Assembly: GCA_048938895.1 (NCBI GenBank) | Contig: JBHLLU010000048.1 | Location: forward strand, 1 to 31,360 | Origin: Promethearchaeota archaeon | GTDB lineage: Archaea > Asgardarchaeota > Lokiarchaeia > Sigyniarchaeales > SOKP01 | Reading direction: 5' to 3' | Length of the DNA: 31,360 bases | In this document: one piece after another, positions 1 through 31,360 of the stretch | How the letters are laid out: every line of letters begins with the position of its first letter | How positions within the stretch are numbered: position 1 is the stretch's first letter | Program-made: the position numbers and the translations under genes | Notes under the pieces: generated by a model | Told to the model about the DNA's origin: nothing | Seen by the model: only the letters and a program-made list of their open reading frames with translations | Database searches by the model: none

Positions 1-752
1 TCTAATACTCGATTATAATTTATCATAAACTTTACATTCTCTTTTATAAGTTCCATACGTTCCTTCCGAGCTAAGTCCTTCCTGAATAAAAGATCAGTTT
101 CAATAAGATCGATTCTACAATAGAAATCTTTAGGAGAATAAATAAAATCAGTAATCTTTACTCCTAAAATCCCAAAAACAGCAGCAAAGAATTTACAGTT
201 TTCAAAGTGTAAATTCCTCTGTTTACCAGTAGATTCCAAGGTTGCAGTTGCTATATTTTGCTTTTTATGAGGAAAAATTTCAAGTCTTAGTTCTTTAGAG
301 ATAGGGGAAGGATTTACTCGGCTTCTAATTCTTTCAAATAATGTCTGTAAATCCTCATAGTTTTTTTCTCTAAAGTTTTTTTTAAGAAAATTCAAGTAAG
401 ATATTAAGAATCTGGTAAAATAATTAAAGCTAAGCGAGGAATATCTATTATTTTCCGAAACCATTTCATATAGAGGAACAGTAGCCCTAAATGAGAAAGA
501 TTCAAAGAAATCTTTTACTTCTTTATCTTCCACTCTCTCAAAGTCGTCTAGAGTTTTACCTTTGCTAAATAATTCCATAATATTTTCTAATACATTGTTA
601 TAGAAAGCAGAAATGCTCTTAAATCTCCCATCTTTAGGATGTTTCTTATTATTTACATTTACATATCGTGTAATCCATTCTTTTAGAGAAGGAGATATGG
701 ATATTGTTTGTTGGGTGGTTTTCTTGTTGGAAAGGTATTTTCTTGATGTCAT
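1..752 (-). CDS. Hypothetical protein, paralog of 1108..2196 (3' end runs off the window); possible N-terminal ribbon-helix-helix
   Basis: Not in the ORF track. Manual translation from ATG at 752 gives MTSRKYLSNKKTTQQTISISPSLKEWITRYVN...KSISAFYNNVLE...GKTLDDFE, collinear with the neighbouring 362-aa protein. Confidence 0.85.
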   Translation of the reverse strand, partial: MTSRKYLSNKKTTQQTISISPSLKEWITRYVNVNNKKHPKDGRFKSISAFYNNVLENIMELFSKGKTLDDFERVEDKEVKDFFESFSFRATVPLYEMVSENNRYSSLSFNYFTRFLISYLNFLKKNFREKNYEDLQTLFERIRSRVNPSPISKELRLEIFPHKKQNIATATLESTGKQRNLHFENCKFFAAVFGILGVKITDFIYSPKDFYCRIDLIETDLLFRKDLARKERMELIKENVKFMINYNRVL

Positions 753-1107
753 AATCTTTGACTAGTTGTTAGATTTTAGGATTTTTTAATAGATGAATAC
801 TTTAAATATGTAAGTCAATACGAGTTTATATATAAACTATATGAATTTTTCTCTTTTTTTAAGATACATTTTTCCTAAATAATTGAGCATTATTTATCTA
901 ATTATTGGTAATTCATTTTAGGATTATTAGACATCAAAATTATTGAAAAAAAAAGCTAATATATACCTTTATAAAGTATTATTTTAAATTTTATTTAGGC
1001 TATCTAAAGCCAAAAAAATCAAGGGGATTGATAGGAGACAGAAGGGAGAGAATAAAGAATATAATAGGGTTAGGAAGGTGAAATCCTTTTTTTATATTAA
1101 TACAACA

Positions 1108-2196
1108 TTATTTAGCAGTTAAATAATAAATTCCATTATCTTTAATAACTTCTGATTTTTCAGATAAAATCTTCATTAAAAATTGTATTTCATGCTGATT
1201 CTTAGTCTCAGTTAATCTTAGGTGAAATATTAATTCATTTTCACTTTCAATATCAATCCAATGTAATTTTTCAAATAGTTTTAACATAAGGAGAGGAAAT
1301 TCATCCTTTTCACTAAACTCCATAACTCCTTTTCTTATTAGATTAACATATTCATCCCTGGTTCCAGGATTATTGAAATCGATAAAGATATTTTTGTCAT
1401 CAGCAAGTTTCATCCATAGAAAGTAATCATCATCGTCTTGAATTATTTGTTTATAATTAATTAACTGAGAAACATTATTGTTTATGAGTTTAATTCTCTC
1501 TGTTCTAAGTAGTTCTTTTCTATAAAATAATTCTGTAGCTTCAAGATCGAACCTACAATAATTATCTTTTTCTGAATATAAGCAATTTGTGATCTTTACT
1601 CCCAATAAGCCAAATATTGCAGCAGTATATTTACAATTTTCAAAACTCAGGTTTTGATAAAAACCACTAAATTCGAAGATTCCTGTTAGATCAGTTTCGC
1701 TTTTACCAGTAAAAAGATCTAAATGTGCATCTTTAGTTAAATTATTTCCTAACATAAAATTTTTTAATCTACTGAATAAATTATTGATACTATCAATATC
1801 ATGAGGATCCATTATTGAGAAGTAGAGTCTTCTAATGGTCAAAAAAAATAATGGCAACTTATCAAATGTTGGATCTGTGTATCTATTAGTTTTAAGTGCG
1901 GCTTCATAATATGGGATTATTGCTTTAAAGGTAATTTTATCAAAAAAATCATTAATTTCACTGTCTATAAACAATTCAAAATCATCTAAAGTTTTACCTT
2001 TGTCAAAACAATCCATTGTTTTTTCTAAAACATAATTATAGAAAGACGATACACTTTTCAATCGAATATCTTTTGGACTTTTTTTATTATTGTCATTTAT
2101 ATATTGTTCTATTCGAGCTTTAAGGGCAGGGGATATTGATATTGTTTGTTGAGTGGTTTTCCTTTTTGATAGTTCTCTCTCTGGGACCATAAACAT
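1108..2196 (-). CDS. Hypothetical protein; putative RHH-like N-terminus plus possible V4R-like domain
   Basis: 362-aa ORF. TTQQTISISPALKARIEQY has the strand-helix pattern of RHH proteins. ENCKYTAAIFGLLGVKI...YCRFDL loosely resembles V4R/Bet3-fold C-termini. Domain calls are inference. Confidence 0.6.
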   Translation of the reverse strand: MFMVPERELSKRKTTQQTISISPALKARIEQYINDNNKKSPKDIRLKSVSSFYNYVLEKTMDCFDKGKTLDDFELFIDSEINDFFDKITFKAIIPYYEAALKTNRYTDPTFDKLPLFFLTIRRLYFSIMDPHDIDSINNLFSRLKNFMLGNNLTKDAHLDLFTGKSETDLTGIFEFSGFYQNLSFENCKYTAAIFGLLGVKITNCLYSEKDNYCRFDLEATELFYRKELLRTERIKLINNNVSQLINYKQIIQDDDDYFLWMKLADDKNIFIDFNNPGTRDEYVNLIRKGVMEFSEKDEFPLLMLKLFEKLHWIDIESENELIFHLRLTETKNQHEIQFLMKILSEKSEVIKDNGIYYLTAK

Positions 2197-2298
2197 ATAC
2201 CTATATTTATAATATATTTTATATATCCTATACTATCTTGTATATAAAAATATTAAAAAATAAATATTTATTTTTAGAAAAAGTTTATTGTATTAGAG

Positions 2299-3930
2299 TT
2301 AAAGAGTTTTGGATACATAAACGCCGTCTAATTGGTAACCCATATCATAGAACCAGTCTCTTACTCCAATTCCACTTATGACAACTAATTTTTTTGCATC
2401 ATATTCTTCTCTTGAGATCTTTTCAGCATTTTCCATTAATAACTTTCCAAATCCTCTATGCTGAATTTGAATATATCGCTTAGGTTTCATATCCTTCGGA
2501 ACTAATTCCCCTACAACCTTTATTTCTCTAACTATCATTGTTTTTCCATTATTTATTTCTGGTCTGTGAGCAAGTTCAGAGGGCTTTCTTAACCTTAAAT
2601 ATCCAATTAAGTAATTTTCTTGTTGATTTTCGAAAGATAAGAATATCTCATGACCTTTCGAAGCTTCATAATTCTCCCGATATAGTTTTACATCATCAAG
2701 AGATTTCTGGTTTATGATTTCTTTTCTTTTATTTATACCAAACTCCCTACATCTTATACAATTACAGCGCATATCCGTTTCTCTTAATCTTTCTTGAACT
2801 AATTGTCTTAAATTGCTATTCTTACATCCGGCTTCAATCAAATTCGCGGGGATATCCCTCATCACCCTCTGAATTCGAACATAAGAAGGCAGACGAGATT
2901 TGACTTTGGCGAGAAGATCTATTAATTCTTTATCTGAATATGGTGAATACTTTCCACTTTTCCACCAATTATACAATTCAGTTCCATTTATTACCAGAGT
3001 AGGGTAGATTTTTAACATATCTGGTCGATAGTCGGAATTAGAAAATAATTCATCAAATAATTTAATATCTCGAGAATAATTAGATCCTGGGAGGTTTGGC
3101 ATTATATGGGCATTTATTTTTAATCCTGCATCCTTTGCTATTCTTATTGCTTCAATACTGTCAGTACAGGAATGACCTCTTCTAACTAGATTATATATGT
3201 CATTATAAATAGTCTGAATCCCTAATTCAACCCTTGTTGTTCCATAATGAAGCATTCGGTCCACATCCAGTTCTTTACAATAATCAGGCCGTGTTTCAAT
3301 TGTTATTCCTACGATACTTTTTTTAGAAGTTTCAGCAAGTACTTTCGCTTTTTCTAAAGAATCTACTTGTTTTCCAATAACTCCCTCATAAGCGCCCTTG
3401 ATGAAATTCTCTTGATATTTAGGGTCAGTTGATAAAAAAGTACCCCCCATAATGATCAATTCGATTTTATCCAAAGGATTATGACCTATTGCTTCTAAAT
3501 CTTTAATTCTACTTTGAACTTGAAGATAAGGATCATAATTGTTATGGATAGATCTCATCGCTGCTGGTTCTCTTCCTGTATAGGATTGTGCTACTTTTTC
3601 ATTTGGTTGTGATTCCGCACCTGGACAGTAAATGCATGTTCCAGGACAAGGAAGCGGTTCAGTCATAATAGCTATGACAGATACTCCAGATAATGTCCTG
3701 GTTTTTCTTCTCTTAAGAATCTGAGTAATAATTTCCTTTTCTTTTTCTGTAGCAAACTCTAATATAGTGGCATTTTTAATTACATTAGAGTGTTTGAATT
3801 TTTTTCCAATCTGTGCTTTTAAACGAGTGATTTTTCCACGAGAAGTTTCTGGATTCTTGAGCAAGTAGTCAATTACTTCCCTTGCGATCTTTCTATTAAT
3901 TAGTTGGTTAGCTTTTTCGAGATGATTCAT
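2299..3930 (-). CDS. elp3: tRNA uridine(34) acetyltransferase Elp3 (radical SAM + GNAT)
   Basis: RTLSGVSVIAIMT, CPGTCIYCPG, QSYTGREPA, MGGTF, ETRPD, KIYPTLV, RVMRDIP and QHRGFGKLLM motifs. Confidence 0.96.
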   Translation of the reverse strand: MNHLEKANQLINRKIAREVIDYLLKNPETSRGKITRLKAQIGKKFKHSNVIKNATILEFATEKEKEIITQILKRRKTRTLSGVSVIAIMTEPLPCPGTCIYCPGAESQPNEKVAQSYTGREPAAMRSIHNNYDPYLQVQSRIKDLEAIGHNPLDKIELIIMGGTFLSTDPKYQENFIKGAYEGVIGKQVDSLEKAKVLAETSKKSIVGITIETRPDYCKELDVDRMLHYGTTRVELGIQTIYNDIYNLVRRGHSCTDSIEAIRIAKDAGLKINAHIMPNLPGSNYSRDIKLFDELFSNSDYRPDMLKIYPTLVINGTELYNWWKSGKYSPYSDKELIDLLAKVKSRLPSYVRIQRVMRDIPANLIEAGCKNSNLRQLVQERLRETDMRCNCIRCREFGINKRKEIINQKSLDDVKLYRENYEASKGHEIFLSFENQQENYLIGYLRLRKPSELAHRPEINNGKTMIVREIKVVGELVPKDMKPKRYIQIQHRGFGKLLMENAEKISREEYDAKKLVVISGIGVRDWFYDMGYQLDGVYVSKTL

Positions 3931-3964
3931 TTTATAGAAATCATAGATCCATTTGGTAGTATTT

Positions 3965-4007
3965 AGTATAACTCAGTTTAATGTAAATTCATCATCTAAG
4001 TTATACT
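3965..4007. repeat. Inverted repeat/hairpin between the divergent elp3 and hotdog-fold genes
   Basis: AGTATAACT (3965-3973) and AGTTATACT (3999-4007) are exact reverse complements. The minus-strand RNA extends this to a 12-bp stem with one G-U pair. Confidence 0.7.
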
Positions 4008-4127
4008 TTAGGATTAAACTTAATCACAGATTACTTTTTTATAATTCATCCTAAAAATTTAGATCAAAAGATTTAATAGAATAGATATAATTTTCTAATA
4101 ACAGCTACAAATTATAAGGTCTTATGA

Positions 4128-5006
4128 GTGACTGATATTTCAATTAAAGATGGATTTATATACGGGGGCTGGAGAGCCCCAGAAAATCTCTGGAGGAATA
4201 TGAAGACATCAATTCATGATGATGCTACAGCAAAAAAAGTAGGAATGCGAGGTGGCACAATTCCTGGAACAATACATTTGAGTTTATTCGCTCCTTTAAT
4301 GCTCGAAATTTTTGGGGACCGTTGGTTTGAGAAAGGGTCATTAAGCATGTATTATACTTTTGCTACCACAGATAAAGAAGAAGTAAGAGCTGTTGTTAAG
4401 ATGCCTCCTGAAGATGCTAATGATGTTCAAGTGGAAGCCCATGTTGAGATGCCAAATGGTAAGGTCATTGCTAAAGGTACAGTGGCGGTTGGTGAACCTA
4501 AGGAATTACCCTATTTACAAGCCTTAGAACTTAAAAGTAGTAATCCAGAGGATCTGCGTATTTTGGAGGGAATGAAAGTGGGAGATGATTTTATTTCACG
4601 AAAAATCTTAATCAATCAAGAAGACGCTGATAAAGGATTAAAAGTTATTACCGATCACCTCGATTATTATAAGGGAAAATCACCATGGGGAAACTCTATT
4701 CTATCACCGACAGCAATATTTGGTACTATGTCTCTAAATTCAAAAATTTTAGATAACGCCAGAGAAAGAGCCGTACCATTTTATGGTGCTACTGAAATTC
4801 GAAATATTGATGGTCCAGTGATGGTGGATATTCCTTATGAAACATCTGGGAAAGTTGCATGTGTTGGCGTTAGCCGTAAAACGGAATATTACTGGATCGA
4901 TGCCATTTTAAAAGAAAAAGCAAGCGGAAAGCTAGTTGCCTCCATGCGTCACATGACTCGTTACATGAAAGCTGGGTCCCCTCTATATGCTGAAATCACC
5001 CAGTAA
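4128..5006 (+). CDS. MaoC-like double hotdog-fold protein (putative dehydratase)
   Basis: SIHDDATAKKVGMRGGTIPG matches the hydratase-2 motif (IH-D-x3-A-x3-G-x-x-G-x-I-x-G); length fits two hotdog domains. Confidence 0.65.
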   Translation: MTDISIKDGFIYGGWRAPENLWRNMKTSIHDDATAKKVGMRGGTIPGTIHLSLFAPLMLEIFGDRWFEKGSLSMYYTFATTDKEEVRAVVKMPPEDANDVQVEAHVEMPNGKVIAKGTVAVGEPKELPYLQALELKSSNPEDLRILEGMKVGDDFISRKILINQEDADKGLKVITDHLDYYKGKSPWGNSILSPTAIFGTMSLNSKILDNARERAVPFYGATEIRNIDGPVMVDIPYETSGKVACVGVSRKTEYYWIDAILKEKASGKLVASMRHMTRYMKAGSPLYAEITQ

Positions 5007-5036
5007 TGAAGGGATGTACAATTTTTTTTTAATTTT

Positions 5037-5873
5037 TTAAATATTAATTTTTTTGCCAGTAAATTCTCTTTTATATTTCCCAAAATCTTCGATTTTATCT
5101 AACTGTTTAGAGTTAAATATAGGACCATCTTTGCAAACCAATAACCCTAATGGATCTAGGGCACATAATCCGCAGAGTCCACACCCACACCTCATAATTC
5201 TTTCAAGATTTGCATAAAATTTGATATTATGAATTTTACATATTTGAAATAGTTTGTAAAGCATTTTTTCTGGTCCACATGAATATACAACGGTATTCTT
5301 AAATTGTTTTAAAGTAAAATCGGTGATGATTTTTTTAAAAGTATCAGTAGCTACTCCCTCTTCACCATAGCTTCCATCATCTGTACAAACATATAATTCT
5401 GAATCTGAACGAGTATATTCATACAGTTCATCAATAAAGAGTAAATTACTTTCTACTTTTGCTCCTTGTATAATTTTAAAATTTTGACCAGATTTATTGA
5501 ATTCATATGCTAAAAATCTAAGTGGTGCCATCCCAATACCCCCACCAACAAGGAAAATGAGCTTATTCTTATTTGTGGGCATATTAAAGGCGTTTCCTAA
5601 TGGTCCTCGTACTCCTATTAAATCATTTATTTTTAATTTATGTAAAGCTTGAGTACATTCCCCAACATTTTTAACAGTAATAGCCCAATTTCTTGTTTCA
5701 TCACAAGCTGAAATAGACATAGGGATCTCATCTACTCCAGGAACCCATATCATTACAAATTGACCTGGTTTGGGGAGTGATTCTATAGGGCTGTGAAAGA
5801 CAAATGTTTTGACATCTTCACATTCATTAATAATTCTACTTATTTTTACTGTCTGTATAGTATTTTCAGTCAA
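5037..5873 (-). CDS. pyrK: Dihydroorotate dehydrogenase electron transfer subunit
   Basis: PGQFVMIW, GVRGPLGN, GGGIGMAPL, CGPEKM and MRCGCGLCGLC...CKDGP 2Fe-2S motif; overlaps pyrD. Confidence 0.95.
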   Translation of the reverse strand: MTENTIQTVKISRIINECEDVKTFVFHSPIESLPKPGQFVMIWVPGVDEIPMSISACDETRNWAITVKNVGECTQALHKLKINDLIGVRGPLGNAFNMPTNKNKLIFLVGGGIGMAPLRFLAYEFNKSGQNFKIIQGAKVESNLLFIDELYEYTRSDSELYVCTDDGSYGEEGVATDTFKKIITDFTLKQFKNTVVYSCGPEKMLYKLFQICKIHNIKFYANLERIMRCGCGLCGLCALDPLGLLVCKDGPIFNSKQLDKIEDFGKYKREFTGKKINI

Positions 5874-6792
5874 AATCAGGCACCTCCTGATTCTTAAACT
5901 GATGGGCTAATCCTTTGATATCATTTATTGATTTATATCCATTTTCTTTCAGGTAATTTACTACACCTTCATTGATTTTAGTAATTACCTCTGTAGTCTT
6001 ATATAAAGCTGTACCAATTTGAACTGCTGAAGCCCCTGCGAGAAAAAATTCAATAACGTCTTCCCAAGAATCTACCCCGCCACACCCGATTATAGGAATT
6101 TTCAAATCTTTAAATAAGTCATAAACTTTTTTCACAGCTATCGGATGGATTGCTTTTCCAGAAAGCCCCCCACTTCCATGAGCTAAGAATGGGCGTTTTG
6201 ACTTAACATCAATTACCATAGCGGCAAGAGTATTGATTGCTACAACACCATCGGCACCTCCATTTTCAGCAGCTAAAGCAATTTCATTTAGATTTGTTAT
6301 GTTTGGGTTTAATTTTACAAACAAGGGTATTTTAAGTGATTTTTTTAAGAATTTAACAATTTCGAATGTTAATTCCTTATCAACACCAATAGAAGATACT
6401 TCGGCATGAGGGCATGAAATATTAATCTCAATAGCATCAGCACCTGCTTTTTCTGCTTTAGTAGCCACCTCAAGATAACCTTGATTAGTGTCTCCAAAAA
6501 CGCTAACCACCAATGGGAAGTTATAATCCTTAATTTTCTCTATTTCTGAGGTAAATTCATCAATTCCTGGATTGCCTAGACCAACTGCATTTAAGAAGGT
6601 TCCGGGATAAATTTCTATTATTGAGGGATTTCTATATCCTTTTCTTGAGGTTGGACCAATAGATTTGGTTGTAACTGCACCTGCTCCAGCATCAATTACT
6701 CTCTTCATAGAGGAATGGGATACGCCTAAAATCCCAGAAGCTAAAATAAGAGGGGATTTTAATTTTAAACCAGAGAGATTTATTTCAAGCAT
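5866..6792 (-). CDS. pyrD: Dihydroorotate dehydrogenase family 1B catalytic subunit
   Basis: LASG, TTKS, NAVGLGNPG, EINISCPH, VKLNPN, INT, GGLSG, IIGCGGV and GASAVQIGTA motifs. Confidence 0.96.
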   Translation of the reverse strand: MLEINLSGLKLKSPLILASGILGVSHSSMKRVIDAGAGAVTTKSIGPTSRKGYRNPSIIEIYPGTFLNAVGLGNPGIDEFTSEIEKIKDYNFPLVVSVFGDTNQGYLEVATKAEKAGADAIEINISCPHAEVSSIGVDKELTFEIVKFLKKSLKIPLFVKLNPNITNLNEIALAAENGGADGVVAINTLAAMVIDVKSKRPFLAHGSGGLSGKAIHPIAVKKVYDLFKDLKIPIIGCGGVDSWEDVIEFFLAGASAVQIGTALYKTTEVITKINEGVVNYLKENGYKSINDIKGLAHQFKNQEVPDFD

Positions 6793-6869
6793 TTTTTTAA
6801 GAAAATAATGATTATAATTTTATAATAATTATTAATGAAGAAAAAATAACTCTGAATCCACTTGGAAAA

Positions 6870-8075
6870 ATGAGGTCATATATCGCAGATACTTTAGTTG
6901 GAATTTTTGCATTTGATGAAACCGGAAATATTCTGGATTTTATTGATTTTGAAGATGAAGTAGAAAGAATCATCCAATTTTTCGATACTATTCATGATGG
7001 AATTATTTTAACTGTGTATGAAAAGTTCCTGTTAGAATTGAAAAATTCTGGTTTTGATGAATTTATTTTTGATAATAAAGAATTAAAAGACTTAACCTCT
7101 GATTCTCTGGGATATAAAACTATATTTGAGAGTGTTTCAGCAGAACTTAAGAATTTTCGCTTAAACTTAAGAACCCAACTAAAGAAAATTGGTATAAGTA
7201 AAACAAATGACGAAATTCTGGCACAATATAAAAAGATAAATGAAGAATTAACGAGAAAGAAAGTAAGCGTTGCAAGTGGGCACTCAGATAATATTATTAT
7301 CCAAACCATTGGCACATTAGATGTTATTAAGAAAACTATAAGCTTATTATCTAGTCATCTTCGAGAATGGTATGGATTGCATTTCCCTGAACTCACTGAT
7401 AAAGTTATAGATGATAATATTCTTTTAGCAAAATTAATTTCTGCCTTGGGAGTAAGGGAGAAATTTACTTATGACAACCTTAAATCAAGTTTTGATTTAC
7501 CTGAAAATAAAATAAACCTTTTACAACAGTATGCTTCATCCTCAATGGGAGCTAATTTCGATCTGAAAATGGTACAAGAATATGCAGGTCAAATACTTTC
7601 ATTAGATTCATACTGCCAAGATTTAGAAAATTACTTAACAGATCTCATGGAAAAATCAGCTCCGAATATAAATGCTATAATTGGCTCATTAATTGGTGCC
7701 AAACTAATTGCAAAATCAGGGAGTTTGAAAAAATTAGCATTTATGCCCGCATCCAGAATTCAATTATTAGGAGCTGAAAAAGCCCTTTATCGTTTTCTAA
7801 AAACAGGAGAAAACCGACCAAAACATGGGTTAATCTTTCAATGGAATCAAATTAGAGGGAGTAAATACTACCTTAGGGGCAAAATCGCTAGAGTGCTCGC
7901 TGGAAAAATTGGCCTTGCTGCCAAAATAGATTATTTCGGTGGTGATTTCGTTGGAGATGAGATGGCTAAAGAAATAGAAAGGAAAATTAGAGAAATTGAA
8001 GAAAAATATCCAAATCCCCCAAAGAGGACCGAACCTGCAAAAAGAAGAAAAAGTAAAGCAAAAAAGAAAAAATGA
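6870..8075 (+). CDS. nop5: Box C/D sRNP protein Nop5 (Nop56/58)
   Basis: LREWYGLHFPEL, PASRIQLLGAEKALYR, PKHGLIF, RGKIAR and a Lys-rich tail. Confidence 0.96.
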   Translation: MRSYIADTLVGIFAFDETGNILDFIDFEDEVERIIQFFDTIHDGIILTVYEKFLLELKNSGFDEFIFDNKELKDLTSDSLGYKTIFESVSAELKNFRLNLRTQLKKIGISKTNDEILAQYKKINEELTRKKVSVASGHSDNIIIQTIGTLDVIKKTISLLSSHLREWYGLHFPELTDKVIDDNILLAKLISALGVREKFTYDNLKSSFDLPENKINLLQQYASSSMGANFDLKMVQEYAGQILSLDSYCQDLENYLTDLMEKSAPNINAIIGSLIGAKLIAKSGSLKKLAFMPASRIQLLGAEKALYRFLKTGENRPKHGLIFQWNQIRGSKYYLRGKIARVLAGKIGLAAKIDYFGGDFVGDEMAKEIERKIREIEEKYPNPPKRTEPAKRRKSKAKKKK

Positions 8076-8092
8076 AGATTATTGATTGAAAC

Positions 8093-8785
8093 ATGTCCAA
8101 TATAGAAATAAGAAATCATCCAAAGTATTATAATGTTTATATCTCTGGATCGAAAGGAAAATTAAGACTTTTTACTAAAAATCTTGATAAAGGAAATAAA
8201 GTCTATGGAGAAAAGCTGGTAATATCTAAAGGAATCGAATATAGAGAATGGGACCCTTTCAGAAGCAAATTAGCTGCTTTATTGCTGGAAAATCCAGGAA
8301 TGAATTTCTTTTCAGAAGATTTACATTGCCTGTATCTGGGGGCTTCCTCTGGTACTACAATTTCTCATCTTTCTGACATTTTAGATTTGGGGATTATATA
8401 TGGAGTGGAATTCGCAGAAAGAAGTATTAGACAGTTAATACAAAACACATCAAGAAGAAAAAACATCATTCCTATCCTAGAAGATGCTCGCTATCCACAA
8501 AGCTATGCAAGATCAATATTCTCTAGCATCGATCTCATCTATCAAGATATTTCTCAACCCAATCAAGCAGAAATTGCATTAGATAATTGTAATTATTATT
8601 TAAAAAAAGAGGGATTGCTAATATTAGCGATAAAATCTCAGTCTATAGACAGTGTGCAAAAATCAGAGGTTGTGTATGCTAGAGAGAAAAAAGTTCTTGA
8701 AAAAGAAAATTATGAAATTGTTGAAAGTGTAAATATCCACAAATATGCTGCAAATCATATTATCTTAATAGTTAAAAGAAGATAA
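8093..8785 (+). CDS. flpA: Fibrillarin-like rRNA/tRNA 2'-O-methyltransferase
   Basis: VYGEK, YREWDPFRSKLAA, LYLGASSGTTISHLSD, EDARYP, QDISQPNQ; directly follows nop5. Confidence 0.96.
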   Translation: MSNIEIRNHPKYYNVYISGSKGKLRLFTKNLDKGNKVYGEKLVISKGIEYREWDPFRSKLAALLLENPGMNFFSEDLHCLYLGASSGTTISHLSDILDLGIIYGVEFAERSIRQLIQNTSRRKNIIPILEDARYPQSYARSIFSSIDLIYQDISQPNQAEIALDNCNYYLKKEGLLILAIKSQSIDSVQKSEVVYAREKKVLEKENYEIVESVNIHKYAANHIILIVKRR

Positions 8786-8787
8786 AT

Positions 8788-9477
8788 TTAAACAAAGTCC
8801 GTTATTTTCCTGTTATTTAAAATTTCCTCGACGATTTTTTTTACTGTTTCCCATGATTTTCTAGCAAATGGAGGGATTTTTTTGTATTTTTTTATCCAAT
8901 CTCTAAGGAAATCAATAGTTTTTCTATCTGAAGGATACCCAGATCCGAAATCTCCATATTGATTCTTTAAATCCTCAATTAACTCATCTCTTTTGTCTTT
9001 TGCAATAATTGAGGCTGCAGAAACGATAGGAAATAGATCGTCAGCTTTATGTTTTGATACGATTTCTTCTGGAGTATAATCTAACAGATTTTTTATCGAA
9101 TTCCGGAACCTTTCCTCGCTAACGTCAACAGCATCGATATAAATAAAACTAGGTTTTAGTTCTTTAATAATTTCAGCCATCTTTAGTTCCTCTAATCGGT
9201 TCATAGTGACCCTTTTTTCTTCCCTATGATCAATTTCTTCAGGAGGAACTATTACAATTTTGAAGGAATGACATTTTTCGCGGATTAAACCAGATAACTC
9301 TCTCCTTCTCTTAGTATTTAGTTTTTTTGAATCCTTTACACCAATCTTAGCTAAATAGGGCAAATCTTCTTTTTTATAGCAAACCCCACATAAAACAAGA
9401 GGACCAATAACGGGGCCTGTTGGCAGATAATTCGATATGAATTATATTCTACCAGCCTCGTCAATACCGCAAATCAA
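8788..9477 (-). CDS. rnhB: Ribonuclease HII, two exons: complement(join(8788..9418,9449..9477)), 219 aa after removing a 30-nt insert
   Basis: GGAG at 9490-9487, then TTG ATT TGC GGT ATT GAC GAG GCT GGT AGA [30 nt] GGC CCC GTT ATT GGT CCT = MICGIDEAGR|GPVIGP. Downstream: GVKDSKKL, YIDA, HKADDLFPIVSAASIIAK, GSGYPSD and a C-terminal PIP-like NRKITDFV. Confidence 0.93.
9419..9448 (-). other. Putative 30-nt BHB-type intron in rnhB
   Basis: Insert splits the conserved DEAGRGP motif and carries an in-frame TAA. Internal 7-bp hairpin AUAAUUC/GAAUUAU; central helix UGGU/GCCA flanked by bulges AG^A and AC^A. Confidence 0.8.
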
Positions 9478-9490
9478 TATTTAAATCTCC

Positions 9491-10492
9491 CTAAGAATCT
9501 TGAATAAGTTCAATAAATTCCTCCTCATCATCCACTTGTTCTAAGTTTTTAATCTTAACTATGTGGATATCTTTACTTGTTATTAAGCCTGGTATTTTTA
9601 CGTTATTATCGATGATGTAAAGAGCAGTTTTATGAAATAATTCATTAAACATTTTTAAACAATTTATATTATTTTCATTTACTTTACTTTTCTCTTCAGA
9701 GATGGCAGAAAATAATGGATAAAAACCACCGCTTTCACCGTTTTCAAGAGATGAAAATAAGGAAACTTTGAATGGAATGGAACCTTTCTTATACCAATAA
9801 GAAGAGAGCCCGATATCCTTTATAATATCTTCAATATGAGATTCAAATTCACTTAATTCTATTCCTTCGGAGATTTCTTTATCTCCCATATCGTTTTGAA
9901 TATTCCATTTGAATATGTTAATCTTTTTGAATAATTCACTTTTCTCTAAGATATTAAAAATCTTTTGAGCCATTTCTTCTGAAGGACGCATACTCTCATT
10001 TTCATATGAACTAACTGTTCTTTTAGTTATACCTAACCTCTCAGATAATTCTTTTCTCGTTATTGAATGCTGTTCTCTTAGTTCTTTCATCAAATCGCCG
10101 TTTAAGAACACTACCCTTCCACCTCTCCTAGCTAAAATATAGGGGTATATATTGTTTAATAATATGTTCTCAAGAGTATTCAGAGTTATAAATGGTAAAC
10201 CATTTCTTATATAAATTGTATTATCTTCTAACTTCTGATATCTATTCCTAATTCCTATTAATAAGGGCTTAGATTTTAAGATTAAGGATAAGGACTTTAT
10301 ATCATTAACTATATCTGGATTTAAGTTGTCAATGTTAGGAAAGACTTTTACACTAAAAATCAAATCATCTTTCTTAACTAATAAGTCAAAACAAAATTTA
10401 CTTTTTGTATTTGAGAAAGTTCCTAATGAGAAAGTTTCATAATTAGCCTTTTTCAGCAGACTATTTATTTGTTCGATAACTGTGCCTGTCAT
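9491..10492 (-). CDS. Archaeal HTH transcriptional regulator (COG1395-like: nuclease-like N-domain + Cro/C1 HTH)
   Basis: CFDLLVKK...VKVFPNID, LEDNTIYIRNGLP, ARRGG and the HTH ITRKELSERLGITKRTVSSYENE. Confidence 0.85.
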   Translation of the reverse strand: MTGTVIEQINSLLKKANYETFSLGTFSNTKSKFCFDLLVKKDDLIFSVKVFPNIDNLNPDIVNDIKSLSLILKSKPLLIGIRNRYQKLEDNTIYIRNGLPFITLNTLENILLNNIYPYILARRGGRVVFLNGDLMKELREQHSITRKELSERLGITKRTVSSYENESMRPSEEMAQKIFNILEKSELFKKINIFKWNIQNDMGDKEISEGIELSEFESHIEDIIKDIGLSSYWYKKGSIPFKVSLFSSLENGESGGFYPLFSAISEEKSKVNENNINCLKMFNELFHKTALYIIDNNVKIPGLITSKDIHIVKIKNLEQVDDEEEFIELIQDS

Positions 10493-10610
10493 TAAATCCA
10501 GTTACTTAAATTGTAAGTAATAATTTAAATTTTCTCTTATTCAGATAATGAATGAAAACTTATTTAATTTATTACTATCTTCAGTGAATATTAGTGGTTA
10601 ATAACAAAAT

Positions 10611-11183
10611 TCAATGATCCTGAGTGATTTTAAGAAAATCAGCATCAGTTATTATCCCAACAAAATTATGTTGATCATCTTTTACTAAAACAGCAGAATA
10701 TCTTATAAGCAAATTTGAGATATCTTTCACATTCCATGTCCTATCAACTTCAGGGAAGGGAAGTTCCTTGATGAGAGATACATCAGCACCAAGAATCTCA
10801 GGATTATCAGTTATATATTTTTGAATTTTTTTAGAGGTTATACTTCCAAAATTTTGTTTATCTTCTATGATGGGAAGTTGCGAGATGTTTTCTTTATGCA
10901 TAATTTCTACGGCTTCTCTTATAGTGGAAGATGGTTGAATTGATTTGATATCCCGTGTCATAATATCTTTAGCATGCATTGTAGATTTTTTACGTTTAAT
11001 ATTTTCACGCTCTAAATATTCGTATATCATTTTGAATCTAGTATATGAGGGATCGATTGTCCCACTTTCAATTCTTGAGATTGTAGATTGTGTTAATTTC
11101 AATTCATTAGCAAGTTCCTTTTGACTTATATTTAATTTCTTTCTTATACGCTTAATTTCATCTAAGGAAGGTAAATTTTTCAT
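10611..11183 (-). CDS. HTH (Xre) + CBS-pair transcriptional regulator (COG3620-like)
   Basis: IRKKLNISQKELANELKLTQSTISRIESGTIDP, then CBS motifs AKDIMT, ISQLPII and VGIITDADFLK. ATG at 11183 preferred over 11216 because LPSLDEIK is the usual family start. Confidence 0.88.
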   Translation of the reverse strand: MKNLPSLDEIKRIRKKLNISQKELANELKLTQSTISRIESGTIDPSYTRFKMIYEYLERENIKRKKSTMHAKDIMTRDIKSIQPSSTIREAVEIMHKENISQLPIIEDKQNFGSITSKKIQKYITDNPEILGADVSLIKELPFPEVDRTWNVKDISNLLIRYSAVLVKDDQHNFVGIITDADFLKITQDH

Positions 11184-11200
11184 AATCGATAAGTATTTTT

Positions 11201-11217
11201 TATGCGAATTATGCATA
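11201..11217. promoter_or_regulatory. Possible operator palindrome TATGC-N7-GCATA upstream of the HTH-CBS gene
   Basis: TATGCGAATTATGCATA lies 18 nt upstream of ATG 11183 in otherwise very AT-rich DNA. Confidence 0.35.
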
Positions 11218-11381
11218 TTATGATTACAAAATATTTATAAATATTTTTCATACCCTAATTTTAAATACCCAGATTAAATGAAAAGTTCATATTTTTTATT
11301 TAATAAGGAATTTAACTGATAAATAATTTAAAAACATACTTAAATGAACAATTAAAATCATTACCAAGTTGGTTAAACGAA

Positions 11382-12626
11382 ATGTTAAAAATTACTCGGG
11401 CTAACTTTTTACCTATTGAGAAAAGTGAAATTCCAGAACTCGTTGAAAGGAAGGGTATTGGACATCCTGATACTGTCTGTGATGCTGTAGCAGATGCATG
11501 CTCTAGAGCTTTATGTATGTATTACCTCGAAAATTTTGACCGAGTTTACCACCATAATGTCGATAAAGCAGCTCTTGTTGGAGGGACTGCAAGACCAGAA
11601 TATGGGGGAGGTCAAATTATTCAACCACAATATTTCCTTATTGTTGGGCGTGCAATAAATCAGATTCTTACTGAATGCCATGATGGTTCTAACAAGCTTG
11701 AATATGTTCCAATCCCAACCATTTGTATTGATACACAACGTGAGGTTTTATCCAATATTTTTAGAAATCTTGATTTAAATCGTGATATCCAGTTCGATTA
11801 TGCTGTTCGACCGGGTTCTATTGACTTAACAGGTGTATTTGATGAATCTCATCATACAGAAGATGTACCTTTAGCAAATGATACCAGTTTTGGTGTAGGA
11901 TATGCACCCTACTCTGACGTAGAAAAAATCGCATTAGAATCTGAGAAACTTATAAATTCAGATGAATTTAAGAAGAAATGCAAAGCTTCAGGAGAGGATA
12001 TCAAAGTTATGGTTGAGAGGATCGGAAATGAGGTGGGAATAACAATTGCAGCTGCTATGGTTAGTAAGCATATAAACGATGCAAGTGAATATGTGAGTTA
12101 TACCAATCAAATAAAAGATGCAGTCTTAGATTTAGCTACAGATATTATCCCTGATAGAGATGTTAGCTGTCAAATAAATGTTGCAGATAATATCGAGAAA
12201 GGTATAATGTATTTAACGATTACTGGCACATCAGCTGAAGCAGGGGATGATGGGGAAGTTGGTCGTGGGAATCGGTCGAATGGATTGATAACTCCTTGTA
12301 GAACTATGAGTTTGGAAGCTGTTTGTGGAAAGAATCCAATAAATCACGTAGGAAAAATATATAACGTTTTAAGTACAGAAATTGCACGAGAAATCATTAA
12401 TCGAGGTCAAGGAGATATAGTGGAAGCACATGTAAAGTTACTCTCTCAGATAGGACACCCAATAACACAGCCATGGGTTAATTCCATTGAACTGATCCCA
12501 GCAGATAATGTAAATTTTGAATCAGTGAAGAGAATTGCTGAGGAAGTATCGGCTGAAAGACTTAGTAAAGAGTATCTAATCGATTTAAGAAAAAGGTTGA
12601 TCGCAGGCGACGTCCAAGTATTTTAA
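11382..12626 (+). CDS. mat: Archaeal-type S-adenosylmethionine synthetase
   Basis: [54 protein letters not shown] and [13 protein letters not shown]. Confidence 0.97.
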
Positions 12627-12649
12627 AATTACTGATGCAGATAAACAAA

Positions 12650-12672
12650 TTTTTATTTTTTTCTCTTTTTTT
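12650..12672 (+). terminator. T-rich archaeal-type terminator after mat
   Basis: Near-continuous oligo-T tract starting about 24 nt after the stop codon. Confidence 0.5.
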
Positions 12673-12716
12673 ATATATTAGATTTTGAAATAGGATATCT
12701 AGTCATCAAATATTTA

Positions 12717-12986
12717 TTGGATTATCAAATGGGTTTAGATAAATGGCTTAAATCTGATGAAGTAGATAAGAAGCAGATAAAAAAGCCTAATGAGGATAAA
12801 AAAAAGAAGGACGAGGAACTGGAAAAGTCTAACATAAAAACAAAAAGGTTGAAATTGCAAAAATACATCCTCAATTGTTCTAATTCAAAATGTAAGTATC
12901 AGAAAATAGTCATGAAAAAAGAGCTTACTGATATAGATAAGATATGTCCTAGATGTAGTAAAGAAATGAAAGTTAAACGCTCTTAA
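12717..12986 (+). CDS. Small basic zinc-ribbon protein
   Basis: CSNSKC...CPRC with a charged linker; start is either TTG 12717 or ATG 12729. Confidence 0.7.
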   Translation: MDYQMGLDKWLKSDEVDKKQIKKPNEDKKKKDEELEKSNIKTKRLKLQKYILNCSNSKCKYQKIVMKKELTDIDKICPRCSKEMKVKRS

Positions 12987-13011
12987 TTTAATTTGTTTTT
13001 CAGTATTATTA

Positions 13012-13242
13012 TTAATTATCAATAGGTTTAAGAGTTTTTAAGTCAAAAATAGATTCACAGTTAGGGCAGGTGTTTGGCTTTTTGCTGTATTTTAATATAA
13101 AATAGACAATAAAGCCCAAACCGATAGTTAGGATTACCATAAACAGCAAAACCTCATGATAGATATGATCAAACGTTTTTCTTCTTAATACAACTTCTTT
13201 TTCGCAAACAGGGCAATAAGCAGTCCTTTTCGTTTTTCTCAC
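13012..13242 (-). CDS. Small membrane-associated zinc-finger protein, LITAF-like architecture
   Basis: CPVC, then an approximately 20-aa hydrophobic segment, then CPNC. Confidence 0.7.
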   Translation of the reverse strand: MRKTKRTAYCPVCEKEVVLRRKTFDHIYHEVLLFMVILTIGLGFIVYFILKYSKKPNTCPNCESIFDLKTLKPIDN

Positions 13243-13299
13243 TGTATCAACCCGTTTACATCAAGTATTTTATATTAATTTATATTCATTGAAATATAA

Positions 13300-14064
13300 T
13301 TATTTTTGGTTTAAAATTATATTATTTCTGATATCATTTCGCAGTATTTTTGCAGGTCTCCCAATATAGATGGAATTTTCTTCAATATATTGATTAATCG
13401 TAGTATAGCTTCCCATTCCTAAAATAGCTCCATTTTCTACTATTGTTCCGGGAGAGATCACACTAAATGCGCCAATAGTACATCCCTCTTTTAAAAGCAC
13501 TCTTTTAATCAATAAATATTCATCAACAATCATAGAGCTCATGATTACTGACCCTTCTCCAAGAATAACATTATTCTCAATTATTATAAAATCTGAATCG
13601 ATATAGCTGTCTAATACTCCGCTATTGTATGAAACTTTTATACCTAATGATTTTAAGGCGAGCAATTTTGCCCATGGTAAAGGAAAGTAATTAAATATTT
13701 TCAAAGTGAGACTCTTTATATTTTTTCTCATAATAAAGAAAAGATAATCATTATTTTTAAAAGATCTTTCAAATAATCCTTCTCTTGGTTTATGAATTAA
13801 GATTAAAATAGTTAAAATTAATTTTGAGAATAAAAGTAAGAAGAGAATGAACATTCCATAATAAAGGACTATTGACACAGGTAAGAAGAATATTATTAAA
13901 AAAGTCGGTAAAAATAGGGAAAATATTTGGAAAAAAAGCATGAAGATTAAACTTGTAGGGAAAATCGAAAGCCATATCAAGATTAGATACAACCAAAAAA
14001 ATTTAAAAGGCGTTGTGCTGTTAGAGGTGACCACTGATTTATTAACCGATATGATTATCACCAT
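13300..14064 (-). CDS. Membrane protein with hexapeptide-repeat (left-handed beta-helix) domain
   Basis: TM hairpin followed by IENNVILGEGSVI and LKEGCTIGAFSVISPGTIVENGAILG...YIGRPA. Start uncertain (14064 or nearby); the ORF-track start at 14145 overlaps the upstream gene by about 100 nt. Confidence 0.8.
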   Translation of the reverse strand: MVIIISVNKSVVTSNSTTPFKFFWLYLILIWLSIFPTSLIFMLFFQIFSLFLPTFLIIFFLPVSIVLYYGMFILFLLLFSKLILTILILIHKPREGLFERSFKNNDYLFFIMRKNIKSLTLKIFNYFPLPWAKLLALKSLGIKVSYNSGVLDSYIDSDFIIIENNVILGEGSVIMSSMIVDEYLLIKRVLLKEGCTIGAFSVISPGTIVENGAILGMGSYTTINQYIEENSIYIGRPAKILRNDIRNNIILNQK

Positions 14065-15595
14065 CCTTGTAAATGGAATTATAGTTTGAAAGGGAATATA
14101 ATTTGTCATATTTAGAAGTAGTAGATAGAGGAAGTAAAGATACATTGTCCTCGATTTCTGTCCCTGGTGCTATACAACAAATATCTGAAATAGTTATATT
14201 ATTTCCTATGATGATGCTTTTAATAGTTAGACTCTCATCCCACAAGTGGCTCGCCAACAACGCTTTTCCTAAATATGAGTTATATCCTACAGTTAAGAAT
14301 TCTTTAGCAATAAAACTATCTTCGATAATTGTATTTTTCCCAAATTGGCAGTTACCTATGAAATTAAAAGCAGGCCTCATTAACCATGGGAATGGACTCT
14401 TTTGTATTTTCCATTTGACATATCTTAGGATAAAAGAGCGTTTGAAGTAACTCTTGTAATCATTGTTTTTATTGGACCAATGCAATATTCCCTCCTTAGC
14501 GGGATTATTATATCGAAAAATTTTGTATACTATTTTAGAAATTAATATAACGGAAAACAAATTTATCAAATACAAACATATGATAAAGACAGGTGTTAAT
14601 AAAAATACAAAAAAGGCAGGCAGTTCTGTAAATAGATTAATTATAGTAGGTTCTAGTAAAAAAAAGGGATAGAAGAAGTTATGAAAAAAATAAAGTAGTC
14701 CTAAAAGTGGGATTAAGTTAGATAGGAAATAGATGATACCAAATGTAAAGATATTAAGATTTAAGTTTTTTATGAATTTCTTTTCAAAATTCCTATTAGT
14801 GTGTTTCCTAATGACTGGGGGAGAATTCAGAAAATCCATTTTATTAATAAATTTGGAGGGTTCTTGTGAAGGATTAGAGATTTTTTCCGCAGGGTTTCCA
14901 ATATAAATTGCATTAGGTTCTAAAATCTGGTTGATTTTAGTGCGTGACATTGTTCCTAGTATGGTATTAGAACCGATATGAGTACCGGGTGCTACAAAAG
15001 AATTAGCACCAATAACAACATTATTTTCAATAACAATTTTTTTAATTATTAAATGTCTCCCGTCTATCATGCTTGATTTTATTGAACATCCTTGACCGAT
15101 GGAAAGATTATTTCCAAGTTTAATGAATTCAGTATCAATCTGTCCTCTAGATATATTGTTTGAATAATCTGTCTTCACTCCTAGTACCTTCAATATAAAA
15201 TTATGGATTAATGGAACCGAAATTAGGTTAGCTAACCAGATTGGCCATTTCTTAATAACTGCTCTTAAACTCCAAAAGTAGTAATCTCGATCTGTTCTTA
15301 CCTTTTTAAAGACTCCTTGCCTAGGTTTGTGTAAAAATTTAATAAAATGGAGAATTAGTTTAGATAAATAAGCTGACCCTATAATAAGCGTTAAATATCC
15401 AATACATAATGTAAATGGTAATAAAAAGTAAATGAGGATTATATACTCCCCTACTAGAATCCAAAAGAAGTATATTTCCATAATAATAGGTAATAAAGAG
15501 CCCCAAATAATTGAAATATATATAACCAAAAATTTTTTTGATATCAGAGCGTTTGTTGTATAAAGGCCATCCTGAATTGAGACAGGGTAAGACAA
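14042..15595 (-). CDS. Membrane protein with two (TM hairpin + hexapeptide-repeat) units
   Basis: IENNVVIGANSFVAPGTHIGSNTILG...YIGNPA and IGNNITISDICCIAPGTEIEDN, each preceded by two TM segments. Confidence 0.82.
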   Translation of the reverse strand: MSYPVSIQDGLYTTNALISKKFLVIYISIIWGSLLPIIMEIYFFWILVGEYIILIYFLLPFTLCIGYLTLIIGSAYLSKLILHFIKFLHKPRQGVFKKVRTDRDYYFWSLRAVIKKWPIWLANLISVPLIHNFILKVLGVKTDYSNNISRGQIDTEFIKLGNNLSIGQGCSIKSSMIDGRHLIIKKIVIENNVVIGANSFVAPGTHIGSNTILGTMSRTKINQILEPNAIYIGNPAEKISNPSQEPSKFINKMDFLNSPPVIRKHTNRNFEKKFIKNLNLNIFTFGIIYFLSNLIPLLGLLYFFHNFFYPFFLLEPTIINLFTELPAFFVFLLTPVFIICLYLINLFSVILISKIVYKIFRYNNPAKEGILHWSNKNNDYKSYFKRSFILRYVKWKIQKSPFPWLMRPAFNFIGNCQFGKNTIIEDSFIAKEFLTVGYNSYLGKALLASHLWDESLTIKSIIIGNNITISDICCIAPGTEIEDNVSLLPLSTTSKYDKLYSLSNYNSIYKDGDNHIG

Positions 15596-15728
15596 GAGTT
15601 CAATCCTATAAAAAGTGAATTAAAATTGTTCAATTAGTATTTATCAAAAGAATTAAACTTTTTGGGATTTTTATTATATTCTAATCCGTAATCTAATTTG
15701 TTTCTAAACAAATAAGTAATACTAATAG

Positions 15729-15908
15729 TTAATTAAAACCTCGAAATGGTTTTTTTTCTGGTTCTTTTCTTTTTTTCTCTCCTGTTGTTAGCAAGTTAAA
15801 TGTATTATCAACTCCTAATTCGCTTAATTTTTTTCTTTCTTCATCTACAGAATAATCTTCTTCATCTAAAGAAAGTTCTTCCTCGTCATTCTCTTCTTCA
15901 CTTATCAT
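15729..15908 (-). CDS. Small acidic hypothetical protein
   Basis: MISEEENDEEELSLDEED...KKPFRGFN; SD-like GGAAGTGA just upstream of ATG 15908. Confidence 0.6.
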   Translation of the reverse strand: MISEEENDEEELSLDEEDYSVDEERKKLSELGVDNTFNLLTTGEKKRKEPEKKPFRGFN

Positions 15909-16075
15909 GATCACTTCCTTAAACTCTACTAAAATAGTAAAGTTCATATTAATAAAATTTGGCAAAGTTAAGATATAGAACAATAACAAAATATATTCTA
16001 AAAAATATTTTAAATCTGGAATTTACTAATTTATTAAAAAAATATTTCTTTTAAAAAATATAAATTGGTATAAAT

Positions 16076-17044
16076 ATGACAAATTGTGCTCATTGTGGAG
16101 ATGAGATAATTGGAGAACTTTTCTACTGTAATAAATGTGGATATAATTATTGTTTAAGGCATAAAGAACCAATCAATCATGATTGTAACATTATAATAGA
16201 AAGTTCTGGAATACAACAATCTGCTACAGCTTCACAAATATATAATCAAGAGCCTCAGGTAATATCTGTAACCCAAGGTCCGAGACGCGGCACTACAGAT
16301 GGAACATATACTTGGTATCGTCAAGAATCTCAAGTCCCAGTGAATGCTTTTGACCCCGATTCTGGAATTGATTTTAAAGGAATCTTATTGCCTCACAAAT
16401 CTGAATTGTTTCATTTTGTCATTGGTGTTTCTATAATATTTATTGTAGGCATGTTAACATTTTTACCTAATCTTCCTCAATTAACAGCTCTTGGGTATGA
16501 ATGGGCTATTTTCATGTTAGCGGGATTTTATGCTACAGCGTTTTTCTTTCATGAATTAGGACACAGACAAGTAGCGAAACACTTTGAGCTTCAAACTAAA
16601 TTCAGATTGTTAACTTTTGGAATGATTTTAACTGTTTTTGGAGTAGTTTTTAATCTCTTTTCACTGGCTTCTGGAGGTGGAAGTTTTCCATCATTAGCTT
16701 TACCAGGAGCTGTTGTTGTTTTAGGGTTGAGCACTATAAATAGAACAACAGGGCTTTGTAAAACTGCAGGACCTTTGGTAAATCTTATATATGGGGTAAT
16801 TTTATTTGCAGTTTCCTTCTTAATTACTGACTATCCACTTAACATGTTGATAGGGTTAGCTGCGAATTTAAACTTCATGCTTGGAACGTTCAATATGATT
16901 CCCATTGGCATTTTAGATGGTCAAAATATTTGGAAATGGAATAAGAAGATATATATTGTATTATGTGGTTCATTAGTGACACTTTTAATAATGACATATG
17001 TTATTATATATGCTCCACAAGGCTCCAATCTTTACTTTCCTTAA
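16076..17044 (+). CDS. AN1-type zinc finger + site-2 protease (peptidase M50)
   Basis: CAHC...CNKC...CLRHKEPINHDC; HELGH, AGPLVN and NMIPIGILDG metal-binding motifs are intact. Confidence 0.9.
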   Translation: MTNCAHCGDEIIGELFYCNKCGYNYCLRHKEPINHDCNIIIESSGIQQSATASQIYNQEPQVISVTQGPRRGTTDGTYTWYRQESQVPVNAFDPDSGIDFKGILLPHKSELFHFVIGVSIIFIVGMLTFLPNLPQLTALGYEWAIFMLAGFYATAFFFHELGHRQVAKHFELQTKFRLLTFGMILTVFGVVFNLFSLASGGGSFPSLALPGAVVVLGLSTINRTTGLCKTAGPLVNLIYGVILFAVSFLITDYPLNMLIGLAANLNFMLGTFNMIPIGILDGQNIWKWNKKIYIVLCGSLVTLLIMTYVIIYAPQGSNLYFP

Positions 17045-17192
17045 TAGAAAAAAACTCGATGTAATATTCTAATTATTTTTACTACTAAAAATAAAAAGTA
17101 AAAATTATGAAGGATGTTAATTTTAAATTATTATACGTTTAAATTCCTAATTAGAAATATTGAAAAAATTATTAAGTCTGTGGTGAATTAGA

Positions 17193-18176
17193 ATAACTTT
17201 TTGCGAATTCTGTGGTGAACAAATTGGATATCTTCCATTTACATGCAAATATTGCGGTGGTACTTTTTGTAAGAAACATAGACTACCAGAAAACCACGAA
17301 TGCACATTCGAATTAAAGCATGTACCCGTTGTGCCAACTACCCCAAGAAGCCCAATCAAACGTCGCCAAGATGTTGTTTATAAGAAACAAGCATCTCAGG
17401 AATATTTAGGTCAAGGACCCAGAGTATTACGAAAATATCTAAGAAGACAAGATAAAGAAAGAAAAAGAACTGTAAGAAGTTATGGGAGATCACAAACATC
17501 AGCTACTAAGTACAATTATACGAAGATATTATTTGCGACAATTATTATAACTTCAATAGTTGCTTTGATTTTTGATTCCTCTGGGATCTCTCGATATATA
17601 TACTTAAGTTTAGATAAAGTTATATCTGAATTCACATTTCACACGTTTTTTACAAGCCTTTTTATAAGTACTAGCAGTTTTGGGGTTGTAGATATTTCAG
17701 CAATAATAAATTTATTCTTCTTATTCTTTATGTTATTTTTCCTCTATTTTATGGCAAGAAACATAGAGTTTAGTTATGGCGCTTCTTTCTTAATAAAGCT
17801 GTTTGTGATTGGTGGATTATTTTCAGCATTATTCTACATTTTACTTAGATTATCTTTACTTGGTTTTTATCCATTAAATGAACCAATCAATATTGGATCT
17901 ATACAAATATCTGGGGTGTATGTTGGACTGGCATGGGGCGGAATATATAGCTTAATTTCATATATAATCTTTCCAATGATGAGACGAGAAGTGAGAGCCT
18001 ATATACCAATGAGAATGTCAGGAAGAAGTTTTTTAATTTTAATTGTCTCAATACGTTTAATTTTTGGTTTATGGTATGCGTTTACTGGCCTCTTTTATTT
18101 ATTAGTTTACTTACCTGAGCTTGGAGGGATTCTTGGGGCATATCTCGTTTATAAATATAAATTTCTAAAAAAATAA
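17193..18176 (+). CDS. AN1-type zinc finger + rhomboid-like membrane protein (catalytic residues apparently absent); probable ATA start
   Basis: Frame is open 46 codons upstream of the ORF-track GTG and encodes [43 protein letters not shown] at 17182-17186. Rhomboid-like segments [17 protein letters not shown]...[11 protein letters not shown] and [10 protein letters not shown]. Confidence 0.8.
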
Positions 18177-18216
18177 TAATCTAATCTTTCAAATTATTGG
18201 TAACGTTATCAATGAG

Positions 18217-18873
18217 ATGTCAGACAAAGAACATTCAACTGTAATTGAATTAAATGAAGATTTAATTGCAAATAACGACAAATTAGCAGAAGAAAATAAG
18301 AATATATTAAGGGAACTTAAGGTAAGATCTGTTGATTTTGTGGGGGCCATAGGTGCAGGAAAAACAGCGATTATTGAAAGACTTGTAAAAGAAATCTCAA
18401 AAGACCAAAAAGTACTTGTTATTAATGGTGATGTGACCACACGAGTCGATGCTGACAGAATAGAAAAATATGGAGTGAATGCAATTCAAATTAACACAGG
18501 GAGAGAATGTGCTCTTAATTCTTATCACATCTCTCAAGTGATAAAAAATTATGATTTAACAAATATTGAACTTCTTTTTATAGAAAATGTAGGAAATTTA
18601 ATCTGTCCCTCTGATTTTATCTTAGGTGCGGATAAAAGAGTAGTTGTGGTCTCCATCACTGAAGGTCCCTGGGTCATCCGTAAACATCCGATGCTGTTTA
18701 AATATTCAGATATAGCAGTGATTAATAAAATAGATTTACAAGATGTAATGGATGTAGACATTGAGGAAATGATTAAAGATGGAAGACAGATCAATCCAAA
18801 TCTTAAAATTTTTACTACAAGTGCGTTAACTGGAGAAAATATCCCTCAGTTAATAACTGAGATAATGAAATAA
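18217..18873 (+). CDS. hypB: Hydrogenase nickel incorporation GTPase HypB
   Basis: GAIGAGKT, DADRI, QINTGREC, IENVGNLICPSDF, SITEG, KHP, NKID and SALTGE. Confidence 0.92.
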   Translation: MSDKEHSTVIELNEDLIANNDKLAEENKNILRELKVRSVDFVGAIGAGKTAIIERLVKEISKDQKVLVINGDVTTRVDADRIEKYGVNAIQINTGRECALNSYHISQVIKNYDLTNIELLFIENVGNLICPSDFILGADKRVVVVSITEGPWVIRKHPMLFKYSDIAVINKIDLQDVMDVDIEEMIKDGRQINPNLKIFTTSALTGENIPQLITEIMK

Positions 18874-18933
18874 ATTAAAAATAAAAGCAAAAGAATATAA
18901 TATTAATAATAAGGAAAATAATTCTGGTGTATC

Positions 18934-19350
18934 ATGTCGATAAGGCAATATAATACGGAATTAGGAACTCTAATTGATAAAATAGTAAAGGTCTATATTG
19001 ATAAAGACAAGTTTTTTGTAGGGCAATTAAAAGGTATTTCAGAGGATTCAAACTTGATTCTTGTCAATGTAAAAAATGAAAAAAATAAGTCATTCCCCAA
19101 GTTGTTTATAAGAAGCACTTTTTACGATTACGTTAGTTTGGAAGAGGAACCTTTCCCAATGCTTGCACTCAGCGAAAGAATCGCCACAATCTTCTCAAAG
19201 GGCCATGTTAATTATATTGAAGATCAAAACATTATATCAATATTGAGTGGGAAAATAATTGTAGATGAATCAGGTGTCCGTGGAGAAGGCCCAAGTGCCG
19301 ATAGAGTGAGAAAAATTTATGATCAATTTAAAATGGATTTAGAAGATTAA
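18934..19350 (+). CDS. Sm-like protein with C-terminal extension (SmAP3 type)
   Basis: Sm1 motif (LIDKIVKV...FVGQLKGI...NLILVN), Sm2 motif (LFIR) and C-domain ending GVRGEGPSADRVRKIYDQF. Confidence 0.85.
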   Translation: MSIRQYNTELGTLIDKIVKVYIDKDKFFVGQLKGISEDSNLILVNVKNEKNKSFPKLFIRSTFYDYVSLEEEPFPMLALSERIATIFSKGHVNYIEDQNIISILSGKIIVDESGVRGEGPSADRVRKIYDQFKMDLED

Positions 19351-19368
19351 TTTTTTTTATTTTTTAAT

Positions 19369-19875
19369 TTATTGAGTAAATAGACTCAACAAATTCTTTA
19401 ATTTTAAATCCGCTATAATGTTTTTCATGATCGCTTTTCCTAAAGGAGCAACTTTAATTATCCCTAATTCTTCAAATGTCCGTATATAATCGTGTTCAAG
19501 GAGAAACTTTATATCGGTGTCCCATACATTTGAGAAAATTTCCATTAAATCTTCAATTTTTATGTTTTCATCAACCTCTTTGCTTAGGGCTCCTATTAAA
19601 GCTAAGGCACCATATTGAGAAGGTGTAATATCATCATCTTTCCCCTCAGATGTTAAAATATAGAACGTCTGTTCCAGAAATTTAGTTTTAATTAGTTCAA
19701 ATCCAATGTTCATTAATTTTACATAAACTTCACTCAATACTTCTTCATAGTTGAAATCCCTACTTAAATTTTTAAGATCCTCTTCTCGAATCATTTTTTG
19801 AGGATTAGCTAAAATGATTTTGGTAATATTTTTAATGGTTTCTTCAAATTCTTTTTTTGCCATAATATGATTCAT
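19369..19875 (-). CDS. Tandem winged-helix protein, KITE-like (ScpB/MksE/Nse1-3 type)
   Basis: KLMNIGFELI...YIL, then ITPSQYGALALI...LLEHDYI...KVAPLG. ATGA overlap with the upstream SMC-like gene. Family call is inference. Confidence 0.55.
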   Translation of the reverse strand: MNHIMAKKEFEETIKNITKIILANPQKMIREEDLKNLSRDFNYEEVLSEVYVKLMNIGFELIKTKFLEQTFYILTSEGKDDDITPSQYGALALIGALSKEVDENIKIEDLMEIFSNVWDTDIKFLLEHDYIRTFEELGIIKVAPLGKAIMKNIIADLKLKNLLSLFTQ

Positions 19876-21467
19876 CTATTTTCTTGAATTGTTATAATTT
19901 TAACATTTTTTGGTTCTTTTTTCATTTCTAGGTTTGAAAGGATAAAGATTAGGTTATAATTTGATAAATATTGTTCTCTTTCAAAAATGGGTAATATTTT
20001 TCTGATAGTTCTAAATATTGATCCTGCTTTATTATAGATACTTGGGATAAATAAATTGGAAAAGATAATATTTTGATTTTTTATCTGCAATTCTATTGCA
20101 ATGGTGTAGACCATTATAAAAAAAATTTTTTCTGGGGTGGTTAATTCCTCAAAACTTATTTTGTCTTTTTTATTACGAGTAAAACTAATTTCTATAAAGA
20201 AACTTTTATTATCATTGCTTAAAGTTATCTTAAAACTTGACTTCAGGTTAATTTGAGATAAAAACAGGTTAATTATGGATTCTAACTCATCCATGAGAAT
20301 TTCTAATTTTTGAAAAGAGGTAAATATTTGTAGAATTTCTTCTTTATTTCGACTTATTACTATTTCACTTTGATTATTTTGCAAAAAATCATATAGTTTT
20401 TTCAGATTGTCGATAATTACTGAAATTTCGGAAACTGGTAAATCTTCTGCAGTAGATATTATTTCTAATTCCTCTTCATTTCTTCTAAGATCATGTTCTA
20501 CTTCTTTTTTCGATCTGATAGATTTTATGTCAATTCCAGCATAATCCCTGTTAGATTCATTGTTTTTCTGTAAGACTTTTTTCTTAAGCTCGAGTTTTAA
20601 TTCTTCAATCTTCTGTTCATCTGTTTCAATTAATTCTTGAAGTTTATCATAATCTTGTTTATAACTAATATAAAGAGGCTCGAATTCCTTTAATCTTATA
20701 TTAGTATCTTCCACTCTTTTATTTAGATCATTTATATTATTCTGAACTTCTCTTGCTTTATTCTGGAAAAGTTTTATTTTCTGGGCGTTTGTTAGACTAT
20801 CGTCTAAGCTGAGATTTTTTTCCATTTTCTTATCATTTGGATTCCCGGACATTTCACGAGTAATTCTATTTATTTGACTAAAATAGTCCTTTTTCATGTT
20901 GGTTAAATCTTGAATTTGTGTCTTGAAATTCTTGATTGTATTAAAAAGTTGATCAATTTGGTTTTTATGTTGGATGTAATCTTCTTCGAGGTACTTCAAT
21001 TTTCTCTTATTATCAGATAAAGCATTATTTAACTTATTTAATAAGTCAGAAATAGCAGAAATATCACCAGATTTTTCATATTCTTTAGTTATTTCTAATT
21101 CTTTCAAGAGTTTGTCTTTTTCTTTTAGAAGAACAGTAATTCTAATTTGCTTTAAAAAAATTTTTAAGATTTCATTGAATTGAGAGACTAATTCAATGTT
21201 TTTTTTCATAAAATTATCGAAATTATTTAGAAGTCCTAACAAATCTAAGGTTTTTTCAATATTGCTAGAGTTTTCTATTCGGTCTAGGTATATTTTAATG
21301 AATTTTTCAATTGGTATAGGTGTAATTTTTTCGAGAAGTTCAGGGAGTACATTGTTTTTATAATTTTCAACTACTTTTTTTTTAAATTTTCCCTTTATAA
21401 TCGTGAATCTATCCTTAATTAAAATTTCTTTAGAACCAATCGAGATATTATATTTTTCTGCCTGAAT
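19872..21467 (-). CDS. SMC-like long coiled-coil protein with degenerate ABC head; probable ATT start
   Basis: Frame is open 75 codons upstream of the ORF-track TTG (IQAEKYNISIG...DRFTIIKGK). About 300 aa of coiled coil. C-terminal FEELTTPEKIFF...NIIFSNL sits where LSGGEK/Walker B would be. Confidence 0.6.
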   Translation of the reverse strand: MQAEKYNISIGSKEILIKDRFTIIKGKFKKKVVENYKNNVLPELLEKITPIPIEKFIKIYLDRIENSSNIEKTLDLLGLLNNFDNFMKKNIELVSQFNEILKIFLKQIRITVLLKEKDKLLKELEITKEYEKSGDISAISDLLNKLNNALSDNKRKLKYLEEDYIQHKNQIDQLFNTIKNFKTQIQDLTNMKKDYFSQINRITREMSGNPNDKKMEKNLSLDDSLTNAQKIKLFQNKAREVQNNINDLNKRVEDTNIRLKEFEPLYISYKQDYDKLQELIETDEQKIEELKLELKKKVLQKNNESNRDYAGIDIKSIRSKKEVEHDLRRNEEELEIISTAEDLPVSEISVIIDNLKKLYDFLQNNQSEIVISRNKEEILQIFTSFQKLEILMDELESIINLFLSQINLKSSFKITLSNDNKSFFIEISFTRNKKDKISFEELTTPEKIFFIMVYTIAIELQIKNQNIIFSNLFIPSIYNKAGSIFRTIRKILPIFEREQYLSNYNLIFILSNLEMKKEPKNVKIITIQENR

Positions 21468-21498
21468 CGTTTAGCACTTAGATTTTTTATTTATTTAA

Positions 21499-22539
21499 TC
21501 AAGAATTCTCAAAATGACCTCTATATTTCTTATATTCCTTTTGTTTTTTCTCTTTTCTTTCTCTTATTAAATCAAGAGGATCTTTTTCGTCATCCTTTTG
21601 AATAAGATATTTTTCTTCAAAACTATTATCTAATTTAGATTTAAATTTCTCAATCTTTTCTGATATTTCTTCACTTAATTCTAAATTTTTCTTTTCTTTG
21701 TTAACTGCTTTTATATTTCCTAGCTTTTCTCGCGATTTTTTACGAAGTTTTCTCTCAAAGGCTTTATCGGATAATTTCAAATAATCATCATAAGCCTCCC
21801 TTTGTTCCTCTTGTTTTTTCTTTAGTTTTTCTAATTCTTCTTGTTCTTTTAACTTAGAAATATATTGTTTTTTTGATTTCAATTCTTTTTGTGTTAATTT
21901 ACTTTCAAAATCTTGAAGAAAATCTGAAAAAGTAATATATGGATCCTCTAAGAAGGATTTCTCAAAAACTTTTACTATTGTCTCATCAACACTTTGAGGT
22001 ATTTTACCTAATTCCAATTTTAGTTTATTTTGAACTATATTTTGGTAAAAAAATTTGATATTTTTTATTATTTTTAAAAATAAAGAGTTTTTCTTTAGGG
22101 AATCCAAAATTTCTGACCATTGTGAGACTTCTATTGAAGAAATAAAAGAAATTTTATTAATTGTTTTATTAACCATCTTCTTTTCAATCAAATACAATCC
22201 AATTTCTCTTAATTGAGTTTGACTTATGTTTAACTTTTTTAGATTTGCTTGGTTCTTCTCTTTATATTTTTTAATAAGGTTCTCTTGAAGAAATAAAAAA
22301 TTTGAGATGTTGTCTGTAGATATCTTATCCAATTTATTCTTTAAAGTTAATATCATTTTCACTATTTCTTCAACTTGAGAAAGGACAGTCTCATCTGTTA
22401 AATTGTTAATAACAGATTCTGTATAACTTTTAACATTTTCAGTCTCTTCATTTAACTGATGGATTTTTGCTTGAAGTCCATCTAAAGAAGAAGTCATGAC
22501 TTTTATTTTTTCTAGATTGAATAATTGATTTTCGGTCAT
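21499..22539 (-). CDS. Coiled-coil hypothetical protein
   Basis: 346-aa Lys/Glu-rich helical ORF within the minus-strand cluster. Confidence 0.75.
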   Translation of the reverse strand: MTENQLFNLEKIKVMTSSLDGLQAKIHQLNEETENVKSYTESVINNLTDETVLSQVEEIVKMILTLKNKLDKISTDNISNFLFLQENLIKKYKEKNQANLKKLNISQTQLREIGLYLIEKKMVNKTINKISFISSIEVSQWSEILDSLKKNSLFLKIIKNIKFFYQNIVQNKLKLELGKIPQSVDETIVKVFEKSFLEDPYITFSDFLQDFESKLTQKELKSKKQYISKLKEQEELEKLKKKQEEQREAYDDYLKLSDKAFERKLRKKSREKLGNIKAVNKEKKNLELSEEISEKIEKFKSKLDNSFEEKYLIQKDDEKDPLDLIRERKEKKQKEYKKYRGHFENS

Positions 22540-22558
22540 ATTGAATTAAAAATTTTAA

Positions 22559-23668
22559 TTATATTTCTGGGGGGCTAGGTAAGGTTTTCCTGCCGCTTTC
22601 GCTGATCTTCGTTCTATTTGCTATAATTTTAGAATCGCTTAAAACATCTTGTCTTTCTACATGGGTTGCAGTTCCACCAACTAGTGCCAATGCATTATAA
22701 AAGATTTCATAGGTAAGTAATTCAGAACTTAGTGCTTTCAATAATGCCACTCTAGTACCTCTTTCAATATCAGAACCAGAATATCCATATGTCAATTTCA
22801 GAAGTCCTTTTATTTTACTTTTTTTGTTTACTTCATCCCACAATACATTATTATCAAACTCAGATATTTTTCGTCCTAATTTATTTTGTAATTCCTTCGA
22901 ACTCATCTCAATTTCTTTGTATTCTTCATTTAAACTAGTGAATATTGTGTCGTCAACCCCAATCTTAGCATTCTTAATATTATTGATAAAGGATTCCATA
23001 ATTAATTTACGAAGATGATAATCAGGGAAATCAAATTCAAAGTGAAATGTAAATCGACGCCAAATTGCAGAATCGAGTTGATGTTGATGATTAGTTGCAC
23101 CGAAGATGGCCAAAGGGACACCCTCATAATTAACTCTATCAATTACTTGTAAAAAAGAAATAACAGCTCTTTTAATTTCACCCACTTCATGGATATTTGA
23201 CCTTTCGGAACCGATAGCATCAATTTCATCAAAAAATAGAATAAATGCACCTCTCTCCTTTGAAATTTCTGCTGCTAATTCAACAACACCTCTAATGTTT
23301 TTAATTGTATCTCCTAACAATGGTGAAACAAGTCGATCTGATTCCACAATACATATTGGAATATCGTATTTTTTGGCAAATCCTCTTGTTAATGAGGTTT
23401 TACCCGTACCAGGAGGACCATATAAAAGTACTGTCAAATTGGGTGTGAGTTTTGTGTCTTTCAATTGTTCTTTAAATTCTTCATATTTCAATAAAGCTTG
23501 AAAAAAATCATCTAATAATTCCTTTTTTGTTTCATTCCCTAGAATATCATCCACTGTCTCTTTAATGTCTGCTGAAAGGTATACAGCACCATATTTACCA
23601 AGACGTTCTTTAATTACATCATCAGTGTAAGTTATTTTTTCTTCATTCTCAACACTCTTTTTACTTAT
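22559..23668 (-). CDS. AAA+ ATPase (single domain, SpoVK/COG0464-like); probable ATA start
   Basis: Walker A GPPGTGKT, Walker B FFDEID, GATNH, LDSAIWRRF. Frame is open 38 codons upstream of GTG 23554, with GGAG upstream of ATA 23668. Confidence 0.9.
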   Translation of the reverse strand: MSKKSVENEEKITYTDDVIKERLGKYGAVYLSADIKETVDDILGNETKKELLDDFFQALLKYEEFKEQLKDTKLTPNLTVLLYGPPGTGKTSLTRGFAKKYDIPICIVESDRLVSPLLGDTIKNIRGVVELAAEISKERGAFILFFDEIDAIGSERSNIHEVGEIKRAVISFLQVIDRVNYEGVPLAIFGATNHQHQLDSAIWRRFTFHFEFDFPDYHLRKLIMESFINNIKNAKIGVDDTIFTSLNEEYKEIEMSSKELQNKLGRKISEFDNNVLWDEVNKKSKIKGLLKLTYGYSGSDIERGTRVALLKALSSELLTYEIFYNALALVGGTATHVERQDVLSDSKIIANRTKISESGRKTLPSPPEI

Positions 23669-23697
23669 GATTTCTCAACTCCATTAAAACTAATTTT

Positions 23698-24996
23698 TTA
23701 ATTTTTATTTTCAAACATTATACAAAATTCAGCAATTTCGTTTATAAAATCTTTGAGGTTATCAATTTGAGATCCTATAAAGTTAAAAATTTCCTTTCGA
23801 TACTGAATTGAATCTCTAATTTTCATTTTATCTAATCCTAGATAATTAGGAAAGCATATAAGTTTCATTAAATAGGGAAGGATTTTCTCGTTGGTTTGCA
23901 AATCCTTAAAAATTGCATAAAAAATATTTTCATCAGATAATTTCCATTTTAGGATGCCCATATAAATTAAAAACGCAAAATTCATTGAAATCCAATTTAC
24001 AAATTCTTTTGATAAAAAACCCCTTCTTTGGGATGCAAATGCTAGATAATAAGTTATAAGAGTTTCATTGCTAAATTGGGGCAATAATCTAATAGTTCCA
24101 TCACTTTGTATATTATCTCTTAGGAAATTATTATCAAGAAGAATCTCAACAAAATCCTCTTGAGGTGCTAGAAAAATTCCATCAATTAAGCGCAAACCAA
24201 TACGTTCCGCAACTTTTCCAAGTGCCTCTTCTTCGGCATTAGCTACGGAATCGATGTATGGCAAGAAGACATCATTTTTTAAAATCATGGGAATTTCATA
24301 ATTTTCTTTTTCAGGAAATTCACCAAAATTTGGATCAAGATTATAGAGAGAGGTAATATTATTGATAATTTGATATACTTTCGGAGACATGACTGGAATT
24401 TCAAAATAATCCGGGCTTTCTAATTTTTCTCTATAAAATGTATGTGATTGCAGTAAATGACGTTGACATTCATAGAGATTTGGCGAATGTTTCAGTAATT
24501 TCTCATATATGATTTTAAGGTTTGCCCCCCGTGGGAAAATTTTTTCTTCAATGAATTTTACTAACTGATAGAGGTAAGTATTTTCTAGATTAAGTTCATC
24601 AGGATTAGTTATATGACGCAAAACATTTAGTGCATCTACAGATTCATGCAAAAAATCGATTATATAATCTTTAATATCTATAATTGGGATTTCTTCTCTA
24701 TATTTTATAATAAAATCTTTAATTATCTCATATACATTTGATCTATACATTGCTGAGAATTCTGAAAGGGCTCTAACTTTGCGTATATTTCTCTTTTCTT
24801 CCTCTTGACGGATTTTATCTAGTATTTCAGTGTCAAAAAGTAAGTCGGGATCTAAATCAATAATTATTCTTCGTGTTTCTCTTAAAATTGGGCGCATATG
24901 ACTTATGAATGTTAAATACCTGGGAAGGATATCTGTCCATTTTTCTCGTTTTCTTCCAGGTTTTACTGTCCTAGATGCAGTTTTTTTGTAACTAAT
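23698..24996 (-). CDS. Hypothetical protein; start possibly ATT 24996 rather than ATG 24897
   Basis: 399-aa ORF; frame remains open to 25002, just after a GGGGGT SD-like element. Confidence 0.75.
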   Translation of the reverse strand: MSYKKTASRTVKPGRKREKWTDILPRYLTFISHMRPILRETRRIIIDLDPDLLFDTEILDKIRQEEEKRNIRKVRALSEFSAMYRSNVYEIIKDFIIKYREEIPIIDIKDYIIDFLHESVDALNVLRHITNPDELNLENTYLYQLVKFIEEKIFPRGANLKIIYEKLLKHSPNLYECQRHLLQSHTFYREKLESPDYFEIPVMSPKVYQIINNITSLYNLDPNFGEFPEKENYEIPMILKNDVFLPYIDSVANAEEEALGKVAERIGLRLIDGIFLAPQEDFVEILLDNNFLRDNIQSDGTIRLLPQFSNETLITYYLAFASQRRGFLSKEFVNWISMNFAFLIYMGILKWKLSDENIFYAIFKDLQTNEKILPYLMKLICFPNYLGLDKMKIRDSIQYRKEIFNFIGSQIDNLKDFINEIAEFCIMFENKN

Positions 24997-25018
24997 ATTT
25001 ATTCAACCCCCTTTTATT

Positions 25019-26158
25019 TTACTCTTCCTCGTATCCAACTAAAATTTCAGTAAAGATATTAGAAATTTCTACAAATATGGGTATCTCTACTCTGCATAAA
25101 TTCCCTAAGATCCATTTATTAACATCTTTAAGAAGAAATCTTATCTGATTATGGATTTTTTTATTGATTTCAGAATCCACGATTTTTGAAAACCATAAAC
25201 CACCCCCTACTCGATACGCAACAATTTTAATAAGTGGTTCAAATAATGGTTCTAAAACTTGTTTTATCATCCACGATTTGGGAATAACACTCATGTTCTC
25301 TGCTTTAAAAGTGGGATCATTTAAAATCGGGTTTGTTTCATCAATTGATAATTTTGGCATGAAACTTAATAACAATATTAATGCAAAAATAGCCGAAATA
25401 CCGTTAATAGTATATGATCCACCAATTTTATCGAGATCATCTCGATGGATGGAGACATTTGCTAGAAACATACACATAAACACATTCCTATCAAATTCTT
25501 CGGAAACATATGCATATCCTACTTCTTCATCAATAACGAGATATTTTTCTTCAAGAATTCTTATGATATCATCTGGAAAGGTATAAAAAGTATAAATTTT
25601 CTCCTCACTCCTTCTTATATCTTTCTCAATTACGAGTTCTTTAGAAACAAGTCCAAACATATTGACTAATTCTTCAAGCTGCTTTTTTATATAGTGCCTT
25701 GGTTTATTTGGGTTGCCAAACATGGCGTAGAATTGATGATCGACTATATGGAAATCATTTCTTTTACTAAATGCTTCCACCATCCTATCTATTATTGGTC
25801 CTTGAGAGTCTGATGCAATAACTTTAGCTTTTGAAGTTACAAAACCATTTAGTAATTCATTTATAATGAAATCTTGTTCATGAGTCCTAGATTTTAAAAT
25901 TTTTTCAAATGCTTCAGAGAAATTTTTCGTATTTGGGAAAAACGCGTTTTGTATTTTCTCGTTTATAGACTGTATAAAAATTTCCCCATTATTTTTTGGA
26001 AAGTGAAGTCTCATATTATTAAGCCTTTGCATGAGTGCCTCTCTAGCCCCTGGAATATTTTCAACATCTCTTTTTTGTAATTCTTCAATAGCCTTCTCAA
26101 GGCCATTTTCAAAATCACTCAATAACGTTTTCCAAGTAGTGTCTTGAACTTCTCCCAT
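25019..26158 (-). CDS. Hypothetical protein
   Basis: About 380-aa ORF tightly packed in the cluster; no motif recognised. Confidence 0.75.
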   Translation of the reverse strand: MGEVQDTTWKTLLSDFENGLEKAIEELQKRDVENIPGAREALMQRLNNMRLHFPKNNGEIFIQSINEKIQNAFFPNTKNFSEAFEKILKSRTHEQDFIINELLNGFVTSKAKVIASDSQGPIIDRMVEAFSKRNDFHIVDHQFYAMFGNPNKPRHYIKKQLEELVNMFGLVSKELVIEKDIRRSEEKIYTFYTFPDDIIRILEEKYLVIDEEVGYAYVSEEFDRNVFMCMFLANVSIHRDDLDKIGGSYTINGISAIFALILLLSFMPKLSIDETNPILNDPTFKAENMSVIPKSWMIKQVLEPLFEPLIKIVAYRVGGGLWFSKIVDSEINKKIHNQIRFLLKDVNKWILGNLCRVEIPIFVEISNIFTEILVGYEEE

Positions 26159-26186
26159 TTTTATTCTCAATTTTGAAAATATGTTA

Positions 26187-27149
26187 TTAGGTTATATCCC
26201 AATTTAGTTCTGTTGAGATTTTTTTAAGTGCCCGAATTAGAGGTTTAATTAACTTTTTATCATAAATATTAGGGGAGGAGACACCTTTTTGAGTTTTCCA
26301 ACCCATTTGAGTACCTTCTCCCATTTCTCTTTGTCCATATCTTAAGATGTTACTAAGATCTCTAACCCACCAGTAAAATCTTAGCCATTTTCTGTTTGGA
26401 TTGTCCTTGGAATAAATTACTACTAAAGCTTTCCATTCACCCATTAACCATTTTACTGTTATCCCGCTTACAGGCAAGTAATAGTTTATAGGGAAATTTC
26501 CGTGAAATCGCAAATCAAGATCAGCTGACACAATGTTAAAAATTGGTTGATTATATCCTTCTAATATTACGATTTCTCCACAATGTTGACATTCATAGTG
26601 TGACTTCATTTTATCCATTTTATTCCCGCATTTTGGGCAAGTCTTATTTTCAATAATCCTATATTTAATGATATCTAGCATTTTTTCTTTTTCCAACTCT
26701 TTCTCTGATTTAGGTTCTTGTTTTCCATAACTGCCACTCCAATTCCAGATATCATCAAATGATTCTTCAATTTTCTCTAATGCAATTATAATATTGTTTA
26801 GGACCTCTTTATCATAGATTTTTAACATACCGGCATGTTGTAAATTTTTCCACCAAGAGAGTCTTACATATTTCTCCTCCTTCAGATAACCACTATGGCA
26901 AATCAATGCAGCAAATAATCGATTTTCAGTTTTACTGATGGTAATGCCTTTTTCACAGACTTCATATTGTTTATTTAAACTAACATTTTTATGAAAATAT
27001 TCACCATCTTGAAATTCACCTTTTTCAATTTTTAACTTTTCAGTAACACTATCTTCCGCTTTCTCTTTAACAATCTTTCTACATTGTGGGCATTGAAAAA
27101 TTCCCGAAACCAATGACTCCATTTCTATATTACAAGCAGGGCACTTCAC
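26187..27149 (-). CDS. Protein with two tandem (zinc ribbon + beta/alpha domain) repeats
   Basis: CPAC..CPQC / CPKC..CQHC; GITISK / GITVKW; KYVRLSWW / KWLRFYWW; IYDKEVLNNIIIALEKI / IYDKKLIKPLIRALKKI. Confidence 0.8.
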   Translation of the reverse strand: MKCPACNIEMESLVSGIFQCPQCRKIVKEKAEDSVTEKLKIEKGEFQDGEYFHKNVSLNKQYEVCEKGITISKTENRLFAALICHSGYLKEEKYVRLSWWKNLQHAGMLKIYDKEVLNNIIIALEKIEESFDDIWNWSGSYGKQEPKSEKELEKEKMLDIIKYRIIENKTCPKCGNKMDKMKSHYECQHCGEIVILEGYNQPIFNIVSADLDLRFHGNFPINYYLPVSGITVKWLMGEWKALVVIYSKDNPNRKWLRFYWWVRDLSNILRYGQREMGEGTQMGWKTQKGVSSPNIYDKKLIKPLIRALKKISTELNWDIT

Positions 27150-27151
27150 AG

Positions 27152-28252
27152 TTAATCTTCGCTGTTAGTTATTATGAATCTTTCAAAATCTAAATTTAGT
27201 AATTTCAAATCTTTCTTGTTCAATTCTGAAATCTTATCATTAATACTCATTACTTCTTTTCTGAGATCCACTAAACTTTTTTGGATGTTATCTAGTATAT
27301 CTTCCTCATTGTAAGTAACTTTTTCAATGAATTCTAGATATTTGAACTTTTTATCCTTTCCTGAATAATATTTCTTTAATTCAAGGATATTTTTTTCTAT
27401 TTCAACTAGTTGATACCTAGTTTTCAACAAAAAATTCAATTTGGAAATCCAATCGTTATAAATTGCTTCTTGTTTATTTATCTTATCGAAATTGAACTTA
27501 TCAGATAATTCAACATTCTCATCTTTCAAATAATTTATAATTTCTTTATCTTCTTCAATTGCTTGGTTAATTTTCTTTAACGCGGGTTTAGTATTAAGAA
27601 TTGGGTCGAAAATCTTGATGAATTCGTTAATTTTCTCTTCAATTTCCTTAAGTCTCTGATAGAATCCTTCAATAGTTATTTCGATTTTAATTGCTTGATA
27701 GATATTTCCAAATTGATCTAAAATATAATATAAATCATTTGCTAATTTATAGTCATGTTCACCTATTTCATAAATTAAAGAGTGAACAATATTACTCTTT
27801 TCACATCTTACTCCCTTTAATCTTGTAAGAGCTAAATTAAAATTTCTTCTTGCTAAGTTTTTAAACTTTTTGTTTATTATGAGGAACAATGTATCATCTG
27901 GAACAGATATAGTATCATGTTCGATTGTTATAGTTTCTTCTCCGATTTTAATGATGAAATCATCCTCTTTTTGATTAAATTCTCTCATGCTTCGAATATT
28001 TTTAATCAGTCCTAAGTCAATATAAATTTCTATAAATTCTTCTTCCCAGAATTTAACTATATTACTCTTATATATTTCATCAATAAGCAAAATTCGGTTG
28101 TAAGCTTCTATGAGGTTCGAATCCGTTAAATCCTTAAGTAAATCATTTCTAATTACATACAGGAACAGAATGATATACCTCATATCAACATCGTCCATGA
28201 TGGTATCTATTAATTTTGCATCATGTTCCATTGTCAAGGTTTTATGCTCCAT
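27152..28252 (-). CDS. Hypothetical protein with C-terminal coiled coil; first gene of the cluster
   Basis: Long ORF; ATG 28252 (MEHKTL) preferred over 28327 on composition, but the start is uncertain. Confidence 0.75.
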   Translation of the reverse strand: MEHKTLTMEHDAKLIDTIMDDVDMRYIILFLYVIRNDLLKDLTDSNLIEAYNRILLIDEIYKSNIVKFWEEEFIEIYIDLGLIKNIRSMREFNQKEDDFIIKIGEETITIEHDTISVPDDTLFLIINKKFKNLARRNFNLALTRLKGVRCEKSNIVHSLIYEIGEHDYKLANDLYYILDQFGNIYQAIKIEITIEGFYQRLKEIEEKINEFIKIFDPILNTKPALKKINQAIEEDKEIINYLKDENVELSDKFNFDKINKQEAIYNDWISKLNFLLKTRYQLVEIEKNILELKKYYSGKDKKFKYLEFIEKVTYNEEDILDNIQKSLVDLRKEVMSINDKISELNKKDLKLLNLDFERFIITNSED

Positions 28253-28485
28253 ACCTAAAATCCACTCACTGTTTTTTAAACTATGAAAACATTTCAGTGA
28301 AAAAGAGTACTTGATGTAATTAACCATTCCTAAAAAATTTTTCTAAATCCTTGGAAAGAATTTATATACACGAATTTAGTTTAACCTCTACTCTGTTTAT
28401 ATTTAAAATCAGTATAATCCATAGTTTGAACTAAAGAATCAAAAATTCTTTTTTTGTTTAAATAGGTTTAATTCAATAAAAGTTT

Positions 28486-29286
28486 ATGATAAGAGAAAAT
28501 TCATGTAGGTTTTGTGGATGGAAATTTCCAATAGGACATAAAGAAATAAAAGAAAATGCAACTTTGCTTTTTTGCGAAAACTGTGGTACAAAGATTTTTT
28601 CAGAGAATGATGAAGATTATGATTTAACTACAATATCTGGGGAAAAAATTAATAAATGCGATTCCTATGATATTATCCGAGAGGAAAACAATCCTATTGC
28701 AAGAATTGTATTTGACTCCAATTTTCCAGACATTTTTAAGGACAATTTAAAACTTGTAATATCTCGACTTCTATATATCCATTTAGGACCAAATTTGAGT
28801 GATCAGATAATAATTAAAGAAAAAAAGGAAATCACTAAAGAAATTCTTGATGATCTCTACGATAAGATTAGCCCAATAATGAACCTAAGAATTAATGATA
28901 TATTTTTAACTAATCTACATGAATTAAGTGTAAAAGAGTTTCTTAAGTGGTTAAAATTATTACAAACCAAAATTATACAAAATATTAATTTCCGTAAAGA
29001 TTTTACTATTTTCCTACGATGGATGATACAAGAAGTTTATACTATTATTATAGAGTTGTGGAACAGTAAAAAACTCCCTAGATTTGAACGAATCATACGC
29101 GATGATTTAAAATCATTTCAAAACTATCTTTCTAGTAATGGCAGATCTCTCAATACTTCAGCTGGATTGAGTATAAATCAAAAAGGAAAATCTCGATATA
29201 GGAATCCCCCACATCGTATAAATTTAAATCTTTATGTAAAACCTGTCATAGAAAAATTCCTAAAGTCAGTTAAGTCAAGACAATAA
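28486..29286 (+). CDS. Zinc-ribbon hypothetical protein; possibly the N-terminal half of a gene fused to the downstream GIY-YIG ORF
   Basis: CRFC...CENC at the N-terminus. Same frame as 29338..30372, separated only by TAA 29284-29286 and 17 sense codons. Confidence 0.65.
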   Translation: MIRENSCRFCGWKFPIGHKEIKENATLLFCENCGTKIFSENDEDYDLTTISGEKINKCDSYDIIREENNPIARIVFDSNFPDIFKDNLKLVISRLLYIHLGPNLSDQIIIKEKKEITKEILDDLYDKISPIMNLRINDIFLTNLHELSVKEFLKWLKLLQTKIIQNINFRKDFTIFLRWMIQEVYTIIIELWNSKKLPRFERIIRDDLKSFQNYLSSNGRSLNTSAGLSINQKGKSRYRNPPHRINLNLYVKPVIEKFLKSVKSRQ

Positions 29287-29337
29287 CAACTTAAACTTGA
29301 TGTCAATCAACCTTATATTACTTTAAATACAAAAACA

Positions 29338-30372
29338 ATGATTAATGTCTACATTAATAGAGGTTTATATGATTATGTAGGAACTGTATATAGAATAATT
29401 GAAAAATCCACTGGTAAGATACTTTATGGTTTTACTTTAGATACAGTAGACGTAAGATGGCAGAATTATAAAGAGTTTGCTCTGAAAAATCGGCATTCAG
29501 GGAATTTATTACCTATAGAACAAGCCATTTTAGATACAATTGATTCAGGACAAAACCCAGATGATGCATATGTAGTTAAGCCTGTTGAGATCTGCTTTGA
29601 TTACAAAACATTGAGAATTAGGGAAGACTATTGGATAAATAAACATGAGACAAGAAATCCCTTAAAGGGATTTAATACTTATAGAGGTGGTGGTGGAGGT
29701 CCTAAAATACATTTACCTATCGGGATTATTGCAAGTTATATAGCAAAAGGTTTAAAGGTAACCAAAATAGCAAATCTTCTTTTTACAGAAAAGAATATAT
29801 TGGTTGGTAGGAAGACCGTTTCACGAAGGATAAACGAATATTGGGGTGGATTCGATAAAGCCAGAGAACTCTTTCTTAAGCCTGTATTAGAAGACCTTAT
29901 AAAAACTGGATTTAATTCTAATGATATCATTGAAGCGTTCGGTAAGAAAGGAAGAAATATAGTAGATCGGTTAATTCCTTCTTTCTTTAATGTCGAGACT
30001 TTTAGTGAAGCCAGAAGAAAATTCTTAGTTGAAATTATTGAAAAATTAATTATTGAAGGATTAGGTCCTGTAGGAATGGTGAAAAGATTAGAACATTTTG
30101 GTGAGAAAGAGATAGCGTCTAGAATCGCTGAAGAGTGGGGTAATCTAAAAAAAGCTCAAAAGGAGTTATGGAGACCAATTATCATACAAAGTTTTAGAGA
30201 TGGAATTAGCGGTTCAGATATTTTAATATCACTTGGTTATAAAGAAACCACAGCCAAGAGAAAGCATAATCAAATTTATGCACGTTTGTTCTGGGGAATG
30301 AGAACCGAAGAGGTTAAGGAATTTGCTCTATCAATCCCATTAGATCAATTAGAATCTATTGTCTATTTTTAA
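29338..30372 (+). CDS. GIY-YIG-like endonuclease with about four C-terminal HTH-like repeats (homing-endonuclease-like)
   Basis: GTVYRIIEKSTGKILYGFT...RWQNY...REDYWINKH...GFNTYRGG follows the GIY-YIG/R/E/N pattern; about 50-aa helical repeats follow. Confidence 0.7.
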   Translation: MINVYINRGLYDYVGTVYRIIEKSTGKILYGFTLDTVDVRWQNYKEFALKNRHSGNLLPIEQAILDTIDSGQNPDDAYVVKPVEICFDYKTLRIREDYWINKHETRNPLKGFNTYRGGGGGPKIHLPIGIIASYIAKGLKVTKIANLLFTEKNILVGRKTVSRRINEYWGGFDKARELFLKPVLEDLIKTGFNSNDIIEAFGKKGRNIVDRLIPSFFNVETFSEARRKFLVEIIEKLIIEGLGPVGMVKRLEHFGEKEIASRIAEEWGNLKKAQKELWRPIIIQSFRDGISGSDILISLGYKETTAKRKHNQIYARLFWGMRTEEVKEFALSIPLDQLESIVYF

Positions 30373-30455
30373 TTTATTATGATAACCAAAAAGTATTTTA
30401 GGTTTTTTATCTTTAGATCCCTATAGAACTGTTTATTAAATAAGATGTGGTGAAT

Positions 30456-31065
30456 ATGGGTCGTCGTAAAAGAAAACAAGTTACTCCTAAAAGAGTTAAA
30501 AGAGTACCAAAGATTTTCACCTGCCCTGAATGATAAGACTGATTCTCAGTTTATCCAGAAATGCGGTGAAAAATCCGTAAAAGTCACAGATATCAAGAAA
30601 AAAGGTGCTTTCGCAACAGTAAAATGTGGAAACTGTGGCTTGACAAAGGAAGTGTTAGTAAATTCTATCTCAGAACCAGTAGATGCCTTTGGGGATTTTA
30701 TAGATATATATTATGCTGATCAAGAACTCCAACGATTAGAGAAGCGAATTCAAAAATTAAAAGAAGAAAATGAATGGGGTGAACTGGCTTTAGGGTACTC
30801 TATTTTATCAGATCTTTGTAAAACTAAAGCTGCGGTATTATTAGAAGAGGAAGATGTGAATTTAGATGAGGTAAATGAGTGGAAAATGAGAAGTGAAAAA
30901 TATAAAAGACTTGAGAAAGATGCTATTTTGAAGCTTGAGACAGATGAACTTGAAAGGGGAGTAAAAACTGATGAAGAATCATTATTTTCTGAAAGTGATA
31001 CAAAGATAAAAAAAGAACGAAAGATAGAAGATATCTTTGATGATCCTGGCTTTTTAGAGTTCTAA
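30456..31065 (+). CDS. elf1: Transcription elongation factor Elf1 with C-terminal extension, two exons: join(30456..30530,30562..31065), 192 aa
   Basis: GTGGTGA SD, then MGRRKRKQVTPKRVKRVPKIFTCPE|CGEKSVKV...VKCGNCGL...SEPVDAFGDFID. This is the Elf1 basic N-terminus, C4 zinc ribbon and EPVD motif once 31 nt are removed. Confidence 0.92.
30531..30561 (+). other. Putative 31-nt BHB-type intron in elf1
   Basis: Insert TGATAAGACTGATTCTCAGTTTATCCAGAAA splits CxxC and adds stops and a frameshift. Inner hairpin GAUAAGACUGA/UCAGUUUAUC; central helix CCUG/CAGA (one C-A mismatch); two AA^U bulges; exon-exon helix UUUUCACC(U)GC/GCGGUGAAAA. Confidence 0.87.
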
Positions 31066-31135
31066 AACTATTTATTGGAAATAAAATAGTATAAATTAGA
31101 AATAATATCCTACTTTTAGAATTCCGTTTGTCTTT

Positions 31136-31360
31136 TTAACCAGATTGGCTTTTTCGTTTTGCAAAAAGCTGTTTAAGTTCACCCATAATAGCACCTCTAA
31201 GAGATACAGGGCTTGCAGGTCTAGCGGGACCCGAAGGTGGACCTCCGGGAGGTCCAGATGGCGGTGGACCAGGCGGACCCCCAGGTGCTGGCGGAACGCT
31301 TCTTGGAGGGGGACCAGGGGGTCCTCCAGGTGCAGAACCCATAGCGGATGCAGATGCTGC
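31136..31360 (-). CDS. 3' end of a proline/glycine-rich protein with a C-terminal amphipathic (WH2-like) helix; 5' part outside the window
   Basis: Frame is open to the window edge (AASASAMGSAPGGPPGPPP...); ends SLRGAIMGELKQLFAKRKSQSG. Confidence 0.75.
   Translation of the reverse strand, partial: AASASAMGSAPGGPPGPPPRSVPPAPGGPPGPPPSGPPGGPPSGPARPASPVSLRGAIMGELKQLFAKRKSQSG

Follow-up and report, generated by a model that had tools for sequence, protein, structure and literature searches.

Probable BHB mini-introns in the rnhB and elf1 messages of a Promethearchaeota archaeon

Two genes in the 31,360-nt stretch of DNA analysed here (the window), rnhB and elf1, are each broken inside a conserved motif by a short insert, and we are confident from the sequence that both inserts are archaeal bulge-helix-bulge (BHB) introns in mRNA, the fold on which the archaeal tRNA-splicing endonuclease acts. 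Since inserts of this kind lie in rnhB, in elf1 and in at least four further core genes, it is very probable that these microbes splice some of their mRNAs. The closest public records are Promethearchaeota/Promethearchaeia MAGs, in keeping with the earlier view that this is probably an Asgard genome.

Interruption of rnhB and elf1

On the minus strand rnhB translates as LICGIDEAGR, then as I*FISNYLPT through the insert, and continues as GPVIGPLV. On the plus strand elf1 reads MGRRKRKQVTPKRVKRVPKIFTCPE as far as the insert, and then CGEKSVKV... beyond it. Read literally, both genes would be inactivated by in-frame stops and a frameshift. The rest of each gene is intact, as had been claimed on inspection of the letters: exon 2 of rnhB matches Pfam RNase_HII (E 1.3e-42, profile positions 9-199 of 199) and that of elf1 matches Zn_ribbon_Elf1 (E 7e-10, positions 28-78 of 79), so that each profile match misses solely the stretch coded by the short upstream exon. 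Exon 1 of elf1 is 67% identical to residues 3-26 of the outgroup Elf1 (tblastn). The coordinates are collected in Table 1.

Table 1. Positions of the exons, inserts and predicted helices of rnhB and elf1 in the window; in the bulge sequences a slash marks the predicted cut.
Feature	Position	Strand	Remarks
rnhB exon 1	9449..9477	-	putative TTG start 9477-9475; 3' end ...GCT GGT AG
rnhB exon 1 product			(M)ICGIDEAG + first two bases of Arg codon; aligns with N-terminus of insert-free orthologues
rnhB probable BHB mini-intron	9419..9448	-	30 nt, in-frame TAA
rnhB inner hairpin	9447-9439 / 9433-9425	-	loop 9438-9434
rnhB exon 2	8788..9418	-	opens A GGC CCC GTT; stop codon 8788-8790
Whole rnhB BHB motif	9408..9463	-	
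rnhB outer exon-exon helix	9463-9455 / 9416-9408	-	
rnhB central 4-bp helix	9454-9451 / 9424-9421	-	
rnhB bulges	5' 9450-9448; 3' 9420-9418	-	AG/A; AC/A, 9417 also unpaired
elf1 exon 1	30456..30530	+	25 codons, ...TGC CCT GAA at 3' end
elf1 probable BHB mini-intron	30531..30561	+	31 nt, opens with stops TGA TAA
elf1 inner hairpin	30532-30542 / 30546-30555	+	
elf1 exon 2	30562..31065	+	TGC GGT GAA ... through stop
Whole elf1 BHB motif	30516..30570	+	
elf1 outer exon-exon helix	30516-30524 / 30563-30570	+	
elf1 central helix	30525-30528 / 30556-30559	+	3 pairs + one C.A mismatch
elf1 bulges	5' 30529-30531; 3' 30560-30562	+	AA/U; AA/U

An intact second copy of either gene, which the sequence-only reading had named as evidence against introns, was looked for in the genome and not found (one match each). 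The inserts are not a repeated element, and no Rfam family reaches its gathering score in the window. Group I and group II self-splicing introns were considered and rejected, since the ribozyme core needs hundreds of bases and the inserts have 30-31 nt.

Fold and register of cutting

Folding confirmed the internal hairpins and the exon-exon pairing for both inserts. There are two registers for rnhB and five for elf1 that yield an identical spliced product, and exactly one in each case forms a BHB. In that register the cut follows the second base of each 3-nt bulge, restoring DEAGR-GPV and CPE-CGEK exactly as they stand in the insert-free orthologues; the position of cutting proposed earlier is thus the sole one that has a BHB. 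The score is 14/16 for rnhB and 13/16 for elf1; of 20,000 random placements with equal length and number of registers, 0.13% and 1.3% scored as high (P = 0.0013 and 0.013).

In rnhB the central helix has all 4/4 pairs between bulges AGA and ACA, giving the two bulges and 4-bp helix of a BHB, while the elf1 motif, with 3/4 pairs, a C.A mismatch and bulges AAU and AAU, is a slightly relaxed form. The inner helix has 5/6 scored pairs in rnhB and 6/6 in elf1. The outer helix of rnhB has 5/6 pairs with a one-base slip, for which a fourth base at the 3' bulge must stay unpaired, and that of elf1 has 4/6 (in the minimum-energy fold, 8 bp and a single bulged U). The motifs are thus not fully canonical, and 3/4 central pairs are also found in two of the further genes described below (RNA polymerase subunit N and the hexapeptide-repeat protein).

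Conservation and covariation

The rnhB insert lies at the identical site in all 24 same-genus loci, and was found also in independent public MAGs and in one metagenome contig of a relative (78% identical), for which a metagenome scan shows solely the unspliced DNA form of the gene. Insert-free orthologues read GAYGARGCNGGNAGRGGNCCNGT (6/6 other-family loci and 5 further distinct insert-free loci). Exon 2 is 61-78% identical to its same-genus orthologues, and 23 of the 24 matches are without a stop; the lone TGA (G022) sits in a match broken by an N run. Across 37 distinct sequences, 93.3% of 775 cells pair in the rnhB helices, versus 30-46% in controls with the 3' partner shifted by 1-3 columns. 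Ten of the 21 pairs are altered on both sides, which was reached by none of 500 shuffles, although the species compared are kin, so that such shuffle tests overstate significance. The central helix, for example, is UGGU/GCCA here and CGGG/CCCG in one relative (L200).

The elf1 insert is present in five of 21 same-genus loci. The other 16, together with 8 other-family loci, are uninterrupted and read TGYCCNGAN-TGYGG, the junction being ...CCNGAN/TGYGG.... Exon 2 is 82-93% identical to that of congeners, and the exons of the interrupted genes in general remain conserved in intron-carrying species. Across the five species the hairpins diverge (GACUGA/UCAGUU, AAUUGG/CCAAUU, GCUCG/CGAGC, AAUUG/CAAUU); the register is kept in 5/5, with bulges AA/U...A[AU]/U and 3/4 central pairs, and the exon Pro codon (CCU/CCA) covaries with the opposing intron base. 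The two exons pair more strongly with each other in alleles that have the intron than in orthologues without it for elf1 (-11.8 versus -7.1 kcal/mol), subunit N (-15.1 versus -5.7 kcal/mol) and RNA polymerase A' (-19.5 versus -8.7 kcal/mol).

Both introns of the window do share AUAA...UUAU followed by C, as the sequence-only reading had observed. The orthologous introns of relatives do not retain it, and we read it as a coincidence in a genome of 31% GC.

Other introns in the genome

The survey set the genome against 2.4 Mb of an outgroup that belongs to another family of the order; 1,077 of the outgroup ORFs had a match here. Six of these 1,077 comparable genes are interrupted (roughly 0.5%), and the reverse survey found no such intron in the 2.4 Mb of outgroup genome. 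The four further introns lie in RNA polymerase A' (85 nt, HIELA restored; BHB null P = 0.005), RNA polymerase subunit N (31 nt; P = 0.00025), DnaG (37 nt, AIFGQ-TEGLL restored; P = 0.08) and a hexapeptide-repeat protein (31 nt; P = 0.5). Under the rigid descriptor the last two are by structure alone indistinguishable from chance, and they were accepted because the frame is exactly restored and insert-free orthologues exist. In orthologous introns the register is kept in 7/7 cases for DnaG and 2/2 for A'; for subunit N 4/6 were scored by script in that register and the other two were checked by hand. The hexapeptide gene was judged in relatives by open-frame length only.

The interrupted genes are single-copy (one match each in the genome) and of essential type. 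Other than that of rnhB, each intron is present in 2 to 7 of 21-24 same-genus loci. In the genus tree those of elf1, subunit N and DnaG occur dispersed among 3-4 clades, and A' has two different introns 6 nt apart in different species. The two introns of the window belong to a small set, six or more in this genome, which turns over within the genus. It had been expected earlier that mRNA splicing is routine here and that many other introns exist. The existence of others stands, while 'routine' and 'many' are not supported by about six per 1,077 genes and none in the outgroup. The occurrence of two introns in one 31-kb window, taken then as a sign of their frequency, is a coincidence of placement.

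Splicing machinery and proposed mechanism

The genome encodes two EndA paralogues, each with both Pfam domains, and one RtcB (E 5e-170). One paralogue has its best match in chain B of the tRNA-splicing endonuclease entries 3p1z/3ajv (E 7e-35), which we take to be crenarchaeal heterotetramers, and the other is divergent; the EndA of this genome is probably an alpha-beta heterotetramer. According to passages of PMC5829648, Asgard archaea have an (alpha-beta)2 EndA with an L1 loop, linked to a broad substrate range. With the anatomy confirmed, insert-free orthologues and covariation found, and EndA and RtcB present, the assignment of both inserts as BHB introns has held up.

We infer the cutting, the joining and the enzymes responsible from the known archaeal pathway for tRNA, rRNA and cbf5. 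The primary transcript would form the 4-bp central helix between the end of exon 1 and the final intron bases, flanked by an outer helix of exon with exon and an inner helix that is the intron's own hairpin, leaving two 3-nt bulges on opposite strands. The two EndA paralogues would cut each bulge after its second base, while the exon-exon helix held the halves together. RtcB would then join the exons, and probably circularise the intron, to give an mRNA coding for intact RNase HII (...GIDEAGR-GPVIGP...) and Elf1 (...FTCPE-CGEK...).

Alternative explanations

The literal reading, with its in-frame stops and frameshift, would turn the genes into pseudogenes, with the inserts as disabling insertions or errors of assembly. 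We give this practically no credence, given an rnhB insert at one site in every same-genus locus and in independent public assemblies, downstream exons that are open and 61-93% identical, no second copies, single-copy RNA polymerase subunits interrupted likewise, and inserts that evolve by compensatory change. The ribosome could instead hop over the insert in an unspliced mRNA, by programmed translational bypassing as in phage T4 gene 60 and the short 'byp' elements of some yeast mitochondria. The inserts are short and have a hairpin, with a stop 1-3 codons past take-off in 5/6, and in subunit N (GUA...GUA) and A' (AUA...AUA) the codon before the resume point is a matching one. However, the take-off and landing codons differ in rnhB (AGA vs ACA), elf1 (GAA vs AAA), DnaG (CAA vs UAU) and the hexapeptide gene (GCA vs AGA), and the landing codon of subunit N is mismatched in one relative (G016). 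In A' a hop would yield HIKLA, whereas E occupies that position in all 27 insert-free loci placed by motif scan. Bypassing would also leave unexplained the compensatory changes in helices that include exon bases and the fixed geometry of the bulges, and we regard it as very improbable.

A different possibility accepts splicing as described, but sees in it a switch under regulation and not a constitutive housekeeping step: since the unspliced message stops early, protein output would hinge on EndA and RtcB activity, by a logic analogous to that of HAC1/XBP1 in eukaryotes. In 5/6 introns a stop is found no more than three codons from the 5' splice site, versus 19% of random genome positions (binomial about 0.001), the orthologous introns in subunit N and DnaG retain it as UAA or UAG, and the host genes serve information processing. 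On the other hand, A-rich bulges and AU-rich helices readily make stops, and most congeners lack each intron save that of rnhB, which counts against an indispensable regulatory role. We think such a switch unlikely, if less so than bypassing.

Evolution and implications

We tentatively suggest, at somewhat less than even confidence, that one Promethearchaeia genus hosts a population of BHB mini-introns in active turnover, which settle in the best-conserved motifs of essential genes for information processing (RNA polymerase A' and N, DnaG, RNase HII and Elf1), and that these introns were gained repeatedly at the same or adjacent sites, the early stops and the codon-built exon-exon helices being selected adaptations. 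Candidate routes of gain are a reversed EndA/RtcB reaction or local allele conversion. If this is so, the early stops and helices would let endonuclease-based mRNA splicing coexist with coupled translation, and introns would have invaded independently of a spliceosome in the closest prokaryotic relatives of eukaryotes. Any link to how eukaryotic introns arose is speculative; spliceosomal introns are of a different kind, and their origin is not by itself touched by the finding.

Annotation of archaea assumes intronless protein genes, so that at least six core genes here would be called truncated or pseudogenes; two of them encode RNA polymerase subunits that serve as phylogenetic markers. Because close species differ in which introns they carry, gain and loss can be tested directly, and so can the question of how interrupted mRNAs are tolerated in a cell whose transcription and translation are coupled.

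Comparison with known systems

No publication that we found describes BHB introns in the mRNA of Asgard archaea; the precedent is crenarchaeal cbf5. The cbf5 pre-mRNA intron of Crenarchaeota was reportedly described by Watanabe in 2002 and Yoshinari in 2006, as cited in the reference lists of PMC5829648 and PMC12397907. As here, it is a BHB-type intron in an archaeal protein-coding gene, associated with a two-subunit EndA, with lineage-specific presence or loss and mis-prediction of the gene as a result. By contrast, the present hosts are Asgard/Promethearchaeia and other genes are interrupted, at least six per genome rather than one, with presence varying within one genus. The cbf5 homologue of this genome is itself uninterrupted (one 342-aa open frame without stops, contig C5), so membership of the cbf5 intron family was rejected. 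Splicing of the cbf5 intron has been shown experimentally, according to Yokobori 2009 (PMC2738675), whereas the introns described here are known from DNA. If their splicing is confirmed, endonuclease-based mRNA splicing is recurrent in an Asgard lineage, beyond a single crenarchaeal curiosity.

A preprint on BHB introns describes the same motif, with two 3-nt bulges 4 bp apart, presumably the same enzymes, and likewise repeated and unexplained gains at splice-competent sites. Its main text leaves out protein-coding genes ('mRNA' does not occur, and 'protein-coding' does once, for synteny). The host here is an mRNA, so that, unlike in the preprint's introns, the outer helix must be built of codons and the junction must hold the frame.

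HAC1/XBP1 is a stress-regulated system in which the endonuclease IRE1 recognises twin stem-loops. It resembles the splicing proposed here in having a short mRNA intron, a structure-reading endonuclease and RtcB-type ligation with no spliceosome; RtcB as the HAC1 ligase is cited in the reference list of PMC5829648. The two differ in what is recognised and by what, IRE1 and twin stem-loops there, and a BHB, probably read by EndA, here.

Structure of the two probable introns in the window

Both rnhB and elf1 are divided near the 5′ end by a short insert carrying in-frame stop codons (see the table). The Pfam match of rnhB exon 2 to RNase_HII (E 1.3e-42) starts at profile position 9, and that of elf1 exon 2 to Zn_ribbon_Elf1 (E 7e-10) at position 28; the N-terminal profile positions missing from both matches are exactly those encoded by the short upstream exons. 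The remaining genes of the window are ordinary archaeal housekeeping genes (Elp3, dihydroorotate dehydrogenase, Nop5, fibrillarin, SAM synthetase, an Lsm protein and an AAA ATPase), in a genome (G000) of 4.65 Mb in 174 contigs with 31% GC. An Rfam search of the window returned 0 families, and the two intron regions gave just chance matches of 13-17 nt in the genome when sought as repeats with blastn-short.

In the fold of each region the intron makes a hairpin, the two exons pair with each other, and the end of exon 1 forms a short helix with the end of the intron. All registers giving an identical spliced product were scored against the canonical bulge-helix-bulge (BHB) geometry, i.e. a 3-nt bulge, 4 bp and a 3-nt bulge on the opposite strand, with cutting after the second base of the bulge. 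In 20,000 random placements matched for length and number of registers, scores as high were obtained in 0.13% (rnhB) and 1.3% (elf1). The sequence-only reading had placed the cut after the second base of each 3-nt bulge, and the register scoring together with this null shows the placement to be correct.

Coordinates of introns and associated features (slash, position of the cut; window features first, followed by those on other contigs of G000 and in a relative)
Feature	Location	Strand	Length	Content	BHB fit
rnhB intron	window 9448-9419	-	30 nt	(M)ICGIDEAGR, insert with TAA, GPVIGPLV..., stop at 8788 (sequence and translation)	2 registers tested; AG/A...AC/A; central 4/4, inner 5/6, outer 5/6 with one-base slip
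elf1 exon 1	window 30456-30530	+	25 codons	ends FTCPE
elf1 intron	window 30531-30561	+	31 nt	first codons TGA TAA; CGEKSVKV... follows, to 31065	5 registers tested; AA/U...AA/U; central 3/4, inner 6/6, outer 4/6
Divergent gene	window 27152-28327
Segment beside elf1	window 28330-30440		~2 kb	two ORFs
ORF in segment	window 28486-29286			no Pfam match
ORF in segment	window 29338-30372			weak GIY-YIG nuclease domain, E 1.3e-4
Hexapeptide-repeat ORFs	window 13300-15595	-	281 and 517 aa	~100 nt overlap, different frames; two genes or possibly one frameshifted gene
Low-complexity open frame	window 31096-31360	-		Gly/Pro-rich, GGPPGGP-like repeats, leaves window end
RNA polymerase A′ intron	C159		85 nt	removal restores GHFGHI-E-LARPV	null P 0.005
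RNA polymerase subunit N intron	C21		31 nt	removal restores CCKRMIV-SHVDL	null P 0.00025
DnaG intron	C144		37 nt	removal restores AIFGQ-TEGLL	null P 0.08
Hexapeptide-repeat protein intron	C123		31 nt	removal restores IIGHHA-MIHG	null P 0.5
Nudix hydrolase gene	C17:2814-3317			lone in-frame TAA, zero inserted bases
A′ intron of G017	L237, about 1735-1765		30 nt	between GHFGH and IELARPV	score 14/16

The probable rnhB and elf1 introns in related genomes

RNase HII was matched in 39 of the 41 genomes of the order. All 24 same-genus rnhB loci (G000 included) carry an insert of 29-30 nt at the identical site, and G(L/I)DEAGRGPV is unbroken in the six loci inspected from other families. Public metagenome-assembled genomes supplied 14 more distinct rnhB sequences with the intron, along with 5 distinct ones lacking any insert; nine public loci were left unplaced by the anchor (L210-L213 from Promethearchaeota, L215-L219 from Methanosarcinales/Thermoplasmatales). 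Metagenomes were scanned for both rnhB exon flanks, allowing a gap of 0-30 so that spliced or unspliced forms were detectable. The single match was unspliced, on a contig with 78% identity to the window.

Covariation was counted on the BHB structure in an alignment of 37 distinct intron-bearing rnhB sequences. Standard pairs occupy 93.3% of 775 cells, a share that drops to 30-46% once the 3′ partners have been slid along by 1-3 columns, and both sides have changed in 10 of the 21 pairs, which 0 of 500 shuffles reached; these controls overstate the significance because the sequences are kin, although the slid-partner control preserves relatedness. Compatible variation is seen in all four pairs of the central helix, which is UGGU/GCCA in G000 and CGGG/CCCG in L200, a locus from a relative.

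The elf1 insert is found at the identical site in 5 of 21 same-genus loci (32 nt long in one of them and 31 nt in the others). The other 16 are continuous (...TGYCCNGAN TGYGGNGA...), and the insert is missing from eight other-family loci, a ninth being without upstream sequence. The hairpin stems of the five introns differ while bulges and register are constant, and the third base of an exon proline codon covaries with the opposing intron base. In all five intron-bearing alleles the exons use UUUUCACC...GGUGAAAA, forming the outer helix.

In the 20 other same-genus loci elf1 has the divergent gene as a neighbour about 200 nt away; in the window a segment of two ORFs stands between them. None of the 29 other elf1 loci, the four that bear the intron among them, has the ORF with the GIY-YIG domain, so a connection with the intron is not supported. 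The segment resembles a mobile cassette inserted in this species only.

Further probable introns in the genome

The outgroup compared with G000 was 2.4 of the 4.36 Mb (55%) of a complete genome belonging to another family in the order. The 2,239 non-overlapping outgroup ORFs of at least 60 aa were searched by tblastn, and 1,077 had a match. Three signatures were sought: in-frame subject insertions with stops, neighbouring HSP pairs that are contiguous in the query but separated by extra subject DNA, and displaced short terminal exons. The survey reaches genes with an outgroup homologue, very short exons being invisible to it. It recovered the rnhB and elf1 introns as positive controls, together with four new ones. 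Those in DnaG and the hexapeptide-repeat protein have relaxed motifs, given their null P values, and rest mainly on exact restoration of the protein. The DnaG intron was found by a Smith-Waterman search of unaligned outgroup termini; with a BHB filter that search yielded nothing further (27 real against 22 reversed-query controls at a BHB score of at least 13). Nor was there a further intron in the flanks of 191 loci from relatives, queried with 340 ORFs of G000.

In the reverse direction, 4,412 G000 ORFs against the 2.4 Mb of outgroup DNA produced 19 HSP pairs plus 5 in-frame candidates, and no intron. Three places were inspected and proved to be neighbouring genes (hdrA/mvhD, oppB/oppC-like) or an unbroken frame; the others were judged on parameters alone, having low identity or 200-400 nt of extra DNA, in most cases a multiple of 3. 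That there are many more introns, as the sequence-only reading had it, is only partly supported: four were added, and the density in this lineage comes to ~6 among 1,077 comparable genes, with none seen in the other family (2.4 Mb).

The Nudix hydrolase gene on contig C17 was rejected as a BHB intron. Its stop codon sits within the Nudix box (...EQPK(stop)AAIRETEEESGY...), and may be a point pseudogene mutation or a read-through site.

All six introns lie inside the most conserved peptide motif of the host protein, which may be partly a product of the detection method. In five of the six the 5′ splice site is followed by a stop codon no more than three codons away, compared with 19% of random positions.

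Gain and loss within the genus

The subunit N intron is present in 6 of 22 same-genus loci and none of eight from other families. The corresponding counts are 7/24 and 0/4 placed for DnaG (37-40 nt), and 2/24 (G000 and G022) and 0/6 for the 85-nt A′ intron. Judged from open-frame lengths alone, the hexapeptide intron occurs in 3 of 22 (G000, G002 and G004), with an open frame of 90 aa in carriers against 181-191 aa in 19 congeners. A′ is free of any insert in 21 same-genus loci. The A′ gene of G017 has a different BHB intron, at a position lying 6 nt upstream of the G000 one, which indicates independent insertions into the same conserved motif.

On a rough species tree (three proteins, 1,085 columns, FastTree; G016 placed by one gene) the hexapeptide intron is compatible with a single clade, and those of elf1, subunit N, DnaG and A′ are spread over 2-4 clades. 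This scatter requires precise loss on many occasions, or else gain or transfer on several. Between G000 and G022 an identity maximum of 0.90 is restricted to a 60-nt window at the A′ site, which structural constraint fits equally with transfer. In three of the four genes compared, alleles with the intron have a stronger exon-exon duplex than those without it, i.e. elf1 (-11.8 versus -7.1 kcal/mol), subunit N (-15.1 versus -5.7) and A′ (-19.5 versus -8.7); DnaG shows no difference (-8.2 versus -8.5).

Alternatives to splicing

Pseudogenes or artefacts might give rise to interrupted frames of this kind, but are excluded here. Inserts and genes are conserved among relatives, the inserts have undergone compensatory change, independent assemblies carry the insert, and the host genes are single-copy and essential. 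Alternatively the ribosome could hop over the inserts. This fails, because the codon match that hopping requires is absent in four of the six introns, and in A′ it would replace a glutamate found in all 27 insert-free loci placed by motif scan. The inserts are very probably removed by splicing. Such splicing could conceivably be regulated rather than constitutive.

Candidate splicing machinery and comparison with known systems

G000 encodes one RtcB, on contig C5, and two EndA paralogues of ~200 aa, on contigs C83 and C123, each with both Pfam domains. One EndA is closest to chain B of the tRNA-splicing endonuclease entries 3p1z/3ajv (E 7e-35), which we take to be crenarchaeal heterotetramers; the second is divergent. 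One study describes Asgard archaea with an (αβ)2 EndA carrying an L1 insert, which it associates with broad substrate specificity (PMC5829648).

ARAGORN detected just 24 tRNA genes in G000 (scored 98.7% complete), 13 with introns, and 27 in the 2.4 Mb of outgroup DNA alone. Many tRNA genes of G000 may be too interrupted for detection, or unassembled.

Watanabe (2002) and Yoshinari (2006) reportedly worked on the cbf5 mRNA intron. In the literature covered, which leaves out most subscription journals and supplementary files that may list interrupted genes, BHB introns are nowhere described from protein-coding genes of Asgard archaea; an earlier publication may exist. The nearest published work concerns the cbf5 mRNA intron (PMC2738675). 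An October 2026 preprint treats Asgard tRNA introns, and mRNA is not dealt with in its main text.

cbf5 is the gene from which an archaeal mRNA intron is classically known; in G000 it is uninterrupted.

Follow-up and report, generated by a model that had tools for sequence, protein, structure and literature searches.

The window analysed here is a stretch of 31,360 nucleotides, contig C77 of a 4.65-Mb assembly that has a G+C content of 31% and is 98.7% complete. By protein similarity its relatives are Promethearchaeota / Promethearchaeia MAGs (Asgard archaea). The window contains, on the minus strand (9477..8788), the gene rnhB for RNase HII. An HTH_3 protein gene with the same orientation lies upstream of it, and rnhB and a Nop5-fibrillarin pair are convergent. 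The frame of rnhB reads LICGIDEAGR-I*FISNYLPT-GPVIGPL, that is, an insert of 30 nt (9448..9419) interrupts the Arg codon of the catalytic DEAGRGP motif and brings an in-frame TAA stop 11 codons into the gene. After the insert the frame resumes as GPVIGPLVLCGV... and ends at the TAA at 8790-8788. The original prediction had described a stop-containing insert of 30 nt at this motif that parts the Asp-Glu pair from the rest of the enzyme and that upon removal leaves an RNase HII of 219 amino acids. All of this is borne out by the layout of the gene: DEAG is encoded upstream and GP downstream of the insert, and with TTG 9477 taken as the start, 9 codons, the Arg codon and 209 further codons add up to 219 amino acids. 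The parts of the gene are as follows.

9449..9477, minus strand: exon 1 of rnhB, with the TTG start (9477-9475), ICGIDEAG and then AG of the Arg codon

9419..9448, minus strand: putative intron of the tRNA-like bulge-helix-bulge (BHB) type, 30 nt long with an in-frame TAA; relatives have an insert at the same site, and the site matches a covariance model

8788..9418, minus strand: exon 2 of rnhB, which supplies the last base of the Arg codon and continues with 209 codons (GPVIGPL...KITDFV) up to the stop TAA (8790-8788)

Exon 2 alone matches positions 9-199 of the 199 positions of the Pfam RNase_HII profile PF01351 (E 1.3e-42). Only when the gene is read across the insert does the match become full length (profile positions 1-199, 152 bits, with one TAA inside) and include the N-terminal metal-binding motif DEAGRGP, whose catalytic Asp-Glu is encoded by exon 1. 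In a profile search, this gene was the sole PF01351 match in the 98.7% complete genome. The boundaries given in the original prediction (AG^A...AAC^A) place the intron at 9448..9419, and a genome-wide screen for BHB motifs combined with open reading frames independently recovered them. A self-splicing group I or group II core takes hundreds of nucleotides, and the inserts found at this site measure just 28-31 nt. Taken together with the evidence below, we consider it very probable that the rnhB pre-mRNA carries a 30-nt BHB intron within the Arg codon of the DEAGRGP motif.

The insert is widely shared among relatives. We excised 89 rnhB loci and parsed 88 of these; locus L072 (G022) was left out, as it has a run of N directly after the intron. 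An insert at the same site is present in 62 of the 88 loci, representing 49 distinct sequences, and is missing from the other 26. It measures 30 nt in 45 of the distinct sequences, 29 nt in two, 28 nt in one and 31 nt in one. Every one of the 45 inserts of 30 nt contains an in-frame stop (TAA, TAG or TGA), and the inserts of 28, 29, 29 and 31 nt put the exons out of frame unless they are removed. A search with the PF01351 profile in 40 relatives and the window's own genome gave a similar picture. All 23 same-genus genomes with a match have an rnhB that is interrupted or that matches only downstream of the insertion site; in 22 of them there are stop codons (TAA, TAG or TGA) inside the match, 20 of these matches spanning 627-630 nt, and in G024 the match does not start until profile position 8. 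In three other families of the order, the 15 genomes with a match have no stops within it, over 576-630 nt.

Within the GTDB family of the window (f1), 121 genomes were sampled, of which 113 have an rnhB match. The gene is interrupted in 70 of the 113, uninterrupted in 41 and partial in 2. There are stops inside a match of 627-645 nt in 66 of the interrupted genes, and the remaining four match only from profile position 8, their inserts measuring 29, 29, 28 and 31 nt when checked. Interrupted genes occur in at least eight genera, namely in all assessable members of g1 (39/39), g14 (4/4), g17 (5/5) and g21 (1/1), and in part of g12 (14/38), g13 (4/7), g16 (2/7) and g20 (1/2); in this family sample no interrupted rnhB was found in genera g15, g18, g19, g22 and g23. 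Genus g12 is mixed, with 14 interrupted genes, 24 uninterrupted genes and 1 partial gene, which suggests that the intron was repeatedly and precisely lost, or else gained, over short periods of time. At least two changes of intron status are required on the tree of the rnhB proteins, in which intron-bearing genes surround an intron-less clade (L038-L040). When covariance model R1 was searched against 151 genomes of the phylum, all 16 full-length matches (72-97 bits) fell in family f1; a further 13 weak matches, of 50-52 nt, correspond to intron-less rnhB genes. A separate length difference was seen in genera g13 and g14, where the rnhB match of G043, G054, G055, G063, G069 and G084 (loci L079-L084) is 645 nt instead of 630 nt. 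The intron of these genes is still 30 nt, and therefore the further 15 nt (5 codons) must lie elsewhere in the gene.

The sequences around the two boundaries can be arranged as a BHB motif with the following elements.

9455..9462, minus strand: outer helix h, 5' strand (exon 1, GACGAGGC), with partners at 9416-9409

9451..9454, minus strand: central helix H, 5' strand (UGGU, exon 1), with partners at 9424-9421

9448..9450, minus strand: 5' bulge AGA, with the predicted cut between 9449 and 9448 (AG|A)

9425..9447, minus strand: intron hairpin h', 9 positions per strand and a 5-nt loop (9438-9434)

9421..9424, minus strand: central helix H, 3' strand (GCCA, intron), supported by pair counts

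9417..9420, minus strand: 3' bulge ACAG, 4 nt in the best register, with the predicted cut between 9419 and 9418 (AC|AG)

9409..9416, minus strand: outer helix h, 3' strand (exon 2, GCCCCGUU), supported by pair counts and RNAalifold

In the window, the central helix contains one G-U pair, the intron hairpin has one U.C mismatch and the exon-exon pairing GACGAGGC/GCCCCGUU has one A.C mismatch, which is constant across the aligned relatives. The central helix UGGU/GCCA, a 7-bp intron hairpin and an exon-exon pairing with one mismatch had all been predicted and are all present, the hairpin as AUAAUUC/GAAUUAU. The bulges had been given as AGA and ACA; the 5' bulge is indeed AGA, of 3 nt, and the 3' bulge has to be corrected to 4 nt (ACAG) in the register that pairs the exons. 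Across the 49 distinct sequences the 5' bulge is always 3 nt, AGA in 46 and AGU in 3. The outer helices on both the exon side and the intron side exceed the BHB minimum of 2 bp. With a 3' bulge of 4 nt in the register that pairs the exons, the motif appears to be a relaxed BHB and not one of the strict, canonical 3-4-3 form (hBHBh'). The architecture is retained in the highly divergent introns of loci L043, L047, L052 and L055. All four pairs of the central helix can form in 35 of the 49 distinct sequences, and three of the four in the other 14.

Pair counting was done on 35 distinct aligned segments of 81 nt. With the BHB model, 89.4% of the cells are paired, compared to 28.5-46.5% when the 3' partners are slid by one to three columns. 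Changes on both sides of a pair occur in nine pairs and 25 cells, in both the central helix and the intron hairpin. None of 500 shuffles matched the observed values on any of five measures, and since the sequences share ancestry this overstates their independence. The central helix is paired in 94.2% of its cells, and two of its pairs change on both sides: pair 21-49, the last of the helix and the third base of a Gly codon, is U-G in 19 sequences, U-A in 7, C-G in 4 and G-C in 4, and pair 18-52 is U-A in 30 and A-U in 2. The intron hairpin is paired in 90.5% of its cells, with changes on both sides in seven of its nine pairs. For the outer helix (8 positions) the value is 85.7%, and coding constrains this exon-exon helix.

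Folding by energy gives a different result. The MFE fold of the window (-22.5 kcal/mol, z = -2.7, ViennaRNA) is not a BHB, as AGA pairs with UCU within a 6-bp helix; an equal stability was reached by 3 of 200 shuffles. The free MFE structure is a complete BHB in only 1 of the 49 sequences, and the fold constrained to the BHB lies above the MFE by a median of 3.7 kcal/mol and by 5.5 kcal/mol for the window. RNAalifold yields only the outer helix and the apex of the hairpin. Energy models of the nearest-neighbour type probably disfavour a helix of just 4 bp when it lies between two bulges. Relatives do not conserve the AGA-UCU alternative: in 31 of the 35 aligned sequences this pairing is impossible, the bases of its middle pair being unpaired, and no change on both sides was seen in the stretch. 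In the window it is the C at 9426 (minus strand, 9425-9447 against 9448-9450) that lets AGA pair with UCU, the non-BHB fold being favoured by about 5.5 kcal/mol. Based on this modelling, the AGA-UCU fold might lower the efficiency of splicing in the window's organism.

The canonical cut in a BHB lies two bases 3' of the central helix, i.e., after the second base of the bulge, on each strand. Our application of this rule to rnhB rests on two internal junction tests, one in rnhB itself and one in a second, AIR-synthase-related gene. In rnhB, cutting after the second bulge base on both strands produces an Arg codon, AGA or AGG, in every one of the 49 distinct sequences, so that DEAGRGP is restored. 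When both cuts are moved by one base in the 3' direction, the three sequences with the 5' bulge AGU give Ser, and when both are moved by one base in the 5' direction, the codon becomes Lys in 37 sequences, Thr in 2, Ile in 9 and Arg in 1. The third base of the 3' bulge is a purine in all 49 sequences (A in 47, G in 2), as an AGR codon requires.

The second gene lies on contig C101 and is predicted to contain a 30-nt intron with a strict hBHBh' motif (G000:C101:4435-4464, plus strand) in an AIR-synthase-related reading frame of about 467 amino acids (loci L100 and L104). Its match to PF00586 begins at profile position 43, right at the junction. In other genomes, 27 of 29 full-length matches to this gene are continuous open frames of 456-508 amino acids (464-476 in genus g1), and among the genomes searched the gene is interrupted in the window's genome (G000) and in G024 only. 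The intron of G024 measures 29 nt and shows compensatory changes in the hairpin. When the cutting rule used for rnhB is applied to the C101 intron, the junction codon becomes ACG (Thr), which matches GFHV-T-RAAL in 16 of the 18 orthologues shown, the other two having Ala; the neighbouring registers give Arg or Ser. On these sequence grounds, the putative C101 intron is an independent internal control for the cutting rule.

How widespread such introns are within the genome was addressed with several screens. Covariance model R1 found no intron similar in sequence to that of rnhB elsewhere in the genome at E<=10 (the rnhB site itself scores E 6e-21). A strict genome-wide BHB+ORF screen gave 1112 candidates, 48 of which lie in the middle of a gene, and recovered both the rnhB and the C101 introns. 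When the screen was relaxed and combined with a filter on coding score, 1149 distinct candidates came out, of which 442 passed a start-codon filter, and the top 70 were inspected by eye. Beyond rnhB, C101:4435-4464 was the only candidate validated by these screens, which are insensitive to weak motifs and to very short first exons. Many others, such as C99:60759, C89:1777, C44:5818, C39:5307 and C146:32887, were rejected by eye as pairs of neighbouring genes in which a start codon falls inside the supposed intron or close to it. C33:112120 represents two genes, a complete DUF2299 gene and a HIT gene, that removal of the supposed intron would fuse. Two other observations were made in this genome. 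At G000:C140:13026-13112 (plus strand), an acetyl-CoA-synthetase-like ORF (FERLFNPRAITVVG...) is preceded by a single nearby ATG (MIEKIS...), which is in another frame, and none of the 21 codons upstream in the frame of the ORF itself is ATG, GTG or TTG; a frameshift, an unusual start or a further small intervening sequence could account for this arrangement. ARAGORN found only 32 tRNA genes in the 98.7% complete genome, 15 of these with intron calls, themselves rough, at odd positions. The small number of tRNAs and the odd intron calls suggest that many tRNA genes of this genome are heavily interrupted and escape standard detectors. Such genes are described for Asgard archaea in a 2026 preprint (10.64898/2026.10.13.758758).

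Selection on the gene had been named beforehand as a test of whether it is still in use. The exon-2 frame is intact, at 209-214 amino acids, in all 39 intron-bearing loci examined, and all end in a KITDF-type tail. Among intron-bearing genes the dN/dS of exon 2 (Nei-Gojobori) runs from 0.078 to 0.347, the median being 0.149, based on 345 of 741 pairs with 0.05<dS<1.5, the others being dropped as too close or saturated; between the window and its 12 nearest relatives it is 0.08-0.13. In exon 1, the first and second codon positions are invariant among 35 distinct relatives and only the third position varies. These values, with no sign of relaxed selection, indicate that both exons are under purifying selection. 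Between the window and its nearest relatives the intron has a p-distance of 0.17-0.30, compared to a synonymous p-distance of 0.58-0.71 for the same pairs. The intron differs far less than the synonymous sites and is therefore constrained too.

These results bear directly on what else the insert could be. An artefact of assembly or sequencing can be dismissed, as the insert is found in dozens of independent assemblies from different projects and in diverged sequences. A stop codon only 11 codons into the gene would suggest at first sight that a small insertion has turned rnhB into a pseudogene. The original prediction had argued against this reading. It is extremely improbable, given that the median dN/dS is low even though synonymous sites are near saturation, that exon 2 remains intact in every intron-bearing locus examined, that the insert has been retained in at least eight genera of one family and that this is the only rnhB of the genome. 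It is also conceivable that the insert is retained in the mRNA and that translation begins inside or after it, giving an N-terminally truncated RNase HII-like protein. Gene callers annotate the gene in this way: 70 of the best 120 database homologues are such calls, for example MPKGPVIGPL... from an ATG inside the insert, and many inserts have an in-frame AUG near their 3' end. However, this AUG is not conserved, being absent from L002, L005, L015, L020 and the window, which has CUG, and the first possible start after the stop in the window, TTG 9363, would also drop the conserved GPVIGPLVLCGVCYKKED. The Asp-Glu pair of exon 1 belongs to the DEDD active site of RNase HII, and a truncated product would lack it in a genome with just one rnhB copy. 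Moreover, exon 1 is conserved at the amino acid level, with synonymous changes only, and there would be no reason for this if it were unused. We therefore regard a truncated product as very unlikely.

Slightly less likely still is that the insert is dealt with during translation, by ribosomal bypassing or hopping, by read-through of the stop or by recoding, with no splicing of the RNA. Bypass in phage T4 gene 60 involves a stop codon near the take-off site and a hairpin. There is a superficial likeness to this in rnhB, where a stop follows soon after the 5' boundary and is followed by a hairpin. Read-through and recoding are excluded by the presence of three kinds of stop at varying positions and by the four inserts of 28, 29 or 31 nt. 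Bypassing needs matching take-off and landing codons, and here AGA would have to match AAA, ACA or AUA, which it does not. A hop from one GGN codon to another would remove the conserved Arg-Gly, and the GGN codons can differ within one sequence, such as GGG and GGU in L015. In addition, a covarying central helix with flanking bulges is what EndA needs and not what bypassing needs. Removal of a BHB-type intron at the RNA level is supported in that it is favoured by every computational test that was run.

The genome has the machinery that such splicing would involve. There are two genes with a PF01974 (EndA) domain, on contigs C83 and C123, and one gene with a PF01139 (RtcB) domain. The EndA protein of C83 has 202 amino acids and 3p1z_B as its best PDB match (E 7e-35); that of C123 has 200 amino acids and is closest to 1a79 (E 2e-22). 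By eye, the C83 protein keeps the Tyr...His...Lys pattern, and the C123 protein lacks the His. This suggests, at the level of sequence, that the pair consists of one catalytic subunit (C83) and one structural subunit (C123). According to Kaneta et al. (PMC5829648), Asgard archaea have an (alpha-beta)2 EndA with an L1 loop that is linked to broad specificity, and a further report states that (alpha-beta)2 enzymes accept BHB motifs with 'various bulge lengths' (PMC7714728). By this analogy, the relaxed form of the rnhB motif is of the kind that (alpha-beta)2 enzymes reportedly accept.

We infer cleavage and ligation, with EndA and RtcB as the agents, as follows. In the pre-mRNA, exon 1 would pair with exon 2 to form the outer helix, four bases of exon 1 would pair with four intron bases to form the central helix and the rest of the intron would fold into a hairpin. 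This would leave a bulge of 3 nt (AGA) and one of 4 nt (ACAG) on opposite strands. On both strands, the two-subunit EndA would then cleave at a distance of two bases 3' of the central helix, at AG|A and at AC|A, and RtcB would ligate the exons, restoring AGA (Arg) and giving an mRNA for a normal RNase HII of 219 amino acids. The intron would be released, probably as a circle.

A practical consequence is that rnhB appears to be systematically misannotated in these lineages. The 70 truncated calls among the best 120 public homologues of window 8791-9417 (minus strand; P0001-P0120) measure 191-222 amino acids and begin inside or after the intron, without the DEAG motif, and many of them are named 'ribonuclease HII'. 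None of the 22 entries with at least 71% identity among these best 120 homologues is a protein in the joined form, all being truncated calls; the first uninterrupted homologue, P0023, has 65% identity and fits the intron-less clade. The catalytic Asp-Glu is thus missing from the listed proteins. Gene callers and metabolic reconstructions of Asgard MAGs would mis-describe rnhB, and they may miss other genes that are interrupted in a similar way.

In the full-text literature, supplements aside, we found no report of an intron in an RNase HII gene or of BHB introns in protein-coding genes of Asgard archaea. In the literature searched, as far as its text was accessible, the introns known since 2002 in archaeal protein-coding genes are essentially those in cbf5 of Crenarchaeota. 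If the proposed splicing occurs, rnhB would be the second host gene for such introns, one that encodes a core enzyme of replication and repair, and the first example from the Asgard archaea, the prokaryotes most closely related to eukaryotes. The family-wide comparison adds evidence in the form of covariation, length variants that break the frame, and gain and loss within genera, and the AIR-synthase-related gene would hold a younger, second mRNA intron in the same genome.

The cbf5 intron is the closest known counterpart. Work on this pre-mRNA intron is said to go back to Watanabe in 2002 and Yoshinari in 2006. Yokobori 2009 (PMC2738675) describes a BHB intron in the pre-mRNA of cbf5, the pseudouridine synthase gene of Crenarchaeota, and reports that its splicing was demonstrated experimentally. 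The introns of cbf5 and rnhB are alike in that both are short, lie within an archaeal protein-coding gene, often have a relaxed BHB, are found in lineages whose splicing endonuclease is hetero-oligomeric and show a patchy distribution among relatives, with gain and loss. They differ in the host gene and in the phylum, Promethearchaeota/Asgard for rnhB, and the rnhB intron splits a codon of a catalytic motif. Moreover, splicing of cbf5 was shown by experiment, whereas that of rnhB is deduced from sequence. The cbf5 gene of the window's own genome is one open frame of 342 amino acids with no stops.

Compared to the BHB introns of tRNA and rRNA, which are cut by EndA and joined by RtcB, the rnhB intron has the same build, in which a helix between the exons and a helix within the intron flank a central helix of 4 bp, with one bulge on each strand. 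Its size falls within the range of 11-175 nt given for tRNA introns in PMC2738675. The rnhB substrate differs from these in being an mRNA without a tRNA body and in its 3' bulge of 4 nt. In Haloferax volcanii, one additional mRNA is reported to be cleaved by EndA (Schwarz et al. 2020, PMC7714728). On that description, this mRNA resembles rnhB as a candidate substrate of the archaeal splicing endonuclease that is neither tRNA nor rRNA. The EndA site found by Schwarz et al. in 2020 reportedly lies in a 5' untranslated region, whereas in rnhB the coding frame itself would depend on removal of the intron.

In eukaryotes, splicing of the HAC1 and XBP1 mRNAs proceeds by Ire1 cleavage and ligation by RtcB or Trl1, and it is regulated. 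The endonuclease and the recognition motif differ from those proposed for rnhB, and the regulation known for HAC1/XBP1 has no counterpart implied for rnhB. It is a speculative and rather unlikely extension of our results that tRNA-type splicing of mRNAs is recurrent and still active in this family, with at least two entries of BHB introns, of which that in rnhB is old and that in the AIR-synthase-related gene is recent and shared only with G024, and that the rnhB intron has been kept as it makes the production of RNase HII depend on EndA and RtcB. If true, this would be a prokaryotic counterpart of the eukaryotic splicing of mRNAs by an endonuclease plus RtcB. Both HAC1/XBP1 splicing and the model for rnhB involve a short mRNA intron that is removed without the spliceosome, by an endonuclease acting at stem-loop or bulge sites and joining by a tRNA ligase, and in both the removal alters which protein can be made.

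Follow-up and report, generated by a model that had tools for sequence, protein, structure and literature searches.

We conclude, with a probability of roughly 0.85, that the elf1 gene in the window (the whole stretch of DNA analysed here, 31,360 nt of a Promethearchaeota genome) carries a 31-nt archaeal bulge-helix-bulge (BHB) intron between codons 25 and 26. Related genomes, as judged from their sequences, indicate that this would be a conserved mRNA intron. In the mechanism that we propose, the exon ends of the pre-mRNA would pair together over 10 bp, the intron would fold as a 10-bp hairpin, and the symmetric 7 × 7 loop between these helices would form a 4-nt central helix (three of four pairs here) flanked by two AAU bulges. 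The EndA of the host would cut after the second nucleotide of each bulge, and RtcB would then ligate the exons and probably circularise the intron. The outcome would be an mRNA for a 192-residue Elf1 with its C-P-E-C zinc knuckle intact; the unspliced RNA would yield a 25-residue peptide only. The sequences themselves show the structure with its conservation and covariation, the colinearity with insert-free orthologues, purifying selection on both exons and the enzymes encoded by the host; cleavage and ligation in vivo, the part played by EndA and RtcB, and any regulatory role are inferred.

Layout of elf1 and its predicted spliced product

On the forward strand of the window, exon 1 of elf1 (30456..30530) comprises 25 codons specifying a basic tail at the N-terminus and, from the zinc ribbon, its first Cys; the exon starts with ATG at 30456, preceded by GGTGA at 30449-53, and ends TGC CCT GAA. 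The putative 31-nt BHB-type intron (30531..30561, + strand) follows, with predicted cuts at 30530/30531 and 30561/30562. Exon 2 (30562..31065, + strand) begins TGC GGT GAA and comprises 167 codons and a stop; it supplies the second Cys of the first CxxC, completes the zinc ribbon and adds a long extension at the C-terminus. Reading the sequence from 30200 to 31360 places TGA TAA directly after GAA, the last codon of exon 1, and exon 2 in the +1 frame, open up to its stop at 31063-31065.

Exon 1 matches positions 1-26 of the Pfam profile PF05129 (E 0.0054), while positions 28-78 are covered by exon 2 (E 7e-10; 39.3 bits, where the gathering cut-off is 29.8), and excision of exactly 30531-30561 in silico gives a continuous Elf1 profile match in which the first CxxC is restored. 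The product belongs to the Elf1 class, in that exon 2 alone exceeds the Pfam cut-off, exon 1 adds the first Cys and four Cys are present in all. Solved Elf1/ELOF1 chains align with exon 2 just past their first zinc knuckle (E 1.9e-5), the amino acids of exon 1 are identical to those of uninterrupted orthologues, and the first 60 residues of the in-silico spliced product are those of the uninterrupted orthologue L059. The first-pass annotation of this DNA had proposed that a 31-nt insert splits the first CxxC of Elf1, which both the Pfam coordinates and the solved-chain alignments bear out; its exon boundaries, and the TGA TAA immediately after exon 1, agree at every coordinate with our rereading.

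The list of open reading frames at the locus holds only a 28-aa piece (30447-30533) and a 141-aa piece (30640-31065), the latter beginning at a TTG downstream of the zinc ribbon, and an ordinary gene caller would thus lose the Elf1 N-terminus. That the N-terminus and zinc ribbon were missing from the list had been noticed in the first pass, and the consequence for annotation is that gene callers miss or truncate such genes, in this instance at the cost of the Elf1 N-terminus and first zinc knuckle. Neither Rfam (at gathering thresholds) nor ARAGORN returned a match in the window, and a query for RNA sequencing runs over 30380-31070 listed none.

Distribution of the insert among relatives

Elf1 was matched in 49 of the 54 genomes of the window's genus, and an insert at the identical codon boundary is present in 19 of the 54, including the window (all 19 were read), with a length of 31 nt in 18 and 32 nt in one. 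In the five same-genus genomes lacking an Elf1 match, a query with the exon 2 protein recovered a contig-end fragment in G005 only, and nothing credible in G006, G020, G023 or G068. Across the order, 136 of 154 genomes gave an Elf1 match by HMM search. Defining as interrupted a gene whose HMM match starts at profile position 26-28, or whose full-length match contains internal stops, we found interrupted elf1 in 40 of the 120 matching genomes of the window's family and in 0/16 of those in the order's other two families with matches. By genus, these comprise 19 in g1, 4/4 in g16, 1/9 in g21 and 16/37 in g22, with 11 of the g22 cases assigned from the match pattern only; spot checks outside the window's genus found an insert of 28-32 nt at the same site in 10 of 10 loci. 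An assembly artefact is ruled out, as the same insert site occurs in dozens of separately assembled genomes. The long C-terminal extension, which brings the window's product to 192 residues in all, is common to relatives across the order, where open frames run to ~190-220 aa.

These genomes provide 33 distinct insert-bearing junction sequences and 82 distinct spliced coding sequences, 32 of the latter with insert. The insert contains a stop in the exon 1 frame in 32 of the 33 junctions, and in the remaining one a 28-nt insert shifts the frame into a stop 5 nt past the insert, while removal of the insert yields a full-length open product from every insert-bearing allele that could be parsed. 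The same allele set bears on the suggestion that ribosomes read through the insert after a programmed +1 frameshift at CCT GAA TGA, adding ~10 residues to the zinc knuckle. In the window the exon 2 frame is indeed open back across the whole insert; however, 23 of the 33 alleles have a stop within the insert in that frame, which leaves a single frameshift feasible in 10/33, and ten 30-nt inserts are in frame yet contain a stop. The frameshifted protein would moreover have CX12C where all uninterrupted orthologues have a conserved CxxC, and we give this explanation almost no credence.

Structure of the insert and its flanking exons

The predicted exon-exon helix (h) pairs its 5' strand at 30514..30524 with its 3' strand at 30563..30572 (both + strand; 10 bp), specifically 30514-30521 with 30565-30572 and 30523-24 with 30563-64, leaving U30522 bulged. 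The central helix (H) lies between an exon strand CCUG (30525..30528, +) and an intron strand CAGA (30556..30559, +), of which three of four positions pair (C30526-G30558, U30527-A30557 and G30528-C30556) and C30525 and A30559 do not. It is flanked by a 5' AAU bulge at 30529..30531 and a 3' AAU bulge at 30560..30562 (both +), each with a predicted cut after the second A, so that the 7 × 7 loop between exon helix and hairpin is made up of the 4-nt central helix and the two bulges. The intron hairpin (h'; 30532..30555, +) has 10 bp between 30532-42 and 30546-55; a single A is bulged, and UUC at 30543-30545 forms the loop.

The unconstrained minimum free energy (MFE) fold reaches -18.4 kcal/mol, whereas shuffles average -9.05 (sd 2.53; z = -3.70) and 1 of 200 does as well. 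The fold includes the exon helix, the three pairs of the central helix, the AAU bulge on the 5' side and the hairpin; on the 3' side it has four unpaired nucleotides opposite the unpaired C30525. This 1 × 4 loop arises because C30525 and A30559 are unpaired beside the 3' bulge, and the position of the 3' cut is thus not set by structure alone. Every pairing listed in the first-pass annotation is present, although that description omitted the bulged A of the intron stem and drew a 3' bulge where the unconstrained fold has the four unpaired nucleotides. When the insert alone was shuffled, 19 of 100,000 cases combined at least three of four central pairs with an intron helix of 8 bp or more, and when both cut sites were slid from -4 to +4 the motif survived only at shift 0.

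For cbf5 introns, the rule given in PMC2738675 places the cuts between the second and third bulge nucleotides. Applied to elf1 in silico, the same rule (AA^U in each bulge) yields an in-frame junction, CPECGE, and restores the colinearity of Elf1, as had been proposed from the first reading. The window allele falls short of the canonical hBHBh' form, its central helix being 3/4, and has the relaxed form (at least three of four central pairs and 3-nt bulges) with H 3/4, h 10 bp and h' 10 bp. A helix with 3/4 central pairs is classed as relaxed in the preprint 10.64898/2026.10.13.758758, where this class is described as common by chance when flanking helices are not required; the window allele has both flanking helices, though the relaxed class does not demand them.

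Conservation of pairing despite sequence divergence

The pairing is conserved while the sequence of the insert diverges. In an alignment of 18 alleles from the window's genus, standard pairs fill 90.7% of pair cells, compared with 44-53% in controls whose partners were displaced by 1-3 columns; both sides have changed in 8 of 24 pairs, and the covariation score was reached by 0/500 shuffles. A second alignment, of 15 alleles from other genera, gives 91.6% against 37-52%, with six double-change pairs and again 0/500 shuffles. Among the 18 alleles of the genus, the 5' strand of the exon helix is paired in 99.4% of cells, 7 of 10 aligned hairpin pairs have changed on both sides, and the third position of the central helix, the wobble base of the proline codon, forms AU with its partner in 13 alleles, UA in four and GC in one. 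RNAalifold, supplied with no structure, predicted the exon helix and the hairpin separated by exactly 7 + 7 unpaired columns, the size of a 4-nt helix and a 3-nt bulge per strand. The structure is therefore kept by compensatory change, as expected of an archaeal BHB intron, and the comparison of orthologues proposed in the first-pass annotation bears out its reading, with the insert present or absent at an identical codon boundary and its pairing preserved.

Over the 33 distinct alleles the central helix has 4/4 pairs in five, 3/4 in 27 (including the window) and 2/4 in one, and the insert family thus spans canonical and relaxed forms. At least three of four central pairs are found in 32/33 and an exon helix of at least 8 bp in 33/33, and the MFE folds contain the intron hairpin in 33/33 and the exon helix in 30/33; a measure of the intron helix by adjacent runs undercounts alleles with a mismatched second pair, with 9 of the 33 alleles scoring 1. 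The ten loci spot-checked outside the genus include four with a 4/4 central helix, three of them repeating known alleles and one (L181) new.

These data also bear on translational bypass, in which the ribosome would take off at the last exon 1 codon, pass over the hairpin and resume at a matching codon just ahead of exon 2. Bypass of the phage T4 gene 60 type uses matching take-off and landing codons, and the elf1 insert has a stop directly after the last exon 1 codon, then a hairpin, and in 14 of 33 alleles its last three bases equal that codon. The match fails in the other 19, including the window (GAA vs AAA) and all alleles of the second alignment (e.g. AAT vs GAT), and where present it is a consequence of the BHB motif having a symmetric G + AA. 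As bypass accounts neither for the helix between exons 1 and 2, nor for the fixed 7 × 7 spacing, nor for the covariation of the wobble base with the base five positions before exon 2, we regard it as extremely unlikely.

Splicing enzymes of the host

The metagenome-assembled genome of the host, a Loki-type Asgard archaeon (4.65 Mb in 174 contigs; completeness 98.7%, contamination 7.5%), encodes both a splicing endonuclease and an RtcB-type ligase, as a BHB intron would need. There are two EndA paralogues (PF01974; 101.5 and 68.1 bits; contigs C83, region 69740-69964, and C123, region 60606-60854) and one RtcB match (566.5 bits, contig C5). Asgard EndA is described as an (alpha-beta)2 type with an L1 loop (PMC5829648), and the presence of two paralogues fits this broad-specificity type. 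ARAGORN identified 24 tRNA genes in the host genome, 13 of them with introns, mostly of 6-33 nt. This tRNA-intron load and the pair of EndA paralogues agree with the pattern reported for Asgard archaea in the preprint 10.64898/2026.10.13.758758, namely heavily interrupted tRNA genes and two EndA paralogues in most genomes. The cbf5 gene of the host carries no insert, its TruB_N matches lying in one open 342-aa frame without internal stops.

Removal of the insert from the RNA by an enzyme other than EndA/RtcB, or by cuts elsewhere in the AAU/AAAU repeats, is a further alternative. Of the 33 alleles, 28 have an imperfect central helix, and in the window registers 0, -1 and -2, with both cuts moved together, lead to an identical mRNA. 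Set against this, the geometry is exactly that of an EndA substrate in a genome that encodes EndA and RtcB, and relaxed motifs in cbf5 pre-mRNA are cleaved by hetero-oligomeric EndA (PMC2738675). We consider such a departure from the EndA/RtcB route very improbable.

A GIY-YIG gene upstream of elf1 was considered as a mobility factor for the intron and rejected. It adjoins elf1 in only three of 54 genomes of the genus (G000, G052 and G053), and it is not required, since 16 other insert-bearing genomes lack it beside elf1.

Exon co-adaptation and selection

The exon helix is encoded by the codons for I-F-T-C and C-G-E-K. Within the window's clade, insert-bearing alleles are uniform at these codons, with TTC in 16/16 (7/26 of insert-free alleles), ACC in 16/16 (6/26), GGT in 16/16 (19/26) and GAA in 16/16 (20/26), while codons just beyond the exon helix vary freely in insert-bearing and insert-free alleles. 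The exon duplex energy is -9.97 kcal/mol (-10.2 to -9.3) with the insert and -5.13 kcal/mol (-9.6 to -2.4) without it. When two insert-bearing alleles are compared, 0-1 of the 30 helix-region sites are different, against 4-19% of sites elsewhere in the gene; pairs of unlike insert state differ at 28/240 helix-region sites and 340/4371 elsewhere. A phylogenetically independent test of exon-helix stability, which has low power, gave 4-5 of 8 pairs in the expected direction and none in the opposite one (median p 0.06). Insert-free alleles can form 7-10 of the 10 exon-helix pairs when G-U is allowed, and the exon helix is thus partly inherent in the coding sequence; this suggests that the elf1 site was pre-adapted for receiving an intron of this kind.

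Comparison of codons between insert-bearing alleles gives 7122 synonymous and 2862 non-synonymous differences overall, and 876 and 139, respectively, in exon 1 alone. Both exons are under purifying selection in these alleles. This counts against a non-spliced insertion, by which the gene would be dead or used in pieces and the insert would be a small mobile or slippage-derived sequence. The patchy presence of the insert on the gene tree would accord with that explanation. It is opposed, in addition to selection on both exons, by the full-length open product that removal of the insert gives, by the compensatory changes in its evolution, and by the standing of this locus as the sole Elf1 match in the host genome. 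We judge a non-spliced insertion to be highly unlikely, and the BHB intron remains the preferred reading.

History of the insert

A quick maximum-likelihood tree built from the 82 spliced coding sequences requires at least 15 changes of insert state, at least eight of them forced by well-supported branches, although the tree is that of a single gene (582 columns) and recombination could inflate the count; shuffling the insert states over the same tree gave a mean of 25.6 changes. The patchiness extends to the window's nearest allele, L059, which is insert-free at 90% nucleotide identity. The hairpin tips of different genera resemble one another (GG, a short A/U loop, CC), as common descent would allow, and because of this likeness we favour, as the most economical history, a single early gain in the family's ancestor and numerous precise losses thereafter; the tree counts themselves fit gain or loss alike. 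Precise loss by way of spliced RNA has been proposed for the cbf5 intron (PMC2738675).

A second insert in a PurM-like gene

The host genome contains a second BHB insert within a coding sequence, which on sequence grounds has the canonical form. This 30-nt insert (C101:4435-4464) pairs at all four central positions, with an exon helix of 11 bp and a hairpin, and its unconstrained MFE fold is a textbook hBHBh' motif (z = -2.83). Its removal joins pieces of 160 and 305 codons into a PurM-like (AIRS) protein, the downstream piece running from position 43 of the AIRS profile into AIRS_C; relatives mostly encode the protein in a single uninterrupted frame of ~468 aa. Among 30 PurM-like loci examined, eight have a 29-30-nt insert at the same point, nine lack it and 13 could not be parsed by pattern. 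The full motif is present in seven of the eight folds, and compensatory exon-helix changes occur in one.

Two genome-wide scans for BHB motifs whose excision fuses reading frames were performed. The first (H ≥3/4, h ≥8, h' ≥6, length 14-70) gave 9297 motif hits, 179 of them ORF-compatible against 218 and 204 in frame-shifted controls, and the second (H 4/4, h ≥5, h' ≥4, length 14-110) gave 33,993 hits, with 384 ORF-compatible against 377 and 370. Neither scan revealed bulk enrichment of CDS-splitting BHB inserts, within a search that is blind to weak exon helices and to a first exon of <15 codons (first scan) or <25 codons (second scan). The C101 insert was the best hit of the combined motif and ORF-fusion search. 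When the top 22 hits (9 + 13) were read by eye, it was the only convincing case besides elf1; the rest resemble neighbouring genes and were judged as such because most of their downstream pieces have a Met close to the junction.

Considered jointly, the two inserts lead us to propose tentatively, at slightly less than even odds, that BHB introns of coding genes are recurrent and evolutionarily fluid in one family of Promethearchaeota, which are among the closest prokaryotic kin of eukaryotes. Under this proposal at least two genes (elf1 and the PurM-like gene) would need tRNA-splicing enzymes for their reading frames, the introns would be gained or precisely lost between sister species, and exon codons would be selected for the splice structure. 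Splicing might then couple Elf1 output to EndA/RtcB activity, comparable to the gating of a transcription factor by XBP1/HAC1 splicing. What would be new is that the coding-gene BHB mechanism extends to an Asgard lineage, affecting there both a eukaryote-like transcription factor and another gene of that genome. Since alleles that have or lack the intron occur naturally by the dozen, questions of its gain, its precise loss and the co-adaptation of exons become directly testable in prokaryotes.

Comparison with known systems

The comparative evidence strongly supports the view that the elf1 insert would work like an archaeal BHB intron, for which it qualifies in relaxed form. According to the account in PMC7714728, as of 2020 BHB introns in archaeal reading frames had been described only for one gene, cbf5, and only in the Crenarchaeota. 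Our full-text search, which had supplements and most subscription journals outside its scope, found no literature linking Elf1 or any Asgard protein gene with a BHB intron, and the supplementary tables of the preprint 10.64898/2026.10.13.758758, likewise outside that scope, might list non-tRNA BHB sites. The literature searched yielded no archaeal mRNA BHB introns beyond cbf5 and a case in a Haloferax 5' UTR.

The closest precedent is the intron of cbf5 pre-mRNA in the Crenarchaeota (Desulfurococcales and Sulfolobales). Both are short BHB-type introns in protein-coding sequence, often with a relaxed or unconventional motif, and in both the distribution is patchy (read for cbf5 as gain and secondary loss) and the insert breaks an essential motif (PMC2738675, PMC7714728). 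The predicted elf1 cuts, between the second and third bulge nucleotides, follow the cbf5 pattern, in which the enzyme is a hetero-oligomeric EndA (PMC2738675). The two differ in host gene and in phylum, the present insert lying in elf1 of Promethearchaeota (Asgard) and not at the codon for the cbf5 catalytic Asp that defines the cbf5 family. Presence/absence variation among close species is also far denser in elf1, with the 15 or more changes, at least eight of them forced, on 82 alleles. For cbf5, cDNAs of the spliced product have been sequenced, whereas the elf1 intron is predicted here from DNA sequence.

Archaeal tRNA and rRNA BHB introns share the motif and the presumed enzymes, and the elf1 insert matches the host tRNA introns in size range. 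Unlike those introns, it would be removed from an mRNA, and its exon helix is built from codons and appears to be maintained by the choice of synonymous sites. The BHB intron of Haloferax volcanii HVO_1309 likewise lies in an mRNA and is an EndA substrate in vivo and in vitro (PMC7714728); its position is in the untranslated leader, whereas the elf1 insert is in the reading frame. With Elf1/ELOF1 proteins (PF05129) the spliced product shares the zinc ribbon and the basic N-terminal tail, and differs in its 192-residue length with a long C-terminal extension.

A further parallel is offered by HAC1 and XBP1, whose mRNAs lose a short intron through endonuclease cutting, after which a tRNA ligase seals the exons (Rlg1p in yeast, RtcB in animals). 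As proposed for elf1, removal of the HAC1/XBP1 intron shifts the reading frame and is required to obtain an active protein; there, however, the cuts are made by IRE1 on paired stem-loops and not by EndA on a BHB, and splicing is regulated by stress.

Gene neighbourhood and product of elf1

Directly upstream of elf1, at positions 29338–30372 of the window (plus strand), lies a gene for a 344-residue protein with a GIY-YIG nuclease domain at its N-terminus, the match to which (E = 1.3e-4) falls exactly at the Pfam cut-off. Close homologues of this gene adjoin elf1 in only two others (G052 and G053) among the 54 genomes of the genus, both of which bear the bulge-helix-bulge (BHB) type insert at the same site in elf1. 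The upstream gene looks sporadic and is possibly mobile, and the elf1 intron does not require it as a neighbour. On the other side of elf1, a minus-strand open frame (31136–31360) extends beyond the end of the window; it encodes a stretch rich in Pro and Gly, with repeats of the GGPPGPPP type, that gives way to a short, basic tail at the C-terminus.

Elf1 itself continues for approximately 110 residues past the zinc ribbon as a C-terminal extension (30720–31062, plus strand) in which charged residues are abundant, and elf1 open frames of approximately 190–220 amino acids are the rule throughout the order. The elf1 frame of one lineage (loci L138 and L180) apparently starts with ATA rather than ATG, GTG or TTG, and several other alleles start with TTG (translated as L).

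Two same-genus assemblies contain both interrupted and uninterrupted Elf1-type matches, namely G004 (contigs C94 and C171) and G045 (C35 and C41). Given contamination of 9% and 7%, respectively, these double matches may represent a strain mixture or a paralogue. Submitter labels look inconsistent: for one contig with a typical insert-bearing Promethearchaeota elf1 (L116), the record title names a Nanopelagicaceae bacterium MAG, and other near-identical elf1 loci carry the titles Hod-, Hermod-, Odin- or Thorarchaeota.

Other interrupted genes in the same genome

Outside the window, a coding sequence on contig C101 of the same genome holds a second BHB insert (4435–4464, corresponding to 836–865 of locus L146). 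This 30-nt insert, which has a canonical central helix with 4/4 pairs, cuts a PurM-like (AIRS) gene into pieces of 160 and 305 codons. Among 30 loci of relatives examined, it was present in 8 and absent from 9, with the remaining 13 unparsed, and compensatory changes in its exon helix were found in one allele.

The genome has a completeness score of 98.7%, yet only 24 tRNA genes were recognised by ARAGORN across the whole of it, 13 of them with intron calls, several of which are dubious. Many of its tRNA genes are probably too interrupted for recognition.
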